A DNA stretch of 64,000 nt from Limnochordales bacterium (GTDB lineage Bacteria; Bacillota; Limnochordia; Limnochordales; ZCTH02-B6). A model generated the notes under the pieces. It was not told the origin of the DNA and did no database searches. It was given only the letters and a program-made list of their open reading frames with translations. The stretch is from positions 6,773 through 70,772 of the forward strand of contig DATGPV010000050.1 in the NCBI GenBank assembly GCA_035304545.1, given 5' to 3'. Below are positions 1 through 64,000 of this stretch, piece by piece; position 1 is the first letter of the stretch, and each line of letters begins with the position of its first letter. The translations under genes were made by a program, and so were the position numbers.

Positions 1-376
1 CGGTCACTTCTTCGGGGACGGACTGGAAAAGCTCTTCCAAGGACTGCAGGAGGTCGTTGGCCAAGCGCATGGCGGTGCGCTGGTGGGCGGGCAGCAGCAT
101 GGCCAGGTCCAGCAGTTCGTTGTACATCTTGGTCATGACCCAGACCAGGATGGAGCCGACGACGACCACCAAGAGGATGAGGGTCACGGCCGCCGCCACC
201 GGCCGCGGCAGCCGCAGGCGCTGCTCCATGGCGGTCACAGTGGGATCGATCAGGTTGGCGACGACAAAGGCGATCAGAAACGGGGCCAGGGCCGTGAGGA
301 GCGGACCGCGGAGGACGACCGCGAGGGCCAAGACGGCGATGAGGGCGACCTTGCGGTAGTTGACGGCGACGGCCAC
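1..376 (-). CDS. AI-2E family transporter / YtvI-like integral membrane protein (N-terminal part only; gene runs off window start)
   Basis: Own minus-strand translation from GTG at 376: VAVAVNYRKVALIAVLALAVVLRGPLLTALAPFLIAFVVANLIDPTVTAMEQRLRLPRPVAAAVTLILLVVVVGS... This is the TM pair plus 'LPR' loop typical of PerM/AI-2E proteins. GGGGAGGG RBS about 10 nt upstream. Absent from the ORF track because there is no stop in the window. Confidence 0.6.
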   Translation of the reverse strand, partial: MAVAVNYRKVALIAVLALAVVLRGPLLTALAPFLIAFVVANLIDPTVTAMEQRLRLPRPVAAAVTLILLVVVVGSILVWVMTKMYNELLDLAMLLPAHQRTAMRLANDLLQSLEELFQSVPEEVT

Positions 377-411
377 GGCACGGCGGCCCTCCCCAGTGAT
401 TGCTGGGACCC

Positions 412-420
412 ATTATACCA
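412..420 (-). promoter_or_regulatory. Extended -10 promoter element (TGGTATAAT on minus strand) for the AI-2E transporter gene
   Basis: Plus-strand attatacca at 412-420 is TGGTATAAT on the minus strand. It lies about 20 nt upstream of the GGGGAGGG RBS. No good -35. Confidence 0.4.
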
Positions 421-438
421 CACAGAAGGGGATGGCAG

Positions 439-1119
439 ATGGCGCGCGGGTTAGTGCCGGTGTTGCGCAACTACTTCATTACCGGGGTGTTGGTTTCCCT
501 GCCGCTGGCGGTGACGGTGTGGGTGCTGTGGTTTGTGTTCAGCACCGTGGAAACCTCCCTGGGCACCCTGGTCGCGTGGCTCATCGGCCTCGTCGTGGGT
601 GAACCCGTCCACATTCCCGGCGCCGGCCTGGTCCTCACCGTGGTGGCGCTGCTGCTGGTGGGCATGATCGCCACCAACGTGGTGGGGCGCCGGCTGGTGG
701 CAGCGGGTGAGCGCATCTTGATGATGTTCCCCATCGTCCGGCCCATCTACGGCGGCGTCAAACAGGTGATCGAAGCCTTTGGCGTCAAGCGCAGCTCCTT
801 CCGGGAAGTGGTTCTGTTGCAATATCCCCGGCCTGGCCTGTACGCCTTGGGATTCGTCACCAACGAAGGGCGCGGGCAGTTGGCGGCCCCCTTTTCCGAA
901 CCGGTGAAAACCGTGTTCGTGCCCACGGTGCCCAACCCGACGTCGGGGTTTTTCATCGTGGCCCCGGAGCGGGAGTTGATCCCCCTGGACATGAGCCCGG
1001 AGGAGGCCTTCAAGATGGTCCTATCGGGCGGCGTGCTGCTGCCCAACGGCGACGAGGAGGTGCCCGCCGTGGCGGTCCCGGACGCGGCGGGCGGCCAGGC
1101 CGGCGGGCGGGACGGGTGA
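439..1119 (+). CDS. DUF502 domain-containing membrane protein
   Basis: ORF 400..1119. MARGLVPVLRNYFITGVLVSLPLAVTVWVLWFVFSTVE... plus the PIVRPIYGGVKQV motif are typical of DUF502. I prefer ATG 439 (AGAAGGGGA RBS); the TTG at 400 would overlap the divergent promoter. Confidence 0.7.
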   Translation: MARGLVPVLRNYFITGVLVSLPLAVTVWVLWFVFSTVETSLGTLVAWLIGLVVGEPVHIPGAGLVLTVVALLLVGMIATNVVGRRLVAAGERILMMFPIVRPIYGGVKQVIEAFGVKRSSFREVVLLQYPRPGLYALGFVTNEGRGQLAAPFSEPVKTVFVPTVPNPTSGFFIVAPERELIPLDMSPEEAFKMVLSGGVLLPNGDEEVPAVAVPDAAGGQAGGRDG

Positions 1120-1133
1120 GGGCGCGGCTCCCC

Positions 1134-2339
1134 TCAGCGCCGGCCCCTTAAGAGAGCCACGGTGTCCTGGGCGATGACCAGCTCCTCGTCGGCGGGGATG
1201 ACGAAGACCCGCACGGCGGCGCCGGGGGCAGAGATTTCGGCTTCACCCGCGGCCTGGGCGTTGGCGGCTTCGTCCAGGCGCACGCCCAGGTAGGTGAGGC
1301 CCCGGCACACCTGCTGCCGCAGGCGGGGCGAGTGCTCGCCGATGCCCGCGGTGAACGCGATGGCGTCCACGCCGTTCATGGCCGCGGCATACGCGCCGAT
1401 GTACTTGCGCACCCGGTACTCGTACATGTCAAAGGCCAGCCGCGCCCGCTCATCGCCGGCGTCCATGGCCGCCTCGATGTCCCGCATGTCGCCGGACACG
1501 CCCGAAATGCCCTTAAGACCGCTGTGCCGGTTAAGGAGGGCGTTGAGCTCCGGCAGGCTCAAGTCCTCGTGGTCCATCAAAAAGAGCAGGGCGCCCGGGT
1601 CGATGTCGCCGGAGCGGGTGCCCATCATCAGCCCCTCCACCGGTGTAAATCCCATGGAAGTATCGATGGAGACGCCCGCTTGGATCGCGGCCACGCTGGC
1701 GCCGTTGCCCAGGTGGCAAGAGATGATCCGCAGGTCGCTGGCGGGGCGGCCCATCAGGTGGGCCACCCGGCGGGCCACGTACTGATGGGAGATGCCGTGG
1801 AAACCGTACCGCCGGATCCGGTAGCGCTCGTACAGCTCGTAGGGGATCCCGTAAAGGTACGCGTGGGGCGGCATGCGGGCGTGCAGGGCGGTGTCAAACA
1901 CCGCCACCTGGGGAGCGTGGGGCAGGAGGGCCTCCGCGGCTTCGATGCCCGCCAAGTTATGGGGATTGTGCAGGGGCGCCAAGTCGCTGAGCTGCCGCAA
2001 GGCTTCCTTGACCGCGGGCGTGACCACCACCGCTTCCCGGAAAGCCTCGCCGCCGTGGACGACCCGGTGGCCCACGGCCTCCACCGCGCGGGGATCGAAC
2101 CCTTGGCCCGATGGGTCCCCCAGCATGCCCAGGCACAGCTGGATGGCCTCATGGTGGTGAAACACGGGGCGGGTGGCCTGCCGCGTGTCGCCGCCCTGGC
2201 GGTGGGTGATGATGGCGGTGTCGGTGCCGATGCGCTCGACGCGGCCCTGGGCCAGCACCGTGGGGGCACCGCCGGGCGCCATGTCAAAGAGCTTGTACTT
2301 CACCGACGAGCTGCCGCAATTGAGCACAAAGACCTTCAC
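1134..2339 (-). CDS. ackA: Acetate kinase
   Basis: ORF 1134..2471. VKVFVLNCGSSSVKYKLFDM N-terminus, HRVVHGG, FDTAFH-like (FDTALH), GFHGISH, IISCHLGNGASV and EHS motifs. Start moved to GTG 2339, about 401 aa as usual for AckA. Confidence 0.95.
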   Translation of the reverse strand: MKVFVLNCGSSSVKYKLFDMAPGGAPTVLAQGRVERIGTDTAIITHRQGGDTRQATRPVFHHHEAIQLCLGMLGDPSGQGFDPRAVEAVGHRVVHGGEAFREAVVVTPAVKEALRQLSDLAPLHNPHNLAGIEAAEALLPHAPQVAVFDTALHARMPPHAYLYGIPYELYERYRIRRYGFHGISHQYVARRVAHLMGRPASDLRIISCHLGNGASVAAIQAGVSIDTSMGFTPVEGLMMGTRSGDIDPGALLFLMDHEDLSLPELNALLNRHSGLKGISGVSGDMRDIEAAMDAGDERARLAFDMYEYRVRKYIGAYAAAMNGVDAIAFTAGIGEHSPRLRQQVCRGLTYLGVRLDEAANAQAAGEAEISAPGAAVRVFVIPADEELVIAQDTVALLRGRR

Positions 2340-2508
2340 CCGGCGGGTTTCCCTCCCCGCTGGCCGGGCTTGGGCGGGAGACAGGAGCGGCGGGGCCGCC
2401 CGGCGAACCTCCCCATGCACCGGCCTTTTGTGACATTCGAGCCCGGGCCGTTGCCTCCCTCCCGGGTCCACGGGCCGGCGCCCAGTTGCGCAAAGGAGTG
2501 GAGCTCTG

Positions 2509-3801
2509 TTGGACGTGCAGCCCTTCCGCGGCCTTCGCTACAACGCCGGGGCCGTCGACATGGAAGCGGTGGTGGCCCCGCCCTACGACGTCATCGACGC
2601 GGCGGAGCGGGATCGCCTGGCCGCCCGCAGCCCCTACAATATCGTTCGCGTCGACCTGGCCAATGATGGGTATGACCAGGCCGCGGCCCGCCTGGACCAG
2701 TGGCGGGCCACGGGCGTGCTGGAGCAGGAGGCCCGCCCGGCTTTTTATGCCTACCGCCAGGCCTACCGGGGACCGGCGGGCGAGGAGCTGGTGCGGTGGG
2801 GCCTCACCGGGATGGTGCGGGTCGCGGCCTACCGCGAAGGAATCGTGTTTCCCCACGAGCGCACCCTGCCCAAGCCCCGGGAAGACCGGCTCAACCTGCT
2901 GCGGGCGACCCGCACCCACTTGAGCCCCGTTTTTGGCCTCCATTTTGACGCCACCGCCAGTTTGGACGACGTGCTGGCCGGGGCGTGCCAGGGTCCGCCG
3001 GCCATCGCCATCACCGATCAGGACGGGGTTGACCACCGCCTGTGGGTGCTGACGGATCCTGACCTGCTGACGGCCGTCCGGACCGCCCTAGGCCCGGCCC
3101 GCATCGTCATCGCCGACGGCCATCACCGCTACGAAACCGCCCTCGCGTTCCGGGACGAGCAGCGCGAGCGGGTGGGCGACGACCCCGCGGCGCCCTGGAA
3201 CTACGTGATGATGGTGCTGGTGGACCTGAACTCCCGGGGCTTGACGGTGCTGGCCACCCACCGCATCCTGCGCCAGACTCCCCTGTCGGCCGCGGACTTG
3301 GTCCACCGGCTGGAGGGCGCCTTTGCCCTCGCGCCCGTCGACTTGGCGGGGCAGAACGCAGCCGGCGCGTTGCTGGCGGCCCTGGAGGCCCTGGGCCCGG
3401 AGCCGGGCTTTGCCGTCTACACCGGCGGCGGCCGGGGCTGGCTGGCCCGCCTCGCGGATCATAAGGCCTGGAACGCCGTCACCGCGGGCAAGCCCGATCC
3501 GTGGCGGGGCTTGGACGTGACGGTCCTGCACGAGCTGGCCCTGCCCCGGGCCGCCGGGCTGGATGCGGAAGCCCAAGGCTCGGGCACCTACCTGGGCTAC
3601 ACCCGGGACGCGGCGGAGGCGGTGGCGGCCGTGGACAGCGGCCAGGGGCAGGCGGCCTTCCTGGTGCGGCCGACGCCCGCGGCCGCGGTCCGGGACATCG
3701 CCCTGGCCGGCTTCAGCATGCCCCAAAAGTCCACGTACTTTTACCCCAAGCTGCTCACGGGGCTTGTGCTGGCGCCGCTGGACACCCCGGTGGGGCTTTG
3801 A
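2509..3801 (+). CDS. DUF1015 domain-containing protein
   Basis: MDVQPFRGLRYN... N-terminus and IADGHHRYETAL motif, characteristic of DUF1015. AAAGGAGTGGAG RBS. Confidence 0.75.
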   Translation: MDVQPFRGLRYNAGAVDMEAVVAPPYDVIDAAERDRLAARSPYNIVRVDLANDGYDQAAARLDQWRATGVLEQEARPAFYAYRQAYRGPAGEELVRWGLTGMVRVAAYREGIVFPHERTLPKPREDRLNLLRATRTHLSPVFGLHFDATASLDDVLAGACQGPPAIAITDQDGVDHRLWVLTDPDLLTAVRTALGPARIVIADGHHRYETALAFRDEQRERVGDDPAAPWNYVMMVLVDLNSRGLTVLATHRILRQTPLSAADLVHRLEGAFALAPVDLAGQNAAGALLAALEALGPEPGFAVYTGGGRGWLARLADHKAWNAVTAGKPDPWRGLDVTVLHELALPRAAGLDAEAQGSGTYLGYTRDAAEAVAAVDSGQGQAAFLVRPTPAAAVRDIALAGFSMPQKSTYFYPKLLTGLVLAPLDTPVGL

Positions 3802-3806
3802 TATAA

Positions 3807-5309
<1,503 letters not shown>

Positions 5310-5353
5310 GGGAAGGCGGCCCGCCGGCCATCCGCGACAGTCTCCTCAATCCG

Positions 5354-6052
5354 TTGGCCGTCTACCTGTTGGCCATGGTCTTGGTCCCGTGGCTCGCAGC
5401 GGGCGTGCTGCGGGCCGCGGTCCCCGACGCGGGCATGCCCGGGCCGGTGCGGGAGGCGGCCCTCACCGGCGGCGTCCTCCTGGTCCAGGGCGTCGCCCTT
5501 ATTGGTTTCACCGTGGGCCATGTGCTGGGCCCCCGGGGCTTGGGCCTGCCGCCGGCGGCCCTGGGCCTGTCGCCCGTGGAGTGGCGGGCGGGAGCGGGGT
5601 TGGGGCTGGTGGGCGGCCTGGGGCTGGTGCTCATCAACGTCCTGGGGTCCCGGGCGGCGGTGGCTGCCTTTCGGGTGCTCCTGGGCGAGGAGGGGCTGGC
5701 CCGGCAGTTGGCCCGGGAACGGGCCGCCATCACCGATCTCTTTCAACTGGACCTGCCCCTGCCCGTGCTCCTGCTGCTGCTTTTGGCATCGGTGGTCATG
5801 GCCCCCGTCTCCGAGGAAATCTTTTTCCGCGGCTACGTCCACGGCGTGCTCCGGGCCCGGCTGGGCGCGGGTGCGGCCTACGTGAGCGCCGCGGCCTTCG
5901 CGGCGGCCCACATGTACCTGGTGCATTTCCTGCCCCTGTTTCTCATGGGCATTCTCCTGGCCCGGCTCTACGAGCGGGGCGGGACCCTGGTGGCGCCGGT
6001 GCTGGCCCACGCGGTGGTCAACCTGGTGGTGGCCCTGAGCCTGCGGCTGTAG
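5354..6052 (+). CDS. CPBP family intramembrane glutamic endopeptidase (CAAX protease-like)
   Basis: Polytopic membrane protein with the EEIFFRGY motif and a later H-containing helix (AAAHMY...HAVVN), the CPBP signature. Confidence 0.8.
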   Translation: MAVYLLAMVLVPWLAAGVLRAAVPDAGMPGPVREAALTGGVLLVQGVALIGFTVGHVLGPRGLGLPPAALGLSPVEWRAGAGLGLVGGLGLVLINVLGSRAAVAAFRVLLGEEGLARQLARERAAITDLFQLDLPLPVLLLLLLASVVMAPVSEEIFFRGYVHGVLRARLGAGAAYVSAAAFAAAHMYLVHFLPLFLMGILLARLYERGGTLVAPVLAHAVVNLVVALSLRL

Positions 6053-6375
6053 TCTCCGGCTGGGCGGGGGATCGCGGCGCGCGGGAACCCATGGCGGCCT
6101 GGCGGCATACGTTGTCCTCGATGACGCACGCACCGCAAGCGGCCTAGCGTCAGGGGGGTGGCCAGGACGAGTCTTTTTCTCGCCTTCCTGCTGGGGGTTA
6201 CCCTGGTCCTCTTAGTGCTGGCGGTCACCGACATCCAGTGGCCGCCCCGCCGCCGGCGCCGGCCGGGCCCGCCTTTCCCGTGAGCTTGGCCGCTGGCAGG
6301 AGACCGCCCCGCGGGGACCGAAAGTTTCGGCCAGCGGCCGGGGCTCCGCCGTGGCCGTTGAGGTGACCGGACGAG

Positions 6376-8073
6376 TTGGCGCTGCGCCTTAAGACTTGGG
6401 AAGCCTACACCCCCGCCGCGGCCCGGCGGGTTCTTTCTGATCTTGGGATGGAAAGCCGCGGGTGGATCGCCGATCTGCCCCCTGGCGCGCATCACGTTGC
6501 GTTCCTGCAGGGTGGTTTCGGGGACGCGCTGGCTTGGCTGGCTGCCGCGGTGGAGCAGCGGGGCGGCCTGGCCCGCCGCCTGGGGGACGCGTGGGTGCTC
6601 GCGGCCAGCCTGGGCACTTGGTGGCACGGCCTTGCCACCTTGCGCGCGCCCGGTGGGCCGCCCGGCGGGGGAGAGCTGGCCCGGCAGGTGGCCCAGTCCC
6701 TGGCCGCCGACGGGGGCAGCCCCGCCGCGGACATGCCCTGCCGGGATCTCCTGTTGCCCATCGGGCGCCGCACTGCAATCATGGGCGTGCTCAACGTGAC
6801 GCCCGATTCCTTTTCCGACGGCGGGCGCCACCTGGAGCCGCGCGCAGCCGTGGCCCGGGCTCGGGAAATGGTGGCCCAGGGGGCCGACGTCCTAGACATC
6901 GGCGGCGAGTCGACCCGCCCCGGCGCGCGGCCGGTGGCCGCGGCGGAGGAGCTGGAGCGGGTGCTGCCGGTGGTGGAGCAGCTGGCCGGCCGGATGGCGG
7001 TGCCCATCTCCATTGACACCACCAAGGCGGCCGTGGCCCGGCAAGCCCTGGCCGCGGGCGCCCACATCATCAACGACATCAGCGCCTTGCGCTTTGATCC
7101 CGAGATGGCTGCGGTGGCCGCCGCCTACGACGCGCCGGTGGTGCTCATGCACATGCAGGGCACGCCCGCGGACATGCAGGCCAACCCGGTGTACCAAGCG
7201 GTGGTGCCGGAGATCCTCGACTTTCTCGACGGGGCCATCGCGCGGGCGGTGGCGGCCGGCATCCGGCGGGAACGCATCCTGGTGGACCCCGGGATCGGTT
7301 TCGGCAAAAACTTGGACCACAATCTCCAGATCCTGCGGGAGCTTTCTGCCTTCCGGCTCACGGGCTGTCCCGTGCTGCTGGGGCCGTCCCGCAAGACTTT
7401 CATCGGCCAACTCCTCCACTTGCCGCCCGGGGAGCGGGTGGAAGGCACCGGAGCCGCCGTGGCCCTCGGCATCGCCCACGGCGCCGCGATGGTCCGAGTG
7501 CACGACGTGGAGGCCATGCGGCGCACGGCGCGGGTGGCCGACGCCATCGTCCGGGACTACCGCCCGGTCCGGGCCTTCTTGAGCCTGGGCGCGAATGTGG
7601 GCGATCCTGTGGCCCAGCTGCGGGAGGCGGTGGACCGCCTAGGCCGGCTGCCGGGCACCCGGGTGGTGCGCTGCTCGTCGGTGTACCGCACCGCGCCCGT
7701 CGGCCCCGTGCCCCAGGACTGGTTTTTCAACCTAGTGGTCGAGGTGGCCACGGACCTGGATCCCGTGCGCCTGGTCAAGGAAGGCTTGCGCATCGAGGCG
7801 GAGATGGGGCGGGAGCGGCGGGTGCGCTGGGGCCCGCGGCTGATCGACATCGACCTCATTCTTTACGGGGACGAAACGGTGGACCGCCCCGACTGCCGGG
7901 TGCCCCACCCCGAGAGCCACCGGCGGCGCTTCGTGCTGGCGCCCCTGGTGGAACTGGACCCCGCCGTCCGATGGCGGGGGCGGTCGGCGGCGGAGCACCT
8001 GGCACAGCTGCCCGCCGGCCAGGCCGTGGAGGCATGGGGCCCCTTGGCGCCCCTAGGGCAGGGCCCCGCGTGA
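6376..8073 (+). CDS. folP/folK: Fused dihydropteroate synthase + 6-hydroxymethyl-dihydropterin pyrophosphokinase, with about 120-aa N-terminal extension domain
   Basis: DHPS core IMGVLNVTPDSFSDGG...DIGGESTRPG...INDIS...DPGIGFGK. It is followed directly by the HPPK core AFLSLGANVGD...YRTAPVG...PRLIDIDLILYGD...VPHP. The N-terminal roughly 120 aa resemble the extension seen on clostridial DHPS proteins. GAGGTGA RBS before TTG 6376. Confidence 0.9.
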   Translation: MALRLKTWEAYTPAAARRVLSDLGMESRGWIADLPPGAHHVAFLQGGFGDALAWLAAAVEQRGGLARRLGDAWVLAASLGTWWHGLATLRAPGGPPGGGELARQVAQSLAADGGSPAADMPCRDLLLPIGRRTAIMGVLNVTPDSFSDGGRHLEPRAAVARAREMVAQGADVLDIGGESTRPGARPVAAAEELERVLPVVEQLAGRMAVPISIDTTKAAVARQALAAGAHIINDISALRFDPEMAAVAAAYDAPVVLMHMQGTPADMQANPVYQAVVPEILDFLDGAIARAVAAGIRRERILVDPGIGFGKNLDHNLQILRELSAFRLTGCPVLLGPSRKTFIGQLLHLPPGERVEGTGAAVALGIAHGAAMVRVHDVEAMRRTARVADAIVRDYRPVRAFLSLGANVGDPVAQLREAVDRLGRLPGTRVVRCSSVYRTAPVGPVPQDWFFNLVVEVATDLDPVRLVKEGLRIEAEMGRERRVRWGPRLIDIDLILYGDETVDRPDCRVPHPESHRRRFVLAPLVELDPAVRWRGRSAAEHLAQLPAGQAVEAWGPLAPLGQGPA

Positions 8074-8113
8074 TCCGGCTCGGCGCAGGGAGGCGGCCCC
8101 GACGGGGCATGGG

Positions 8114-8434
8114 TCAGATCTTGTGAAACTGGTCCACATCCAGCACCCATACGGTGGCGCCGCCGGACTCGATTTCCATAGGCATGGCCACTGAGGTGGG
8201 AATCTCGGCCGGGGTCTGGGGCAGGAGCTTCTTGCGCCGGACGCACACGCGCCGGATGATCCGCAGCACGTCGTCCACTTGCTGGTCGGCCACGCCGATG
8301 AGCAGGGTGGTGTTGCCCCGCAAGAGAAACCCGCCGGTGCTGGCCAGTTTCGTCGCGCTGAAGTTGTTGTCGATGAGCGCGTCCATGAGGACGGTGGCGT
8401 CGTCGTCTTCCACGACGGCCAGGATCAGCTTCAT
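8114..8434 (-). CDS. darA: Cyclic-di-AMP receptor protein DarA/PstA (YaaQ, PII-like)
   Basis: MKLILAVVEDDDATVLMDALIDNNFSATKLASTGGFLLRGNTTLLIGV...GGATVWVLDVDQFHKI aligns along its whole length with B. subtilis YaaQ as I recall it. Start moved to the internal ATG (8434). Confidence 0.9.
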   Translation of the reverse strand: MKLILAVVEDDDATVLMDALIDNNFSATKLASTGGFLLRGNTTLLIGVADQQVDDVLRIIRRVCVRRKKLLPQTPAEIPTSVAMPMEIESGGATVWVLDVDQFHKI

Positions 8435-8654
8435 CAGGGGGACCCCCTTCGGGCTGTCTGTGTCCGATCTATTGCCCACGGGGGCGCGATTTCCTTTTTC
8501 CTGTGGGGAAACGAGGCGGGCAACGGTGCCTGGCCGCCGGCAGGTACAGTAAAGGCGGGCAAACTTCTCACCGTTGCGGCATCATTGTGTCCGCGGCCGG
8601 CGGGGCGTTATACGCCCGCAGGGAAACCGGGTGGCGGGCAGGAGGTGACAGGAG

Positions 8655-9023
8655 ATGCGCTGGCTGGGGATCACCGCCGCGGTGGTCACCCTCATCGCCG
8701 TGGCAATGAACTCCCTTTGGTTTGTCCGCCGGGGCCTGGGCCTTGGCGGGTTTGTCTCCATGGTGTGGCCGGTGGCCTTGGCCACCGCGGGCGTGGTCGG
8801 TTTCGCGCTGGTGCTGGGCTTTGTGTCGGTGCGGGCCATGAACCGGTCGGGCGGCCATGACGCCGCCAGCCCCGGGGCGGAGCGGGGTGCGGCTGACCTT
8901 CCCGAGAGGGCGGGCGCTGACCCCGGCCGGGGGTCGGCCCGCCCTCCCGGGAGCGCCGGCGACCACCGCCACCAGGGCGGTGCGGGCGGGGACGGCCCCC
9001 CGCCGGGAACGAAAAGGAACTGA
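8655..9023 (+). CDS. Hypothetical membrane protein (3 predicted TM helices, Gly/Pro/Arg-rich tail)
   Basis: Strong GGAGGTGACAGGAG RBS just before ATG 8655 and a hydrophobic N-terminal two thirds. No recognisable family. Confidence 0.45.
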   Translation: MRWLGITAAVVTLIAVAMNSLWFVRRGLGLGGFVSMVWPVALATAGVVGFALVLGFVSVRAMNRSGGHDAASPGAERGAADLPERAGADPGRGSARPPGSAGDHRHQGGAGGDGPPPGTKRN

Positions 9024-9088
9024 CAAGGAATTGACTGCCGGGGGCGGAATCGATCCCGTTGGGGTGCTGCCGCTTGCATGCCTTGAAG

Positions 9089-11026
9089 ATGACCGTCCCC
9101 GACGAGCTCGCCCATCCTGGCATTTACTATCCTACGGGCAACGAGTATGTGGCCTTGCCCTTGATCAATGAGCGGGGGGCCATCGAGGGCCTCAACGTGC
9201 TGCACATGGGCTGCAAGGGGCTGTTGGAGTTGGGCGGCGGCCCCGCGGCGCCGCTGTTGGCCCCGGTGGTCATGGTGGGCCAGCAGGAAATGGCCTTTGC
9301 GGACATCGCCTGGCAGCGCCACGAGCACTGGGTGCCCTATTTCACCGCCCGGGGAGGCGGCCTGCGGGTGACGGGCACCATCTGCGCCCCGCCGGGGCAC
9401 CGGGGCTTCGTCTTCATCCTGGAAGCGGAAAACTTGAGCGGCACGCCCTTGGACCTGCGCTGGGGCTGGCGGGGCGCCTTGGGCGTGGCCCGCCAGGCAG
9501 TCTACCGGTCCCGGCCCCTGGTGGGGCGCCGCGTGGCGTGGTACGACCGCTGGACCGACACCTTAGCCCTCGAGGCCGCGGCCGGCCCCGCGGCGGCGGC
9601 CATGGCCGTGGGCGGCGACCGGCCCCTGGCGGAGTTGGGGTGGTTTTTGGGCCGGGCGCCGACGCCGGCGGACGCCTTCTTGGCGGCCCTGTCCCGGCGG
9701 GGCGGGCCCCAGATGGAACAGGCCCTGCGGGAGGACAACGAAACCGGCCAACCCCTGCACTTCGCCGTGGCCCACCAGCAGTCGCTGCCGCCGGGAGCCC
9801 GGGCCCAAATCCAGCTGTATGTGGCCGTCAGCGCCGAAGGGGACGGGGCCTGCACCACGGTGGTGGACCTGCAGCGGCGGGGCGCGGCGGCCCTGGTGCA
9901 AGAGGCCCGCCGCTGGCTGACGGAACGGCTGCGGCCGGTGCCGGACACCGCCTTAAGCGAAAGGCTTAACCTCAACTTATGGTTCAACTATTTCTTTGCC
10001 GCCGGGCGCACCATCGACACCGAAGAGCTGGTCATGGTCACCTCCCGCTCGCCCCGGTACTACGTGAGCGCCGCCTTTTGGGCCCGGGACGCGTTTTTGT
10101 GGAGCTTTCCCGGCGCGCTGCTGACCGACCCCCAACGGGCCCGGGAGATGGTGCTGGCGGGTTTCGGCCGCTACTTGGCCAACGCCGGCGTCCACAGCCT
10201 TTACATCGACGGCACCGTGCTGTACCCCGGTTTTGAGCTGGACGAGCTGTGCGCGTACCTCCTGGCCCTGGAGCAGTACGTGCGGGCCACCGAAGACTGG
10301 GGCATTCTGGAGGAAACCGGCCTGGGGAGCCACCGGCGGGTCTTTGACGGCGTCGCGTGGCTGGAGCAGCGGCTGGAGCAGCAGCGCCACCCGGAGCGGG
10401 GGCTGTACGCGACATTCTTGTCGCCCACCGACGATCCGGTGACCCACCCGTACCTAACCTACAACAACGCCTTGGCGTGGCGGGCGTGGCGGGCCCTGGC
10501 GCCCCTTAAGCGGCACCGGGGCGACAGCCTGGGGGAGTGGCGGGCCAACCAGCGGGCGGCCCAAGTGCGGGAGACGGTGCGGCGCCACTGCGTGGTGGAC
10601 GGTCCCCGGGGGCCTATGTTCGCGTGGGCCCTGGACGACCGGCGCCGGGCCCAACTGTTGGATCAGCCCCCCGGCAGCCTGCAGCTTTTGGCCTATTACG
10701 GTTTTTGCGAAGAAGACGATCCGGTGTACCTCAACACGGTGGCCTGGATTCATTCCACCGACAACCCTGACTACGTGGCTGGCGCCTTTGCCGGCCCGGC
10801 TTGTCCCCACGCCCCCCACCCGTGGCCGCTGTCGGCGGCCTACGATCTCCTGGTGGGTCCCCACCAGGAACGGGGGCTGAACTTTTTCCGGCGCGCGGCC
10901 ATGGACAACGGCTTGGCCTGCGAAACGGTGGACCGGGACACGGGCCAGGTAAAGACGGGAGCCGCCTTTGCGTCGGCGGCGGGTTTCATCGGCTACGCGT
11001 TGTACCGTGCTCTGGCCCGTGAATAA
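9089..11026 (+). CDS. Putative glycoside hydrolase, GH125/DUF1237-like (alpha/alpha)6-barrel with N-terminal extension
   Basis: Segments FELDELCAYLLAL, FLSPTDDPVTHPYLTYNNALAWRA, LLDQPPGSLQLLAYYGF, NPDYVAGAFAGPACPHAPHPWPLS and NGLACETVD line up with the conserved blocks of metal-independent alpha-mannosidase-like GH125 proteins as I remember them. Start uncertain (TTG 9059 or ATG 9089). Confidence 0.5.
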   Translation: MTVPDELAHPGIYYPTGNEYVALPLINERGAIEGLNVLHMGCKGLLELGGGPAAPLLAPVVMVGQQEMAFADIAWQRHEHWVPYFTARGGGLRVTGTICAPPGHRGFVFILEAENLSGTPLDLRWGWRGALGVARQAVYRSRPLVGRRVAWYDRWTDTLALEAAAGPAAAAMAVGGDRPLAELGWFLGRAPTPADAFLAALSRRGGPQMEQALREDNETGQPLHFAVAHQQSLPPGARAQIQLYVAVSAEGDGACTTVVDLQRRGAAALVQEARRWLTERLRPVPDTALSERLNLNLWFNYFFAAGRTIDTEELVMVTSRSPRYYVSAAFWARDAFLWSFPGALLTDPQRAREMVLAGFGRYLANAGVHSLYIDGTVLYPGFELDELCAYLLALEQYVRATEDWGILEETGLGSHRRVFDGVAWLEQRLEQQRHPERGLYATFLSPTDDPVTHPYLTYNNALAWRAWRALAPLKRHRGDSLGEWRANQRAAQVRETVRRHCVVDGPRGPMFAWALDDRRRAQLLDQPPGSLQLLAYYGFCEEDDPVYLNTVAWIHSTDNPDYVAGAFAGPACPHAPHPWPLSAAYDLLVGPHQERGLNFFRRAAMDNGLACETVDRDTGQVKTGAAFASAAGFIGYALYRALARE

Positions 11027-11058
11027 GCTTTACCGAAACGGGTTGGAGGTGCGGCACA

Positions 11059-12102
11059 TTGCGCGCGGGGGTGCGGCGGGCCGACGCCGTCCTCCAGGGC
11101 GGCGGCGTCAAGGTCATTGGCCTGGTGGGAGCGCTGACCGTCGCCGAGGAGCTGGGATATTCGTGGGTCAACATCGCCGGCACGTCCGCGGGGGCGATGG
11201 TCGCGGCGCTGCTGGCGGCGGGCTACCGGGCCCGGGAGCTGGCGCAGATTTTGGAGGAGCTGGACTTTGCTTGTTTCCGGGACCCGGGGCCCTTGGGCCA
11301 AATCCCGCTGGCCGGGCCCCTGCTGGCCCTGTTGTTGAATAAGGGCATGTACCGGGGAGACTACTTGGAGGGGTGGGTGCGGGCGCAGCTCGTGGCCCGG
11401 GGTGTGCGCACCTTCGGCGATCTGTTGCTGCCGGGCGAAACCGACCCGCGATTCCGTTTCAAGCTGCAGGTCATCGCCGCCGACATCAGCCGGGGGCGCC
11501 TGCTGGTGCTGCCCCAGGACATGGCCGCCTACGGCGTGCAGCCGGAAGAGCTGGACGTGGCCCGGGCGGTGCGCATGAGCGCGAGCCTGCCCTTCTTTTA
11601 CCGCCCCGTGGCGGCCCGCTGGCGGGACGACGGGCAGGAGCAGCTGAGCTATATCGTGGACGGGGGGCTGTTGAGCAACTTCCCCGTCTGGCTGTTTGAT
11701 GTGGACGGGGCGCCGCCGTGGCCCACCTTTGGGTTTATGCTGGTGGACCCCGACTACCAGCGGCCCCAGACCATCCGGGGCCCCGTCTCCCTGGCCGCGG
11801 CCCTGGTCTCCACCATGCTGGAGGCCCACGACGCCCGCTACCTGGAGGAGGCGGACCGGGTGCGGACCATCCGGATTCCCACCTGTGGGGTGCGGACTAC
11901 GGACTTCGACATCAGCCCGGCCCAGCGCCGGAAGCTGTTTGAGGCGGGACGGGCGGCGGCCCGGGAGTTTTTCGCCGGCTGGAACTTTCCCCGCTACGTG
12001 GAGCAGTACCGGCTCCCGCCAGGCCGGGGCGGCAGGCGGCGCCGGCCGGCCCTGTCGGCGCCGGTCAAGGCCCCGGGGCGGGAGGCCGCCGCCGGGCGTT
12101 GA
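11059..12102 (+). CDS. Patatin-like phospholipase
   Basis: GGGVKVIG oxyanion motif, GTSAGA nucleophile elbow, downstream DGG. TGGAGGTG RBS. Confidence 0.85.
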   Translation: MRAGVRRADAVLQGGGVKVIGLVGALTVAEELGYSWVNIAGTSAGAMVAALLAAGYRARELAQILEELDFACFRDPGPLGQIPLAGPLLALLLNKGMYRGDYLEGWVRAQLVARGVRTFGDLLLPGETDPRFRFKLQVIAADISRGRLLVLPQDMAAYGVQPEELDVARAVRMSASLPFFYRPVAARWRDDGQEQLSYIVDGGLLSNFPVWLFDVDGAPPWPTFGFMLVDPDYQRPQTIRGPVSLAAALVSTMLEAHDARYLEEADRVRTIRIPTCGVRTTDFDISPAQRRKLFEAGRAAAREFFAGWNFPRYVEQYRLPPGRGGRRRRPALSAPVKAPGREAAAGR

Positions 12103-12170
12103 GCCGCCGGGGTTCCGCCGGCAGGGCCCGCGCAGGAGGCGGGCCGGCGCACTTTTCTTTGGAGGAGGCA

Positions 12171-13087
12171 TGAACGTGGCGCAAGGAGGGGTGCCCGCGT
12201 ACTTCTTCGTCAACGGCCGGTGGCTGCCGCCGGAGCAGGCGGTGGTGCCGGTGGAGGATCGCGGGTATCAACTGGGCGACGGCGTGTATGAGGTGATCCG
12301 GGTTTACGGCGGCCGGCCCTTCGCGCTGGACCGGCACTTGGAGCGGCTTGTGAGGAGCGCCGAGGCCATCCAGCTCCGGCTGCCCCTGGAGCTCGTGGAG
12401 CTGGCGGCCATCGTGGAAGAGGCGCCCCGCCGGCGGGGCCTGGTGGAGGCCCAGGTGTACTTGCAGGTGACCCGGGGCGTGGCGGCGCGGGTGCACCACT
12501 TCCCCGCCGAGGCTGCGCCCAGCCTGGTGGTGTACGCCTCGCCGGTGCGGGCCGTCGACCCCCGGCTGTACGAGGAGGGGGCCGCGGCGGTGGTGCTCCC
12601 GGACCAGCGGTGGCTGCGCTGCGACATCAAGTCCATCAACCTGCTGCCCAACGCCCTGGCCAAGGAGGAGGCCCGGCGCCAAGGCGCCCTGGAGGCGGTG
12701 CTGGAGCGGGCGGGGGTGGGCGTCACCGAGGGCGCCAGCTCCAATCTGTTCATCGTCCAGGAAGGCACCTTGGTGACGGCCCCGCCGGGACCTTACATCC
12801 TGCGGGGGGTTACCCGGGACCTCGTCATCGAGCAGGCCCGGGCCGCCGGGGTGCCCGTGGAGGAGCGGTTCTTCTCCCGGGCGGAACTGCTGGCCGCGGA
12901 CGAAGCCTTTTTGACCAGCACTACCATGGAAGTCATGCCTTTGGTGCGCGTCGACGGGCAAACCATCGGCCGCGGGACGCCGGGCGCCGTGACCCAGCGG
13001 CTGCACCGGGCGCTGCGGGACGTCATCGTCAGCGCCGGGGCCGGCTCCGCCGCAGTCCGTTCCACACAAACAGGGCCTGCAGGATGA
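12171..13087 (+). CDS. dat: D-amino-acid (D-alanine) transaminase, class IV aminotransferase
   Basis: VEDRGYQLGDGVYEVIRVY, QVTRG and RWLRCDIKSINLL motifs match Dat. True start is ATG 12171 after GGAGGAGG; the 5' part of ORF 11696..13087 overlaps the patatin gene and translates to low-complexity sequence. Confidence 0.9.
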
Positions 13088-13208
13088 CCACCGGCAAAAG
13101 CAGCAGCAAGCGCACGCCGGTGGACACGTTGAGCATGCCGATAAAGGGCAGGGGCAAGATCAAGAGCACGAAGATGATGTAGTCCGGATCGATGGGCCAC
13201 CGTCGCAC
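13029..13208 (-). CDS. Hypothetical small 2-TM membrane protein (59 aa)
   Basis: VRRWPIDPDYIIFVLLILPLPFIGMLNVSTGVRLLLLLPVVILQALFVWNGL..., GAGGGGGAAAGG RBS before GTG 13208, G/C-rich third positions. It overlaps the dat 3' end by 59 nt, which lowers confidence. Confidence 0.3.
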   Translation of the reverse strand: MRRWPIDPDYIIFVLLILPLPFIGMLNVSTGVRLLLLLPVVILQALFVWNGLRRSRPRR

Positions 13209-13436
13209 GGCCCTTTCCCCCTCGACGCCGGCGCTGCCCATGGCGCCCGCGGGCCATAGGCGGTTTTTCCTGGCGGTCCGGAGAGGCGCCGGCCCGGTTC
13301 CATTATCCCGCGTCCTGGGGACGGTGGGCAAGCGGGCGGCCGGGTATCCGGCCCCGGGCACGACGCGGGCAGGGCAAGCGAAGGGAGGACAGGGCGAGGG
13401 GGGCCAGGCCAGGGGAGGGCAAGGCGAGGCGGGACC

Positions 13437-14075
13437 CTACCCGCCGCTGCCGCCCCCGCCGCCGGAGCCGGTGCCTCCGCCCTGTTCGTCTTCCCCTTGG
13501 CCGCCGGCCTGGCTCTGCCCGGCTTCTTCTGCTTGGTCCCGCCGCACCAGCTCCTGCTGCAGCTCGGGGTGGAGCCAAAACTCTTCGGCTACCCGGGGAA
13601 AGTTGCGGGGGTCAAATCCGTCCCAGTTGATGCGCTGAAAGGTGGCGCCCGACAGCCCGACGCGGGCGATGGCCACGTCCTTCAGGGGGTTTCCGTAGAC
13701 ATCCTTGAGCTGGTCGGTGCGGACCAGCAGCGCGACGCGGTCGACGGAGACGCCTGTGCGCTTGATCTCCCGGAACAGGCGCATCGCGTCCCGTTCCAGC
13801 TGGTCCAGCTGCACGGGACGGCGGGGCAGCTCCACGCCCAGGGTCCAGCCCGTCCCGGCCCGCACCGCTTGCACCAGTTCCCCGTCGGCGCCCCGCACGG
13901 CCACGCCCAGCTCTCGCCGTTCCCGCTCCTCGGGGGTTGGTTCGGGTACCCGCACGGGCGTCGCGGGCGACGGGTTCTGGGGGTTGGCCCGGCCCGGGCC
14001 GCCCTGGAAGGCAAAAAAGCCCACCGCGACGCCCACGCACAGTCCCAGCAAGGCCCACAGCCAGCCCCGGTTCAT
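13437..14075 (-). CDS. Hypothetical membrane-anchored protein with acidic/Gly-rich C-terminal tail
   Basis: MNRGWLWALLGLCVGVAVGFFAF signal anchor, globular middle, QGEDEQGGGTGSGGGGGSGG tail. Start moved to ATG 14075. No family recognised. Confidence 0.55.
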   Translation of the reverse strand: MNRGWLWALLGLCVGVAVGFFAFQGGPGRANPQNPSPATPVRVPEPTPEERERRELGVAVRGADGELVQAVRAGTGWTLGVELPRRPVQLDQLERDAMRLFREIKRTGVSVDRVALLVRTDQLKDVYGNPLKDVAIARVGLSGATFQRINWDGFDPRNFPRVAEEFWLHPELQQELVRRDQAEEAGQSQAGGQGEDEQGGGTGSGGGGGSGG

Positions 14076-14196
14076 CCGGACGTCTCCCCTCGGGCCACAG
14101 CTTTCTCCCGTAGTGTGGCCCAGGGGCGGGGAGCCGTACTCAAGCCGCGCTCGCAGGGGGGGACCGAGGGCCGCGGCCGGCAAAGCCAGGTGGTTT

Positions 14197-14721
14197 TCAC
14201 AAGAGAAACAAGAGGCCGGTCACCCACAGGGCGGCCAAGTACCCGGCCAAGTCGCCCAGCAGGCACAGGTGCACCGCGTGCAGGCTGCGGCGGATCCCCA
14301 CGGAACCCAGGTAAAGGGCGGCCACGTAGAAGGTGGTTTCCGAGCTGCCCTGCATGACGGAAGCCAAGAAACCGATGAAGGAGTCGGGCCCGTGCTGGGC
14401 CAGGAGATCCGCGATGACGCCCATGGCCGCGGCGTTGGAGAAGGGCCGGATGAGCATCAGAGGCAGGATCTCCGCCGGGAATCCCACGGCGGCCAGGAAC
14501 GGCGCGGCTTGGCCCGCTACCCAGGCCAAGGCCCCCGACTCGCGGAACAGCCCCACGGCCACGTAGATGCCGATGATGAGGGGGATGAGCCGCAGGCCCA
14601 GGCGGACGCCGTCCATCGCTCCCGCCACAAACTCGTCGTAGACCGCCACCCGGCGCCGCAAAGCCACCACCAGGGTAACAGCCACCAGACCGGGCAAGAT
14701 CCACGCGCTCCAGGATCCCAT
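14197..14721 (-). CDS. spmB: Spore maturation protein B (nucleoside-recognition/Gate domain)
   Basis: VYDEFVAGAMDG...IRPFSNAAAMGV...MQGSSETTFYV motifs, and adjacency to spmA. Confidence 0.85.
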   Translation of the reverse strand: MGSWSAWILPGLVAVTLVVALRRRVAVYDEFVAGAMDGVRLGLRLIPLIIGIYVAVGLFRESGALAWVAGQAAPFLAAVGFPAEILPLMLIRPFSNAAAMGVIADLLAQHGPDSFIGFLASVMQGSSETTFYVAALYLGSVGIRRSLHAVHLCLLGDLAGYLAALWVTGLLFLL

Positions 14722-14733
14722 GGCCGGTCCCCC

Positions 14734-15312
14734 TCAATGGGCGCGGCGGCGCAGGAAACCGTCCACCAGCAGCACGAATACCATGGCCGCGCCCGAGGCC
14801 GCCGCCGCCGGACCGATGATCCGAGCCGGCTCGGGCGCGCCGGCTTGGGCCCGCAAGGCCACCGCCGTGGCCGGCAGCAGCGTGGCGCAGGCGCTGTTGA
14901 GCGCGAGAAAGGTGATCATGGCCGGGGTCACCGTGTCGGGGCGTGGGTTGAGGCGCTGCATCTCCTCCATGGCCTTGAGCCCGAAGGGGGTGGCGGCGTT
15001 GGCCAGGCCGAGAAAGTTCGCGGCGATGTTCATCGCGATGGCGCTCAACGAAGGGTGGCCATGGGGAAGCCCCGGGAAGAGGGGCCGCAACAGCGGGGTC
15101 AGCAGCCGCGCCAGGCTGTTCAAGAGCCCCGCCCGCTCGGCCACCCGGCTCAGCCCAAACCACACCGTGAGCAGGGCCAGCAGGTTGAGGGCGACCGCCA
15201 GGCCGCTGGCCGCCTGGGCAAAGAGGGTGCTGGTGACCAGTTCGCCGTTGCCCTGCAGGGCCGCGAAGCCGATGCCCATCAAAATCATCGCGGCCCAGAG
15301 GATGTTGACCAC
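14734..15312 (-). CDS. spmA: Spore maturation protein A
   Basis: MVNILWAAMILMGI..., NIAANFLGLANAATPFGLKAM..., typical SpmA sequence. Confidence 0.85.
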   Translation of the reverse strand: MVNILWAAMILMGIGFAALQGNGELVTSTLFAQAASGLAVALNLLALLTVWFGLSRVAERAGLLNSLARLLTPLLRPLFPGLPHGHPSLSAIAMNIAANFLGLANAATPFGLKAMEEMQRLNPRPDTVTPAMITFLALNSACATLLPATAVALRAQAGAPEPARIIGPAAAASGAAMVFVLLVDGFLRRRAH

Positions 15313-15443
15313 GGTTCCGGCCTCCCCGCGGGTCTGCCGGGGCCATGCCCCGGGCGTACTACGTCTATGCCGAGGTGGAGCAGGAAATGTCCCGGCGGGA
15401 CACGAAGGAACCGGGTCGGACCTGTGGACGGAGGGATTGATCC

Positions 15444-15800
15444 TTGGGGGGATTCTTGCGCGCGTTGTGGACGGGCTGGCGGCTGCTCTGTCCCGCCTGC
15501 GGCACGGGCAGCCTGCAAGAAAAGGGCCGCCTGCACCCGGCTTGTCCCCGTTGCGGCTGGCAGCTCATCCGGCCCGGCGAAGGCGACTGGCTCGTCACAT
15601 GGCTGGTAGGCTATACCGTCGGCGCGGCAGTGCTGCTCCTCTCCTTGCTGGCCCTTTATCTTTTCACGAACATCAACATCTACATCCAGCTCCTCATCAG
15701 CAGCGGGCTGGGGGTGGTGGCCACGGCGGGCACGTTCTCCCGGGCCCGGGGCGCGGCTATGGGGATCCTTTACTTCTTGCGCGAACATTGGGAGGAGTAG
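15444..15800 (+). CDS. DUF983-like zinc-ribbon membrane protein
   Basis: CPACG...CPRCG double CxxC, followed by two TM helices, as in the DUF983 family. Confidence 0.55.
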   Translation: MGGFLRALWTGWRLLCPACGTGSLQEKGRLHPACPRCGWQLIRPGEGDWLVTWLVGYTVGAAVLLLSLLALYLFTNINIYIQLLISSGLGVVATAGTFSRARGAAMGILYFLREHWEE

Positions 15801-15867
15801 ACGGCACCGCATCGGCAGAGAACGAAAGCGGCCTCCCGGCCATTGGTCCGGGAGGCCTTGCTTCTGC

Positions 15868-15955
15868 TGGTGCCGAAGGTGGGATTCGAACCCACACGGG
15901 CGTTGAGCCCACTGCGCCCTGAACGCAGCGCGTCTGCCAGTTCCACCACTTCGGC
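15868..15955 (-). tRNA. tRNA-Leu (anticodon CAG), CCA encoded
   Basis: Minus strand reads GCCGAAGTGGTGGAACTGGCAGACGCGCTGCGTTCAGGGCGCAGTGGGCTCAACGCCCGTGTGGGTTCGAATCCCACCTTCGGCACCA. It has a 7-bp acceptor stem, anticodon stem CTGCG/CGCAG with loop TTCAGGG, a long variable arm, and a GGTTCGAATCC T-loop. Confidence 0.95.
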
Positions 15956-15969
15956 CCGTGGCAATCCCT

Positions 15970-15998
15970 ATCGTAGCAGAGGCGGCCCGCACTGTCAA
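15970..15998 (-). promoter_or_regulatory. Sigma-A-type promoter for tRNA-Leu (TTGACA-17 nt-TACGAT)
   Basis: Minus strand reads TTGACAgtgcgggccgcctctgcTACGAT, ending 14 nt upstream of the mature tRNA 5' end. Confidence 0.55.
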
Positions 15999-16054
15999 GG
16001 GGATACCGGCGCTGATCCCGCTGGGTCTTGCCCAGGGGAGCCCGAGGCCCTCCC

Positions 16055-16090
16055 GGGGGAGCCGGGGACGCGGCGCTGGCCGGCTCCCCC
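16055..16090. other. Perfect 11-bp GC-rich hairpin (GGGGGAGCCGG / CCGGCTCCCCC, 14-nt loop) in unassigned intergenic DNA
   Basis: Read directly from the sequence. There is no U-tract on either strand, so function is unknown. Confidence 0.5.
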
Positions 16091-16418
16091 GACCTTTGGG
16101 GCAGGGTTGTCGAAGAATTTTCAGGATCATGCAGGAGATCGCGGTATAGCGTCGTATACAAGAGCTGTGTCGGGAAGAACAACCCTGCGGCCGTCCGCAT
16201 CTGTGGCGGCTGACGGGATGTAGACACAGCAAAGATGACAGGCAACCGTCCAACTCGTTCCTTGCAGGATACAACACAATACAGTACAATCCTACACTAG
16301 GACAAGAATCGCGAAGGAGGACGCCCGCAGGGTTGCCCGGCCAAGGGGCGGGCTGGGAGGCGCGCCGCGCTTGCGGCGCCGGCGCGCGCCCGAGTTTGAG
16401 AAAGGTTTCACGAACGTG

Positions 16419-16447
16419 TTGACAAGCCCTAGGGGCCTGGGTATAAT
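16419..16447 (+). promoter_or_regulatory. Consensus sigma-A promoter TTGACA-17 nt-TATAAT upstream of codY
   Basis: TTGACA at 16419-16424 and TATAAT at 16442-16447 with an exact 17-nt spacer. A perfect match is striking in this GC-rich DNA. Confidence 0.65.
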
Positions 16448-16476
16448 GTGAACGAAAGTTCTGTTTTGTGAATTTT

Positions 16477-16650
16477 GGTTCCCGGATCCTGCGTCGCGGG
16501 GTGGTCGTGGGGGAGTAGCCAGCAGACGGGCAGGCTGCTGTCCGGTGCGGCTTATTCGGTATGCCGCCAAGGTTGGGAAAGCTCCAAACAATGGGAATGC
16601 TCCGTTTGGCAGTGCTTTCCTTGGGATGGCGGAACGCTGAGGGCGGGACC
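16477..16650 (+). promoter_or_regulatory. Structured about 175-nt 5' leader (or independent RNA) between the consensus promoter and codY
   Basis: A long imperfect closing helix (GGTTCCCG..CCTGCGT pairs with ACGC..AGG..CGGGACC) encloses three hairpins: CAGCAG/CTGCTG at 16520-16540, GCGGC/GCCGC at 16547-16567, and GGAAAGC-CCAAAC/GTTTGG-GCTTTCC at 16576-16620. No known riboswitch signature recognised. Confidence 0.4.
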
Positions 16651-16706
16651 AAAAGATGCAAAAGTTGGACAACAACCACCGCGTGTCGGACGCGGAAGCA
16701 GAAAGG

Positions 16707-17501
16707 ATGATGTATGTGGACCTCTTCAAGAAGGTCTCTAAGGTTGCCCAGTTGATGCAGCGGGAGGGCAACAACGTCAAGTTCGCCGACCTGGCGGCCA
16801 CGATGCGGGACGTGCTCCCGGACACCAGTGTGTATGTCATCAGCCGCAAGGGCAAGGTGCTCGGGTACGCCCTGGCGGAAGGTTTTGAGAGCACGCCCTT
16901 TGACGCGGAGTGGCTGCACACCGGGCGCATGCCCGAGGACCTGGCCACGTCGCTTCTGAAGGTCGGTGCCATCTCCACCGGTCCGGAGGCGGAACGGGTC
17001 ATCGGCGAGAAGCACGCGTGCATCGTGCCCGTGGTGGGCGCCGCCCGCCGGGTGGGCAGCATCGTGCTGGTGCGCCTTGACGGTGACTTCAGCGATGACG
17101 AGCTGGTGCTGTTTGAGTTCGCCGGTACCGTGGTGGGCATGGTCATCGCGACGGCCATCGACGACGCCGAGGAGGATGAGGCCGAGGAGAAGCGCATGGC
17201 CCGGTCGGCCATCCGCAGCCTGTCCTACTCGGAGATCCTGGCCATGCAGCACATCTTTGACGAGCTGGAGGGCGACGAAGGCCTGCTGGTGGCCAGCCGC
17301 ATTGCGGACCAGGCGGGCATCACCCGGTCGGTCATCGTCAACGCGCTGCGCAAGCTGGCCTCGGCCAACGTCATCGAGTCCCGCTCGCTGGGGATGAAGG
17401 GCACCTACCTGCGCATCCTCAACCCCGAGGTGCGCAAGGAGCTGGAGCGCCAGCGGTACCCTTACCCCACCAACGGCGGGCTCATGAAGCGGCAGGCCTA
17501 A
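16707..17501 (+). CDS. codY: GTP- and branched-chain-amino-acid-sensing transcriptional repressor CodY
   Basis: Collinear with B. subtilis CodY as I recall it: VKFADLAATMRDVL, IVPVVGAARRVGSIVLVRL, SLSYSEILAMQHIFDELEGDEGLLVASRIADQAGITRSVIVNALRKLASANVIESRSLGMKGTYLRILN. Start is probably ATG 16707/16710 rather than 16656. Confidence 0.95.
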   Translation: MMYVDLFKKVSKVAQLMQREGNNVKFADLAATMRDVLPDTSVYVISRKGKVLGYALAEGFESTPFDAEWLHTGRMPEDLATSLLKVGAISTGPEAERVIGEKHACIVPVVGAARRVGSIVLVRLDGDFSDDELVLFEFAGTVVGMVIATAIDDAEEDEAEEKRMARSAIRSLSYSEILAMQHIFDELEGDEGLLVASRIADQAGITRSVIVNALRKLASANVIESRSLGMKGTYLRILNPEVRKELERQRYPYPTNGGLMKRQA

Positions 17502-17538
17502 GGCAACCCGGTGAGGACAAACCCATCCCGCGAACGCG

Positions 17539-17570
17539 GGCGGCCCGCATCTGACCCGTGACGGGCCGCC
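17539..17570 (+). terminator. Hairpin after codY (GGCGGCCCG / CGGGCCGCC, 9 bp), possible U-tract-less terminator
   Basis: Perfect 9-bp stem 38 nt after the codY stop. Not followed by a T-run, so termination is uncertain. Confidence 0.3.
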
Positions 17571-17586
17571 TGGGGGATGGTAAAAT
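17558..17586 (+). promoter_or_regulatory. Candidate promoter for hflX (gTGACg-17 nt-TGgTAAAAT, extended -10)
   Basis: AT-rich TGGTAAAATTAAATAT island about 100 nt upstream of the hflX start. Confidence 0.4.
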
Positions 17587-17687
17587 TAAATATGGTGCTG
17601 TCGCGCGTTTAACGGCCCTTGTCCCCCAGCGGGAAAGGGCCGTTTCGCGATGGGCCGGCCTCCACGCCGGCCGTCAGAGGTGAAACC

Positions 17688-18779
17688 ATGGCGCAGAGCC
17701 GCAGCAAAGAGCGGGACGAGCGGGTCCTGCTCATCGGCGTCAACGGGCATCTGGAGGAGCTGGCGGAGCTGGTGCGCAGCGCCGGCGGCCGCGTGGTGGG
17801 CAGCGTGGTGCAGAACCTGGAACGCCCCCGGGCCGCAACCTACATCGGTCCCGGCAAGGCCCAGGAGGCCCGGGCGCTGGCCTGGGAGCTGGACGCGGAC
17901 CTGGTGGTGGTGGACGACGAGTTGACCCCCGCCCAGGCCCGCAACTTGGAAGAGCTCTTAGGCGTGCCGGTCATCGACCGGACCCAACTCATCCTCGACA
18001 TTTTCGCCCAGCGGGCCCGCACCAAAGAAGGCAAGCTCCAAGTGGAGCTGGCCCAGCTGACCTACCAGCTCACTCGCCTTGCCGGGCACGGGGCGGCCTT
18101 GTCCCGGTTGGGCGGCGGCATCGGCACCCGCGGCCCCGGCGAAACCCAGCTGGAGACGGATCGGCGGCGCATCCGGCGCCGCATCGCCGGCATCCGCAAA
18201 GAGCTGGAGCAGGTGCGGCGCACCCGGGCGCTGCAGCGGGCCGGACGCCGGCGCACGGGCCTGCCTGTCATCGCCCTGGTGGGCTATACCAACGCTGGCA
18301 AGTCCACCCTCATGAACGCGCTCACCCGGGCGGGGGTGCTGGCGGAGAACCGCCTGTTTGCCACGCTGGATCCCACCGTACGCCGGGTGACCTTGGCGCC
18401 GGGGCGCGACGCGCTGCTGACGGATACCGTCGGCTTTTTGCGCAAGCTGCCCCACCAGCTGGTGGCGGCCTTCCGGGCCACGCTGGAGGAAGTCGAGGAA
18501 GCCGACGTGCTCCTGCACGTGGTGGACGCGAGCCAGCCCGACGTGCACGAGCAGATGGAGGCGGTGGCTGCGGTCTTGGACGAGTTGGGCGTGCTGGGCA
18601 AGCCGTTGGTGACCGCGTTCAACAAGCTGGATGCCGTGGCCGACCCCGAGCGGATCCGGGAGTGGGCCCGCCGAACTCCGGCGGCGGTGGCCATTTCGGC
18701 CAGGACGGGGGCCGGCCTGGATGAGCTGCGCGCCCTTTTGGCCCGGCAAGTGGCGGAGCTGGAGGACGACGGGCCGTGA
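17688..18779 (+). CDS. hflX: GTPase HflX
   Basis: HflX N-domain ([23 protein letters not shown]), [11 protein letters not shown]-domain [23 protein letters not shown]. Start at ATG 17688 after AGAGGTGA. Confidence 0.92.
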
Positions 18780-18928
18780 GCTGGTGGCAGCGGGTGCAGC
18801 AATGGTGGGCCCGGCTCACCAGCGGCAGCTCCTTTTTGTGCGACAGCTGCAAGTATAACTACGGGAGCGCCTGCTGGCGGCCGGAACGGCCCAACGCCCG
18901 GCGGTGTCCCGACTATCGCCGGCGGTGA
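18776..18928 (+). CDS. Unannotated small Cys-rich protein (50 aa), translationally coupled to hflX
   Basis: Own translation: [50 protein letters not shown]. Its GTG overlaps the hflX TGA (GTGA). 44 of 50 codons end in G/C. Below the ORF-track size cutoff. Confidence 0.45.
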
Positions 18929-18948
18929 GGCGCCGCGGGGGTGACGGG

Positions 18949-19884
18949 GTGAAGGAGGCGTTCTTTTACGGCGGCCAGGCCGTCATCGAAGGGGTCATGA
19001 TGCGGGGTCGCCGGGGGCTGGCCATCGGCGTGCGGCGGCCTGACGGTTCCATCATCGTCCACGAACAGGGCCTTGTGCCGTGGTCGCAGCGGTTTCCCAT
19101 CCTGCGCCGGCCTTTGATCCGCGGCGCGGCGGCCCTGGCTGAAGCCCTGGTCTTGGGCGTCCGGGCCCTCAACTTTTCCGCGGCCCAGGCCACCGACGGC
19201 CAAGAGGAGCCGCTGACCGCGAAGGAGCTGGCGGTTTCCCTGGCGATGGCGGCAGTCTTGACCGTCGGGCTGTTTGTGGTGCTGCCGGCTTTCTTGATCC
19301 GCCTCATCCAGGATGCCATCGCCCACAACGTCGTCCTCAATCTCGTGGAGGGCGTCATCAAGATCGCGCTGTTTGCTTTATATATCCTGGCCATCGGGCG
19401 GATGCCCGACGTGGCGCGGGTGTTCCAGTATCACGGCGCGGAGCATAAGGCCATCAACTGCTATGAGGCGGGGCTGCCGCTGACGGTGGACAACGTGGCC
19501 CGGCAGAGCATCGTGCACACCCGCTGCGGCACCAACTTCATCCTGATCGTGCTCTTTATGAGCGTTTTCCTGTTTTCCTTTTTCGGCCGGCCGCCCTTTC
19601 TCGTGCGGGTGGCCATCCATCTTTTGCTGCTGCCGGTGGTGGCCGGCCTTTCCTATGAGATCATCCGCCACGCCGCCCGGGACGACGCGCTGGCGCTGGT
19701 GCGCTGGATCGCGACGCCGGGGCTGTGGATGCAGCGGCTGACCACCCGGCCGCCGGAACGGGACCAGCTGGAGGTGGCCATAAAGGCTCTGGAGCGGGTG
19801 CTGGTGCGGGACGGCGTGCTGGAGCTGGAGGCCAGCGGGGCGGCGGCGGCTGCGGAGGCGGCATATGTTCGACAGACTGGCTGA
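18949..19884 (+). CDS. DUF1385 domain-containing membrane protein (YqhQ-like)
   Basis: [29 protein letters not shown] and HTRCGTNF motifs, typical of DUF1385. This family is commonly found upstream of prfA/prmC. Start placed at GTG 18949 to avoid overlap with the small ORF. Confidence 0.8.
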
Positions 19885-20941
19885 ACTGGAGCGGCGCTAT
19901 GAGGAACTGGGCCAGCGCATGACGGATCCTGAGGTGCTGCAGGATCCCGGCCAGCTGCAGAAGGTGGCCAAGGCCCACGCGGAGCTGGAGGAGATCGTGT
20001 CCCGCTGGCGGGCCTACCGGCAGGTGCAGGAGGAACTGGCTGAGACTCGGACCCTTTTGGAAGAAAAGCTGGATCCGGAAATGCGGGAGCTGGCCCGGGA
20101 GGAGCTGGCCCGCCTCAGCCAGCGGGAGGCGGAGCTGGAGAAGGAGCTGCGGGTGCTGCTCTTGCCCAAGGATCCCAATGACGAGAAGAACATTATTGTG
20201 GAGATCCGAGCAGGCGCCGGCGGCGAGGAGGCGGCCCTGTTCGCGGCGGATCTGTTTCGCATGTACTCCCGGTACGCGGAAAACCGCGGCTGGCGGGTGG
20301 AGATGATGAGCGCCAGCCCCACGGAGTTGGGCGGTTTCAAGGAAGTCATCTTTATGGTCCACGGCAAGAACGCCTACAGCCGGCTCAAGTACGAAAGCGG
20401 CGTGCACCGGGTGCAGCGGGTGCCCACCACCGAGGCCAGCGGCCGCATCCATACCTCCACCGCCACCGTGGCGGTGCTGCCCGAGGCTGAAGAGGTGGAC
20501 GTGGAGATCCGGCCCGAGGACTTGCGCATCGACGTGTTTCGCTCCGGCGGCCACGGCGGCCAAAGCGTCAACACCACCGACTCCGCGGTGCGCATTACCC
20601 ACCTGCCCACCGGCATCGTCGTCACCTGCCAGGACGAGCGGTCGCAGCTGCAAAACCGGGAAAAGGCCATGCGGGTGCTGCGGGCGCGGCTGTTGGACAT
20701 GAAGCGGCGGGAACAGGAGGAAGAGCTGGCCGCCGCCCGGCGGTCGCAGGTGGGCACCGGCGAGCGCAGCGAGCGCATCCGCACCTACAACTTCCCCCAG
20801 GGCCGCATGACCGATCACCGCATCGGCTTGACCCTGTACAAGCTGGATGCGGTGCTGCAAGGGGAATTGGACGAGGTCATCGACGCGCTTGTCATGGCCG
20901 ACCAAGCCGAGCAGCTGGAGCGCCAGGAGGCCGGCCTGTGA
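19865..20941 (+). CDS. prfA: Peptide chain release factor 1
   Basis: [22 protein letters not shown]..., PTT tripeptide region ([14 protein letters not shown]), GGQ motif ([24 protein letters not shown]). Confidence 0.97.
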
Positions 20942-21897
20942 GTGCGCAGCAGGCAACGCCCCGGGCCCTCATGGACTACTTGCGCCTGGCCGCCGATTAC
21001 CTCGGCCGGTGCGGCAGCCCCTCGGCGCGGCTGGACGCGGAGGTGCTCTTGGGGCACGTCCTGGGCATGGACCGCGTGGCCCTGTACGTGAACCACGACC
21101 AGCCCCTGGAGCCCGCGGAGGTGGACGCGTATCGCGCCGCGCTGCGGGCCCGCTGCCAGGGCACCCCGGTGGCCTACATCACCGGCAAGAAGGAATTCTT
21201 GGGCATGACGCTGGCGGTGAACCGCCACGTGCTCATTCCTCGCCCGGAGACGGAGCTCTTGGTGGAGGCGGTGGTCCGCCGCCTCGCGGATGCCGCGGGC
21301 AAGGCAGGGCCCGGTGCCCCCCTCCTCATCGCGGACGTGGGCACCGGTTCGGGCGCCATTGCCCTAGGGATCGCCCGGGCGCTGCCTCATGCCCGGCTCC
21401 TGGCGGTGGACGTCTCGCCCGGTGCCCTGGCGGTGGCCCGGGAAAACGCGGCCGCCCACGGGCTGCAGGATCGCGTTGTGCTCCTGGAGGGCGATTTGCT
21501 GGCGCCTGTGGCTCAGGAGTTGACGCAGGGGGCGCCGGCCGCGGGCGGCCGCGGGCTGGACGCGGCCGCCCGCAAGCTGGACGCGGTGGTGTCCAACCCG
21601 CCTTACATCGCCGCCCGGAACTGGGACCAGTTGCCCCGGGAGGTCCGGGAGTTTGAACCGCGCCTGGCGCTGGACGGCGGCCCCGACGGCCTGGCGTTCT
21701 ACCGGCGCCTCATTCCCCAGGCCGCCGCCCTGCTCAAGGCGGGGGGGCTCTTGGCCGTGGAGATCGGCCACGACCAGGCCGCCCCCGTGCAGGCGCTGTT
21801 GGCGGCCGCCGGCGGGTGGGACGGCGTGCAGGTGCTCCGGGACTACGCGGGCCATCCCCGGGTGGTGCTGGCTACCCGGCAGGGCGAGGAGGGCTAG
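20938..21897 (+). CDS. prmC: Release-factor glutamine N5-methyltransferase PrmC
   Basis: [15 protein letters not shown] and NPPY motifs. GTG overlaps the prfA stop. Confidence 0.9.
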
Positions 21898-21903
21898 GCC
21901 GCC

Positions 21904-23064
21904 ATGGAGACCCGCCTGGTGGTGGTCGATCCGCTCGCGCCCGATCCCGAGGTCATCGCAGCCGCTGCCCAGATTATCCGCCGCGGCGGGCTGGTGGCCT
22001 TCCCGACAGAGACCGTGTACGGCCTGGGGGCCAACGCTCTGGACCCGGCGGCGGTGAGAAGGATCTTCGAAGCCAAGGGCCGGCCCAGCGACAACCCCCT
22101 CATCGTCCACGTGGCCGAGGCTGCCCAGCTCGCGGTGGTCGCGGAGCCCATCTCCCAGGTGGAAGTCCTGGCCCGCCGCTTTTGGCCGGGGCCGCTGACG
22201 GTGGTGGTGCCCCGGCGGCCGGCGGTGCCCGACGAAACCACCGCGGGCCTGGACACCGTGGCGGTGCGGGTCCCCGACCATCCGGTGGCTTTGGCCCTCA
22301 TCCGGGCCAGCGGCTGTCCCATCGCTGCGCCCAGCGCCAACCGCTCCGGCCGGCCCAGCCCCACCCGGGCCGCCCACGTGTGGGCCGACCTGCGGGGGAG
22401 CATCGAGATGATTTTGGACGGGGGCGAGGCGGGCATCGGCCTCGAGTCCACGGTGGTGGACCTGACGCTGGATCCGCCGGTGCTTTTGCGGCCTGGGGGC
22501 GTGACCTTGGCCGAGCTGGAGGAAGTCTTGGGACGGGTGCGGGTGGACCCGGCGGTGATGGGCGCCGCCGCGGGCCCCGTCCGGTCGCCGGGAATGAAGT
22601 ACCGCCATTACGCGCCCGCCACCCGCTGCGTGCTGGTGGAAGGGCCGCCCGGAGCGGTGGCGGCCCACATTGCCGCCCGGATCCGGGCCGAACGGGCCGC
22701 CGGCCGCCGGGTCGGCGTGCTGGCCAGCCGGGAGCACGCGCCGTCCTACGAGGCCGACCGGGTGTGCGTCGCCGGCAGCCGCCGCGATCCGGCTGAGCTG
22801 GCCCGCAATTTGTTCCACTGCCTGCGGGAACTGGATGCCGCGGGGCTGGATCTGCTGTTCCTGGAAGGGGTGGAGGACACCGGTCTCGGGATGGCTGTGA
22901 TGAACCGCTTGCGCCGGGCCGCCGGATACCGCATCGAGCGGGCCGGCGCGGATTCCGGCGGCTGGCGGCACGGCCGCGGCCCGGCGGAGCGGCCGGCAGG
23001 GGGCACGGGGACCGGGCCGGTGGGGACCGACGGGAACGAGGCCGAAGGGAGCCGGTCGCCATGA
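21904..23064 (+). CDS. tsaC: L-threonylcarbamoyladenylate synthase (Sua5/YwlC long form)
   Basis: GGLVAFPTETVYGLGANA, KGRPSDNPLIVH, SANRSGRPSPT, plus a Sua5 C-terminal domain (KYRHYAP). Confidence 0.92.
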   Translation: METRLVVVDPLAPDPEVIAAAAQIIRRGGLVAFPTETVYGLGANALDPAAVRRIFEAKGRPSDNPLIVHVAEAAQLAVVAEPISQVEVLARRFWPGPLTVVVPRRPAVPDETTAGLDTVAVRVPDHPVALALIRASGCPIAAPSANRSGRPSPTRAAHVWADLRGSIEMILDGGEAGIGLESTVVDLTLDPPVLLRPGGVTLAELEEVLGRVRVDPAVMGAAAGPVRSPGMKYRHYAPATRCVLVEGPPGAVAAHIAARIRAERAAGRRVGVLASREHAPSYEADRVCVAGSRRDPAELARNLFHCLRELDAAGLDLLFLEGVEDTGLGMAVMNRLRRAAGYRIERAGADSGGWRHGRGPAERPAGGTGTGPVGTDGNEAEGSRSP

Positions 23065-24494
23065 AGCTGCTGCCCTGGCGGTGGGCGGCGCCGCGCGCGG
23101 CGCCGCCGGCGGCGGACAGCGTCACCATGCGCCTGCACCAGCTGGACGTCCAAACGGGTTCCCGGTGGCTGGTGGTGGCCCCCCATTGCGACGACGAGAT
23201 CTTGGGCGCCGGGGGGCTCCTGCACACCGCGATCCAGGCGGGCGGCGCGGCGCGGGTGGTGCTGCTCACCAACGGCGACGGCTACAACCGGGCGGCCTTG
23301 CGGGGCCAGTCCCGGCGCCTGCGCCTTACCCCCCAGCAGTACATCGAGTTTGCCTACCTGCGGCAGCGGGAGACCCTCGCGGCCTTGGCGGTGTTGGGCC
23401 TCTCCCCGGCCGACGTCGTCTTTTGCGGCTATCCGGATCGCGGGCTCGCGGCCATGTGGGAGGACCACTGGGACTTCAGCCGGCCCTACCGGTCCCGTTT
23501 TACCCGGGTGACCCGCTCGCCTTACGAGAACAGCCGCACCCGGGGGGCGGTGTTCTGCGGGGAAAGCGTGGTGCGGGATCTCGAGGAGATCGTGCGGGAG
23601 TTCCGGCCGACCCACGTCATCGTGCCCCACCCCCACGACACCCACGGCGACCACTGGGCCGGCTGCTGCTTTACCCTCTATGCCCTGGAGCGCCTGCGGC
23701 TGCGGGGCCGCCTGCCGGTGGGCGGCCCGGTGGTGCTCCAGTATCTTGTCCACCAGGGGACGTGGCCCCAGCCCCGGGGCTATCGGCCCCGGGCCATGCT
23801 GGTCCCGCCCAAACCTTATGCGCGCCTGCCCCTAGAGTGGCTGTCGCTGGAGCTGCCGGAGGAAGCCGTGGAACGGAAACTCCAGGCCCTTTTGTGCTAT
23901 CGCAGCCAGATGGTGTTCATGCGGCGGTACCTGCTGAGCTTTGTGCGCCGCAATGAGCTCTTTGGCCTCTTCCAGCCGCTGCCTTTGCCCTGGGTGGAGG
24001 ACGGCGGCATTTTGGTGGACGGCGAATCCTACGATTGGGACGGCGTCGGCGGGGCAGTGGTGGACCCGCGGCGGCAATCCATCACCCGCCGGGTGGGGCG
24101 CAGCGCCGACATCCGGGCTGTGGCCGCGTGCCGGGACCGGCACAACCTCTACCTGCGCATGGAGCTGCGCCACCGGGCGGTGAACGACTACTTGTACGGC
24201 ATCAGCCTGTACGGCGTGGGCCGGCAGGTTCGCGGCGAGGAGGTCCGCCAGCGGCTGCGCATCGGCCTCCAGGTGCCGGACCGGGTCCGGGTCAAGGGCG
24301 ACGGGGGCTGGGAGCCCACCGGGGACATCGTCGTGCGGGCCCGGCGCCACCAGCTGGAAGTGGGCATCCCCCTGGCGCTCCTGGGCTGGCCCGAGCGGGT
24401 GTTTTTGGGCGTGGAAACCCGTTTCCGGGGCCTGGTCATGGACCGGGTGGCGTGGCAAGTGCTGGACTTCGTCGGGGAGGGCCAGACGGCATGA
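23061..24494 (+). CDS. PIG-L/LmbE family deacetylase with about 200-aa C-terminal carbohydrate-binding-like domain
   Basis: VVAPHCDDEILGAGG, LLTNGDG and HPHDTHGDH are the PIG-L zinc-site motifs. The C-terminal half (ILVDGESYDWDGVGG...) resembles CBM9/DOMON-like modules; that part is inference. ATGA overlap with tsaC. Confidence 0.8.
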   Translation: MKLLPWRWAAPRAAPPAADSVTMRLHQLDVQTGSRWLVVAPHCDDEILGAGGLLHTAIQAGGAARVVLLTNGDGYNRAALRGQSRRLRLTPQQYIEFAYLRQRETLAALAVLGLSPADVVFCGYPDRGLAAMWEDHWDFSRPYRSRFTRVTRSPYENSRTRGAVFCGESVVRDLEEIVREFRPTHVIVPHPHDTHGDHWAGCCFTLYALERLRLRGRLPVGGPVVLQYLVHQGTWPQPRGYRPRAMLVPPKPYARLPLEWLSLELPEEAVERKLQALLCYRSQMVFMRRYLLSFVRRNELFGLFQPLPLPWVEDGGILVDGESYDWDGVGGAVVDPRRQSITRRVGRSADIRAVAACRDRHNLYLRMELRHRAVNDYLYGISLYGVGRQVRGEEVRQRLRIGLQVPDRVRVKGDGGWEPTGDIVVRARRHQLEVGIPLALLGWPERVFLGVETRFRGLVMDRVAWQVLDFVGEGQTA

Positions 24495-25111
24495 TTTACG
24501 CGGTGGCCAACCGGCGGGATTTGGGCGCCGTCGCCCGGCTGGCCGCAGAAGCCCTGGCGGAGCGGCTGGGCCGGGCGGTGCCGGGCCTGGCGCCCGTCAT
24601 GATGGAGCACTCGCTGCGGCTGCTGTACGATGCGGATCCCCGCTCCTTTCTGGTAGCTCAGCAAGGAGCGGACATCGTCGGCTACGCCTTCGCGCCCCAC
24701 CCCAAGTCGGCCTTATGGCGGGCGGCGGTGGTGCGGGGCCACGCCTTGCGGTTCTTGTGGCACTGGCCCACCGCCTGGCGCAGGAGCGGCCTGTCGCCCC
24801 TCGGCGTGATGCCCCTCATCCAAGGCTTCGGCCGGCCCTTGCCGGCCCTGGGGCGCCCCAGCCGGCACGAGGCCCGCATGCTGGTGGTGGTGGTGCGTCC
24901 CGACGCACGGGGGCGGGGTGTGGGGACCACCCTGGTTCGGCACGCGCTGCGGGCCTGGCGCCACCGGGGCGTGGCGCAGGTGCGCCTGCCCGTGCCCAGC
25001 GAGGACGCCGCGGGCCGCCAGCTGTTGGCCCGGGCCGGTTTCCATGTCGCGGGACCGCTGCGGGGCCACCGCGGCTGGATCGTTATGCTCTGCGACCTCC
25101 AGGCAGTCTGA
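24491..25111 (+). CDS. GNAT family N-acetyltransferase
   Basis: VVVRPDARGRGVGTTLVRHAL acetyl-CoA-binding motif. ATG 24491 overlaps the stop of the PIG-L gene. Confidence 0.75.
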   Translation: MIYAVANRRDLGAVARLAAEALAERLGRAVPGLAPVMMEHSLRLLYDADPRSFLVAQQGADIVGYAFAPHPKSALWRAAVVRGHALRFLWHWPTAWRRSGLSPLGVMPLIQGFGRPLPALGRPSRHEARMLVVVVRPDARGRGVGTTLVRHALRAWRHRGVAQVRLPVPSEDAAGRQLLARAGFHVAGPLRGHRGWIVMLCDLQAV

Positions 25112-25352
25112 TCCGGGCTTGGTCCCGCCGGGCGGCCCGCACGAAGTCGATCTCGGGGGCGCTGTGCTGGCACAGCTGACAGCGGATCTCCAGGTCCAGG
25201 CGCCCGTCTCGGGTCAGCGTCTCCCACTCGTCGGCCGCGTACCGCAGCGCGCCGGTTTCGGGGTCTTTACGGATCTCCCGGGCCAGTTTGTACACTTGCA
25301 GGAACTCTTCCCGGTTGTCCCGGCATACAGGGCACAAGTAAGGCGCTTCCAT
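25083..25352 (-). CDS. Hypothetical small zinc-ribbon protein (CPVC...CQLC)
   Basis: ORF 25083..25352 has two CxxC pairs and coding-like G/C third positions. No clear RBS. Its 3' end overlaps the GNAT gene by 29 nt. Confidence 0.45.
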   Translation of the reverse strand: MEAPYLCPVCRDNREEFLQVYKLAREIRKDPETGALRYAADEWETLTRDGRLDLEIRCQLCQHSAPEIDFVRAARRDQARIRLPGGRRA

Positions 25353-25542
25353 GGGCAGTAGGATGGGCCAAGGGCCGGCGGCTTATGCCGGCGGGGCATA
25401 CTAGCCCGCGCCGGCGCGAGAACAGGGCCGGGCCGGGGCCTGGGCAGCTCGGACGCGGGGTTGGGCGGCCAAAGGGCGTTCGATGGCCAAAGGCCTTGAT
25501 CGGCCGGGGCGGGGCCGGCATGATGGAGATGGGTGATTCGTC

Positions 25543-26025
25543 TTGGCTTACCGGATTTTGCTGGTTTGTACGGGCAATACGTGCCGCAGCCCCATGGCGG
25601 GCGCCATCCTGCGGGATTTGCTCGCGGAGCGGGCCCGGGACGGTTCCAGCCGCTTCGTGGTGGACACCGCGGGCACCCGGGCTGAGCCGGACCAGCCGGC
25701 CCACGAGGACGCAGTGGCCGTCATGCAGGAGCAGGGGCTGGATCTGAGCGGCCACCGGACGCAGCCGCTGACCCAAGACATGGTGGCGCAGGCGGACCTC
25801 ATCCTCACCATGACCAAAGCCCACAAGGAGCAGGTGCTGCGCATGCACCCCCGCGCGGCGGAGAAAACCTTTACGCTGAAGGAGTTCGCCCACGATGATC
25901 GCGAGGGCGACATCGAGGACCCGGTGGGCCGGGGCCGGGACGTCTACCGGCGCACAGCGCAGGAACTGCGCCGGGCGCTGGCGGCGGTGGTGGACAAGCT
26001 GCACTCGGACCCCTTCCCGGGTTGA
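25543..26025 (+). CDS. ywlE: Low-molecular-weight protein arginine/tyrosine phosphatase (YwlE-like)
   Basis: ILLVCTGNTCRSPMA P-loop (CX5R), later DPVG. Position is syntenic with B. subtilis ywlE-ywlF. Confidence 0.88.
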   Translation: MAYRILLVCTGNTCRSPMAGAILRDLLAERARDGSSRFVVDTAGTRAEPDQPAHEDAVAVMQEQGLDLSGHRTQPLTQDMVAQADLILTMTKAHKEQVLRMHPRAAEKTFTLKEFAHDDREGDIEDPVGRGRDVYRRTAQELRRALAAVVDKLHSDPFPG

Positions 26026-26082
26026 GGCGCAGGGAGATGGCCGCGCTTTGTCGAAGTCCCGGGGAGGAGGAGGCACAAGCGC

Positions 26083-26520
26083 ATGCGGATCGCCATCGGC
26101 AGTGACCACGCGGGCTTTGATCTAAAGAGCGAACTCATCGCGTACTTGGAGGGCGCGGGTCACACGGTGGAGGACATGGGCACCTCTGGGCGGGCGTCGT
26201 GCGACTACCCGGATTTTGCCCGGGCGGTGGCCGAAGCGGTGGCCGCGGGGCGCCATGATCGGGGCATTTTGATCTGCGGGACCGGCATCGGCATGTCCAT
26301 TGCCGCCAACAAGGTGGCCGGCGTGCGGGCGGCCTTGTGCGGCGAGCCGTATTCGGCCCGGCTGGCCCGGGAGCACAACGACGCGAACGTGCTCTGTCTC
26401 GGGGCGCGGGTCACCGGCCCCGGCCTGGCCCAGGCCATCGTGGCCGCCTTCTTGAGCGGCGAGTTTGAAGGTGGCCGCCATGCGCGGCGGGTGGACAAGA
26501 TCCGCAGCCTGGAACAGTAG
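26083..26520 (+). CDS. rpiB: Ribose-5-phosphate isomerase B
   Basis: MRIAIGSDHAGFDLK, GILICGTGIGMSIAANK, ARLAREHNDANVLCLGARV, typical RpiB/LacAB. Confidence 0.93.
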   Translation: MRIAIGSDHAGFDLKSELIAYLEGAGHTVEDMGTSGRASCDYPDFARAVAEAVAAGRHDRGILICGTGIGMSIAANKVAGVRAALCGEPYSARLAREHNDANVLCLGARVTGPGLAQAIVAAFLSGEFEGGRHARRVDKIRSLEQ

Positions 26521-26598
26521 GCCTCAAGCGGTGCCGTCCGGATGGAGGGGCGGCACCCCTTTTGTGGGAGGCGAAGGCCGTTGTCGCAAGGAGGCGGC

Positions 26599-27219
26599 GT
26601 GCACGTCATCGATCATCCCCTGGTCCAGCACAAGCTGACTATGCTGCGGGATGAGCGCACCGGTCCCAAGGACTTTCGCGAGCTGATGGAAGAGATCGCC
26701 ATGCTGATGGCCTACGAGGTCACCCGGGACATTGCGACCGAGCCGGTGGAGGTGCAAACCCCCGTCGCGCGGGCCCAAGGCCGGGTCGTATCGGGCAAGA
26801 AGCTGGCGGTAGTGGCTATCCTGCGGGCGGGCCTGGGGATGGTGGGCGGGGTGTTGCGGCTCATCCCCGCCGCGAAGGTGGGCCACATCGGCGTGTACCG
26901 GGACCCGGAAACGCTGCAGCCGGTGGAGTACTACCAGAAGCTGCCACAAGACATCGGCGAGCGGGATGTCATCGTCATCGACCCCATGCTGGCCACGGGC
27001 GGATCCGCCGCGGCGGCCATCGACCTGATCAAGCGGCGGGGCGGGACCAGCATCAAGCTGCTGTCGCTGGTGGCTGCCCCCGAGGGGATTGCCCGGGTGC
27101 ACCGGGACCATGCGGAAGTGCCCATCTTCGTCGCCGCCGTGGACGAGCGGCTGAACGAAAAGGCTTACATCGTGCCGGGCTTGGGCGACGCCGGTGATCG
27201 CCTGTTTGGCACCCGCTAG
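26599..27219 (+). CDS. upp: Uracil phosphoribosyltransferase
   Basis: [52 protein letters not shown]. Start at GTG 26599 after AAGGAGG. Confidence 0.95.
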
Positions 27220-27238
27220 GGTGGGATCGCCGCTGTCA

Positions 27239-28297
27239 ATGTGGGAACTGCTATGCATCGGTTTCATCTCCGCGGCCCTGAGCTTGGCCTTGACGCCCCT
27301 TTTGAGGGCCCTCGCGCAGCGGACGGGGCTTATGGACAAGCCGGGCCCGCGCCGGCTGCACCGCCGGCCGGTGCCCACGGGCGGCGGGCTCGCGATTTAC
27401 CTGGGGTTTTGGATCCCCGTCCTGATCACCCAAGGGTGGAACGAGACCTTGGTGGGCCTGTGGGCCGGCTCCACCCTCATCACGGTGGTGGGCCTCATCG
27501 ACGACTACGTGGAGCTGCGGCCCGGGGCCAAGCTGGTGGGGCAGCTGGCGGCCGCGGGGGTCCTGGTCTATTTCGGCACCCGCATCCAGTTTGTCACCAA
27601 CCCCTTGGGCGGCATGCTCTACCTGGGCGCGTGGGGCGTGCCCCTCACCCTGTTGTGGATCGTGGCCATCACCAACATGCTCAACCTCATCGACGGCCTG
27701 GACGGGCTGGCCGCCGGCATCGCGTCCATCGCCGGGCTGCCCCTGTTGGTCATCGCCTGGCAGCGGGAGCAGTTCTTTGTCGCCTTTCTGACCGCGGCCC
27801 TCATCGGCAGCACCATCGGTTTTTTGCGCTATAACTTCAATCCGGCCCGGGTGTTCATGGGCGATACCGGCGGCATGCTGCTGGGCTTCATGCTGGGTGC
27901 CATCAGTGTGGAAGGGGCGCTCAAAGGCGCGACCAGCATTGCCCTGAGCATCCCCATCCTCACCCTGGGCGTGCCCTTCCTTGACACCGCCTGCGCGGTG
28001 CTGCGCCGCTTCCGCCACGGCCGGCCTATTTCCCAGCGGGATGACCAGCACCTGCACCACCAGCTCTTGCGGGCAGGCCTCACCCAGCGGCAGGCCGTGC
28101 TCCTTTTGTACTCCATCAGCGCGGCGCTGGCCGTGGTCGCGGTGGTGTTGGTGCGGGCCAGCACGGCCCAGGCTTCCGCGGTGCTGGTCCTATTGGGCGC
28201 GCTGTCTTTGGGCTGGGCCCGCCGCTTGGGGGTGTTGGGCGATTGGCCGCCGTCGGCCCGGCTGCCCCGGAGCTCCCGGCCGCCCGTGGGCGGATGA
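27239..28297 (+). CDS. Glycosyltransferase family 4, undecaprenyl-phosphate GlcNAc-1-phosphate transferase (WecA/TagO-like)
   Basis: [21 protein letters not shown] and [10 protein letters not shown] motifs of the MraY/WecA family. About 10 TM helices. Confidence 0.88.
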
Positions 28298-29526
28298 CGT
28301 CCCGCGCAGCCCCTAAGCGGGCCCGGATCATGATCGTGTTCGGCACCCGGCCCGAGGCCATCAAGCTGGCGCCCGTGGTCCACACCTTGCGGTCGCGGGG
28401 CCGCCTGGAGGTCGCGGTGGTGGTGACGGCCCAGCACCGGGAAATGCTGGACCAGGTGCTGCGGGTCTTTGACCTGGTGCCCGACGCGGACTTGGACCTG
28501 ATGACCGCGGACCAGACCCTCAACGGCCTCGCGGGCCGGGTCCTGCAGCGGCTGGACGGCTTGCTGGTGGACATGCAGCCGGACATGGTGATGGTGCAGG
28601 GGGACACCACCACGGTCATGGCGGCGGCGCTGGCCGCCTTTCATCGACGGATCCCCGTGGCCCATGTGGAGGCGGGGCTCCGCACCGAGGATCCCCAGAA
28701 TCCCTTTCCCGAAGAAATGAACCGGCGGCTGGTGGGGCGCCTGGCGGCGTGGCATTTCGCGCCCACCGCCGGGGCCCGGGATCACCTGCTGCGGGAGCAG
28801 GTTTCCCCCGAGCGGGTGCTGGTCACGGGCAACACCGTCATCGACGCTCTGTACATGGCTCGCCGGCCCGGGTACCAATTTGAAGACGCGCAGTTGGCCC
28901 GGGCCGCCGCCTGGCCGGGCCGGCTGCTGTTGTTGACCACCCACCGGAGGGAAAACCTGGGCCAGCCCCTGCGGCGGGTGTACGGGGCCGTGCGGCGGCT
29001 GCTCTCCCGGTTTCCCGACGTCGCGGTGGTGTTCCCCATCCACCGCAATCCCCACGTGCGAGCCGCCGCCCAGGACCTGGCAGGCCAGGAGCGGGTGTTT
29101 CTGATGGAGCCCCCCCATTACCTGGACTTCGTCCACTTGCTGGAGCGGAGCCATCTGGTGCTGACCGACTCGGGGGGCATCCAGGAGGAGGCGCTGGCTT
29201 TGGGGAAACCGGTGTTGGTGTTGCGCAGCACCACGGAGCGGCCCGAGGGCATCGCCGCGGGTGGGGCCCGGCTGGCCGGCACCGACCCGGAGGTCATTGA
29301 GGCCGAGGCGGCGCGGCTGTTGACCGATGAAGGGGCGTACCGGGCCATGGCCACAGCCCCCAACCCTTACGGCGACGGGCGGGCAGCCCAGCGCATCGCC
29401 CACGCGCTGGAGCATCTGTATGGCTGGGAACCGGCCTGGCCCCAGGAGTTTCGATGGTCAGGCCCGTCTGCCGCTCGCCATGAAAGTTTCGGCAGTGGGG
29501 CCAGAGCCCGTGGCGGCGGGTGTTGA
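28294..29526 (+). CDS. wecB: UDP-N-acetylglucosamine 2-epimerase (non-hydrolysing; WecB/MnaA)
   Basis: [43 protein letters not shown] overlap with the upstream gene. Confidence 0.93.
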
Positions 29527-29553
29527 CCGTATTGCCGCGCGGGGCGCGAAGCA

Positions 29554-29582
29554 TTGCAAAGTGCAGGGGGCTGTACTATAAT
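29554..29582 (+). promoter_or_regulatory. Sigma-A-type promoter of the atp operon (TTGCAA-17 nt-TATAAT)
   Basis: TTGCAA 29554-29559 and TATAAT 29577-29582 with a 17-nt spacer, just upstream of atpZ. Confidence 0.6.
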
Positions 29583-29641
29583 AGGACCCGTTGGTTCCGG
29601 GAACAGAAAGGGCCCCTGCGCCCCCCGACCAGGGGGGGTTG

Positions 29642-29983
29642 GTGTTGCGTTTCCCGGCGGACTACGGCCGGTACGGGACCATCGGCATTTCCCTGGTCCT
29701 GACCACCGGCGTCTACATCTACCTGGGCTACCGGGTAGGCACGTGGCTCGACGAACGATGGCAGACCGCGCCGGTCTGCATGGTTCTCGGGATCGTGCTG
29801 GGCATGGTGTTGAGCATGCTCTCGCTGGTCAAAGAAGTGATGGCCCTGCAGCGTACCGGGCCCTCTTCGACGCGTTCCGGCGAGGAGCGTGCGCGTGTCC
29901 GGGATAGTGAAAATGAGAACTTTCCCGAAGGCGACGATCCTCGGGATCGGAACGGTTCGCCTGCGGGAAAGGACGGACGGTGA
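29642..29983 (+). CDS. atpZ: AtpZ/ATPase_gene1 family small membrane protein
   Basis: YGTIGISLVLTTGVYIYLGYRVGTWLDERWQTAPVCMVLGIVLGMVLSM matches the AtpZ two-helix pattern. Start ambiguous (TTG/GTG/TTG at 29639-29647); the ORF-track start 29591 lies at the predicted transcription start. Confidence 0.6.
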   Translation: MLRFPADYGRYGTIGISLVLTTGVYIYLGYRVGTWLDERWQTAPVCMVLGIVLGMVLSMLSLVKEVMALQRTGPSSTRSGEERARVRDSENENFPEGDDPRDRNGSPAGKDGR

Positions 29984-30348
29984 GGGTGGAACACCGGTGG
30001 GGCCGGCTGCGTGTCATCTTGTTCATCGGCATCGGGTGCGCAGCGCTGGCGTTTGTGGTGGGGCTGCGGGGCGCGGCCGCAGGGATCCTGGCGGGCCTGC
30101 CCGTTAGCCTGGTGAACCACTTCCTGGTGTTCACCGCCATGCGGGGATTGGGGGATCCTCAGGACCCCCGTGCGGGCTACCGGCTCATGCAGCGCATGCT
30201 CTTGCGCCTGGTGCTGGCGGTCGTCATGCTTTTGGCCGCCGCGCCGTTGGGGCTGGAAGTATTGCTGGGCGTGCTGACTGGACTGTTGGCGGAAGTGCTG
30301 GTTTACTTCGGGGACGCGTTTCGCGCAGCCCTCGGGCACAAGGGGTGA
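29980..30348 (+). CDS. atpI: ATP synthase protein I
   Basis: About 120-aa 4-helix hydrophobic protein immediately before atpB. GTGA overlap with atpZ. Confidence 0.65.
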   Translation: MRVEHRWGRLRVILFIGIGCAALAFVVGLRGAAAGILAGLPVSLVNHFLVFTAMRGLGDPQDPRAGYRLMQRMLLRLVLAVVMLLAAAPLGLEVLLGVLTGLLAEVLVYFGDAFRAALGHKG

Positions 30349-30355
30349 ACCGGTT

Positions 30356-31048
30356 TTGGATCGAATCATCCAGCAGCTCAATGAGGTCATGGACCACCTG
30401 GTCCGCTTCGACGTTCTCCACATCGGACCCGTCACCATCACCTCCACCGTCATTAACACCTGGATCGTCATGATTCTCCTGTTTGCCGCGGTCAAGCTCC
30501 TGACCCGGGGCGGTTTCCATGAGCGGCCCCGCGGCGCGCAGGTTGTCATCGAAATGCTGGTGGAGTTCATCTACGGGCTGCTGGAAGGCGCGATGGGCAA
30601 GGAAGGGCGCCGCTACCTTTGGATCGTCGGCAGCCTCTTCGTCTTTATCCTGGCCATGAACCTTTCCTGGTTCATCCCCGGCTTCGTGCCGCCCACCACG
30701 GACATCATGACCACCGCCGCCTTGGCCATCACCACCATTATCCTCACCCACGTTATGGGCATCCGCAAGAAGGGTTTTGGCGGCTACCTGAAAAACTACG
30801 CGTCCCCGGTCATCATTATGTTGCCCATGAACATCCTGGAAGAGCTGGTGAAGCCCTTTTCGCTGGCCATCCGTCTGTTTGGCAACATGTTCGGCGAGAA
30901 GACGGTGGTGACCATTCTCGCCATCTTGGTGCCCTTGGTGCTGCCCGTTCCGGTGATGATGCTGGGGCTGCTCATGGGGTTCATTCAGGCGTTTATCTTT
31001 ACGCTGCTCACCTGCACTTATCTGGCCACTCAAACCCAAGGCCACTAG
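30356..31048 (+). CDS. atpB: F0F1 ATP synthase subunit a
   Basis: LAIRLFGNMFGEK (essential Arg helix), polytopic, correct operon position. Confidence 0.93.
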   Translation: MDRIIQQLNEVMDHLVRFDVLHIGPVTITSTVINTWIVMILLFAAVKLLTRGGFHERPRGAQVVIEMLVEFIYGLLEGAMGKEGRRYLWIVGSLFVFILAMNLSWFIPGFVPPTTDIMTTAALAITTIILTHVMGIRKKGFGGYLKNYASPVIIMLPMNILEELVKPFSLAIRLFGNMFGEKTVVTILAILVPLVLPVPVMMLGLLMGFIQAFIFTLLTCTYLATQTQGH

Positions 31049-31128
31049 AGCGGCGTAAATCCATCTAGCGCGCAGGAAAGCCGTGGCGGTCTCGCCACAC
31101 GCGCTGAGGGGAAAGGAGGGAAAACAAG

Positions 31129-31353
31129 ATGACGGTTGCTGGTCTGTTTGCCGTTGCCCTGGCGATCGCGTTGCCTGCCATGACCTCGGCCCTGAGCCAG
31201 GCCTGGGCGACCTCCAAGGCGATGGAGTCCATGTCCCGTCAGCCGGAGGCCGCCGGTGACATGCGCACGGCCCTGCTGATCGCTCTCGCGTTCATGGAGG
31301 CCCTGACGCTCTTCGCCTTCGTTATTGCCATTTTGCTGTGGACTTCGCTGTAA
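31129..31353 (+). CDS. atpE: F0F1 ATP synthase subunit c
   Basis: 74-aa hairpin protein with an RQPE loop and the carboxylate helix [15 protein letters not shown]. Confidence 0.93.
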
Positions 31354-31486
31354 GGCTTCGCAGGACGAGGTGAGGGCACAGGGCGCGGGCACGACGGGCG
31401 TAGAAGGTTGGCGGGCGCCCCACAGGGCGTAGCGCCACGGGCCATGGGCCCGGACGGTGGGGCCCGGAGGATTTGCCGTGCGGGGG

Positions 31487-31516
31487 CGGGGAACGGGACT
31501 CGCAGCCCGTTCCCCG
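31487..31516 (+). other. Perfect 11-bp stem-loop (cGGGGAACGGG / CCCGTTCCCCg, 8-nt loop) in the atpE-atpF spacer
   Basis: Read directly from the sequence. No U-tract follows. It lies inside an unusually long (about 200 nt) c-b intergenic spacer. Confidence 0.6.
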
Positions 31517-31556
31517 GCCGCGCCGCGTGCGGGCGCCGGTGAAGGGGGAACGCGCG

Positions 31557-32131
31557 ATGCTGCTGACAGTGCTGGCCGCAGTGGCGGCGGAAGGGCAGGG
31601 CCCCAGCCAGCCGCTGACGTTCGATGTGTGGACCTGGCTGTTCCAGTCCATCAACGTTCTCGTTATTATGCTCCTTTTGTACAAGTTTCTCTGGAAGCCC
31701 GTGCAGGGCATCATCCACAAGCGCGAGGAGTTTATTGAGACCTCGCTGAACAAGGCCGCCGAATCCCGCGCCGAAGCCGAGCGGCTGCTGGCCGAGTACC
31801 AGGCCAAGATGCAGGCGGCTCGGGAGGAGGCCCAGGCCACCATCGACGAGGCCGTCAAGAAGGCCGAGGAGGCGCGCGAACGCATCCTGCGGCAGGCCGA
31901 GCAGGAGGCCGAAGAGAGTCTGGCCCGGGCGCGGGCGGACATCGCCCGGGAGCGGGAACGGGCCGTGGCCGCCATCCGAGAAGAGGTGGCCAACCTGGTG
32001 GTGCTCGCGGCCGGCAAGCTCATCGGCAAGACGCTGACGCCCGAGGATCACAAGCACCTGGTGCAGCAATTCGTGGACCAGGTGGCGGCCGCGGGCGGCC
32101 CTGGTGAGCAATCCAGGGCCGGGGATGTCCA

Positions 32132-32135
<4 letters not shown>
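31557..32135 (+). CDS. atpF: F0F1 ATP synthase subunit b
   Basis: Single TM (WLFQSINVLVIMLLLYKFLWKPV), then a long charged coiled coil. ATG 31557 after GAAGGGGGAA. The upstream part of ORF 31473 is non-protein-like. Confidence 0.88.
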
Positions 32136-34218
<2,083 letters not shown>

Positions 34219-34283
34219 GCCCGGCGGGCGGCGGGGCCGCGCGCCCGGGACAGGGGTGGTGACATCCGTTGGCAGGACAGTCG

Positions 34284-35219
34284 ATGCGGGACATTAAGCG
34301 CCGCATCGCCAGCGTGCGCAACATCCAGCAAATCACCAAGGCCATGGAACTGGTCTCGGCCACCAAGCTGCGCCGGGCCCAGACCGCGGTGCTGACGGCA
34401 CGCCCTTACGCGGAGAAGCTGGAGGAAGTGCTGACCCGCCTGGTGGCGGCCAACCGGGCCCGCGCCCGGGGCAAGAAGCAGGCCGTCCGGCACCCGCTGC
34501 TGGAGGGCCGGGCCGTCAAGAAAGTGGCTTACGTGGTCATCACGGCCGACCGGGGGCTCGCGGGGGCCTACAACACCAACGTCATCCGCCGGGCCGAGCA
34601 GACGCTGGCGGCCGAGGAGCGGGAGTGGGCCTTGATCACCGTGGGCCGCAAGGGCCGCGACCATTTCCACCGGCGGGGCCGGCCCATCCATTCCGAGTAC
34701 CTGTACATGGGCGATGACATCGATTTCCTCCGGGCACGGGAGATCTCCCGGGCCTTGACGGACCTGTACGTGTCGGGCACCTTCGATGAGGTGAACCTCA
34801 TCTACACCCAGTTCATCAGCACGGGATCCCAGCGGCCGACGATGGTGCGCCTCCTGCCCTTGAGTGGCTTGGACGGGGCCGGCGAAGCCGGCGCCGAAGA
34901 GGGGACGGAGGAGGAGGCCGTGTCGGCCGACGACGGCGGCGAGCCGCCGGTGGAGTACATCTACGAGCCATCCCCGGCGGAAGTGCTGGGCCTGCTCTTG
35001 CCGCGGCACGTGGATATGCAGGTGTACCGGGCGCTGTTGGAGGCCAAGGCCAGCGAACACGCGGCCCGCATGCGGGCTATGCGGGCCGCGACCGACAACG
35101 CCACGGAGATGATCCGGACCCTGACGCTGTCCTTCAACCGGGCGCGCCAGGCGGCCATCACCAAGGAGATCGCGGAGATCGTGGGCGGGGCCGAGGCCCT
35201 CAACGTCGGCGCCGTTTGA
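34284..35219 (+). CDS. atpG: F0F1 ATP synthase subunit gamma
   Basis: MRDIKRRIASVRNIQQITKAMELVSATKLRRAQ, C-terminal ITKEIAEIVGGAEAL. ATG 34284 preferred over TTG 34269. Confidence 0.93.
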   Translation: MRDIKRRIASVRNIQQITKAMELVSATKLRRAQTAVLTARPYAEKLEEVLTRLVAANRARARGKKQAVRHPLLEGRAVKKVAYVVITADRGLAGAYNTNVIRRAEQTLAAEEREWALITVGRKGRDHFHRRGRPIHSEYLYMGDDIDFLRAREISRALTDLYVSGTFDEVNLIYTQFISTGSQRPTMVRLLPLSGLDGAGEAGAEEGTEEEAVSADDGGEPPVEYIYEPSPAEVLGLLLPRHVDMQVYRALLEAKASEHAARMRAMRAATDNATEMIRTLTLSFNRARQAAITKEIAEIVGGAEALNVGAV

Positions 35220-35277
35220 CGGGACCCCGGCGGGGGCCGGCGCCCCGCCGCCCCGGGAGTCCAGCGCAGCGGCATGA

Positions 35278-36738
<1,461 letters not shown>

Positions 36739-36809
36739 CAGGCGGGGCGGCCCCGGGGCCCAGCGGCTGGGAGGCTGGGGCCCCGCGGCGAGGGGGGTAA
36801 GCGGGCAGC

Positions 36810-37256
36810 ATGCTCGAACTGGAAATCGTGACGCCCTACCGGCAGGTGCTGCATACCCAGGCCGAGTCCATCATCGTGCCGGCGGTGGAGGGGTACCTGG
36901 GTATCATGAAAAACCACGCGCCGCTGGTGGCCGGTCTGACCGCGGGCGTGCTCCAATACGGGCCCGCGCATGGAGAGAAGGAGCGGGCCGCGGTGAGCGG
37001 CGGCTTTGTGGAAGTCACCGGCAACAAGGTGACGGTGCTGGCCGACACCGCGGAACTGGCCGCGGAGATCGACGTCCTCCGGGCGTGGGAAGCCCGCCGG
37101 CGGGCCGAGCACCGGCTGCGCAGCCGATCCGCCCGGATCGACTACGCCCGGGCCGAGGCGGCCCTCAAGCGGGCCATGGCCCGTCTGCAGGCCGTCGGCG
37201 TGGACGAGGAAGAGCTGGAGCAGAAGTACGGCAAGGAAGTGTCCCTGCCCGAGTGA
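36810..37256 (+). CDS. atpC: F0F1 ATP synthase subunit epsilon
   Basis: LELEIVTPYRQV..., beta-sandwich plus C-terminal helical hairpin. Last gene of the operon. Confidence 0.92.
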   Translation: MLELEIVTPYRQVLHTQAESIIVPAVEGYLGIMKNHAPLVAGLTAGVLQYGPAHGEKERAAVSGGFVEVTGNKVTVLADTAELAAEIDVLRAWEARRRAEHRLRSRSARIDYARAEAALKRAMARLQAVGVDEEELEQKYGKEVSLPE

Positions 37257-37296
37257 CCGGATGCCGGGGCCGGACACCGGCCCGACGTCCATTGGC

Positions 37297-37326
37297 ACAG
37301 GTCCCCTAGGGGGACCTGTTTTTTTG
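37297..37326 (+). terminator. Rho-independent terminator of the atp operon
   Basis: ACAGGTCCCC-TAG-GGGGACCTGT perfect stem, followed by T7. Confidence 0.85.
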
Positions 37327-37468
37327 CCCGCGCCCGGACGCCAAGGCGCGGGACGCAGGCCTGCCTAGAGGGGCGGGCCCGGCGCGGAGCCCTGCCCGGT
37401 GACAGGGCCCCGCCCGGCGAAGGACCGCGCCCGGCCAGCAAGCCTGCCCCGTACGCCAACTGGCCTGG

Positions 37469-37627
37469 TCACTGATCCTGCGATCGCCGCCGGCCCCAGG
37501 GGTAGCCCTTGTGGACAAGGGCCTCCGCCACAAAGCCGACGCCCAGCCCAATGAGGGCGCCTGCCCCCGCGTTGCCCGTCACCATGCCGATGCCGATGCC
37601 CACCAACAGGCAGCCGATGATGAACAT
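37469..37627 (-). CDS. Hypothetical small glycine-zipper membrane protein (52 aa)
   Basis: MFIIGCLLVGIGIGMVTGNAGAGALIGLGVGFVAEALVHKGYPWGRRRSQDQ, the tail of ORF 37469..38173. It lies downstream of the PBP gene on the same strand. Confidence 0.35.
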   Translation of the reverse strand: MFIIGCLLVGIGIGMVTGNAGAGALIGLGVGFVAEALVHKGYPWGRRRSQDQ

Positions 37628-37668
37628 GCGCCATTGCCTCCCCGGCCGGCACGCCCGCCGGCCCTTCT

Positions 37669-39375
37669 TTACGTCGCGGGGCGCGGCGGGACGCCCAAGT
37701 GTCTTAAGGCCCGCTCCATGATGGCGGCAAACACCGGCGCCGCCCAGCGCCCGCCCTCGGCGCTGTCCCGCTGCACGTCGTAGAGCATGACCAGGCCCAC
37801 CAGTTCCGGCGCGTCGGCGGGCGCAAAGCCCACAAAGGAGGCCAGCCGCCGGCTGCCGTACACGCCGTGCTCCGGGATCTGCGCCGTGCCTGTTTTGCCC
37901 GCGACCCTGTAACCCGGCACCTGGGCCCGGGTGCCGGTGCCTGTCTCCACCACCGCGACCATGGCTTCGGTCAGCTCCCGGGCCGTTTCCGCGGAGATGA
38001 CCCGGCGCAGGGGCGTGGGCTCCCGGCTCTGCACCCGTTCCCCGGCAGGGGTACGGATGGCCTGCACTACGTAGGGGCGCATCAAGGTGCCGCCGTTGGC
38101 GATGGCCGCCACCGCGCTGGCCAGCTGGACGGGAGTTACCGCGATCCCCTGCCCAAAGGAGACGTTGGCCCACCGCAGCGTTTCGCCGGCCACCCGCCCC
38201 GGGGCGGGGACGCTGCCGGCCCCTTCCCCGGGCAGGTCGATGCCGAGGCGCGCGCCAAAGCCGAAGGCCTGCAGGTAGCGGGCCAGGGTGGGCCCGCCCA
38301 CCATCTCCGCCCCCAGGCGGGCAAAGGCGGTGTTGCAGGAGACGGCGATGGCTTCGGCCAGGGTAAGGGGCCCGTAGCCCGCGGGGTTGTAGCAGTGGAC
38401 GATCCCGCCGCCGATACGCAGGACCGGCGGCCCGTCCAGCACGGTGTCGATGGCCGCGATCCCCTCCTCCAGGGCCGCCGCCGCCGTCATGAGCTTCAGC
38501 GTGGAGCCGGGCTCAAACTGGTCGGCCACCGCAGGATTGCGGAAAGCCCGGGGCAAGTACTCGGCGTAGCGGGCCGGGTCAAAGCCGGGGTGCACGGCCA
38601 TGGCCAAGACTTCGCCGGTCTGGGGCCGCATGAGCAGCGCCACACCGTACTCCGCCTGGGCGGCCTTGACCCCTTGCGCCAGCTCCTGCTCCACCGCGTA
38701 CTGCAGCACCCGGTCCAAGGTTAAGATCAGGTCGCTGCCGGGCACCGCGGCCACCACCTGGCTGCGGCCGCCGGGGATGGCCCGCCCCCGGGGGTCCCGC
38801 TCGCTGAAATGGCGCCCGGGCACGCCCCGCAGGACGTCCTCGTAATGAAATTCCAGCCCCGCCAAGCCTTGGTTGTCCAGGCCCGTGAACCCCAACACGT
38901 CCGCGGCCAGCGTCCCGTGGGGATAGTCCCGCTGGGGGCGCTGGGCCACGTACACGCCGCTCAGCCCCAGCTGTTCCACGGCCGCAGCCGCCTCCGGCGC
39001 CACCCGCACCGCCAGCCACACTGAAGGCGCCTCCTGCCGCAGCCGCCGCTCCAGCTCGGCCGCGGGCTGTCCCAAGATGGGGGCCAGCGCCGCCGCAGCG
39101 CGCGCCGGATCATCGATGGCCGCCGGCACAGCGTACACGCCGTTGCCCTGCACGGTGACTACCAGGGGCACGTCGTTGCGGTCGTAGATCCCGCCCCGTT
39201 CGGGCACCAGGTTTTCGGCCCGGTACCGCTGTTCCAGCGCCAGGGTACGGTAGTGGCTGCCCTGTACGATCTGCAGCCAGCCCAGGCGCAGCCACACAAG
39301 CATCCCAAGGAACGTCATGGACAAGAACACCACGGCGACCCGGACGCGCAACGATTGCGGAAACCGGCGGGCCAT
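37669..39375 (-). CDS. Class B penicillin-binding protein (FtsI/SpoVD/PBP2-type transpeptidase)
   Basis: Last 568 aa of ORF 37669..41313. N-terminal TM (VRVAVVFLSMTFLGMLVWL), ERGGIYDRN, then the catalytic triad of motifs STLK, SCN, KTGT. Start at ATG 39375. Confidence 0.92.
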   Translation of the reverse strand: MARRFPQSLRVRVAVVFLSMTFLGMLVWLRLGWLQIVQGSHYRTLALEQRYRAENLVPERGGIYDRNDVPLVVTVQGNGVYAVPAAIDDPARAAAALAPILGQPAAELERRLRQEAPSVWLAVRVAPEAAAAVEQLGLSGVYVAQRPQRDYPHGTLAADVLGFTGLDNQGLAGLEFHYEDVLRGVPGRHFSERDPRGRAIPGGRSQVVAAVPGSDLILTLDRVLQYAVEQELAQGVKAAQAEYGVALLMRPQTGEVLAMAVHPGFDPARYAEYLPRAFRNPAVADQFEPGSTLKLMTAAAALEEGIAAIDTVLDGPPVLRIGGGIVHCYNPAGYGPLTLAEAIAVSCNTAFARLGAEMVGGPTLARYLQAFGFGARLGIDLPGEGAGSVPAPGRVAGETLRWANVSFGQGIAVTPVQLASAVAAIANGGTLMRPYVVQAIRTPAGERVQSREPTPLRRVISAETARELTEAMVAVVETGTGTRAQVPGYRVAGKTGTAQIPEHGVYGSRRLASFVGFAPADAPELVGLVMLYDVQRDSAEGGRWAAPVFAAIMERALRHLGVPPRPAT

Positions 39376-39682
39376 ACCGCGCCTCCCCTCGGAAACCCCT
39401 TGGCCGAGGTCGCCATCGCCGGCGCCGGCCTGCCGGAAACCCAGCCTGCGGCAAGCCCATCCTGCCGAACACCCGGCCGGCCGGGAAAGCCGCACGCCGG
39501 AAAACCGGCATTCCAGCATGTTCCGCGCCCGCGGCGCCGATCCTGCCCGGGCGTGGCGCCTCCCGCCGGCTTTGCCCGGGCATGGCCCGCCATGCATAAA
39601 GCCCGTTTCCGGGGGAAACCCTGCCACCGGAGGCGGATGCTGGCATGGTCTTGGCCACGGCCATGGGTGGGGGAAGGCCGGC

Positions 39683-40351
39683 GTGATCCGGGCAGCGGCC
39701 CTGCGAGTGGCGGCCTTGGCAGTGCTGGGGCTCCTCGCGGCCGGCCAGCTGCGGGCGGTTTCCCGCGACGGTCTCTTGGAAGACCCCGCGCCGCGCCTGC
39801 TGGCTGCCCTTGGGGGGGAGGCGGAGCGGGCGGCGGTGGTGGCGGCCCTGCCCCTGTCCGCCGACGGGCCCGGCACTATGGCGGCCTTAAAGCGGGATGC
39901 CCTGGCTGCCGCCGGCCCGGTGGCCCGGGCCCTGGGCGTCGCGGATTGGCGCTTGGGCAACCGTGTCGACGGTCCGTCCCAGACGGTGTTTCTCGACGGC
40001 CGCACCCGCCAGGGCGGCCAGGTGCGGGTGGTGGCTTGGCAGGACTCCCAGGCGCGGGGGGTAGCTTTGGCCCTGGTGCAGACGGGCGCCCTGCCCGCCC
40101 TGGGCGTCCACCGCCGGCAGCTGGCCCGGGCCCTGGCGGCGCCCTTTGGCGTGCGGCCCAGCGCGGTGGCCACCGCGGTAGAAGTGCGGGGCTTCGTCCA
40201 CGGGCGGGAGCCGGCGGCGGCTGGGCTGCCCGACCGTTGGACCAGCCTCCCTGTGGCGGTGTTTCCAGCCCGCGGAGGCAGCCGCGTCGTCATCGGCGAG
40301 CTGGCCGCCGGGCCGGCCCGCCCAGACCTGTTCGGAGAGGTGGTGTGGTAA
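39683..40351 (+). CDS. Hypothetical exported protein, possibly YwmB/DUF1779-like
   Basis: Signal anchor VIRAAALRVAALAVLGLLAAG and strongly G/C-biased third positions. Position (after atpC, before the spoIIQ-like and spoIIID genes) parallels B. subtilis ywmB. The family assignment is weak. Confidence 0.45.
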   Translation: MIRAAALRVAALAVLGLLAAGQLRAVSRDGLLEDPAPRLLAALGGEAERAAVVAALPLSADGPGTMAALKRDALAAAGPVARALGVADWRLGNRVDGPSQTVFLDGRTRQGGQVRVVAWQDSQARGVALALVQTGALPALGVHRRQLARALAAPFGVRPSAVATAVEVRGFVHGREPAAAGLPDRWTSLPVAVFPARGGSRVVIGELAAGPARPDLFGEVVW

Positions 40352-41220
40352 TGGGAGAAGCATGGCACCGGCGCGTCGGCTACGCCGTGCACCGGCGTTG
40401 GCGGATTTTGCAGGGCATCGGGCGCTTCTACGGCGGGAAGCTGCGGGACGGCCTGCGCCTGGGGCGGGAACGGCTCGCACGGGCGGCCACGGCCCTCCTC
40501 TTGCTGCTGGCGGTAGGGGCGACCGCCTGGAGCCTGACCGGCGGCCTCATCCCGCCGGTGGGACCGGCCCGGGGAGATCATCTGGCTGGGGGCGGCCCGG
40601 AGGTCACCCCATCGGACCAGTCCCCGCCGTCCCAGGCCGCGTCCCGCCCCAGCGCGGCCATGCCCGCTCCGGCGGATGCCCGGGTGGACACGGGGTCTCC
40701 CTTTGGGGAAGACGGCGGCGGGGCGGTGGCCACCGCGGGCCGGGCCGGGGCCCTCGGCCAGCCGGCCGTCCCCGGTGAGGCAGTGGCTCGCCCCGGCGTG
40801 CCCGAGCCCGGGGCGGAGAGGCCCCGGGTCGTGCCGGCGGGGCTGCCGCTGCCGGTGGAGGGGAATGTCCTCGCGGGTCCCGGCTGGCGACGGCACCCCG
40901 TCTTGGGCCATTGGCACTACGACCCCGGTGCCCAGTTGGCGGCTGCGCCCGGCAGCCCCGTGCGGGCGGTGCTGCCCGGGACGGTGGCCGAGGCGGGGCC
41001 AGATCCTGCCGGCGGGCTGCGGGTGGCTGTGGATCACGGCGACGGTCTGATCACCGTATACGGCCGCCTCGAACACGTCGTGCCGGCCGTCGGCCAGTCG
41101 GTCAGCGCCCACGCCCCGCTGGGCTACGCGGCCCGCGGGCCTGGCGAAGCGCCCGTGGGCTTCGCAGTGTACATGAACGGAGAGCCTATCGACCCGGCCA
41201 CCGTGCTGGCTGCGCCATAG
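40351..41220 (+). CDS. M23/LytM-domain membrane protein, SpoIIQ-like (degenerate active site)
   Basis: Last 289 aa of ORF 39253..41220. N-terminal TM (ATALLLLLAVGATAW), Pro/Ala-rich linker, LytM core GWRRHPVLGHWHYDPG...VDHGDGLITVYGRLEH..., but VGFAV where HLHFE is expected. Lies immediately upstream of spoIIID, as spoIIQ does in clostridia. TAATG overlap with the upstream gene. Confidence 0.7.
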   Translation: MGEAWHRRVGYAVHRRWRILQGIGRFYGGKLRDGLRLGRERLARAATALLLLLAVGATAWSLTGGLIPPVGPARGDHLAGGGPEVTPSDQSPPSQAASRPSAAMPAPADARVDTGSPFGEDGGGAVATAGRAGALGQPAVPGEAVARPGVPEPGAERPRVVPAGLPLPVEGNVLAGPGWRRHPVLGHWHYDPGAQLAAAPGSPVRAVLPGTVAEAGPDPAGGLRVAVDHGDGLITVYGRLEHVVPAVGQSVSAHAPLGYAARGPGEAPVGFAVYMNGEPIDPATVLAAP

Positions 41221-41342
41221 CCCGCGCCCCGGTCCGACGGGCGGAAAACAGCGCAGTGAAGGCCTTTCCTGCCCGACCCGCTGACATAAATCCCGTCGGC
41301 GGGCCATATCCATTTAGCAACATCGGGCGGGGGGGCGCTGGG

Positions 41343-41606
41343 ATGCGAGACTACATCCGGAAACGGGTGGTGGACGTCAGCCACTACATCGTGGAGTCCC
41401 GGGCCACGGTGCGCCAGGCGGCCGCCGTTTTCGGCGTCAGCAAAAGCACGGTCCACAAGGACGTCACCGAGCGGCTTCCTCGCGTCAGCAAAGATCTCGC
41501 CCGCAAGGTCAAGCGGATCCTGGACCTCAACAAGGCCGAGCGGCATATCCGCGGCGGCGAGGCGACGCGCCGGAAATACCGGAGCCACGGCCGCCGGGCT
41601 TCCTGA
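41343..41606 (+). CDS. spoIIID: Stage III sporulation protein D (mother-cell transcription factor)
   Basis: MRDYIRKRVVDVSHYIVESRATVRQAAAVFGVSKSTVHKDVTERLPRVSKDLARKVKRILDLNKAERHIRGGEATRRKY is collinear with B. subtilis SpoIIID. Confidence 0.93.
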   Translation: MRDYIRKRVVDVSHYIVESRATVRQAAAVFGVSKSTVHKDVTERLPRVSKDLARKVKRILDLNKAERHIRGGEATRRKYRSHGRRAS

Positions 41607-41792
41607 GCGGCCGCCCCTCCCGCAAGGGCGTCCCAGGGCAGCGCCGCCGGCCCCCGGCGGCGCCGCTCGTTCCTCCGAAAGCCCGCACGGCCGGCCGCCC
41701 CGGGCAGGAGTTGCACCGGGCCTGTCGAAAAACGTTGCCAGTACCTTCCGGACCGCGCCACGGACGGTTCGGACCGAGAGGGGCGGCCGCAG

Positions 41793-42806
41793 TTGTTCGG
41801 GCGGGATATCGGCATCGACATGGGCACGGCCAACGTGCTCATTTTCATGCGCGGCAAGGGCTTGGTGATGCAAGAACCTTCGGTCATCGCCGTGGATCAA
41901 GAGACGAACCGGGTGCTGGCCATCGGCGAGGAAGCCCGGCGCATGATCGGCCGCACCCCCGGCAACATCGTGGCCATCCGTCCCCTCAAGGCCGGTGTCA
42001 TCGCCGACTATACCATCACGGAAATCATGCTGAAGTACCTCATCCGCCGGGTCTTGGGCCGCCGGCCCCTGTGGCGGCCCCAGATCGCCGTGTGCGTGCC
42101 GTCGGGTGTCACCACCGTGGAGCAGCGGGCCGTCATCGAGGCGTGCATGCAGGCCGGTGCCAAGAAGGTGTGCGTCATCTCCGAGCCCATGGCCGCTGCC
42201 CTGGGCGCCGGTCTCAACATCGTGGATCCCGGCGGCAACATGGTGGTGGACATCGGCGGCGGCACCACCGACGTGGCCGTCATCTCCATGGGCGGCGAAG
42301 TGGTGGCCGACAGTCTGCGCCTAGGCGGCGATGACCTCGACGAGGCCATCATCCGCTACGTGCGCCGGGAGTTCAACCTGCTGGTGGGCGAGGCCACAGC
42401 GGAGGAGATCAAGCGCCGGTTGGGCTGCGTCTACGATCCCGACGAGAGCGTCACCATGGAAGTGCGGGGACGGGACACGGTGACCGGCCTGCCCAGGGCG
42501 GTAAGGCTGTCGGAGGTACAGGTCCATGAAGCCCTGCAGGAGCCCATTCAGGCCACTGTCAACATGATCCGCACTGTGCTGGAAAAAACCCCGCCGGAGC
42601 TGGCGGGGGACATTATCAGTCGGGGCATCGTGCTGACAGGCGGAGGCGCGCTCCTCAAGGGGCTGCCGGAGCTCATCCGCCTGGAAACGCGGGTGCCCGC
42701 CACCGTGGCCGACGATCCGCTCACCTGCGTGGCCCGGGGGACAGGCCGGGTGCTGGAGGAGATTCACCGCCTGCCCACGGACACGGGCTCCTTCCGCGTG
42801 TCGTGA
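41793..42806 (+). CDS. mreB: Rod-shape-determining actin homologue MreB/Mbl
   Basis: DIGIDMGTANVLIF, EPSVIAV, IRPLKAGVIADY, VVDIGGGTTDVAVIS, GIVLTGGGALLKGL. Confidence 0.96.
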   Translation: MFGRDIGIDMGTANVLIFMRGKGLVMQEPSVIAVDQETNRVLAIGEEARRMIGRTPGNIVAIRPLKAGVIADYTITEIMLKYLIRRVLGRRPLWRPQIAVCVPSGVTTVEQRAVIEACMQAGAKKVCVISEPMAAALGAGLNIVDPGGNMVVDIGGGTTDVAVISMGGEVVADSLRLGGDDLDEAIIRYVRREFNLLVGEATAEEIKRRLGCVYDPDESVTMEVRGRDTVTGLPRAVRLSEVQVHEALQEPIQATVNMIRTVLEKTPPELAGDIISRGIVLTGGGALLKGLPELIRLETRVPATVADDPLTCVARGTGRVLEEIHRLPTDTGSFRVS

Positions 42807-42949
42807 GCCGGGCAGGCGTGGTCCCGCCGGAGGGCTTCCGCCTGCTCTCGGAACCGCGCCATTCCTTCCTGCGTCCATTCGGTTTCCAGTTGGCCCAGGA
42901 GCTGCCCGCACCGGTAGCAGACGACGGGCCGCATTTCCTTGATGGTCAT
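42764..42949 (-). CDS. Hypothetical small Cys/His-rich protein (61 aa)
   Basis: MTIKEMRPVVCYRCGQLLGQLETEWTQEGMARFREQAEALRRDHACPAHDTRKE... GGGAGGGG RBS 6 nt before ATG 42949. Its 3' end overlaps the mreB 3' end by 43 nt (convergent). Confidence 0.5.
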   Translation of the reverse strand: MTIKEMRPVVCYRCGQLLGQLETEWTQEGMARFREQAEALRRDHACPAHDTRKEPVSVGRR

Positions 42950-43100
42950 CCACAACCCCTCCCTGTCTTCATTTTAGCGCACCCTGGTCTCCGACGGGCA
43001 GCCTGGCCCTCGTCCGCGGGACAAAACCGCTAAAGGTTTCTCCGCGGGCGGACGACGCAATCAGTAGAGCCGGGACACACCTGGCCGGGGAGGTGGCCCT

Positions 43101-43925
43101 GTGCTGCGGGGACTGTACACCAGCGCCTCAGGGATGTTGGCAGAGCAGGTGCGGGTTGATGTCCTGTCCCACAACTTGGCCAACGTGCAGACGGTGGGTT
43201 TCAAGCGTCAAGCCGTTCTGCAGTCGGCCTTTCCTGACATGCTGCTGCAGCGGGTCCACGACCCCGTTGTCCTGGGCGGCGCGCCGGCGGCCGCGGGCCG
43301 TCCAGGGGCGCGCGGCACGCAGGGCGGGGTGGGTTTCGCCTACGATCCCCGGCCCGTCATCGGGCGGCTGGGCACCGGCACCTACATTGACGGCACCTAT
43401 TCGGACATGACCGGGGGCACCCTGCGGCATACGGGCAACCCGCTGGATCTGGCCTTGGAGGGCAGCGGATTCTTTGCGGTGGAGACGCCTGCGGGCCTGC
43501 GCTACACCCGGGACGGGCGCTTTACCCTGGACGGGGAAGGCTGGCTGGTCACCGCCGAAGGTCACCGGGTGCTGGGGGAAGCCGGGCCTATCCAGATCCA
43601 GGGCACCGAGGTGCACGTTACCGAGGAGGGCGAGATCTGGGTCGACGGGGCGCCCGTCGCGGTGCTGGCCCTGCGGGATTTTCCCGAACCCCAAGGGCTT
43701 TTGCGGGAAGGAAGCAGCCTGTGGGCGGCCACCGAGGCGTCGGGGCCGGCCCAGCCGGCGGAGGCCCGGGTCCACGGGGGTTATTTGGAGGAGTCCAACG
43801 TCAACGTGGTCATGGCCATGGTGGAGCTCATCGCCGCGTACCGGGCCTACGAAGCCAACCAGCGGGTGATCCAGGCCTTTGACCAGACCTTGGGCAAGGC
43901 TGTGAACGAATTGGGACGGGTGTAG
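43101..43925 (+). CDS. flgF: Flagellar basal-body rod protein FlgF (FlhO position)
   Basis: MLRGLYTSASGMLAEQVRVDVLSHNLANVQTVGFKR N-terminus and GYLEESNVNVVMAMVELIAAYRAYEANQRVIQ C-terminus, the rod-protein signatures. Confidence 0.85.
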   Translation: MLRGLYTSASGMLAEQVRVDVLSHNLANVQTVGFKRQAVLQSAFPDMLLQRVHDPVVLGGAPAAAGRPGARGTQGGVGFAYDPRPVIGRLGTGTYIDGTYSDMTGGTLRHTGNPLDLALEGSGFFAVETPAGLRYTRDGRFTLDGEGWLVTAEGHRVLGEAGPIQIQGTEVHVTEEGEIWVDGAPVAVLALRDFPEPQGLLREGSSLWAATEASGPAQPAEARVHGGYLEESNVNVVMAMVELIAAYRAYEANQRVIQAFDQTLGKAVNELGRV

Positions 43926-44020
43926 CGAGGGGAAGCGGGAAGCCAACGGCGAAACGTGCGCCGGGCCCCTGACGGGGCCTGCCGGCGCCCAATTGGTCAG
44001 TACAAACGGAGGGAAAGCCC

Positions 44021-44809
44021 ATGATGCGTTCGCTCTGGACAGCCGCTTCGGGCATGTCCGCGCAGCAGTTCACCATCGACACCATCTCCAACAACCTGGC
44101 CAACGTGAACACCGCCGGCTTTAAGCGCAGCCGGGTTGACTTCCAGGACCTCCTCTACCAGACGCTGCGCTTCGCGGGCACGCCCACCACCCAGGGGGCG
44201 CAGATCCCGACGGGCATCCAGATGGGCCACGGAGTGCGGCCGGTGGCCACGCAAAAGATTTTCACCCAGGGCACCTTCAAGCAGACTGACAATCCCCTGG
44301 ACATCGTCATCGAGGGGCAGGGCTTTTTCCAAATCTTGCTGCCCGACGGCACCATCGCCTACACCCGCGACGGCGCCTTCAAGAAGGACGCCGAGGGCCG
44401 CATCGTTACGTCGGACGGCTTTCCCCTGGAGCCCGAAATTCTCATTCCCGAAGATGCGGTGGAAATCACCATCGGCAGCGACGGCACCGTGTCCGTCATG
44501 ATTTTGGGGCAGGAGAATCCCGAGAACATCGGCAATATCGAACTGGCCCGCTTCATCAACCCGGCGGGCTTAAGCAGCTTCGGGCGGAACCTGTTCTTGG
44601 CCACCGCCGCCAGCGGCCCGCCCATCATCGGCACGCCGGGTCTTGAGGGGTTTGGCATTGTGGCCCAGGGCTACCTGGAGCTGTCCAACGTCCAGGTGGT
44701 GGAGGAGATGGTGAACATGATCATCTCCCAGCGGGCCTACGAGTCCAACAGCAAGGCCATCCAGGCCTCCGACGACATGCTGCAGACGGCCAACAACTTG
44801 CGCCGGTAA
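44021..44809 (+). CDS. flgG: Flagellar basal-body distal rod protein FlgG (FlhP position)
   Basis: [85 protein letters not shown]. Confidence 0.93.
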
Positions 44810-44824
44810 AGGAAGTTTAGGCTG

Positions 44825-45820
44825 ATGCGACGCTTCGTCGCGGCTATCTTGGCGGCATGCATGTGGGCGGCGGCGGTGCCGGCCGCCGCCCATGGGTTGG
44901 GGGAGTGGCTGGCGGTGGTGCGGGTGCACCCGGAGCCGTCAGTCACCGGCCCCGACATTTTGCTGGGCGAGATCGCCGCGGTGGAAGCCGCGGATCCGGC
45001 TTTGGTGGAAGAACTGGCCCGCCTGCCGGTGGGCCGGGCGGCGCTGCCCGGCCACGCCCGGGAGCTGAGCGTGGGCACTGTGCGGGTGCGCCTCCGCCAT
45101 GCGGGCCTGCCGGAGCGGTTGATCCGCATCGACGCCCCCAGCCCGACCTTTCCCGTGCGGACGCGTTCGCAAATCGTTTCCGGTGCCGAACTGGCCGCCG
45201 CCGCGGAAGCCGCGGTTTGGGAACAGGTGGGCCGGTGGCAGCAGGAGCTGGGCGGCGGGTCCCTGGTGCTGGCCTGTCCCTCGGCCGACGACCTCTCCGT
45301 GCCGGCTGGAGAGGTGGAGCTGGCGGTGTCCCGGGTGACGGGGACGCCGCCCGGGTCGGTGCTGGCCACGGTCACCGTAGGCGTCGACGGAACGCCCCAT
45401 AAGAATGTGGTGGTCCGCTGCGAGGCCCGGTGGCAGATGGAAGTGTGGGTCGTCCAGCAGCTGGTGCGGCGCCACCAGGTGCTGGAAGGCGACGTGGTGG
45501 CCCTGGAGGTGCGGGAGTTCACCGCCCTGCCTCGGGGCCTGGTCCCCGCGACGGAGGACCCGGCGGAATGGCGGGCGGTCCGTCCCCTCACGCCGGGTAC
45601 GGTCCTGGCCGGAGGCGCCGTGGAGCGGGTGCCCTTGGTGTGGCAGGGACGGCCCGTGAGCATCGTGGCCCAGGCCGGCGGGGTCTGGGTGGGCGCCCCG
45701 GGCGTGGCCCTGCAAGACGGCCGCCTGGGCGATGTGGTGCGGGTGGAGAACGCCAGTTCAGGATTTGTGGTGCGGGCCCGGGTGGTGGGTCCCGATACGG
45801 TAGAGGCCCTGGTCCCGTAA
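44825..45820 (+). CDS. flgA: Flagellar P-ring assembly chaperone FlgA (SAF-domain protein, elongated)
   Basis: Signal peptide, then C-terminal VWQGRPVSIVAQAGGVWVGAPGVALQDGRLGDVVRVENASSGFVVRARVVGPDTVEA, typical of FlgA. The N-terminal half looks like a second related module. Confidence 0.75.
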   Translation: MRRFVAAILAACMWAAAVPAAAHGLGEWLAVVRVHPEPSVTGPDILLGEIAAVEAADPALVEELARLPVGRAALPGHARELSVGTVRVRLRHAGLPERLIRIDAPSPTFPVRTRSQIVSGAELAAAAEAAVWEQVGRWQQELGGGSLVLACPSADDLSVPAGEVELAVSRVTGTPPGSVLATVTVGVDGTPHKNVVVRCEARWQMEVWVVQQLVRRHQVLEGDVVALEVREFTALPRGLVPATEDPAEWRAVRPLTPGTVLAGGAVERVPLVWQGRPVSIVAQAGGVWVGAPGVALQDGRLGDVVRVENASSGFVVRARVVGPDTVEALVP

Positions 45821-45856
45821 GCCAAGGACGGGCCCGAGGGGAAAGGGTGAGGCAGT

Positions 45857-46456
45857 GTGGCACTGCGGTGGACGCCGGGTCGGGCGTGGGTAGCGGCGGC
45901 TTTGGTCCTGGCTGCAGCCGTGGGCGGCGTGGGGCCGGCGGCCGCCCAATCGTTGTGGAACGACGGCTACAGCCTGTACACCGACACGAAAGCCCGCCAG
46001 CCGGGGGACTTGGTGACCCTGATCATCGTGGAGCGGTCGCAGGCCACCAGCTCCACCACGACCCAGACGGGCAAGGACGCCTCGGTGGAATTTGGCCCGC
46101 TGCTGTGGGGCGGCTCGGTGCTCATCCCCGGCTTGGGCGTGGATGCGGGCGACAATTTCCGGGGCGGCGGCAGCACCACCCGGGGCGGCAGCCTCAACGC
46201 CCGCATGACGGCCCAGGTGGTGGATGTGCTGCCCAATGGCGTGCTCCGCATCGAAGGGCGGCAAACCATCATCGTCAACGGCGAAGAGCAGGTCATCGTG
46301 GTCAGCGGCCTGGTGCGGCCCCAGGACATCAAGCCCGACAACACGGTCTTGTCGACCTTTGTGGCCGACGCCACCATCACGTATCAAGGTACCGGCCCCA
46401 TTGGGGACAAGCAGCAGCCGGGCCTTTTGACCCGCCTGCTCAACTGGCTCTTTTAA
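45857..46456 (+). CDS. flgH: Flagellar L-ring protein FlgH (no lipobox cysteine)
   Basis: SLWNDGYSLYTDTKARQPGDLVTLIIVE, LNARMTAQVVDVLPNGVLRIEGRQ, VSGLVRPQDI, TRLLNWLF, the FlgH signature blocks. The protein has no Cys at all. Confidence 0.9.
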   Translation: MALRWTPGRAWVAAALVLAAAVGGVGPAAAQSLWNDGYSLYTDTKARQPGDLVTLIIVERSQATSSTTTQTGKDASVEFGPLLWGGSVLIPGLGVDAGDNFRGGGSTTRGGSLNARMTAQVVDVLPNGVLRIEGRQTIIVNGEEQVIVVSGLVRPQDIKPDNTVLSTFVADATITYQGTGPIGDKQQPGLLTRLLNWLF

Positions 46457-46496
46457 GTTGGCCGGCGCATGGGCGCGGGCGCAAGGCGAGGAGAGG

Positions 46497-47711
46497 ATGG
46501 GCGTGAGAGGACGGGCGAAGACAGCGCGCGGCGGGAAGGCGAAGGGCTTCTTGTGGGCGGCCGCGGTGGCCCTGGCGGCGCTGGGCGCGGCCTGGGCGCC
46601 GGTCCATGGGCAGGAGGCCGAGGGGCTCCGGCCAGCGGTGGTGGTCTCCGGGGAGACGTCCCATCAGCCGACGGTGCGCATCAAGGACATCGCGCGCTTT
46701 GATGGGGTGCGGGACAACCAGCTGTACGGCATGGGCCTTGTCATCGGCCTGGAGGGCACCGGCGACGGGCGGGGCAGCCAGGCCAACGTCCAGATGGTAG
46801 CCAACATGCTGGAGCGTTTCGGCATCACCGTGGACCGGAACTCGCTGCGGCTGCGCAACGTGGCGGCCGTGGTGGTGACGGCCGATCTGCCCGCCTTTGC
46901 TCGCCCCGGAGACCGCATCGACGTGACGGTGTCGTCCATTGGCGACGCCCGGAGTCTTCAGGGCGGGTTTCTGCTGCAGACGCCGCTGCAGGCCGCCGAC
47001 GGACAAGTGTACGCCGTGGCCCAGGGGCCGGTCTCCATCGGGGGCTTCAACGTGCGGGGCGGCGGCACCCAGGTGCAGCGCAACCACGCGGCGGTGGGCA
47101 TCGTGCCGGGGGGCGCCATTGTCGAGCGGTTCGTGCCCACTACGGTCGTGCACGACGGCTACATGACCCTTCTTCTTACCCATCCCGACTTTACCACCGC
47201 GGCCCGGGTGGCCGACGTGATCAACCGGGTGTTTACCCCGGGCACCGCGCAGGCCCTGGACCGCAGCGCCATTCGGCTGCAGCTGCCGCCGGCCTTTAGG
47301 GACCGGCCGGTGGAGTTCATGGCCGCGGTGGAAGAGCTGCCCGTCACCCCCGACGCGGTGGCCAAGGTTGTGATCAATGAGCGGACCGGCACCATCGTCA
47401 TGGGGCACCGGGCCCGCATCGCGTCGGTGGCCGTGGCCCATGGCGGCCTGCGAGTACGGGTGGAAACGCAGCCGCTGGTGGCCCTGCCTCCCTCCGAAGA
47501 TGAGGACGAAGCGGGGCCGGTGATGGTGGAGCAGACGACGGTCCAGGTGGAAGAAGAGCCGGCCCGGGTGGTGGTCTTGGAGAGCGGAGCAAGCGTCGAA
47601 GACGTGGTGCAGGCCCTAAACGCCATCGGCGCCACGCCCCGGGACATCATCGCCATCCTGCAGGCCATGAAGGCGGCGGGGGCCCTGTACGCCCAGCTGG
47701 AGATCTTGTAA
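46497..47711 (+). CDS. flgI: Flagellar P-ring protein FlgI
   Basis: RIKDIARFDGVRDNQLYGMGLVIGLEGTGD, VTADLPAFARPGDRIDVTVSSIGDARSLQGGFLLQTPL, DIIAILQAMKAAGALYAQLEIL. ATG 46497 after GAGGAGAGG. Confidence 0.93.
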   Translation: MGVRGRAKTARGGKAKGFLWAAAVALAALGAAWAPVHGQEAEGLRPAVVVSGETSHQPTVRIKDIARFDGVRDNQLYGMGLVIGLEGTGDGRGSQANVQMVANMLERFGITVDRNSLRLRNVAAVVVTADLPAFARPGDRIDVTVSSIGDARSLQGGFLLQTPLQAADGQVYAVAQGPVSIGGFNVRGGGTQVQRNHAAVGIVPGGAIVERFVPTTVVHDGYMTLLLTHPDFTTAARVADVINRVFTPGTAQALDRSAIRLQLPPAFRDRPVEFMAAVEELPVTPDAVAKVVINERTGTIVMGHRARIASVAVAHGGLRVRVETQPLVALPPSEDEDEAGPVMVEQTTVQVEEEPARVVVLESGASVEDVVQALNAIGATPRDIIAILQAMKAAGALYAQLEIL

Positions 47712-47751
47712 ACGGCGCCGCCACGCCCGGCGGGATCAGGAGGAATGCGGC

Positions 47752-48294
47752 ATGACGGAAGCCTTGAGGGGCACAGCCGGCGGTGCCGGCCTCGCGGCGG
47801 GCCAGGGCGCGGGGCCAACGCGGAAGGCCAATCCTGCCGGCGGATTCCAGGCGGCCTTGGATGCCGCGGTGGCGGCGGAGACGGGCAGTGGGGCGGCGCC
47901 GGTCCGGCCGGTGGCCGGGCCTTCCCGGGGCGCCGCGGGTCCGGCCGTTCCCAGGGGAGCCAGCGGAGGCAGCGGTTTCGCCTTTACTCCCAGTTGGGAT
48001 CTGCCCTCCAGCTCGGCGGGGGACGAAGCCCGGCTGCGCTGGGCCAGCGAGCAGCTGGAGGCGCTGTTTCTCGAGATGCTGTGGCGGGGCATGCGCCGCA
48101 CGGTGATGTCCACGGGCATGCTGGACGGCCCCGGGGTGCGCCTCTTTGAAGAGATGCTGGACCAGGAGCGGGCCCGGATGATGGCGGCCGCGGGCACGCT
48201 GGGCCTGGCGGAAATGGTGTACCAAGAGATGTCCCGCCACTTGCCCGGGTCCGGCGACGGGAGGACAACGGCGGGAGGAAGGGAAGATATGTAA
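47752..48294 (+). CDS. Rod-binding protein (FlgJ N-terminal-domain-like; no muramidase domain)
   Basis: EQLEALFLEMLWRGMRRTV...FEEMLDQERARMMA...LGLAEMVYQEM matches the Rod_binding domain pattern. Confidence 0.7.
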   Translation: MTEALRGTAGGAGLAAGQGAGPTRKANPAGGFQAALDAAVAAETGSGAAPVRPVAGPSRGAAGPAVPRGASGGSGFAFTPSWDLPSSSAGDEARLRWASEQLEALFLEMLWRGMRRTVMSTGMLDGPGVRLFEEMLDQERARMMAAAGTLGLAEMVYQEMSRHLPGSGDGRTTAGGREDM

Positions 48295-48314
48295 AGCTGA
48301 CTTGCCGGCATTGA

Positions 48315-50447
48315 GTGAAAGGGATGACTGCCTTGGGCCGAACCGTTCGCACCTTCCTGATCGCCTGCGTGGTGGCGGGATTGTTGCACGCCGCCGCGGA
48401 GGCGCGTTTTTTTTCCATCGAGGCGCTGGAGCCCGGTTTGCGGGGCACCGGCAAGACGGTGGTGCGGGGCACCGAGATAGAGACTTTTGAGGTGGAATAC
48501 TTGGGGGTGTTGCCCGAGGCGGGCCCCGTGGGGGACCTCATCCTTGTGCGGGTCAGCGGCGACGCCATCGACCGGGCCGGCGGCATCGCGGCGGGCATGA
48601 GCGGCAGTCCCGTCTACATCGGCGAGCAGTTGGTGGGGGCCATCGGGTACGGCTTTAATTTTGCGGACCACCGCATCGGCCTGGTCACGCCCATCCGCGA
48701 CATGCTGGCCGTGATGGAGCTGATGGACGGGGCGCGGGCCCTGGACACCGCGGCCGCGGGCGCCCAGGAGGCCCGGGCCGGGTCGTCGGACGGCGGGGCC
48801 GTCGATCTGCCCCGGCGGGCCTATCTCGCGGGCAGCGTGGCCGAAGCCGAGACCATGGCGGCGTCCTTGCCCGCGGACGTGCCGGTGTTCGCGCCGGTGC
48901 AGACGCCGGTGATGGCCAGCGGCTTCAGCCCCCGGGCCCTCCAGCGGCTGCAGAAGGGGCTGGCGCCGTTGAACCTCCGCCTCCTGCCCGTCCAGACGGG
49001 CATCGCGCCGCCCGGCGCGGACGGAGGCCAGCTGGAGCCGGGGGCGGCCATGGGCGTCCAGCTGGTCCGGGGCGATGTGAATCTGTCCGCGTTGGGGACC
49101 GTCACCTACGTCGACGATGGGCGGTTCATCGGGTTTGGCCACCCCTTCGCCAATCTGGGCACCGCCGAATTCCTGACGACCACCGCCTACATTTTCCACG
49201 TGGTGCCGTCGGTGAGCATGCCTTTCAAGCTGGGGGCGGCGGGGGCTCCCGTGGGATCGCTGCTGCAGGACCGGGGTGCGGCCGTGGGCGGGCGGCTGGG
49301 CCCGCTGCCGTACATGGTCCCCGTCAGTATTACGGTGCACGACCGGGACCGGGGCCTAGAAACGACCCGCCAGTTTTCCGTTGTCAATGATCCGCGGCTG
49401 CTGACCGACTTGACGGTGGCCGCGGCGCTGTCGGTGCTGGACCGGAGCCTGGATCGGCTGGGGCCGGGCACGGCCAAGGTGGTCTTCCAGATCCGAGGCG
49501 AAGGGCTGCCCCGTCCCCTGGTGCGGGACAACATGTACTACAGCGAGTTTGATGTGGCCGCCCTCTCCTTGGTGGAGCTCATGGAGGCCGTCAACTTGGT
49601 CGTCCACAACCGATTCGTGCCCGTCACCATCACTCGCATCCAGGTCGTGGCCGACATCCAAGAGCGGCGCTGGACGGCCCACATCGAAGAGGCCCAGCCC
49701 TCCACCACGGAGGTGCTGCCCGGGGAATCGGTGCGCATCACGGTGCGGCTGCGCCCCTACCGCGGCGAGGCCTTGACCGAGGAGCTCATCTTGACGGTGC
49801 CGGAGGACGCCAGTCCCGGCCCGGTGACGGTGGTGGTGCGGGGCGGCGGCTGGGGCCTGGAACCGCCGGTGGACGAAGAGGAGCTCCTGGAAGATCCCGA
49901 AGAACTGCTGGGCGAGAACGTCCAGGATTTGGATCGCCTGATCGAGGAGTTCGTGCGCCGGGAGCGCAACCACGAAATTGTGGCGGAGTTTTACTCCTCC
50001 CGGGAACCGTGGTCGGAGGAAACCGAGGCTGAGGACGGAGCAGACGAGGAGCCGGACAACGGGGAAGACTTCCCACCCCGGGACGCGTCTGAGGAGGACG
50101 AGGCCGCCCGCGAGGAGCCGCCTCCGTGGCACCGCGGCTACGAGCCGCCGGAGCGGGTGACGGTCTCCCAACCGACCGATTACGTGATCCTGGGGTCGGC
50201 GTCCTTTGACCTTTACATCCTGCCCGATTACACCCGCGGGCGGCCGCGGCCGGAGGAAACCGAGGACGTGACCGGCGAGGAGGAGCTCCTGCCGGGGGAG
50301 GGAGCTCCGGCGGCGGAGAGCGCCGGGGATCTCGACGAAGGGGCCGCCGCGGGCCAGGCGGGGGACGGGGCACCGGCCCCCACGGAGGAAGGCGAAGGCC
50401 CCCAGGGCGGCGGCGCGGACCCAGGGGCGGTCCCAGGTCCCAGGTAA
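48315..50447 (+). CDS. Secreted SpoIVB-like serine peptidase (S55 family) with long acidic C-terminal region
   Basis: Signal peptide, then GTEIETFEVEYLGVL...ILVRVSGDAIDRAGGIAAGMSGSPVYIGEQLVGAIGYGF. The GMSGSP serine motif matches SpoIVB. No PDZ domain recognised. The C-terminal roughly 250 aa are very rich in Glu/Asp/Pro/Gly. Start uncertain (GTG 48315 or ATG 48324). Confidence 0.75.
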   Translation: MKGMTALGRTVRTFLIACVVAGLLHAAAEARFFSIEALEPGLRGTGKTVVRGTEIETFEVEYLGVLPEAGPVGDLILVRVSGDAIDRAGGIAAGMSGSPVYIGEQLVGAIGYGFNFADHRIGLVTPIRDMLAVMELMDGARALDTAAAGAQEARAGSSDGGAVDLPRRAYLAGSVAEAETMAASLPADVPVFAPVQTPVMASGFSPRALQRLQKGLAPLNLRLLPVQTGIAPPGADGGQLEPGAAMGVQLVRGDVNLSALGTVTYVDDGRFIGFGHPFANLGTAEFLTTTAYIFHVVPSVSMPFKLGAAGAPVGSLLQDRGAAVGGRLGPLPYMVPVSITVHDRDRGLETTRQFSVVNDPRLLTDLTVAAALSVLDRSLDRLGPGTAKVVFQIRGEGLPRPLVRDNMYYSEFDVAALSLVELMEAVNLVVHNRFVPVTITRIQVVADIQERRWTAHIEEAQPSTTEVLPGESVRITVRLRPYRGEALTEELILTVPEDASPGPVTVVVRGGGWGLEPPVDEEELLEDPEELLGENVQDLDRLIEEFVRRERNHEIVAEFYSSREPWSEETEAEDGADEEPDNGEDFPPRDASEEDEAAREEPPPWHRGYEPPERVTVSQPTDYVILGSASFDLYILPDYTRGRPRPEETEDVTGEEELLPGEGAPAAESAGDLDEGAAAGQAGDGAPAPTEEGEGPQGGGADPGAVPGPR

Positions 50448-50660
50448 TGAGGGGAACGGCTCAGGCGGCGACGATGGCCCGAGCGAGGGCGCGGGCGCAG
50501 CGGACAAGGGCGTGGCGGGCGATGGCCCCGGGGGCAACGGCTCCGATGGCAACGGCACCGACGGTGCCGACGGTGCGGACGGCGGCGGCCCGGGGAGCTT
50601 CCAGACGGTGCCGTAGTTGACGGGATTTGCACCTTTCCAGGGGCAGGATTCCCTTTCGGG

Positions 50661-50717
50661 GGCAACGAACTGTGCAGCAGGCAACGGCCTGTGAGGCAGG
50701 CAACGCCCCCGAAGGGG
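50661..50717 (+). repeat. Tandem 19-nt repeat, about 2.5-3 copies (GGCAACGnnCTGTGnnGCA) in the bamA leader
   Basis: GGCAACG starts at 50661, 50680 and 50699, an exact 19-nt period: GGCAACGAACTGTGCAGCA / GGCAACGGCCTGTGAGGCA / GGCAACGCCCCCGAAGGGG. Confidence 0.7.
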
Positions 50718-50727
50718 GTCTTTTTTT
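50705..50727 (+). terminator. Terminator-like element (GCCCCC-GAA-GGGGGT hairpin + T7) 10 nt upstream of the bamA RBS
   Basis: Short all-GC stem followed by TTTTTTT at 50721-50727. AAAGGAGG RBS at 50738-50745. Confidence 0.5.
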
Positions 50728-50755
50728 GGCACGGTCAAAGGAGGCAACCACGCCC

Positions 50756-52468
50756 ATGAGACGCAGCCTGATCGCCTATGGGATTTTGGCGGCCGTGCTG
50801 GCGGGGGTCCTGGGTGTTTTGTGGGCTCCCCCGGCGGCGGCCCAGCAAGACCACCAGCAGGAACGCCGGATCGTGCAGGTGGTTATCGTCGGCAACGAAC
50901 ATGTGCCGGAAGAGACCATCCGCGGGGTCCTTACGCACCTGCGGCCCGGGGAGATCCTCGATCCCGTCCAGGGCAACGAAGACCTGGTGCGCATCTACGA
51001 GCTTGGCTATTTCCTGGATGTGACGTCGCGGCTGGAGCCCGTGCCGGGCACTCCCAACGGGGTCCGGGTCATTATCGAGGTCTTCGAGCTGCCGGTCATG
51101 GAGGAGCTGGTCGTCACCAGCGAAGAGGTGCCCGCCGAGGTGGTCCGGGAGTGGATGGGCCTCGAGGAAGGCAAGATCATCCACTGGGACACCTATTTGG
51201 AAGCGCTGACCCGGGTGCGGGACCGGGCCCGGGAAGAGTATGACGTGCTGCTGCAGCCCTCCATCGACGACTCCCGGCTTTTCCGGGAGGGCGTCCTGAT
51301 CGTCGACTGGCGGGCCGTGCGGGCGGGCGACATCATTGTTGAAGGCAACGAGAAGACCAAGGATTTCGTCATCCGCCGGGAAGCCCGGTTCCAGCGCGGG
51401 GACCTGCTGCGGTTCAGCCAGCTGCAGCGCATGACCGACCGCCTGATGCTGCTGGGCATTTTCGAATCGGTGGCCCCCGAGTTGGTCCCCACCGACGATG
51501 AGACGGTGGCCGACGTGCTCATCCGGGTGCGGGAGCGCCAGACGGGGCGGCTCAACCTGGGCGTAGGCTACAGCACCGTGGACGGTTGGCTCGGCTTCAT
51601 CGGCCTGGGCGATGACAACTTCCTAGGCCGGGGCCAGCGGGCCCACCTCAGCTGGGAGTTCGGCCAGAAACGGACCACCTACGAGCTGAGCTTCCACGAG
51701 CCGTACCTCTTTGGGACGGAAACGTCCTTTGAAATCAACCTCTACAATCGCACTGGCGAGCGGCGGGCCGAAGGGGTGAAGTATACGGACCACCGGGCGG
51801 GCGGCGACCTGACCCTCGGCCGTCCGCTGGGCGAGTACACGCGCGGGTTCGTGCGCTACCGGTTGGAGAACTGGACCCGGACTCCCGAAACCGGTGCCGA
51901 GACCAAGGGCGAGACCCGCAGCATCACGCTGAGCACCCGCACCGACACCACCGACAGCCTCTTTATGCCGACGCGGGGCCTTCGCACCGGCCTGTCCGCG
52001 GAGTTCGCCGGCGGGTGGCTGGGCGGGACCAGCTCCTTTACCAAGTACCAGGGCGACATCAGCCACTACATCAAGGTGGGCAGCAACGATCAAACCCTGG
52101 CCGTCCGGGCCATGTACGGCCACGGCCACAACTTGCCCGAGCACGAGCTGTTCAGCGTCGGCGGTTCGGAGACGGTGCGGGGCTACGATTACGACGCTTT
52201 CCGAGGCGACCGGATGGCCGTGTTCAACGTGGAGTACCGCTTCCCCATCGCGGTGTCGCTGGGCGGCCAGGCCAGCAACCTGCAAGGCGTGGTGTTTGTC
52301 GATGCAGGACAAGCCTTCCGGCCGGGTGAGCCGGTGAGCCTGAACAGCCTCAAGATGGGCTACGGCATCGGCGTGCGCCTGGACACATTCCTAGGCGTCA
52401 TCCGCTTGGACTACGGCATCGGCGAAGAAGGCGGCAAGTTCTACTTCAGCACCGGGGCGACCTTTTAA
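50756..52468 (+). CDS. bamA: Outer membrane protein assembly factor BamA (Omp85 family)
   Basis: Signal peptide (AAVLAGVLGVLWAPPAAAQQ), POTRA-like repeats (IVQVVIVGNEHVPEETIRGVL; IIVEGNEKTKDFVIRREARF), Omp85 barrel (GGSETVRGYDYD, VFVDAGQAF) and C-terminal FYFSTGATF beta-signal. ATG 50756 after AAAGGAGG. Confidence 0.9.
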   Translation: MRRSLIAYGILAAVLAGVLGVLWAPPAAAQQDHQQERRIVQVVIVGNEHVPEETIRGVLTHLRPGEILDPVQGNEDLVRIYELGYFLDVTSRLEPVPGTPNGVRVIIEVFELPVMEELVVTSEEVPAEVVREWMGLEEGKIIHWDTYLEALTRVRDRAREEYDVLLQPSIDDSRLFREGVLIVDWRAVRAGDIIVEGNEKTKDFVIRREARFQRGDLLRFSQLQRMTDRLMLLGIFESVAPELVPTDDETVADVLIRVRERQTGRLNLGVGYSTVDGWLGFIGLGDDNFLGRGQRAHLSWEFGQKRTTYELSFHEPYLFGTETSFEINLYNRTGERRAEGVKYTDHRAGGDLTLGRPLGEYTRGFVRYRLENWTRTPETGAETKGETRSITLSTRTDTTDSLFMPTRGLRTGLSAEFAGGWLGGTSSFTKYQGDISHYIKVGSNDQTLAVRAMYGHGHNLPEHELFSVGGSETVRGYDYDAFRGDRMAVFNVEYRFPIAVSLGGQASNLQGVVFVDAGQAFRPGEPVSLNSLKMGYGIGVRLDTFLGVIRLDYGIGEEGGKFYFSTGATF

Positions 52469-52527
52469 GGCGGCGGCGGGCGCGGCCCGCCGCCCGTGGC
52501 CCGGTTTCGGGAAAGGAATGATGGATC

Positions 52528-53001
52528 ATGGCACGGCGGTGGCTGGGGAAGAGGACGGCTCTCTTGTGGGCGGGCGGCCTGGGGCTGGTGGCCCTCTTGG
52601 CTCTGACCGCCAGCACCAGCCTGCTGGCGCAGGGCGGGACCGTCATCGGGTATGTGGACGTGGAGCGGGTCATCGAAGAGTACCTGTTTCCGGCCTTGAA
52701 CGAGCCCTTTGAGCGGGAAGTGGCCCGGCTGCAGGCGGAGTTCGACGAAGCCTCCGCGGACTTGGCCGACGAGGAGAAGCTGGCGCTGTTCCGGCAGTAC
52801 GAGGAAAGGCTGGAGGAGTACCGGCAAGCCTTGGTGGACGGGGAGACGCCCCGCATCCATGCGGCCGTGGCGGCGGCCGCCGAGGAGCACGGCGTGGCGG
52901 TGGTGCTGGCCCGGCCCGCGGTTCTCCATGGCGGCGTCGACTTGACCGATACCGTGCTGGCACACCTTTACGGGCAGCGGGAAGCCCCAGCCGCACCGTG
53001 A
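52528..53001 (+). CDS. skp: Periplasmic chaperone Skp/OmpH family
   Basis: Signal peptide, IGYVDVERVIEEY, coiled-coil middle, then VAVVLARPAVLHGGVDLTDTVL. Located in the classic bamA-skp-lpxD position. Confidence 0.8.
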   Translation: MARRWLGKRTALLWAGGLGLVALLALTASTSLLAQGGTVIGYVDVERVIEEYLFPALNEPFEREVARLQAEFDEASADLADEEKLALFRQYEERLEEYRQALVDGETPRIHAAVAAAAEEHGVAVVLARPAVLHGGVDLTDTVLAHLYGQREAPAAP

Positions 53002-53107
53002 CCCGCAGGGCAGCCCCGGGGGGCAGAGCCGCCCCGGGGGAGGGGCAGGGCAGCCCCTGGATGGCCCCGGGTCTGCTGGGGCATGATGCCCACGGAGGAG
53101 GGTTCGC

Positions 53108-54166
53108 GTGTATACCCTGGGGACGCTGGCCCGCTTGGTGGACGGCGAGCTTACCGGCGATCCTGATCGGACGGTGACGGGCGCCGCGTCGGTGGACGAG
53201 GCGGGGCCGGAGCACGTCACCTTCGCCGCCGATGCCAAAGCGCTGGCCAAGGCCCAGTCCGGGCAGGCCGGCGTGGTCCTGGTGCCCCGGGACACGGCCG
53301 ATATCGGGCGTCCCGTGATCCGGGTGGACAACCCGCGCCTGGCCTTTGCCCAGGTGCTGGAGCTGTTCGCGCCGCCCATCCACGGTCCCGTCGGCGTGCA
53401 CCCCACTGCCGTCATCGGCGAGGGGGTGGCGCTGGGCGAGGGTGCCGCGGTGGGCGCCCACGCCTACATCGGCCCCGGCAGCCGCATCGGCCGCAACGTG
53501 CGCATCTACCCCGGCGTATACGTGGGCGCGGGCGTCGAGATCGGCGATGACACCGTGGTTTACCCCCAGGTGGCCATTATGGATCGGGTGAAAATCGGCC
53601 GGCGGGTCGTCATCCAACCCGGGGCCGTCATCGGCAGCGACGGCTTTGGCTTGGTCACCGTGGACGGACGCCACGTGCGGGTGCCCCAGATCGGCACCGT
53701 GATCATCGAGGACGATGTGGAGATCGGCGTCAACTGTGCGGTGGCCCGGGCCACCGTGGGCGCCACCCGCGTCGGCCGCGGCACAAAGATGGACGGGCTT
53801 TCCTACGTGGCCCACAACGTCGTCGTGGGCGAGGATGTGATCATCGTCGGGATGGTGGGCATCGCCGGCAGTGCCCACGTGGAGGATGGGGTCATCCTGG
53901 CCGGCCAGTCGGGTGTGGCCGGGCACCTGCGGGTGGGTGCGGGCTCGGTGGTGCTGGCCCGGGGGCTGGTGGCCTCGGATTTGCCGCCCAAGTCCTTCGT
54001 GTCGGGCGTGCCCGCCCGGCCCCACGCCGAGCAGATGCGGGCCCTGGCGGCCCAGCGCCGGGTGCCAGAGTTGCTCAAGACCGTAGCCGACCTCCAGCGC
54101 CGGGTGGCGCAGCTGGAAAGCCAGGCGGCCGCGTCCGCGCCGCGGGCCGAGGTGGAGTCCGTCTGA
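53108..54166 (+). CDS. lpxD: UDP-3-O-acylglucosamine N-acyltransferase
   Basis: N-terminal LpxD domain (LGTLARLVDGELTGDPDRTVTGAASVDEAGPEHVTF), long hexapeptide-repeat LbH region, GSDGFG and GIAGS motifs. Confidence 0.93.
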   Translation: MYTLGTLARLVDGELTGDPDRTVTGAASVDEAGPEHVTFAADAKALAKAQSGQAGVVLVPRDTADIGRPVIRVDNPRLAFAQVLELFAPPIHGPVGVHPTAVIGEGVALGEGAAVGAHAYIGPGSRIGRNVRIYPGVYVGAGVEIGDDTVVYPQVAIMDRVKIGRRVVIQPGAVIGSDGFGLVTVDGRHVRVPQIGTVIIEDDVEIGVNCAVARATVGATRVGRGTKMDGLSYVAHNVVVGEDVIIVGMVGIAGSAHVEDGVILAGQSGVAGHLRVGAGSVVLARGLVASDLPPKSFVSGVPARPHAEQMRALAAQRRVPELLKTVADLQRRVAQLESQAAASAPRAEVESV

Positions 54167-54193
54167 CGGCCTGAGGGGCCGCGTGCCTCGACA

Positions 54194-54233
54194 AGCGCCC
54201 GTGGCCGCCCGGAGCGCGGGCGCCGTTTTTTTG
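54194..54233 (+). terminator. Rho-independent terminator after lpxD
   Basis: GCGCCCG...CGGGCGC stem, followed by CGTTTTTTTG. Confidence 0.75.
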
Positions 54234-54391
54234 TTGGTGCAGCCCTATCCTAATCTCCCTGCATCCTTCCTATCACCATCGCCCCGGTCGCCATGACACC
54301 GATATCTCCGGAGCGCTCCCATCGCCCGGGCCCGGCGGTCGCCCCCGACCGTCCAAAGGGCACCGGCGCGTCTCACTGGACCTGGCGCCAG

Positions 54392-54438
54392 GCTGGCAGT
54401 CCGCCACAGGGCTGCCAGGTCCGCCACAACGCTGCCAG
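54392..54438 (+). repeat. Tandem 19-20-nt repeat, 2.5 copies (GCTGsCAGgTCCGCCACA), upstream of the OMP/lpt genes
   Basis: GCTGGCAGTCCGCCACA at 54392, GCTGCCAGGTCCGCCACA at 54411, GCTGCCAG at 54431. Confidence 0.65.
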
Positions 54439-54563
54439 AAATGGCGATCCTGGCGGCCGGAGGGAACCTGCGCCGGGCTGTCGAAAACTGTCGCGAACGG
54501 TGCTGGGGACCGGCGGCAGGCCGGTCCGCGGTCCGGGGGGCGGGGGCCTTGGGAGGCCTCTGC

Positions 54564-55283
54564 ATGAACGGCGAGACAACTTGGATGCCCGCGCCGGTGG
54601 GCCGGCGCCGGGGCGGACCGGCGGGCAGGGCCCGCGAGCGCAAGGGCGCCTTCCCGCGGTTTCGATGCTGGCGGGCAGCCGTGGTGCTGGCGGTCGCGCT
54701 GGCGGCGGTCGCGGCCAAGGCCCCGGCAGGCCAGGCGGCCGTGATGGGGACCACGGGCCTGCTCCAGATTCCCACGGCCGACGTGTCGCCGCCAGGTGCC
54801 GGGCGCTTGGCGGCCGGGGTGGACGGGAGCGAGTTCCTTCTGTCGGTGATGGTCAGCCCGTTGCCCGGTTTGGAAGTGGGCGGGGCGGCCCGGTCGCGCG
54901 GCGCCGTCGCCCCGCAGCTCAAGTACGCGGTGGCCGCCGAAAGCGCCGGCGCCCCGGGATTCGCGGTGGGGCTGGCGGGCGACAGCTACTACGCGGTGCT
55001 CAGCCGCCGGCTGAGCAGCCCGGGCCTGCGGCTGCACCTGGGCGTGGGCGCGGGGCGCTGGGGCCCGGTGCTGGCGGGGGTGGAGGCTCGCCTCCGCTCG
55101 GTGGCGGTGACCGCTGCGGACGCCGGGCCCAGCGCCCCCGCCGTGAGCCTGCTGGTGGATTTCGACGGGCGGGCTGTGGCCCTGGGCGCGCGGCTGCAAT
55201 GGCCCGCGGGGTGGACCGCCGCGGCGGGGGTCCGGGCCGGTCACGGCCTGGTGGGCCAGGTCGCCTACGGGATCCATTTCTAA
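54564..55283 (+). CDS. Putative small outer-membrane beta-barrel protein (YjbH-like N-terminal motif)
   Basis: Signal sequence (AAVVLAVALAAVAAKAPAGQAAV), GTTGLLQIPTADV motif, alternating beta-strand-like pattern, C-terminal ...QVAYGIHF ending in Phe (OMP beta-signal). Start uncertain (ATG 54564 or 54585). Confidence 0.5.
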   Translation: MNGETTWMPAPVGRRRGGPAGRARERKGAFPRFRCWRAAVVLAVALAAVAAKAPAGQAAVMGTTGLLQIPTADVSPPGAGRLAAGVDGSEFLLSVMVSPLPGLEVGGAARSRGAVAPQLKYAVAAESAGAPGFAVGLAGDSYYAVLSRRLSSPGLRLHLGVGAGRWGPVLAGVEARLRSVAVTAADAGPSAPAVSLLVDFDGRAVALGARLQWPAGWTAAAGVRAGHGLVGQVAYGIHF

Positions 55284-55358
55284 GCAAGGGTCCGGCGGTG
55301 GGCATGGGCCAGGGCAGCGCCGGGTGCCGGTGCCCGGGGCCAGGAGCGCGGGGCGGGT

Positions 55359-56456
55359 TTGAGGCTGCAGTTGCTGGATCGCTATATCCTGCGGGAGTTC
55401 ATCGGGCCCTTCCTCGGCTGCGTGGCCGGTTTCTCCGTCATCTTGGTCAGCGGCCTGCTGTTTGAGCTGACGGACCTGATCCTGGTCAAGCGGGTGGAGG
55501 GGCAGGTGGTGCTGCGCATGTTGCTGTACCGCCTGCCGGGCCTCGTGGTCCTCGCGCTGCCCGTGGGGTCCTTGTTCGGCGTGCTGCTGGCCTTGGGGCG
55601 GCTGGCCCGGGACCATGAGCTGACCGTCATCCGGGGCGTCGGGGTGCCTTTTTGGCGCATCGCCATTGGCCTGGTGGCCGCCTGCCTCGCGGTGAGCGCG
55701 GCCGCCTATTGGCTCAACGAGCGGGTGGTGCCGTGGACGAATCACGCGTACCAGAACCTGGTCCGGCAGGCGGTGTTCAAGGACCCCGTGCCCACCGTCC
55801 AGGAGCAGGTCTTTTTCCGGGACGCCGACGGCAACGTCTTTTACGTGCGGCAGGTGGACACCGCCCAGTCACGGCTGGTGGACGTCATGATTTACCAGCC
55901 CGGCGGCCGCACCTTCCCCCGCCTCATCACCGCCCGGGAGGGCCTGTTCACCGAGCGCTTGTGGCACCTGCGGGACGTGGTGACCCGGGAGATCGGCGCC
56001 GACGGTTTCGTGGAGCGGGAAGTGTGGGCCGAGAGCCTGGCCTTTCCCATGACCGAGAGCACCGTGGAAGTTTTTGGCAACCAGCGCACCACCGACGAGA
56101 TGAACCGGGCGGAGCTGGCCGAGCACATCCGGCTGTTCCAGCGCAGCGGCATCGACGTGCGCCCGTTCCTCGTCGACTACCACGTCAAGCTGGCCCTGCC
56201 CTTTGCCAGCCTGGTGCTGGCCCTGTTTGCCGCCCCCTTGAGCCTGTGGGGGGGACGGCACGGCTGGGTGTTTGGGCTGGGAGCCAGCATCGGCCTGGCG
56301 TTCCTTTATTACACCTTGGCGGCGCTCTTCCGCTCCCTGGGCACCAACGGGGCGCTGCCGCCGCTGGTGGCCGCGTGGCTGGGCAACATCCTGTTTCTGG
56401 CCCTGGGCATCGTGCTGTTTGTGCGGGCCGACCGGGCGGGGCGGTCGCTGCTTTAG
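55359..56456 (+). CDS. LptF/LptG family LPS export permease (YjgP/YjgQ)
   Basis: LLDRYILREFIGPFLGCVAGFSVILV N-terminus, 3+3 TM helices around a periplasmic beta-jellyroll-sized insert, about 365 aa. Confidence 0.88.
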   Translation: MRLQLLDRYILREFIGPFLGCVAGFSVILVSGLLFELTDLILVKRVEGQVVLRMLLYRLPGLVVLALPVGSLFGVLLALGRLARDHELTVIRGVGVPFWRIAIGLVAACLAVSAAAYWLNERVVPWTNHAYQNLVRQAVFKDPVPTVQEQVFFRDADGNVFYVRQVDTAQSRLVDVMIYQPGGRTFPRLITAREGLFTERLWHLRDVVTREIGADGFVEREVWAESLAFPMTESTVEVFGNQRTTDEMNRAELAEHIRLFQRSGIDVRPFLVDYHVKLALPFASLVLALFAAPLSLWGGRHGWVFGLGASIGLAFLYYTLAALFRSLGTNGALPPLVAAWLGNILFLALGIVLFVRADRAGRSLL

Positions 56457-56496
56457 TGGCAGCCCGGGCAGACCTTGGGGCAAAGGACGTGACGGC

Positions 56497-58650
56497 TTGA
56501 ATCCTTGGGCCCGGTGGGGCGCCGCCGCGCTGGCTTGGTGGGCGGTCCTGGCTCTGTCGGCCGGGGCCCTCGCGGCGGACCCGGTGTTGGTGCAGGCCGA
56601 CGGCATCAACTCTTGGGACGGCACGGGGCTGTTTACCGCGGTGGGCAACGTGACGCTGCGCTACCGCGACGCGGTCATCACCGCGGACGCCATGCGCTAC
56701 GACGCCGAGGCGGGGACGATCCTTTTTGAAGGCAACGTCGTTTACGTCGAAGGCCAACAGGAGCTGGCCGGCGCCCGGCTGCACTATGATCTCAACACGG
56801 CCACGGCGGTTTTTGAGGACTTGGACGCCATCGTCTACGCCCAAGGGGTCCAAGGGCCCATGTTTGTGCGGGGCCAGCGGGTGGAAAGCACCTCGGACGT
56901 GGTGGTCATCCAAGGGGGATTCCTGACCACCTGCGAGTGCCAGGAGGACCGGCCGCCGGCCTATCATTTCACCGCCCGGGAAATCGAGATATACCCGGGG
57001 GACCGTCTGGTGGTCCGCGGGGTCACCTTTTACGACCACGGGGTCCCCCTTTTGTACTTGCCTTGGCTCACCTTGTCCCTGCGGGAAGACCGCAACCACT
57101 TTGACCTGCCCCAGATCGGTTACAGCGAGCGCACCGGCTGGTACATCAAGACCGCGTACAACTACGTGCTGGCATCGGGCCTCTACGGCGCCATCCTCTT
57201 GGACTGGTACCAGTACCTGGGCTTTGGCGGGGGCGTGCGCCACACGTATCTGCACGACGGGTCGGGCCGGGGGACGGTGCTGGTCTACGGCGTCGCCAAT
57301 CGCAGCGGCGGCAGCGACGGCACCTTGGAGTGGGAGCGGGAATGGAACTTGGAGCGGTGGCGGCTGGCCACCCAACTGGGCTACGACGTGTCCACGGAGC
57401 CCGGCGGCGTGAACGAGGAAGAGATCCGGGGCGAGCTGCGTTTCGAGCAGACCGCGGGCCCCGGCGCGGCCCGGGGCGATCTGGAATACCGCATCGTCAC
57501 GGGAAAGGACCCCCTGGAGCGGTTTGCCGGCAGCGTCGAGCTGCGCCGCCCGGTGGGGGCCCAGTGGGAGTTTTACGGCCGGGCCGACGGCTTTGAGCAT
57601 GACAAGCCCGATGAGCCCTTGCGCCGCTGGCTCGGGTATACGGCGGAGCTGCGGCAAGCCACCGCGGACTACACGCTGTCCATCCGGGTGCACCAGCAGG
57701 TGCACCCCGACCTGCGGGACGAGAAGAAGAGCCCCAACGTCCCCTGGACCCACGTGAGCCGCCTGCCCGAGATCACCTTGGAAACCCGGGCGGTGGCTGG
57801 GATCAGCCTGCGCGCGGGCGTGGCGCGCCTCAAGGAAGAGCCCGACGGCATCGCCGCCTGGCGGGGCGAGGCCCAGGCGCGGGCCCGCCGCAGCTGGCCG
57901 GTGGGCCAGCGGGCCGTGCTCACCTCCAGCACGTCGCTGCTGGGCCAGCTCTACAGCACTGAGGATCGGCAGCTGTCCTTCGAAAGCCGGACAGGGTTCA
58001 ACTGGCAGTTTTCCCAGCCCATGGGCCTGACGCTGCAGCACACCTATCGGGAGGCCTGGGGCCACTCGCCTTTCCGCTTTGACCGGGTGTCCCCGGCGTC
58101 TACGTTGGCGGGCCGCCTCAACTGGCGCAGCGCGGCCTTGACGGCCACCCTCAGCACCAGCTACGACCTGCTGGACCAAGAGTGGAATCCCCTCACCATC
58201 AGCGGCATCGCCCGCCTGAGCGCCAACGCGAGCCTGCGGGCGGCCGCCCAGTACGAGACGGCCGTCCGCCGCTGGCAGCGGGTGGCCGCGACCTTGGACT
58301 GGCAGCCGGCCGAGGGATGGCTGGTGCGGCTGGGCGGGCAGTACGACGTGCCGACGGCCCAGATGGAGCGCGTGGACGTCCAGTGGGAGTGGTCGGTGCG
58401 GGGGGGCTGGAAGGGCGGCCTCACCACCATCTACCACCCCGCCAATCAGACTTTCACCCGCCTGGAGGTATTTTTTGCCCACGACGCGGAGTGCCGGGAA
58501 ATCCGGTTGAGCTACGATCACGAGAGGCGGGAAGTTTGGCTCCAGTACCAGATCGCGGCCTTCCCGCTGAGCCGGGTGGCGGTGGGCGCATCCGAGGACA
58601 AGCTCTTGTTTGAGTCCGACGCCTTGTCGGAGTTCCTGGGGATCGAGTGA
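56497..58650 (+). CDS. lptD: LPS-assembly outer membrane protein LptD (OstA family)
   Basis: Signal peptide, OstA N-domain (GNVTLRYRDAVITADAMRYDAEAGTILFEGNV), then FLTTCEC...AYHFTAREIEIYPGDRLVVRGVTFYDHGVPLLYLPWL, typical of LptD, then a large barrel. Start at TTG 56497; the upstream part of ORF 56272 overlaps the lptF/G gene. Confidence 0.8.
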   Translation: MNPWARWGAAALAWWAVLALSAGALAADPVLVQADGINSWDGTGLFTAVGNVTLRYRDAVITADAMRYDAEAGTILFEGNVVYVEGQQELAGARLHYDLNTATAVFEDLDAIVYAQGVQGPMFVRGQRVESTSDVVVIQGGFLTTCECQEDRPPAYHFTAREIEIYPGDRLVVRGVTFYDHGVPLLYLPWLTLSLREDRNHFDLPQIGYSERTGWYIKTAYNYVLASGLYGAILLDWYQYLGFGGGVRHTYLHDGSGRGTVLVYGVANRSGGSDGTLEWEREWNLERWRLATQLGYDVSTEPGGVNEEEIRGELRFEQTAGPGAARGDLEYRIVTGKDPLERFAGSVELRRPVGAQWEFYGRADGFEHDKPDEPLRRWLGYTAELRQATADYTLSIRVHQQVHPDLRDEKKSPNVPWTHVSRLPEITLETRAVAGISLRAGVARLKEEPDGIAAWRGEAQARARRSWPVGQRAVLTSSTSLLGQLYSTEDRQLSFESRTGFNWQFSQPMGLTLQHTYREAWGHSPFRFDRVSPASTLAGRLNWRSAALTATLSTSYDLLDQEWNPLTISGIARLSANASLRAAAQYETAVRRWQRVAATLDWQPAEGWLVRLGGQYDVPTAQMERVDVQWEWSVRGGWKGGLTTIYHPANQTFTRLEVFFAHDAECREIRLSYDHERREVWLQYQIAAFPLSRVAVGASEDKLLFESDALSEFLGIE

Positions 58651-58704
58651 GGCGCCGCGAACCCGTTCGCCAGGGCGACGGAGGAGTTGCACCCCGTGGG
58701 GTCC

Positions 58705-59388
58705 ATGCAGGCACGCAACAGACGCTGGGTGATGGTACTGCTTTTGGCCGCCGCCGGGGCCGCCGGGATCTGGCTGGCCCGCCGGGCCGGCGGGCCGGCT
58801 GAGGCGCCGGTGCCCGTGGTGGAAGACACGCGCCCGCAGCTCACGTCCACCCGCGTCGTGGGGCGGCACCAGGGAGACCGCCAGTTCGAGTTGGAAGCCG
58901 GCGCCATCGCCGACGAGGGCGACTGGATCCGCCTGGACGCGATTGAACACGGCGTGCTCTACCGGGAAGGGGAAACGTATGTGACGTTCACGGCCCGGGA
59001 GGGCCGCTGGCACCGGCCGTCCAACGATCTTGTCCTGACCGGGGACGTGGTCCTGGTGTACGAAGGCCGCATCCGCGTCTTCAGCGACCGGCTGGAGTGG
59101 CGGGCCGAGAATGAGCTGGTGGTGTCCCCGGGACCGGTGGTGCTGGAGACCGAAGACGACGTGGTCCGGGCCGCGGCCATGGAGGCGGACCTGGGTCAGG
59201 AGGTGGTGCGCCTGCAGGGGGATGTGCGCATCGAGCGGGCCGGGGGCGGCTACATCATGATGCCGGAGGTTTTGTACTACTTGGAGGAAGAGCGGCTGGA
59301 AGGCTACGGGCCCGGGCAAGCGCTGCTTTTGCCCGGCGGACCAGCCGGCGGCGGGCCGGCGGACGGCGACCCGGCGGCCGGCCGGTAG
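58705..59388 (+). CDS. lptC: LptC-like membrane-anchored LPS transport protein
   Basis: N-terminal TM anchor (WVMVLLLAAAGAAGIWLA) followed by an OstA-like beta-jellyroll-type sequence (LTGDVVLVYEGRIRVFSDRLEWRAENELVVSPGPVVLE). Lies between lptD and lptA. Confidence 0.6.
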   Translation: MQARNRRWVMVLLLAAAGAAGIWLARRAGGPAEAPVPVVEDTRPQLTSTRVVGRHQGDRQFELEAGAIADEGDWIRLDAIEHGVLYREGETYVTFTAREGRWHRPSNDLVLTGDVVLVYEGRIRVFSDRLEWRAENELVVSPGPVVLETEDDVVRAAAMEADLGQEVVRLQGDVRIERAGGGYIMMPEVLYYLEEERLEGYGPGQALLLPGGPAGGGPADGDPAAGR

Positions 59389-59433
59389 ACAGGCGATGGG
59401 CTCCATGGGCCCCGCAGGGAGGGTGTGCAAACG

Positions 59434-60135
59434 GTGGCAACCAGGTGGCGCAAGGCGTGGGGTCCCGTGCTGGTGGCGGTCCTTTTGTGGGCAGCGGCCG
59501 CCGGCCTGGCGCAGGCGCAGGGCGCGAGCGAGAAAGCGGGGGAAACCGGCGGCTCGCGGGAACCGGTCTTCCTGGACATTTTGGATGAGGACGCCCTGCT
59601 CTTGGTGACCCGCAGCGAGGGGCGGGATGTGGTGCGGGTCCTGGGCCGCAGCCAGGTGCGGCACAAGCGGCGCACCGTGTGGTTCGACCAGATGGAATAC
59701 CATGAAGACGCGAACTGGGCTGTCCTCACGGGCGCGGTGCAGCTCGTGGACGAGGGCGAAGATCCGCTGCACCTGACTGCGGATTACATGGAGCTGGACC
59801 TGGACTCGGAAACTGCTTTCGCGCGGGGCAACGTGCAGTTTGTCCAGGAAGCAGCCGAGGGCAGCTCCGACGTGCTCCACTACGGCGAGTACAGCCGCCT
59901 GCAGCCGTTCATACAGGAGGAGCTGGCGGCCCGCCAGGCCGCGCCCGCGGCGCTGGAGGCGGCCCTGGCCCAGTTCCGGCCCGATGATGCGGTCTTGATC
60001 CTTATCGGCAACGTGCAGATGTACGACGGCGACCGGGAGTTTGCCGCCGAGTTCGTCGTGTACAACATCCGCACGGAATCCCTCGTGTCGGTGGGCCGCA
60101 GCGCCGCCCGGCTGCCCGGGCCCCAGGACGACTAA
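59434..60135 (+). CDS. lptA: LptA-like periplasmic LPS transport protein (OstA N-terminal domain)
   Basis: Cleavable signal (AVLLWAAAAGLAQAQG), LTGAVQLVDEGEDPLHLTADYMELDLDSETAFARGNVQFV. Start GTG 59434 (better RBS spacing) or 59425. Confidence 0.65.
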   Translation: MATRWRKAWGPVLVAVLLWAAAAGLAQAQGASEKAGETGGSREPVFLDILDEDALLLVTRSEGRDVVRVLGRSQVRHKRRTVWFDQMEYHEDANWAVLTGAVQLVDEGEDPLHLTADYMELDLDSETAFARGNVQFVQEAAEGSSDVLHYGEYSRLQPFIQEELAARQAAPAALEAALAQFRPDDAVLILIGNVQMYDGDREFAAEFVVYNIRTESLVSVGRSAARLPGPQDD

Positions 60136-60145
60136 CGGCCGACGA

Positions 60146-60199
60146 CCGGCGGGGGACCACCGGCGGGCGGCCCAGGCGTGGGTGGTCCCCGCAGGCCGG
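60146..60199 (+). terminator. Strong hairpin after lptA (GGGGACCACC / GGTGGTCCCC, flanked by CCGGC/GCCGG), no U-tract
   Basis: 10-bp perfect stem at 60152-60161 / 60181-60190, read from the sequence. Possible U-tract-less terminator or RNA stabiliser. Confidence 0.3.
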
Positions 60200-60260
60200 G
60201 GCGGGCGCCATGTTCTGCCCGCCCTGGCACCAACTCCAAGGCCAGCCTTTCATAGCTGTA

Positions 60261-60269
60261 TGTTATAAT
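60261..60269 (+). promoter_or_regulatory. Extended -10 promoter element TGTTATAAT upstream of the ABC module / lpxC
   Basis: TGTTATAAT at 60261-60269, about 85 nt before ATG 60355. No convincing -35. Confidence 0.4.
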
Positions 60270-60354
60270 CGGCCTGCGCGGGGCGCGGCCCTACCAGGGG
60301 CCCGGCTCCGGCAAGCCGCAGCGACAGCGGCGTCGGAAGGCTGGTTTCGCTCCC

Positions 60355-62529
60355 ATGTCCCTGTTTCGCGACGCCTTTTGGCGGGAATATGCCTTGGTGG
60401 TGCTGATGACCATCCTGCTGGGCGCGGGCGGCGCCGCTGCCGGGGCCAGCGCGTTGGACGCGGCCTTGGGCGACGCGGCCCGGGGCCTTTTGGGAGAAGC
60501 CGGCCAGTACCACCTCATCGTGCACGTGCGCCAGGGCTACCGGGCAGCCGCCGCCCGGGAACTGGAGCGGCTCATGGCCGCCCACGGGCCCGCCGCCGTC
60601 CTCCACGAGGGGGTTACCGTGGCCGGCAACGCCAACTTTTTCCTGGCCCTGCCCCCGGAACAGGTGCGCCAACCGGTGCTGGAGGAGCTGGTGGCCCGGC
60701 TGGGGGAAGTGCCTGGCTTCAACGGCTACACGTGGCTCCTGGAGCCGAGCCTGACCGTGAGCGGCCTGCGGCCGGGCGTGCAGGCGCTGGTGGCCCGGGA
60801 GGCCGCAGCCTTGGCGGGCGTCCGCCTGGCGGTGCGCCACGGGTCCAGCGTGACGGTGCTGTTGGAGAGCCTAAACCACCAGCGGCCGGTGGCGGCCGCT
60901 CTCAAAGCCCTGGTGGAAGGGCGCCAAGTGGCCGAAGTGCGCTGGCCCGGCCGCGGGGAAGGGGACCCGGCCTCCGTGGTGGCCGCGGTCCGGGCCGCCC
61001 TGGGCCCGGAGTTTCTCGCCGATGTGACGTCTCCCGACGAGGCGGGGGAAACGCGGCAAGCCCTGGCGGCCTTGCGGGACTGGCTGGCGGGGCTGGCGGC
61101 CCGGGTGCAAGTCACGCCGGGGCCCGGGGCATCCCCGCTGGCGGCCGGGGAACGGGTGGTGCTGCAAGGCCCGGCTCCCGCGCCGCCGGAGCCCGGTCAG
61201 CCTCCGGAACCGCAGCATCTCATCGTGGAGATGGCGGCCGCGGAAGACGGGGAGTTGGTGGGCCGCATCGTCCACGGCGATTTTCCCCCGCCCGGGGCTG
61301 AGCCCGGGAACGGGGCCGAAGGTGAGCTCGGTCAAGGGGGCCTTGGGGCTGGTGCCCGGCCGGCGGGCACGGCCTTTCGCCTGGTGGACGGGGTCGTGGG
61401 GCCGCCGGTGGGTGAAGCCGTGCTGGTCAGTCCCCGCTGGGCCTTGGCCGCCGGCGGCGGGCCGGATCCGGCGGCCGGACAGTCGTGGGACCAGTTGGTG
61501 CAGGCCGCCCGGGAGGCCGCGGAGCAGCTGGCGGCCGTGGTGGACCTGTTGGCGCCGGCCGCCGCCAGCGCCGACACGGGCCAGCAGGCCCAGCGGCTGG
61601 CCCGCGCGCTGCGGGCCGGCGACGGCGCGTCCGCGGTGCGGGAGGCGCTGTTGGGAGTGGTCCTCACGGCTCTGCTGCGGGCCGGGCAGGCAAGCGGTGA
61701 CGATCCTGGGGTGGAGCCGGCGGAGGCGGGCCATCCGGCGGGCGGCGACGGTGCCGGCGACCGGGCCGGTGTTGCGGCGCAGCTGGCGGCGCTGCACCAG
61801 AGCCTGACCCGGCTGGCGGAAGCCGCCGAGGGGCTCCAGGAGGCCGCGGGCCAGGGGGGCTTGGCGGCCGTCTTTGACATCCAGGGCCGGCTTCTGCAGC
61901 TGCGGGACGATGAGCTCACGCGCCTGTGGCAGGCGGTGGAAGGGGCCGCCGGGGGACCCGCCGCGGGACAGCGGGTGGAGCTCCTGGTGAGCGGGAGCGT
62001 GCCCGCGGCCCGGCTGGAGCAGGTGGTGCGGCAAGCGGCCGGCGAGGAGGCGGTGGTGATCATCACCGCCGCGGGCGTCGTCGCGCCCAGCCCCCGCGCC
62101 TTGGTGCTGGAGCTGCTCCAGGATGTGCGCCGGTCCGTCGCAGGTTTGGGGGCCTTGCTGGCAGCCGCGGCGGCCCTGGTGCTGGACCACGCTACGGTGC
62201 TGGCGGCCCTGGGCCGGTTGGGCTGCTCCCGGCGGGCAGTGGCCGCCGTGGGCGCGGGCTTGGGCGTCCTGCTGCTGGGCGGCATCTACGGCTTGAGCGG
62301 TGCCGCGATCCCGGGGGCCGGGCCGGGGGTGGTGGCGGCGGCCGGCGCCGGGCTGGGCGTGGCCGTCGCGCTGTTGGCCGAGCGGCTGAGTCCCGTCCGG
62401 CCCGACGAAATCATGGCGGGCCAGGCCCTCGGCCTTTCCGACGGTCAGATCTTGCGGGAGATCGTGGTGCCCGTGGGCCGGCCGGGGCTTTTGTCCCTGG
62501 TCAACCGCTGGCGGCGGCAATTCCGGTGA
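60355..62529 (+). CDS. Unknown 724-aa membrane protein: N-terminal TM, about 560-aa Ala/Gly/Glu/Leu-rich ectodomain, 3 C-terminal TMs and C-terminal EAA-type ABC coupling motif
   Basis: TM1 is ALVVLMTILLGAGGAAAGA. The C-terminal block from residue 594 has three hydrophobic helices, then DEIMAGQALGLSDGQILREIVVPVGRPGLLSLVN. That segment matches the EAA loop of polar-amino-acid ABC permeases (EAAxALGxSxxQxFxxVxLPxAxRxxLPxLxN). The protein stops 6 residues after the motif, so the usual last two TMs are absent. Confidence 0.6.
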   Translation: MSLFRDAFWREYALVVLMTILLGAGGAAAGASALDAALGDAARGLLGEAGQYHLIVHVRQGYRAAAARELERLMAAHGPAAVLHEGVTVAGNANFFLALPPEQVRQPVLEELVARLGEVPGFNGYTWLLEPSLTVSGLRPGVQALVAREAAALAGVRLAVRHGSSVTVLLESLNHQRPVAAALKALVEGRQVAEVRWPGRGEGDPASVVAAVRAALGPEFLADVTSPDEAGETRQALAALRDWLAGLAARVQVTPGPGASPLAAGERVVLQGPAPAPPEPGQPPEPQHLIVEMAAAEDGELVGRIVHGDFPPPGAEPGNGAEGELGQGGLGAGARPAGTAFRLVDGVVGPPVGEAVLVSPRWALAAGGGPDPAAGQSWDQLVQAAREAAEQLAAVVDLLAPAAASADTGQQAQRLARALRAGDGASAVREALLGVVLTALLRAGQASGDDPGVEPAEAGHPAGGDGAGDRAGVAAQLAALHQSLTRLAEAAEGLQEAAGQGGLAAVFDIQGRLLQLRDDELTRLWQAVEGAAGGPAAGQRVELLVSGSVPAARLEQVVRQAAGEEAVVIITAAGVVAPSPRALVLELLQDVRRSVAGLGALLAAAAALVLDHATVLAALGRLGCSRRAVAAVGAGLGVLLLGGIYGLSGAAIPGAGPGVVAAAGAGLGVAVALLAERLSPVRPDEIMAGQALGLSDGQILREIVVPVGRPGLLSLVNRWRRQFR

Positions 62530-62548
62530 GGAGTCGGGGAGGCAGGCC

Positions 62549-63280
62549 GTGCTGCTGCACGTGGATCGGGTTCAGAAACGCTACGGGCCGCGGGTGGCCT
62601 TGGCCGGGGTGAGCCTCACCGTCGCGCCCGGCGAGACCGTGGTGGTCATGGGCCCCAGCGGGTGCGGCAAGTCGACGCTCTTGCGCTGCATCAACCGCCT
62701 CACGGACTGGGACGCGGGCGAGATCTACTTCGCCGGGAAACCCATCGGGCCCATGGACGGCGCGGCGGTGCGGGCCCTGCGCCGCCAAATGGGCTTTGTG
62801 TTTCAGCATTTCCACCTCATCGAACGCCTCACCGTGTTGGACAACGTCCTCCTGGGCCTTGTCCTGGGCGGCATGCCCCGGGACGAGGCCGAGGAGCGGG
62901 CCCGGGCCGCTTTGGCCCGGGTGCACCTCGCGGGCGAGGAGGCGCGGCGGCCCGCGGAGCTGTCAGGCGGGCAGCGCCAGCGGGTGGCCATTGCCCGCGC
63001 CCTCGCGCTGGACCCGCCCCTCATGCTGTGGGATGAGCCCACCGCCGCCCTGGATCCCATCCTGGTGGCGGAAGTGCTGGAGGTCATGGAAGATCTGGCC
63101 CGCAGCAAGAGCACCGGCATGCTGGTGGTGACCCACGAGGTGGGGTTCGCGCTGCGGGCCGCGGACCGGGTGGTGCTCCTGGAGGAGGGCGCCGTGGTGG
63201 ACGAAGGCCCGCCTGAACAGGTCTTCGGCCGGCCCAGGACCGCCCTGGCCCAGCGCTACGCGCGCCTATTGGCGTCCTAA
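62549..63280 (+). CDS. ABC transporter ATP-binding protein, polar-amino-acid (GlnQ/HisP/ArtP)-type
   Basis: GPSGCGKSTLLRCINRL Walker A, FVFQHFHLIERLTVLDNV Q-loop, LSGGQRQRVAIARAL, LMLWDEPTAALDP, VVTHEVGFA. All catalytic motifs are intact. It lacks the LptB-type motifs GPNGAGKTT / LSGGERRR / DHN. Confidence 0.93.
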   Translation: MLLHVDRVQKRYGPRVALAGVSLTVAPGETVVVMGPSGCGKSTLLRCINRLTDWDAGEIYFAGKPIGPMDGAAVRALRRQMGFVFQHFHLIERLTVLDNVLLGLVLGGMPRDEAEERARAALARVHLAGEEARRPAELSGGQRQRVAIARALALDPPLMLWDEPTAALDPILVAEVLEVMEDLARSKSTGMLVVTHEVGFALRAADRVVLLEEGAVVDEGPPEQVFGRPRTALAQRYARLLAS

Positions 63281-63399
63281 AGGGCGGGCCCGCCCTCAGG
63301 GTGCGCGGCTCGCCGGCCGCGGGCGGCGGTGCCCAGGTCCGGCGGCCAAGAGGGAAAGGGGGCCTGAGGGCGAACCTGTTCCCGGAAGGAGCGTGCCCC

Positions 63400-64000
63400 A
63401 TGGCGTGGCAGACCACCCTGGGCAAGCCGGTTTCCTTGACGGGGACGGGGCTGCACAGCGGCAAGCCCTGCCGCCTGACGCTGCAGCCGGCGCCAGCGGG
63501 GACAGGGCTCGTCTGGCAGCGGGTGGATTTGGACGGCTGGCCCCAGATCCCGGCCACCGTGGACCACGTGGCCGGCACCGAACGGGCGACCACCCTGGCC
63601 CAGGGCGAGGCCCGGGTGCAGACGGTGGAACACGTCTTGGCGGCCTTGGCCGGCATGGGCGTGGACAACGCCGTGCTGCAGGTAGATGCTGCCGAGCCTC
63701 CCTTGGCCGATGGGGCCGCCGCGGCCTTCGTGGACCTGGTGCGGGAGGCGGGCGTGGTGGCGCTGGACGTGCCCCGGCGGGTGCGGCGGGTGACCCGCCC
63801 GGTGGCGGTTTCCCGGGGTGACGCCCACATCGTGGCCTTGCCCGCGGATCGGCTGCGGATTGCCAGCGTCTTCGTCTCGGACCACCCGGCCTTGGGGACC
63901 CAGTTTGCCGAGTACACCATAGATGCCGACACCTTTGCCGCGGAGATCGCGCCGGCCCGCACCGTGGGCTGGCTGGAGGAAGTGGAGGCCCTGCGGCGGC
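63400..64000 (+). CDS. lpxC: UDP-3-O-acyl-N-acetylglucosamine deacetylase (5' part; continues past window end)
   Basis: Own translation from ATG 63400: MAWQTTLGKPVSLTGTGLHSGKPCRLTLQPAPAGTGLVWQRVDL...TVEHVLAALAGMGVDNAVLQVDAAEPPLADGAAAAFVDLV, collinear with the LpxC N-domain. GGAAGGAG RBS. Not in the ORF track (no stop in window). Confidence 0.93.
   Translation, partial: MAWQTTLGKPVSLTGTGLHSGKPCRLTLQPAPAGTGLVWQRVDLDGWPQIPATVDHVAGTERATTLAQGEARVQTVEHVLAALAGMGVDNAVLQVDAAEPPLADGAAAAFVDLVREAGVVALDVPRRVRRVTRPVAVSRGDAHIVALPADRLRIASVFVSDHPALGTQFAEYTIDADTFAAEIAPARTVGWLEEVEALRR

Follow-up and report, generated by a model that had tools for sequence, protein, structure and literature searches.

The stretch of DNA analysed here (64,000 nucleotides, hereafter the window) raises the question of how genes for an outer membrane (OM) come to stand directly beside a gene order familiar from Bacillus subtilis, in a genome that also carries sporulation genes. 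A first-pass annotation had described these genes as grafted onto the backbone, with the window switching in character between flgG and flgA. We found every gene that it named near the place given, most of them by profile searches and LptD by fold, and its description of an OM cluster in a diderm Firmicute bearing sporulation genes holds. The Limnochordia-like lineage that it proposed was borne out as well, as four proteins of the window (PrfA, SpoIIID, FlgG, ABC ATPase) show 100% identity to the NCBI entries HLT58583, HLT58608, HLT58611 and HLT58626, respectively, which come from a 'Limnochordales bacterium' metagenome-assembled genome (MAG). The nearest species representatives are ZCTH02-B6, ZC4RG06 and GB_MAG17_124, with FlgG identities of 90-92%.

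The backbone to the left of the junction is made up of the following features, some of which were also assessed on an ENA contig, L001:

14197-15312, minus strand: spmB/spmA
between spmB/spmA and prfA (19865): codY, hflX and a DUF1385 gene
within 19865-29526, plus strand: prfA, prmC, sua5/ywlC, a PIG-L deacetylase, a ywlE-type LMW phosphatase, rpiB and upp, followed by a GT4 transferase and a wecB/mnaA epimerase (Pfam)
29591-37256, plus strand: F1Fo ATP synthase operon atpZ-I-B-E-F-H-A-G-D-C (Pfam)
37669-39375, minus strand: SpoVD/FtsI-type class B penicillin-binding protein (PBP; PBP_dimer and Transpeptidase domains)
39683-40351, plus strand: 222-aa product occupying the YwmB position (also a gene call in L001)
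40351-41220, plus strand: SpoIIQ-like M23-domain protein (Peptidase_M23, E = 9e-14)
41343-41606, plus strand: spoIIID (PF12116 on the identical L001 gene; named SpoIIID by NCBI)
41820-42806, plus strand: mbl/mreB paralogue (MreB_Mbl, E = 7.5e-140)

All ten atp ORFs were matched in Pfam, atpI weakly (E = 5e-4). The PBP ORF (1214 aa) is over-extended to 41313 because stop codons are rare in DNA of ~73% GC; both domains lie in its last ~520 residues, and the L001 gene call ends at the position corresponding to 39375. The ORF labelled 'YwmB-like' is present, but it had no profile match in Pfam and its family was not confirmed. The backbone order is the same as that of B. subtilis, atp … spoIIID-mbl-flhO-flhP, where ~35 additional genes separate atpC from spoIIID and fabZ lies near flhP; the B. 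subtilis region is not known to contain flgAHI, bamA, lpx or lpt genes. The flhO and flhP genes are rod genes of the flgF/flgG type that form an operon of their own in that organism (PMC5540618).

The backbone is followed by a flagellar unit that contains the junction:

43101-43925, plus strand: flgF, distal rod (Flg_bb_rod, LlgE_F_G_D1 and Flg_bbr_C domains)
44021-44809, plus strand: flgG, distal rod (the same three domains)
44825-47711, plus strand: flgA (P-ring chaperone; ChapFlgA, 1e-22), flgH (L ring; FlgH, 2.7e-52) and flgI (P ring; FlgI, 1.9e-133)
47752-48294, plus strand: flgJ-like rod-binding gene between flgI and bamA (Rod-binding, E = 7e-12; hydrolase domain not detected)
48324-50447, plus strand: secreted S55-type serine protease homologue, 707 aa (partial Peptidase_S55 match)

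Only 15 nt separate the flgG stop codon from the flgA start, and the genes from flgF to the S55 gene apparently form one operon with the flgG-flgA boundary inside it. The only convincing intergenic terminator-like hairpins lie 3' of the S55 gene (50705-50719) and 3' of lpxD (54206-54222). Between the two sides of the junction, tetranucleotide profiles correlate with r = 0.992 with no deviating 4-kb windows, so that the check for a composition or k-mer break at 43-45 kb found none; over 42-48 kb the GC content is 0.66-0.71, and nearly the whole window has positive GC skew. A switch at flgG-flgA is therefore not what the close spacing, apparent operon and unchanged composition describe. These observations also bear on a possible assembly or binning chimera of a Gram-negative and a Firmicute contig with its seam near 44.8 kb, a reading that the metagenomic origin of the genome would favour. 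The identical junction is crossed by two contigs from other samples, L001 (99.96% identity) and L002 (NCBI, 99.94%), whose few SNPs indicate separate assemblies. The alignment of L001 with the window leaves out the first 340 nt of that contig, but this break lies within the PBP gene, at 38.1 kb, and not at the junction. Since the junction gene order moreover recurs in more than 10 other genomes from three classes, a chimera is already effectively refuted.

The S55 gene had been grouped with the sporulation genes as 'SpoIVB-like'. It lies between flgI and bamA and therefore within the OM block, and SpoIVB orthology was rejected (30 bits with TIGR02860 against a cut-off of 305). We found 997 homologues in Limnochordia and Negativicutes, the GMSGSP and FGH motifs were invariant across 119 sequences, and the gene comes after flgJ in three classes. 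We conclude that it is a conserved component of the OM cluster. In Acetonema longum the S55-domain protein F7NM31 co-purified with BamA (PMC13018214); in the window the S55 gene directly precedes bamA.

The remainder of the window is occupied by Bam, Lpx and Lpt genes and an ABC pair:

50756-54166, plus strand: bamA (570 aa; Omp85 and POTRA), skp (OmpH) and lpxD (LpxD and Hexapep)
54564-55283, plus strand: 239-aa secreted protein, candidate small OM beta-barrel
55371-56456, plus strand: single lptF/G permease (LptF_LptG, E = 1e-90)
56497-58650, plus strand: lptD, beta-jellyroll and large barrel (N-terminal NCBIfam LptD match, E = 7.6e-12)
58696-60135, plus strand: lptC and lptA (TIGR04409 above cut-off; LptA/OstA matches weak)
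60355-62529, plus strand: 724-aa membrane protein of an undescribed family, between lptA and lpxC
62549-63280, plus strand: importer-type ABC ATPase, partner of the 724-aa protein
63400-64000, plus strand: lpxC (E = 8.7e-60), cut by the window end

BamA scored 240 bits with TIGR03303, below the equivalog cut-off; it is a short protein whose length would fit three POTRA domains. The single LptF/G likewise reached the cut-off of neither equivalog model, LptG or LptF. LptD was detected weakly by Pfam; its identity was confirmed by predicted fold, the AlphaFold model (pLDDT 82.7) giving LptD for all of the best 36 Foldseek matches (best E = 1e-25), while gammaproteobacterial and other canonical LptD proteins share 26-30% identity over just 21-31% of the query. 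The proposed beta-barrel protein stays a candidate: its YjbH match is below threshold (E = 3e-4), and the sequence ends in Phe (...YGIHF); it is found in loci L007-L009 and L013 and is absent from L087. The cluster runs ~9.5 kb beyond the window through lpxC, a sugar-phosphate nucleotidyltransferase gene, fabZ, lpxA, lpxI and lpxB, and a further contig, L003, carries the full 281-aa lpxC plus the remaining lipid A genes. Past lpxB come an LpxB-like gene, a TIGR03492 gene, a GT2 gene and then a convergent yheC/D-type gene. None of the genes for LptB, TamB, OmpM, Mla, MsbA, LpxK or Kdo, including kds and waaA, was found in the ~73.5 kb seen, so they are elsewhere in the genome or absent; lptE was not detected.

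Judged by the families present, three units may be distinguished. The first, flgF-flgG-flgA-flgH-flgI-flgJ-S55, would supply the distal rod and the P/L rings with which the flagellum crosses peptidoglycan and OM, together with the predicted secreted protease. The second, bamA-skp-lpxD, would serve beta-barrel insertion and the start of lipid A acylation. The third (the OMP candidate, lptF/G, lptD, lptC, lptA, the ABC pair, lpxC, the nucleotidyltransferase gene, fabZ, lpxA, lpxI, lpxB and the LpxB-like gene) would use the LpxI route to produce the lipid A disaccharide, and would provide the Lpt bridge and translocon.

Clusters of this type are already known from two-membraned Firmicutes (Antunes 2016; Taib 2020, the latter as cited in PMC11456536), and the window is a further member. 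Like the Negativicutes and Halanaerobiales loci (Antunes et al. 2016, PMC5007114), it is one large co-directional locus with the flgF-flgG-flgA-flgH-flgI-flgJ group, bamA-skp, a single lptF/G, lpxI rather than lpxH, fabZ beside lpxC, and two OstA-domain proteins (lptC and lptA). Because the six-gene cluster with flgF/G adjoining flgA/H/I/J was published for those two groups (PMC5007114), the junction is not new information. Unlike those loci, the window lacks tamB before bamA, shows no mla, ompM, lptB, kds, waaA, msbA or lpxK even over the ~73.5 kb that include its continuation, has a clear lptD (not found in 2016), carries a class-specific membrane protein and importer-type ATPase after lptA, and has ~70% GC. 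A. longum resembles the window in that BamA comes without BamB-E and LptD without LptE, and in its single LptF/G (PMC13018214); the window does not show the order sonB-bamA-sonA-skp1 of Negativicutes, and in it skp directly follows bamA. The bamA-skp-lpxD triad, the lptC-lptA pair and fabZ-lpxA-(lpxI)-lpxB are kept as in Escherichia coli, but in the window lpxD and fabZ are set apart by the lpt genes and lpxC. Within the class, the window carries the same kind of cluster as that which Taib et al. (2020), according to PMC11456536, reported for every one of the 46 Limnochordia genomes in their analysis; to call these clusters least studied was fair, but with that report in mind. Electron microscopy of the cultured Limnochordia Geochorda and Carboxydochorda showed a diderm wall (PMC11456536).

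Recent acquisition of the block from a Proteobacterium or other classical Gram-negative might be proposed, as most Firmicutes otherwise have no OM functions and, after Limnochordia-type MAGs, FlgG is about equally similar to Desulfobacterota (66-68%) and Negativicutes (63-64%). GC, skew and k-mer profile are without a shift, however, and LptD, BamA and LptF/G have diverged strongly from their proteobacterial equivalogs; the LpxI route with a single LptF/G is the diderm-Firmicute pattern of PMC5007114. Neighbour-joining trees built for FlgI, FlgH and FlgG join the window to ZCTH02-B6, ZC4RG06 and GB_MAG17 (support 0.985-1.0), its next neighbours are other Limnochordia/Bacillota MAGs, and it never falls within Desulfobacterota or Nitrospirota; deep nodes have support of 0.04-0.4. 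On the evidence of these trees, recent transfer from the sampled Gram-negative phyla is excluded, while a single Firmicute clade is not proved. With the position also common to two other Firmicute classes, we regard such an acquisition as very improbable.

That shared position can be seen in the gene orders. The order spoIIID-mbl-flgFG-flgAHIJ-S55(-bamA-skp-lpxD) was found in six Limnochordia-type loci, atpDC-DUF1694-spoIID-M23-spoIIID-flgFG-flgAHIJ-S55-tamB in Fuchsiella (Halanaerobiales), where the M23 gene occupies the position of the SpoIIQ-like gene, and atpDC-murA-mbl-flgFG-flgAHIJ-…-S55-mlaEFD in a Sporomusaceae MAG. Left flank and flgFG-flgAHIJ-S55 order thus recur in Fuchsiella and in Sporomusaceae/Veillonellaceae-labelled MAGs, a further argument against a graft; the sampling was biased toward the 80 best FlgG matches. 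In the 'Bacillota'-labelled MAGs L016-L026, flgFGAHIJ is present but spoIIID, mbl, S55 and bamA were not detectable nearby, and the position is therefore not universal; L021, the one locus annotated among them, has folD and a Mur ligase upstream and flgMNKL downstream. The mbl-spoIID-spoIIID-murA synteny has been inferred to be ancestral in Firmicutes (PMC8136486).

Instead of descending from a diderm Firmicute ancestor, the entire block might have passed from one Firmicute lineage to another long ago; homologous recombination guided by the conserved atp/spoIIID/mbl/flgFG flank would likewise give a shared insertion point. The low support at deep nodes leaves room for it, as does the variation by class to the right of the S55 gene (bamA in the window, tamB in Fuchsiella, mlaEFD in the Sporomusaceae MAG). 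We nevertheless consider it unlikely, since published trees of concatenated LpxABCD favour vertical inheritance (PMC5007114) and identities to other classes are low and similar for flank and ring genes, with no jump at the boundary (against Negativicutes loci: Mbl 57%, FlgF 39-41%, FlgA 28-29%, FlgH 41-42%, FlgI 51-53%, S55 35-39%). Because the position is common to the other two diderm Firmicute lineages, we conclude, with a probability of about 0.85, that the region is a chromosomal OM cluster of Limnochordales placed as in those lineages, and best read as vertically inherited and not inserted. Monoderms such as B. subtilis retain what lies on either side of the OM block, atp … spoIIID-mbl-flhO-flhP and, not far away, fabZ, which fits loss of the block by deletion there. 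Excision of flgAHI by monoderms has been proposed previously (PMC5007114).

By-products of the analysis, besides the S55 gene as a cluster component, were an LptF/G-LptD fusion, seen in one relative, and the ABC pair linked to lptA. Where E. coli has lptB after lptA, the window has two genes that the first-pass annotation had left out, one for the 724-aa protein and one for a GlnQ/MetN-type ATPase. The protein has one TM helix, a ~530-aa extracytoplasmic domain, three further TM helices and, at its C terminus, an EAA-type coupling helix. It gave no match in Pfam or NCBIfam, and its AlphaFold model (pLDDT 82) had no fold match in the PDB; weak BPD_transp_1 and MetI matches were seen at the EAA loop of its C-terminal module. 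Profile search recovered 205 cluster representatives of the family, and in Limnochordia the gene is always 3' of lptA. The ATPase best matched GlnQ (230 bits), TcyN, EhuA and PhnC; LptB was not among its 25 best matches and was rejected as an assignment, and in L091 a true LptB is encoded elsewhere. In P0255/L093 the ATPase is fused to a membrane protein of the 724-aa type. We conclude that the 724-aa protein and the amino-acid-importer-type ATPase are a pair specific to Limnochordia.

Genes were picked by third-position GC and then checked with Pfam and NCBIfam; raw ORF lists were full of spurious frames because the DNA is about 70% GC. The checks bore out the gene list of the first-pass annotation. 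The block from flgA to the right end is approximately 28.5 kb long, and the left two-thirds of the window carries a backbone of Firmicute housekeeping and sporulation genes. The genes are as follows.

Genes of the window and of the sequence downstream of it
Start of the backbone: spmB/spmA (minus strand); after them codY, hflX, DUF1385, prfA, prmC and sua5/ywlC
After sua5/ywlC: PIG-L deacetylase, ywlE-type phosphatase, rpiB, upp, GT4 transferase, wecB
27194-29526, between upp and the atp operon: the GT4 (WecA/TagO-type) transferase and UDP-GlcNAc 2-epimerase
Full atp operon: atpZ-I-B-E-F-H-A-G-D-C
37669-41313, minus strand: SpoVD/FtsI-type PBP, 569 aa, in an ORF that appears as 1214 aa
Before the junction: unassigned 222-aa protein (YwmB position), M23 SpoIIQ-like protein, spoIIID, mbl, flgF, flgG
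From 44825: flgA, flgH, flgI, flgJ-like rod-binding gene, 707-aa S55-type gene (48324-50447, + strand), bamA, skp, lpxD, 239-aa secreted protein
After the 239-aa gene: single lptF/G, LptD-like gene, lptC, lptA, 724-aa gene, ABC ATPase, lpxC
60355-63280, + strand: 724-aa membrane protein (60355-62529) and ABC ATPase (62549-63280), a pair also found in the comparison loci L087, L089, L091, L092 and L093
Running past the window end (ENA contig): lpxC, sugar-phosphate nucleotidyltransferase, fabZ, lpxA, lpxI, lpxB
15990-19353 of L003, downstream of the window: LpxB-like 413-aa protein, TIGR03492 'lipid-A-disaccharide synthase-related' protein, GT2 glycosyltransferase
Beyond the GT2 gene: convergent yheC/D-type gene that closes the right end

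The PBP ORF is overlong because stop codons are rare in DNA of about 73% GC, and its false extension overlaps the YwmB-position and SpoIIQ-like genes on the opposite strand. The host is marked as a Firmicute by spoIIID, the M23 SpoIIQ-like gene, spmA/B, the SpoVD-type PBP, codY and the order from prfA to atp. That the lineage is Limnochordia-like, as had been proposed, is supported by PrfA, SpoIIID, FlgG and the ABC ATPase, which are identical to HLT58583, HLT58608, HLT58611 and HLT58626 ('Limnochordales bacterium'). When a single genome was scanned for each species, the nearest FlgG proteins were those of ZCTH02-B6, ZC4RG06 and GB_MAG17_124 (90-92%), followed by Limnochordales/Limnochordia MAGs at 77%. 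Limnochorda pilosa is counted as a spore-former, and its SpoIIQ is of the clostridial form. Cultured Limnochordia are diderm by electron microscopy (PMC11456536).

The clustering of outer-membrane genes is, as the first-pass annotation noted, a published hallmark of diderm Firmicutes, and what we see here is a known kind of locus recognised in another genome. Antunes et al. (2016; PMC5007114) described a large outer-membrane locus of Negativicutes and Halanaerobiales with a six-gene flgF/G/A/H/I/J group inside it, together with the LpxI route, a single LptF/G and a BamA-Skp-TamB group. The passage of PMC11456536 that cites Taib et al. (2020) credits them with finding the cluster in all 46 Limnochordia genomes. 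The locus is therefore a further example of a known hallmark and brings no new principle.

The same annotation had, in addition, described the outer-membrane block as grafted onto a Bacillus-type backbone at the junction between flgG and flgA, at about 44.8 kb. Its identification of the block and of the lineage stands; the implied graft does not, given the continuity of the DNA and a position shared with other diderm Firmicutes. No change in composition was found at the junction: GC is 0.66-0.71 over 42-48 kb, GC skew is positive almost throughout, and tetranucleotide profiles on either side of 44.8 kb correlate at 0.992. The genes flgF, flgG, flgA, flgH, flgI and flgJ are contiguous (43101-48294) with gaps of 15-95 nt, that from flgG to flgA being 15 nt. 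Two separate assemblies cross the junction. One ENA metagenome contig, one NCBI MAG contig and three Logan assemblies carry DNA that is nearly the same as the window (99.93-99.99%). Positions 1-340 of the ENA contig fail to align with the window at about 37746-38085, the remainder being 99.96% identical; the mismatch reflects an artefact of the contig end or else a strain difference within the PBP gene. On the + strand, terminator-like hairpins between genes were convincing in two places only, after the S55-type gene (50705-50719) and after lpxD (54206-54222), so that the likely units are flgFGAHIJ-S55, bamA-skp-lpxD and an lpt/lpx unit.

Among loci drawn from the 80 best FlgG matches, six of Limnochordia type have the order spoIIID-mbl-flgFG-flgAHIJ-S55(-bamA-skp-lpxD). 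The same arrangement is found in Halanaerobiales and Negativicutes-type loci: Fuchsiella (Halanaerobiales) has atpD-atpC-DUF1694-spoIID-M23-spoIIID-flgFG-flgAHIJ-S55-tamB, and a Sporomusaceae MAG has atpD-atpC-murA-mbl-flgFG-flgAHIJ-(two genes)-S55-mlaE-mlaF-mlaD. The synteny mbl-spoIID-spoIIID-murA has itself been inferred to be ancestral in Firmicutes (Garcia et al., 2021; PMC8136486). In the 'Bacillota'-labelled MAG loci L016-L026, flgFGAHIJ was present, and spoIIID, mbl, S55 and bamA were undetected nearby; the one that was annotated, L021 (6494-19956), is preceded by folD and a Mur ligase gene and followed by flgM-flgN-flgK-flgL. The position is thus conserved in three recognised diderm classes and is not universal. 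As these three classes branch separately, an ancestral arrangement fits better than insertion. All three have the left border in common (atp, spoIIID and/or mbl, flgFG, flgAHIJ, S55), and in this genome it appears to lie inside an operon, which favours the published 'loss in monoderms' over gain.

Single-gene trees of flgH and flgI, which had been proposed as a check on transfer, were run along with FlgG (neighbour joining, 200 bootstraps). In all three the window joins ZCTH02-B6, ZC4RG06 and GB_MAG17 with support of 0.985-1.0, and then other Limnochordia/Bacillota MAGs. It was never nested in Desulfobacterota, Nitrospirota or other sampled phyla; the deeper nodes lack resolution. We conclude that the neighbour-joining trees of FlgG, FlgH and FlgI and the shared chromosomal position support vertical inheritance. 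Neither these trees nor the divergent LptD, BamA and LptF/G proteins gave any sign of recent transfer. A chimeric assembly and recent horizontal transfer are both rejected on the uniform composition, the two assemblies, the 15-nt gap, the shared position and the trees.

Set against the clusters of Antunes et al. and Taib et al., this copy supplies an inventory of parts, gene by gene, for a class that has been little studied, with notable absences of tamB, lptB, ompM and the Kdo genes from the locus. The lipid A set is represented by lpxD and lpxC in the window, and by fabZ, lpxA, lpxI and lpxB just downstream on the same contig. Both bamA and skp are present, whereas tamB, which accompanies them in the published cluster, was not seen in the roughly 73.5 kb covered; in Fuchsiella, unlike in the window, it directly follows the S55-type gene. 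From the Lpt set (lptF/G, lptC, lptA and lptB) the first three are present along with lptD, but the ATPase of the cluster is not LptB. Across the approximately 73.5 kb covered (the window and about 9.5 kb downstream) there is no tamB, mla, ompM, lptB, msbA, lpxK, waaA or kds gene, so this copy has either a divided or a smaller version of the canonical set. That lpxK, waaA and the kds genes are missing from the locus raises the question of the lipid A core in this lineage. A search of the profiled genes, which account for the greater part of the window, and of the genes called downstream turned up no OmpM/SLH-porin; OmpM is probably encoded elsewhere in this genome. The 239-aa secreted protein (54564-55283) ends in YGIHF and has a sub-threshold YjbH-like motif at its N-terminus, and may be a small outer-membrane barrel. 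Its gene is kept in the closest relatives and is missing in L087, where lpxD adjoins lptF/G.

The S55-type gene had been read as a 'SpoIVB-like' protease and counted among the sporulation genes. It is not a SpoIVB orthologue: the protein scores 30 bits against the SpoIVB model TIGR02860, for which the cut-off is 305, and matches profile positions 313-380 only. The S55 profile match is confined to residues 48-114. The motifs GMSGSP and F-G-H are invariant in 119 sequences, and the serine motif (residues 91-96) precedes the histidine motif (270-273), the reverse of SpoIVB, where a PDZ domain leads into the S55 domain and the histidine comes before the serine. In Limnochordia and Negativicutes 997 members of the family could be detected; the homologues in two comparison contigs lie at 14139-16061 of L037 and 15782-17602 of L047. 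The gene follows flgJ in three classes, two genes intervening in the Sporomusaceae MAG, and this position, the permuted motif order and the TIGR02860 score together rule out orthology with SpoIVB. The homologue in Acetonema co-purified with BamA (PMC13018214). Judged from motifs and gene order, the S55-type gene is a component of the outer-membrane/flagellar cluster and does not count as a sign of sporulation.

Sequence profiles gave weak support for LptD, and its AlphaFold model (26 homologues; pLDDT 82.7) has strands at residues 31-194 followed by a barrel at 206-686. When the model was compared with the PDB by Foldseek, each of the best 36 matches was an LptD, with E between 1e-25 and 5e-8 and TM scores as high as 0.58. 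The modelled protein thus has the architecture of LptD, with a predicted N-terminal OstA beta-jellyroll and then a large C-terminal beta-barrel. Canonical LptD proteins are 26-30% identical over alignments that span about a quarter of it. BamA and LptF/G score under their equivalog cut-offs; BamA is 570 aa long with a barrel that begins at about residue 290, a length that would suit three POTRA domains, the number in Acetonema.

Novelty, if any, would lie in the class-specific ABC pair and an LptF/G-LptD fusion rather than in the junction. In all six contexts examined the gene for the 724-aa protein comes directly after lptA, with the same type of ATPase next to it; one NCBI MAG has them joined as a 996-aa protein at the same position. 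A word-indexed search returned 10 homologues of the 724-aa protein, the named ones being from Limnochordales or Bacillota MAGs, and a profile search of 1.84 billion representatives returned 205; the protein had no family match in Pfam or NCBIfam. In Proteobacteria it is lptB that follows lptA, whereas here the pair takes that place, and in a relative a true LptB has a gene of its own. Walker A, Q-loop, signature, Walker B and H-loop motifs are all intact in the ATPase. Its best NCBIfam matches are GlnQ (230 bits), TcyN, EhuA, PhnC and MetN, and its top 25 families do not include LptB; we therefore reject it as lptB and regard it as importer-type. A separate ABC ATPase lies beside a DUF3084 gene in L091 and L092, and the L091 copy is LptB (TIGR04406, 340 bits). 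An SLH-domain protein is encoded close to this LptB in L091.

The AlphaFold model of the 724-aa protein (pLDDT 82) starts with a long transmembrane helix, which is followed by a stretch of about 530 residues made up of alpha/beta, beta and coiled segments, and then by three transmembrane helices and short C-terminal helices. It matched no fold in the PDB (best Foldseek E = 0.03, to ACT/ferredoxin-like domains only). A potential explanation for this topology is a type VII permease of the MacB/LolC/FtsX type, which likewise has one transmembrane helix, a large outside domain and three more helices. We rejected this assignment because there is no PDB match, because the only sequence signal is to the EAA loops of type I importers and because the cytoplasmic loop between TM2 and TM3 could not hold a major coupling helix of the MacB type, being too short. 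The C-terminal module matches BPD_transp_1 weakly but consistently in 19 of 24 members (best E = 5e-5), and its best PDB sequence matches are MetI, an amino-acid permease and PotC; the similarity falls in the EAA region that type I importer permeases have. The 724-aa protein would then be an importer-type permease resembling MetI, truncated just past the EAA coupling helix, which it has kept, and enlarged by a big periplasmic domain; with the ATPase it could form a device that uses ATP to act in the periplasm. Because the place in the lpt operon is constant, the predicted pair may deliver LPS or another outer-membrane component. We put at roughly 0.4 the probability that the Limnochordia cluster holds an undescribed ATP-driven envelope machine in its Lpt operon; taken with the LptF/G-LptD fusion of a relative, it would point to a physically different trans-envelope arrangement for the export of LPS or outer-membrane lipid in this class.

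The ABC pair after lptA, the LptF/G-LptD fusion and the S55 protease, with its permuted motifs and its link to bamA and the flagellar ring genes, are concrete leads for those who study how so minimal a toolkit can build an outer membrane. The fusion, for which we found no published description, was seen in a relative, where LptF/G and LptD form one ORF of 1127 aa (3393-6776 in L089 and 2520-5903 in L090). The ORF is present in two independent assemblies, with 2 residue differences between them, and the former signal sequence of LptD serves in it as the linking transmembrane helix. If its product stays intact, a single chain would connect the inner and outer membranes.

Follow-up and report, generated by a model that had tools for sequence, protein, structure and literature searches.

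What would a membrane protein with a giant extracytoplasmic domain, which ends in a motor-docking loop of the amino-acid importer type, do among the genes of LPS assembly? The question is raised by two genes in a 64,000-nucleotide stretch of DNA from a Limnochordales bacterium (the 64-kb window, in which all features given here lie on the + strand). The first gene, here called X (60355–62529, GC3 0.88), encodes a 724-aa membrane subunit, and the second (62549–63280) encodes a partner ABC ATPase of 243 aa and GlnQ/HisP type. The original prediction had offered two explanations, a decaying amino-acid importer or a device that passes ATPase motion through a retained coupling helix to the extracytoplasmic domain. 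Both genes are real and constitute a conserved, unnamed ATP-driven membrane module. We found no published description of it.

The gene pair and its neighbourhood

The tight pairing of the two genes in the interval between lptA and lpxC is confirmed. They are separated by a gap of 19 bp. An lptA-like gene (59425–60135), with LptD_N/OstA_2 and LptA matches that all fall below curated cut-offs, lies upstream and is itself preceded by lptC (58687–59388); these two genes are the upstream neighbours in this lineage. On the other side, an ORF read from the sequence marks the start of lpxC (63401–64000), which then leaves the window. The pair had also been placed behind an element of its own, and this element, TGTTATAAT, is present at 60261–60269, 86 nt 5' of the X ATG, where it resembles an extended -10. 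The TGNTATAAT motif occurs at 3 sites in the 64-kb window versus 0.05 expected. Since the sequence scan gave no -35 hexamer or terminator at the pair, the promoter role of the element is putative, and a promoter dedicated to the X-ATPase pair is plausible but unproven.

Homologues of X comprise 205 representatives at E<=1e-3 (127 at E<=1e-30), and the family amounts to approximately 200 clusters at 50% identity. The ectodomain had been called unassignable to any family, and no Pfam or NCBIfam model was found for the X family. Six members are natural fusions of X to the ATPase (ABC_tran) domain, and one such fusion sits in an lptFG-lptC-lptA-[X::NBD]-lpxC context. One homologue carries the label 'ABC-type amino acid transport system permease subunit' in a JGI record.

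We compared 68 genome loci from Limnochordales, Halanaerobiales, Negativicutes and other Bacillota. An ATPase of 50–82% identity adjoins X in all 68 by tblastn, and in 65 of them an ABC ATPase ORF begins between -34 and +184 bp from the end of X, an overlap of 4 bp being frequent. The gene directly downstream of the ATPase is lpxC in 57 loci, 46–338 bp away; where lpxC does not follow, lpt genes adjoin the pair, the neighbour being lptB in nine cases. The Limnochordales-type operon runs lptFG, LptD-like, lptC, lptA, X, ATPase, lpxC, and an lpt/lpx context likewise surrounds the pair in Halonatronum, Pelosinus, Limnochordales and three divergent members. MsbA and LptB2FG are present in the same gene clusters as the pair. 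No Pfam-detectable substrate-binding protein gene appears among the annotated flanking genes in seven loci. Thus the synteny with outer-membrane (OM) genes that the original prediction had put up for checking is found essentially everywhere the pair occurs, and the module adjoins LPS genes in every sampled two-membraned Firmicute lineage.

LpxC in E. coli is controlled by YejM/LapB-FtsH, and BceAB-type ABC modules serve in flux sensing. The X-ATPase pair could be likened functionally to either, as a regulator or sensor whose periplasmic domain senses LPS or the envelope and whose motor signals to, or controls, the LpxC step. X-ATPase-lpxC is the tightest conserved linkage, X has no recognisable translocation pathway, and the available portions of the diderm Firmicute envelope literature mention no LapB/YejM-type LpxC control, these names not having been specifically sought. 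We nevertheless regard a regulator as rather improbable: the pair adjoins lptB and not lpxC in the nine loci noted above, the surroundings show no conserved signalling domain or partner kinase, and ABC motors that hydrolyse ATP usually produce work. The regulator reading is also inferential throughout.

The motor and the truncated membrane domain

The second gene had been described as a complete GlnQ/HisP-type ATPase, and this description holds. The Walker A, Q-loop, LSGGQ signature, Walker B and H-loop motifs are all intact, read from the sequence as GPSGCGKST, FQHF, LSGGQRQR, LMLWDEPTAALD and VVTHE, and ABC_tran (PF00005) is matched with an E-value of 4.8e-38. At the family level it matches GlnQ, TcyN and PhnC best. 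The GlnQ model tops NCBIfam at 230 bits, under its equivalog cut-off, and LptB is absent from the best 25 NCBIfam models. Identities to E. coli proteins are 45% for GlnQ, 44% for HisP and 33% for LptB, the last at 104–109 bits. Judged by its sequence, the ATPase is an importer-type nucleotide-binding domain (NBD) and not an LptB orthologue.

The pair had been said to occupy the lptB position, which is correct as a location but not as an identity. LptB2FG(C) belongs to the LPS pathway, is likewise of ABC type and is encoded in the same neighbourhood (lptFG, lptC, lptA), but X has no LptF_LptG domain and the implied link to LptB does not survive comparison with relatives, many of which encode a true LptB separately alongside the pair. 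It is very unlikely that this lineage uses the ATPase as its LptB, to drive LptF/G with X as an accessory, even though no other ABC ATPase is found in the Limnochordales-type operon or the 64-kb window. In 38 of the 68 loci the pair is accompanied by a true LptB, which is 50–58% identical to the E. coli protein (74% in one truncated fragment) and scores up to 292 bits, and the natural fusions join the ATPase to X, not to LptF/G.

The predicted topology of one N-terminal transmembrane helix (TM), a big ectodomain and three further TMs is borne out by hydropathy and AlphaFold alike, with an ectodomain of approximately 545 residues. Hydropathy peaks at residues 13–31, 601–619, 629–647 and 657–675 coincide with helices 7–46, 580–621, 626–648 and 657–678 of the AlphaFold monomer model (pLDDT 81.5). 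TM1 (approximately residues 12–34, 60388–60456) lies within helix 7–46, which has pLDDT >88 and is predicted to reach into the periplasm; TM2–TM4 cover approximately residues 592–678 (62128–62388). In the model, TM1 and TM2 are 40-residue helices that project beyond the membrane and join conserved beta-alpha-beta units, with invariant residues G47, G574, P578 and R581 at the junctions. TM2 carries a conserved intramembrane Asp-His pair, D611 and H612. The TM2–TM3 loop, of approximately 8 residues, and the C-terminal tail are Arg-rich, which fits both termini lying in the cytoplasm and the ectodomain outside.

Immediately after TM4 comes a cytoplasmic tail (residues 679–724, 62389–62529) with the EAA-type loop SPVrpdEimAGqaLGLsdgqIlREIVVPvGRPGLLslvNRwRR, and then a stop codon. 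With hhalign, the family C-terminal profile aligns in register with the EAA loops of six E. coli type I permeases (MetI, GlnP, HisM, HisQ, PotB and PotC) at 59–83% probability and E-values of 9e-6 to 9e-5, with MetI, GlnP, HisM and PotC at 77–83%. Probabilities against the same profile reach at most 1.7% for LolC/LolE and 1.5% for MlaE. The EAA-x3-G-x9-I-x-LP pattern maps to M687 A688 G689 ... G693 ... I703 V704 V705 P706, and the loop shared in register with type I importers (GlnPQ, HisQMP, ArtQN, MetNI, PotBC) thus includes A688, G693, I703, V705 and P706. The match had been described as almost position by position. Its register stands, but the conserved Glu is displaced to E685, two residues ahead of its canonical place, and the scores are sub-threshold in Pfam. 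Full-length X has no Pfam match, and its C-terminal piece scores 16.7 bits against BPD_transp_1, whose gathering cut-off is 26.4. This profile, which aligns to the last TM and the tail, is the sole recurrent membrane-domain Pfam match in the family, a weak one found in 16 of 51 members (best E 2.7e-4). A PDB sequence profile search returned PotC and ArtQ as the top membrane matches, in register, with E-values of 0.3–1.

X was said to stop right after the loop, with the two TMs that normally follow it missing, and this is true of the entire family. X ends 18 residues past P706, the family median tail after the motif is 14 aa, and AlphaFold places only short helices after TM4. No hydrophobic segment follows the EAA-like motif in any of the 211 full-length members, so no 5-TM homologue exists among them from which X could be a deletion derivative. 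Type I importers have a core of at least five TMs, two of them after the loop; X has three before it and none after.

An ordinary or decaying amino-acid importer, be it a pseudogene or a GlnPQ-like system that carries fused binding domains, is extremely unlikely. The GlnQ-like ATPase, the EAA loop and the JGI permease label speak for such an importer. SBD-fused GlnPQ transporters of Lactococcus and other Firmicutes combine a signal anchor, extracytoplasmic domains and permease in one chain and use a GlnQ-type ATPase, and X shares both this one-chain order and the motor type. Its permease domain is cut short, however, and type-2 binding-protein folds are absent from the Foldseek matches listed. 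X also differs from type I importers in having no substrate-binding protein, in its unrelated ectodomain and in its location in an LPS cluster. All 211 members keep the truncation, conservation is high in the tail and in the ectodomain base, the searches yielded no substrate-binding fold or motif, and synteny with LPS clusters is strict across deep lineages. We reject the decaying importer, since the architecture is conserved in approximately 200 clusters from several deep Bacillota lineages with the ATPase motifs intact and with X::ATPase fusions.

The periplasmic domain and its likeness to type VII transporters

The ectodomain base (residues 47–223, 60493–61023) is the best-conserved part of the ectodomain (VTVAGNANF, PGFNGYTWLLEPSLTVSG) and is modelled as 3–4 ferredoxin/ACT-like beta-alpha-beta modules. 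Such modules had been read from the first 170 or so residues, in agreement with their predicted positions at residues 54–198 (pLDDT >90). The best Foldseek match of the base is to the tandem ACT domains of aspartokinase (probability 0.96, E 0.027, not significant), and a PDB profile search returned designed ferredoxin folds only. A variable, beta-rich insert follows (residues 250–358, 61102–61428) and is missing from shorter X-family members of approximately 570–620 aa, where the alignment columns are empty (P0008, P0009). Next is a long helical, coiled-coil-like region (residues 360–531, 61432–61947), which varies in length and sequence, is modelled with low confidence at residues 401–471 and gives only coiled-coil noise in Pfam. 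A membrane-proximal beta-alpha-beta-beta unit (residues 540–578, 61972–62088) completes the domain, and the invariant G574, P578 and R581 lead from it into TM2.

The original prediction had left room for two ordinary type-2 binding domains. Neither these nor any other substrate-binding protein is among the best 50 matches listed for each Foldseek/PDB search of X, none of which is significant, and the Foldseek matches listed for the ectodomain contain no MacB or LolC periplasmic domains and no FtsX structure. The ectodomain is thus best described, from its predicted structure, as ferredoxin-like modules with a beta domain and long helices, in which no substrate-binding protein fold is recognised.

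As with type VII ABC transporters (MacB, FtsEX, LolCDE, BceAB), X has its N-terminus inside, TM1, a periplasmic domain, three TMs and its C-terminus inside. It would likewise provide 8 TMs per dimer, with helices extending beyond the membrane, a beta-alpha-beta unit next to the membrane and a plausible role in periplasmic work. The earlier comparison with FtsEX, MacB and LolCDE stands as an analogy of topology, but homology is not detectable: none of 51 X-family members has an FtsX or MacB_PCD Pfam match. The coupling helix of type VII transporters occupies the TM2–TM3 loop, which in X is short, the coupling motif being C-terminal instead, and the partner NBD of X is importer-type.

The equality of TM count and topology with LolCDE and MacB also bears on an extractor or exporter, in which a lipid-anchored molecule would leave the outer leaflet through a lateral cavity of the 8-TM dimer and be passed on to the periplasmic domain. 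By analogy with LolCDE and LptB2FG, the cargo could be LPS or a lipid A precursor, a phospholipid or a lipoprotein. The polar D611-H612 conserved within TM2 and the long periplasmic helices would suit such a role. So would the absence of Lol from Negativicutes, reported in the available portions of two studies (PMC5007114, PMC13018214). According to the same portions of the first (PMC5007114), however, Halanaerobiales carry a Lol system, and the pair is also present in the one locus examined from that order, in Halonatronum. MsbA and LptB2FG already occupy the same clusters, and no homology to any extractor membrane domain was detected. We consider a dedicated extractor unlikely, although less so than a regulator; it overlaps our preferred explanation and differs mainly in letting the substrate enter the membrane domain.

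A proposed periplasm-directed motor

On balance we lean towards an X2-ATPase2 complex that derives from a polar-amino-acid importer and now serves LPS/OM biogenesis as a mechanotransducer or extractor directed at the periplasm. In the arrangement that we infer, from stoichiometry and tail docking to mechanotransmission and the LPS/OM role, X and the ATPase would work together in the cytoplasmic membrane of diderm Bacillota as an ABC complex of their own, presumably an X2-ATPase2 assembly that has 8 TM helices. Such a module would descend from a polar-amino-acid-type (type I) importer, of which it would have kept the three core helices before the EAA loop, along with that loop and the GlnQ-like motor; the pair of helices needed to complete a translocation pathway is missing family-wide, with no binding protein. 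The C-terminal EAA tail would dock in the NBD groove, and as ATP makes the ATPase dimer close and open, the motion would be passed through the EAA helix and the TM helices into the periplasm, as far as the conserved ferredoxin-like base. The work done there may consist of pushing, extracting or remodelling a component of LPS/OM biogenesis, and amino-acid import is unlikely.

Since the translocation helices and a binding protein are missing, motion is most likely passed to the periplasmic domain, and because the membrane part is cut off after the motor-docking loop, the complex probably performs mechanical work in the periplasm rather than nutrient import. Of the two explanations first offered, transmission through the coupling helix is favoured because there is no 5-TM homologue and the pair is syntenic with lpt/lpx genes; the conserved truncation and the LPS synteny make it the best explanation so far, a provisional one. 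It is the gene neighbourhood alone that suggests the LPS/OM role. A lipid substrate could be accommodated by the 8-TM dimer itself, which has the conserved intramembrane Asp-His, and because LolCDE and MacB manage with 8 TMs, true extraction or transport stays compatible alongside 'pure' mechanotransmission.

Diderm Firmicutes (Negativicutes, Halanaerobiales, Limnochordia) are a key test case for the early building and loss of the outer membrane, and each of their Lpt, Bam, Mla and Lol systems is reportedly reduced or absent. Several inventories of their OM gene cluster have been published, and as far as searched, the accessible portions of these inventories (PMC5007114, PMC5491611, PMC10665443, PMC13018214) do not contain the X-ATPase pair. 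We tentatively put forward, as a possibility short of an even chance, that the module is an unrecognised ancestral component of LPS/OM assembly with a new ABC architecture, which would fill a function that seems to have no canonical provider in these bacteria and would probably be essential for OM biogenesis. If so, a 4-TM subunit of type I descent, its EAA loop at the C-terminus, would drive a periplasm-spanning domain, and the task of the module might be to help an LptE-less Lpt bridge, to control LpxC or to carry out Lol-independent extraction. For ABC biology, the module would exemplify an importer membrane domain that has been pared down to its coupling loop and joined to a giant ectodomain. 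It would have arisen independently of the type VII mechanotransducers and converged on them. For the diderm Firmicutes, a conserved ATP-driven module that sits between lptA (or lpxD) and lpxC offers a genetically testable candidate for a missing LPS/OM step.

An ABC gene pair in the outer-membrane cluster of the window

On the + strand, the window closes with an outer-membrane/LPS cluster of ~70-78% GC. It opens with mreB, flagellar rod and L/P-ring genes, and the gene for a SpoIVB-like peptidase (48315-50447; 710 aa with a SpoIVB-type S55 peptidase domain), which lies within the cluster, flanked by flagellar ring genes and bamA. These are followed by bamA, skp and lpxD. Next come one lptF/G gene (55359-56456), an LptD-like ORF, lptC (58687-59388) and an lptA-like gene (59425-60135), all reading in the same direction. 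A lone LptF/G gene implies that the permease is a homodimer, an arrangement also reported from Negativicutes and Acetonema. In one metagenome locus (L079), the LptF/G protein is a fusion with a DUF3769 domain and is 1086 aa long. The LptD-like ORF between lptF/G and lptC spans 56272-58650, with a true start probably near 56500, and encodes ~720-790 aa. Pfam gave no firm match for it, only a 'faint' LptD_N, and its position is conserved in relatives, where it encodes 716-887 aa. This ORF probably corresponds to the atypical LptD that has been reported from diderm Firmicutes. Between lpxD and lptF/G, a Gly/Ala-rich 280-aa ORF (54441-55283) may encode a small beta-barrel protein of the outer membrane; the Acetonema OMP table (PMC13018214) lists an OMP with a YjbH domain.

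Downstream of the lptA-like gene lie the 724-aa membrane protein analysed here, X (60355-62529, + strand), and its partner, a 243-aa ABC ATPase (62549-63280, + strand), followed by lpxC, whose start is read at 63401 (+ strand). With a GC3 of 0.88, X shows the codon-position GC pattern of a genuine gene, and its nearest homologues are in Limnochordales MAGs. The two genes are separated by 19 bp and each is preceded by a purine-rich ribosome-binding site. The pair had been predicted to stand behind its own upstream element, and TGTTATAAT is indeed present 86 nt 5' of X, but scanning picked up neither a -35 hexamer nor a terminator. The extended -10-like element TGNTATAAT occurs at three sites in the window (412-420, - strand; 3799-3807, + strand; 60261-60269, + strand) against 0.05 expected. 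This 60-fold excess in a window of ~72% GC suggests a genuine promoter type of the organism.

The partner was correctly read as a complete GlnQ/HisP-type ATPase. Its Walker A, Q-loop, LSGGQ, Walker B and H-loop motifs are all intact, among NCBIfam models it matches GlnQ, TcyN, EhuA and PhnC best, and its identity to E. coli proteins is 45% for GlnQ, 44% for HisP, 40% for MetN and 33% for LptB.

Architecture of X and its C-terminal tail

Full-length X has no match in Pfam or NCBIfam. An AlphaFold2 model built from a 78-sequence alignment (pLDDT 81.5, pTM 0.58) and the hydropathy profile agree on the predicted layout of one N-terminal transmembrane helix, an ectodomain and three further transmembrane helices. 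A 40-residue helix (residues 7-46) includes TM1 and is followed by three to four ferredoxin-like beta-alpha-beta units (residues 54-223, pLDDT >90), which had been anticipated for the early ectodomain. The model continues with a beta-rich insert (residues 250-358), long helices of partly low confidence (residues 360-531) and a further beta-alpha-beta-beta unit (residues 540-578). TM2-TM4 are modelled at residues 580-621, 626-648 and 657-678 (pLDDT ~95), and three short cytoplasmic helices complete the C-terminal end. The charge distribution places the N-terminus, the TM2-TM3 loop and the tail on the cytoplasmic side.

Foldseek searches of the PDB with two models of X (pLDDT 68 and 81.5) returned nothing at E<=1e-3. 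The best matches were generic tandem ACT/ferredoxin folds that are not significant, and the PDB matches listed included no substrate-binding protein, MacB, FtsX or LolC chain. A profile of the ectodomain base matched only designed ferredoxin proteins among PDB sequences. Outside the tail, conservation is highest at the ectodomain base and the ectodomain-TM junctions (G47, G121, E130, P131, G574, P578 and R581). In the middle of TM2, D611 is invariant across the family and is usually followed by His (H612), sometimes by Gln (residues 611-612, window 62185-62190). Such a polar pair, buried in the bilayer, suggests a functional intramembrane site. A cavity-based extractor of a lipid substrate is a rather unlikely reading of X. 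LolC, LolE and MlaE reached <=1.5% probability against the C-terminal profile of the family.

That profile, compiled from 100 non-redundant C-terminal domains, was compared with E. coli K-12 permeases using hhalign, and the EAA loops of MetI, GlnP, HisM, HisQ, PotB and PotC matched in register (59-83% probability, E 9e-6 to 9e-5). A search of PDB sequences with a profile of the C-terminal domain gave PotC and an ArtQ-type permease as its top membrane proteins, both as marginal matches. In X itself, BPD_transp_1 matches the last transmembrane helix and the tail weakly (C-terminal 146 residues, E 0.006). Among 51 diverse family members this is the sole recurrent membrane-domain match (16/51, best E 2.7e-4), and FtsX and MacB_PCD are matched by none of them in Pfam. 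Independent searches therefore concur that the tail is, by sequence, an EAA coupling loop. The pattern EAA-x3-G-x9-I-x-LP corresponds to M687-A688-G689, G693 and I703-V704-V705-P706 of X. The original prediction of an almost position-by-position match holds for the register of the loop but not for the conserved Glu, which is residue 685, two before the canonical position. X does stop right after the loop, 18 residues past P706, and this trait is family-wide.

Conservation of the pair beside LPS genes

When 1.84 billion representative proteins were searched with a profile, 205 family members were recovered at E<=1e-3, 127 of them at E<=1e-30. Full-length members are ~570-900 aa long, come from both low-GC and high-GC hosts, and share the tail SPV...E..AG.ALGL....IMREIVIP.GRPGLL..LNRR. 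None of 211 full-length sequences has a hydrophobic segment after the motif (median tail 14 residues), so the 'missing' two transmembrane helices are the defining trait of the family. The suggestion of a decaying importer or deletion derivative is thereby excluded. An ordinary binding-protein-dependent importer also fits poorly, as X has no complete core and stays below the Pfam threshold, and no binding protein shows up among the Pfam-annotated flanking genes of seven loci or the structural matches listed.

The two genes are tightly coupled. In all 68 loci compared, tblastn finds a 50-82%-identical ATPase directly downstream of X, and an ORF-level scan places the start of a Walker-A ORF between -34 and +184 bp of the X stop in 65 of them, often as a 4-bp overlap. 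In six family members (932-996 aa) the tail is followed by an ABC_tran domain at the C-terminus, and the locus of one such fusion, P0107, reads lptFG, LptD-like, lptC, lptA, [X::ATPase], lpxC, fabZ, lpxA.

The loci come from species-representative genomes of Limnochordales, Selenomonadales, Pelosinus, Halonatronum saccharophilum (Halanaerobiales), Hydrogenispora and many unclassified Bacillota MAGs, and they bear out the expected conservation beside lpt/lpx genes. lpxC directly follows the ATPase in 57 of the 68, usually with fabZ and lpxA next; two of the remaining 11 run out of DNA, and in the other nine lptB lies downstream, with lptFG, LptD-like and lptC genes upstream. Three of the most divergent members occupy the same LPS cluster. 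In Halonatronum the order is lptFG, OMP, lptC, lptA-like, X, ATPase, lpxC, fabZ, lpxA, lpxI, a 383-aa ORF (lpxB by position) and msbA. In Pelosinus it is skp (tblastn), an lpxD-like ORF, two small ORFs, X, ATPase and ORFs with the position and size of lpxC, fabZ, lpxA and msbA. Another clade has X, ATPase, lpxC, ORFs matching fabZ and lpxA (tblastn), lpxI, a 182-aa ORF, lptA, an LptB-like ATPase and lptFG. A regulator or sensor, for example of LpxC, is an improbable role for the pair.

Two side observations concern these loci. In Halonatronum saccharophilum (L045, 4200-5930), the gene in the lptA position encodes 576 aa combining LptD_N, OstA_2 and LptC-like domains. This product may be a periplasmic bridge protein in extended or fused form. 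Full Firmicute-type LPS clusters also occur in MAGs labelled Bacteroidota and Patescibacteria (L060 and L061, both PRJNA950955), probably as mis-binned or mislabelled contigs.

In many relatives the Lpt motor is a distinct protein. In 38 of the 68 loci a second ATPase reaches 50-58% identity with E. coli LptB and up to 292 bits (74% identity for one fragment cut by the locus end); in many of them it lies directly upstream of lptFG. Since this LptB-like gene coexists with the pair and the partner of X is ~30-35% identical to E. coli LptB across loci, the pair is taken not to be the Lpt motor. The Limnochordales-type operon and the 64-kb window contain no lptB, despite their lptF/G, lptC, lptA-like and LptD-like genes; the partner of X is the sole ABC ATPase match in the window. 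The whole lpt-lpx operon of a Limnochordales relative (L076) is missing both lptB and msbA.

A putative periplasm-directed transducer

What remains is an importer-derived motor and coupling loop on a 4-TM subunit. X equals MacB, FtsX and LolC in topology and transmembrane helix number but has no homology to them, and its coupling element is placed differently. The original prediction of a mechanotransmission-type envelope module is partly supported: topology, helix number and LPS synteny agree with it, FtsX/MacB/LolC homology is absent, and the function is one that we infer. The observations behind it are confirmed. We lean slightly towards a general periplasm-directed mechanotransducer. In the simplest mechanism, ATP-driven motions of the nucleotide-binding domains would pass through the EAA helix and the protruding transmembrane helices to the conserved ectodomain base, whose motion would serve a periplasmic task tied to LPS or outer-membrane biogenesis.

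Within the limits of searchable literature, the pair appears undescribed. The gene table of eLife 2016 (PMC5007114) has no column for it, and term searches and the consulted sections of work on the diderm-Firmicute OM cluster (eLife 2016, PMC5007114; the V. parvula OM proteome, PMC5491611; the V. parvula Mla study, PMC10665443; a 2026 Acetonema study, PMC13018214) gave no mention of it. No curated family covers X. Public records call the homologues 'hypothetical', among them those of Sporomusa, Pelosinus, Dendrosporobacter, Anaerospora and Veillonellales MAGs, and the occasional labels are spurious. Antunes et al. flagged an unknown gene, 'COG4372/DUF3084'; X is not that gene, as no member matches DUF3084, which is a separate gene in L079. 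Among ABC systems the pair represents a new architectural variant, and it adds a conserved member to the LPS cluster of diderm Firmicutes, where its task might be lipid substrate extraction, remodelling or assistance of the Lpt bridge, or LpxC regulation.
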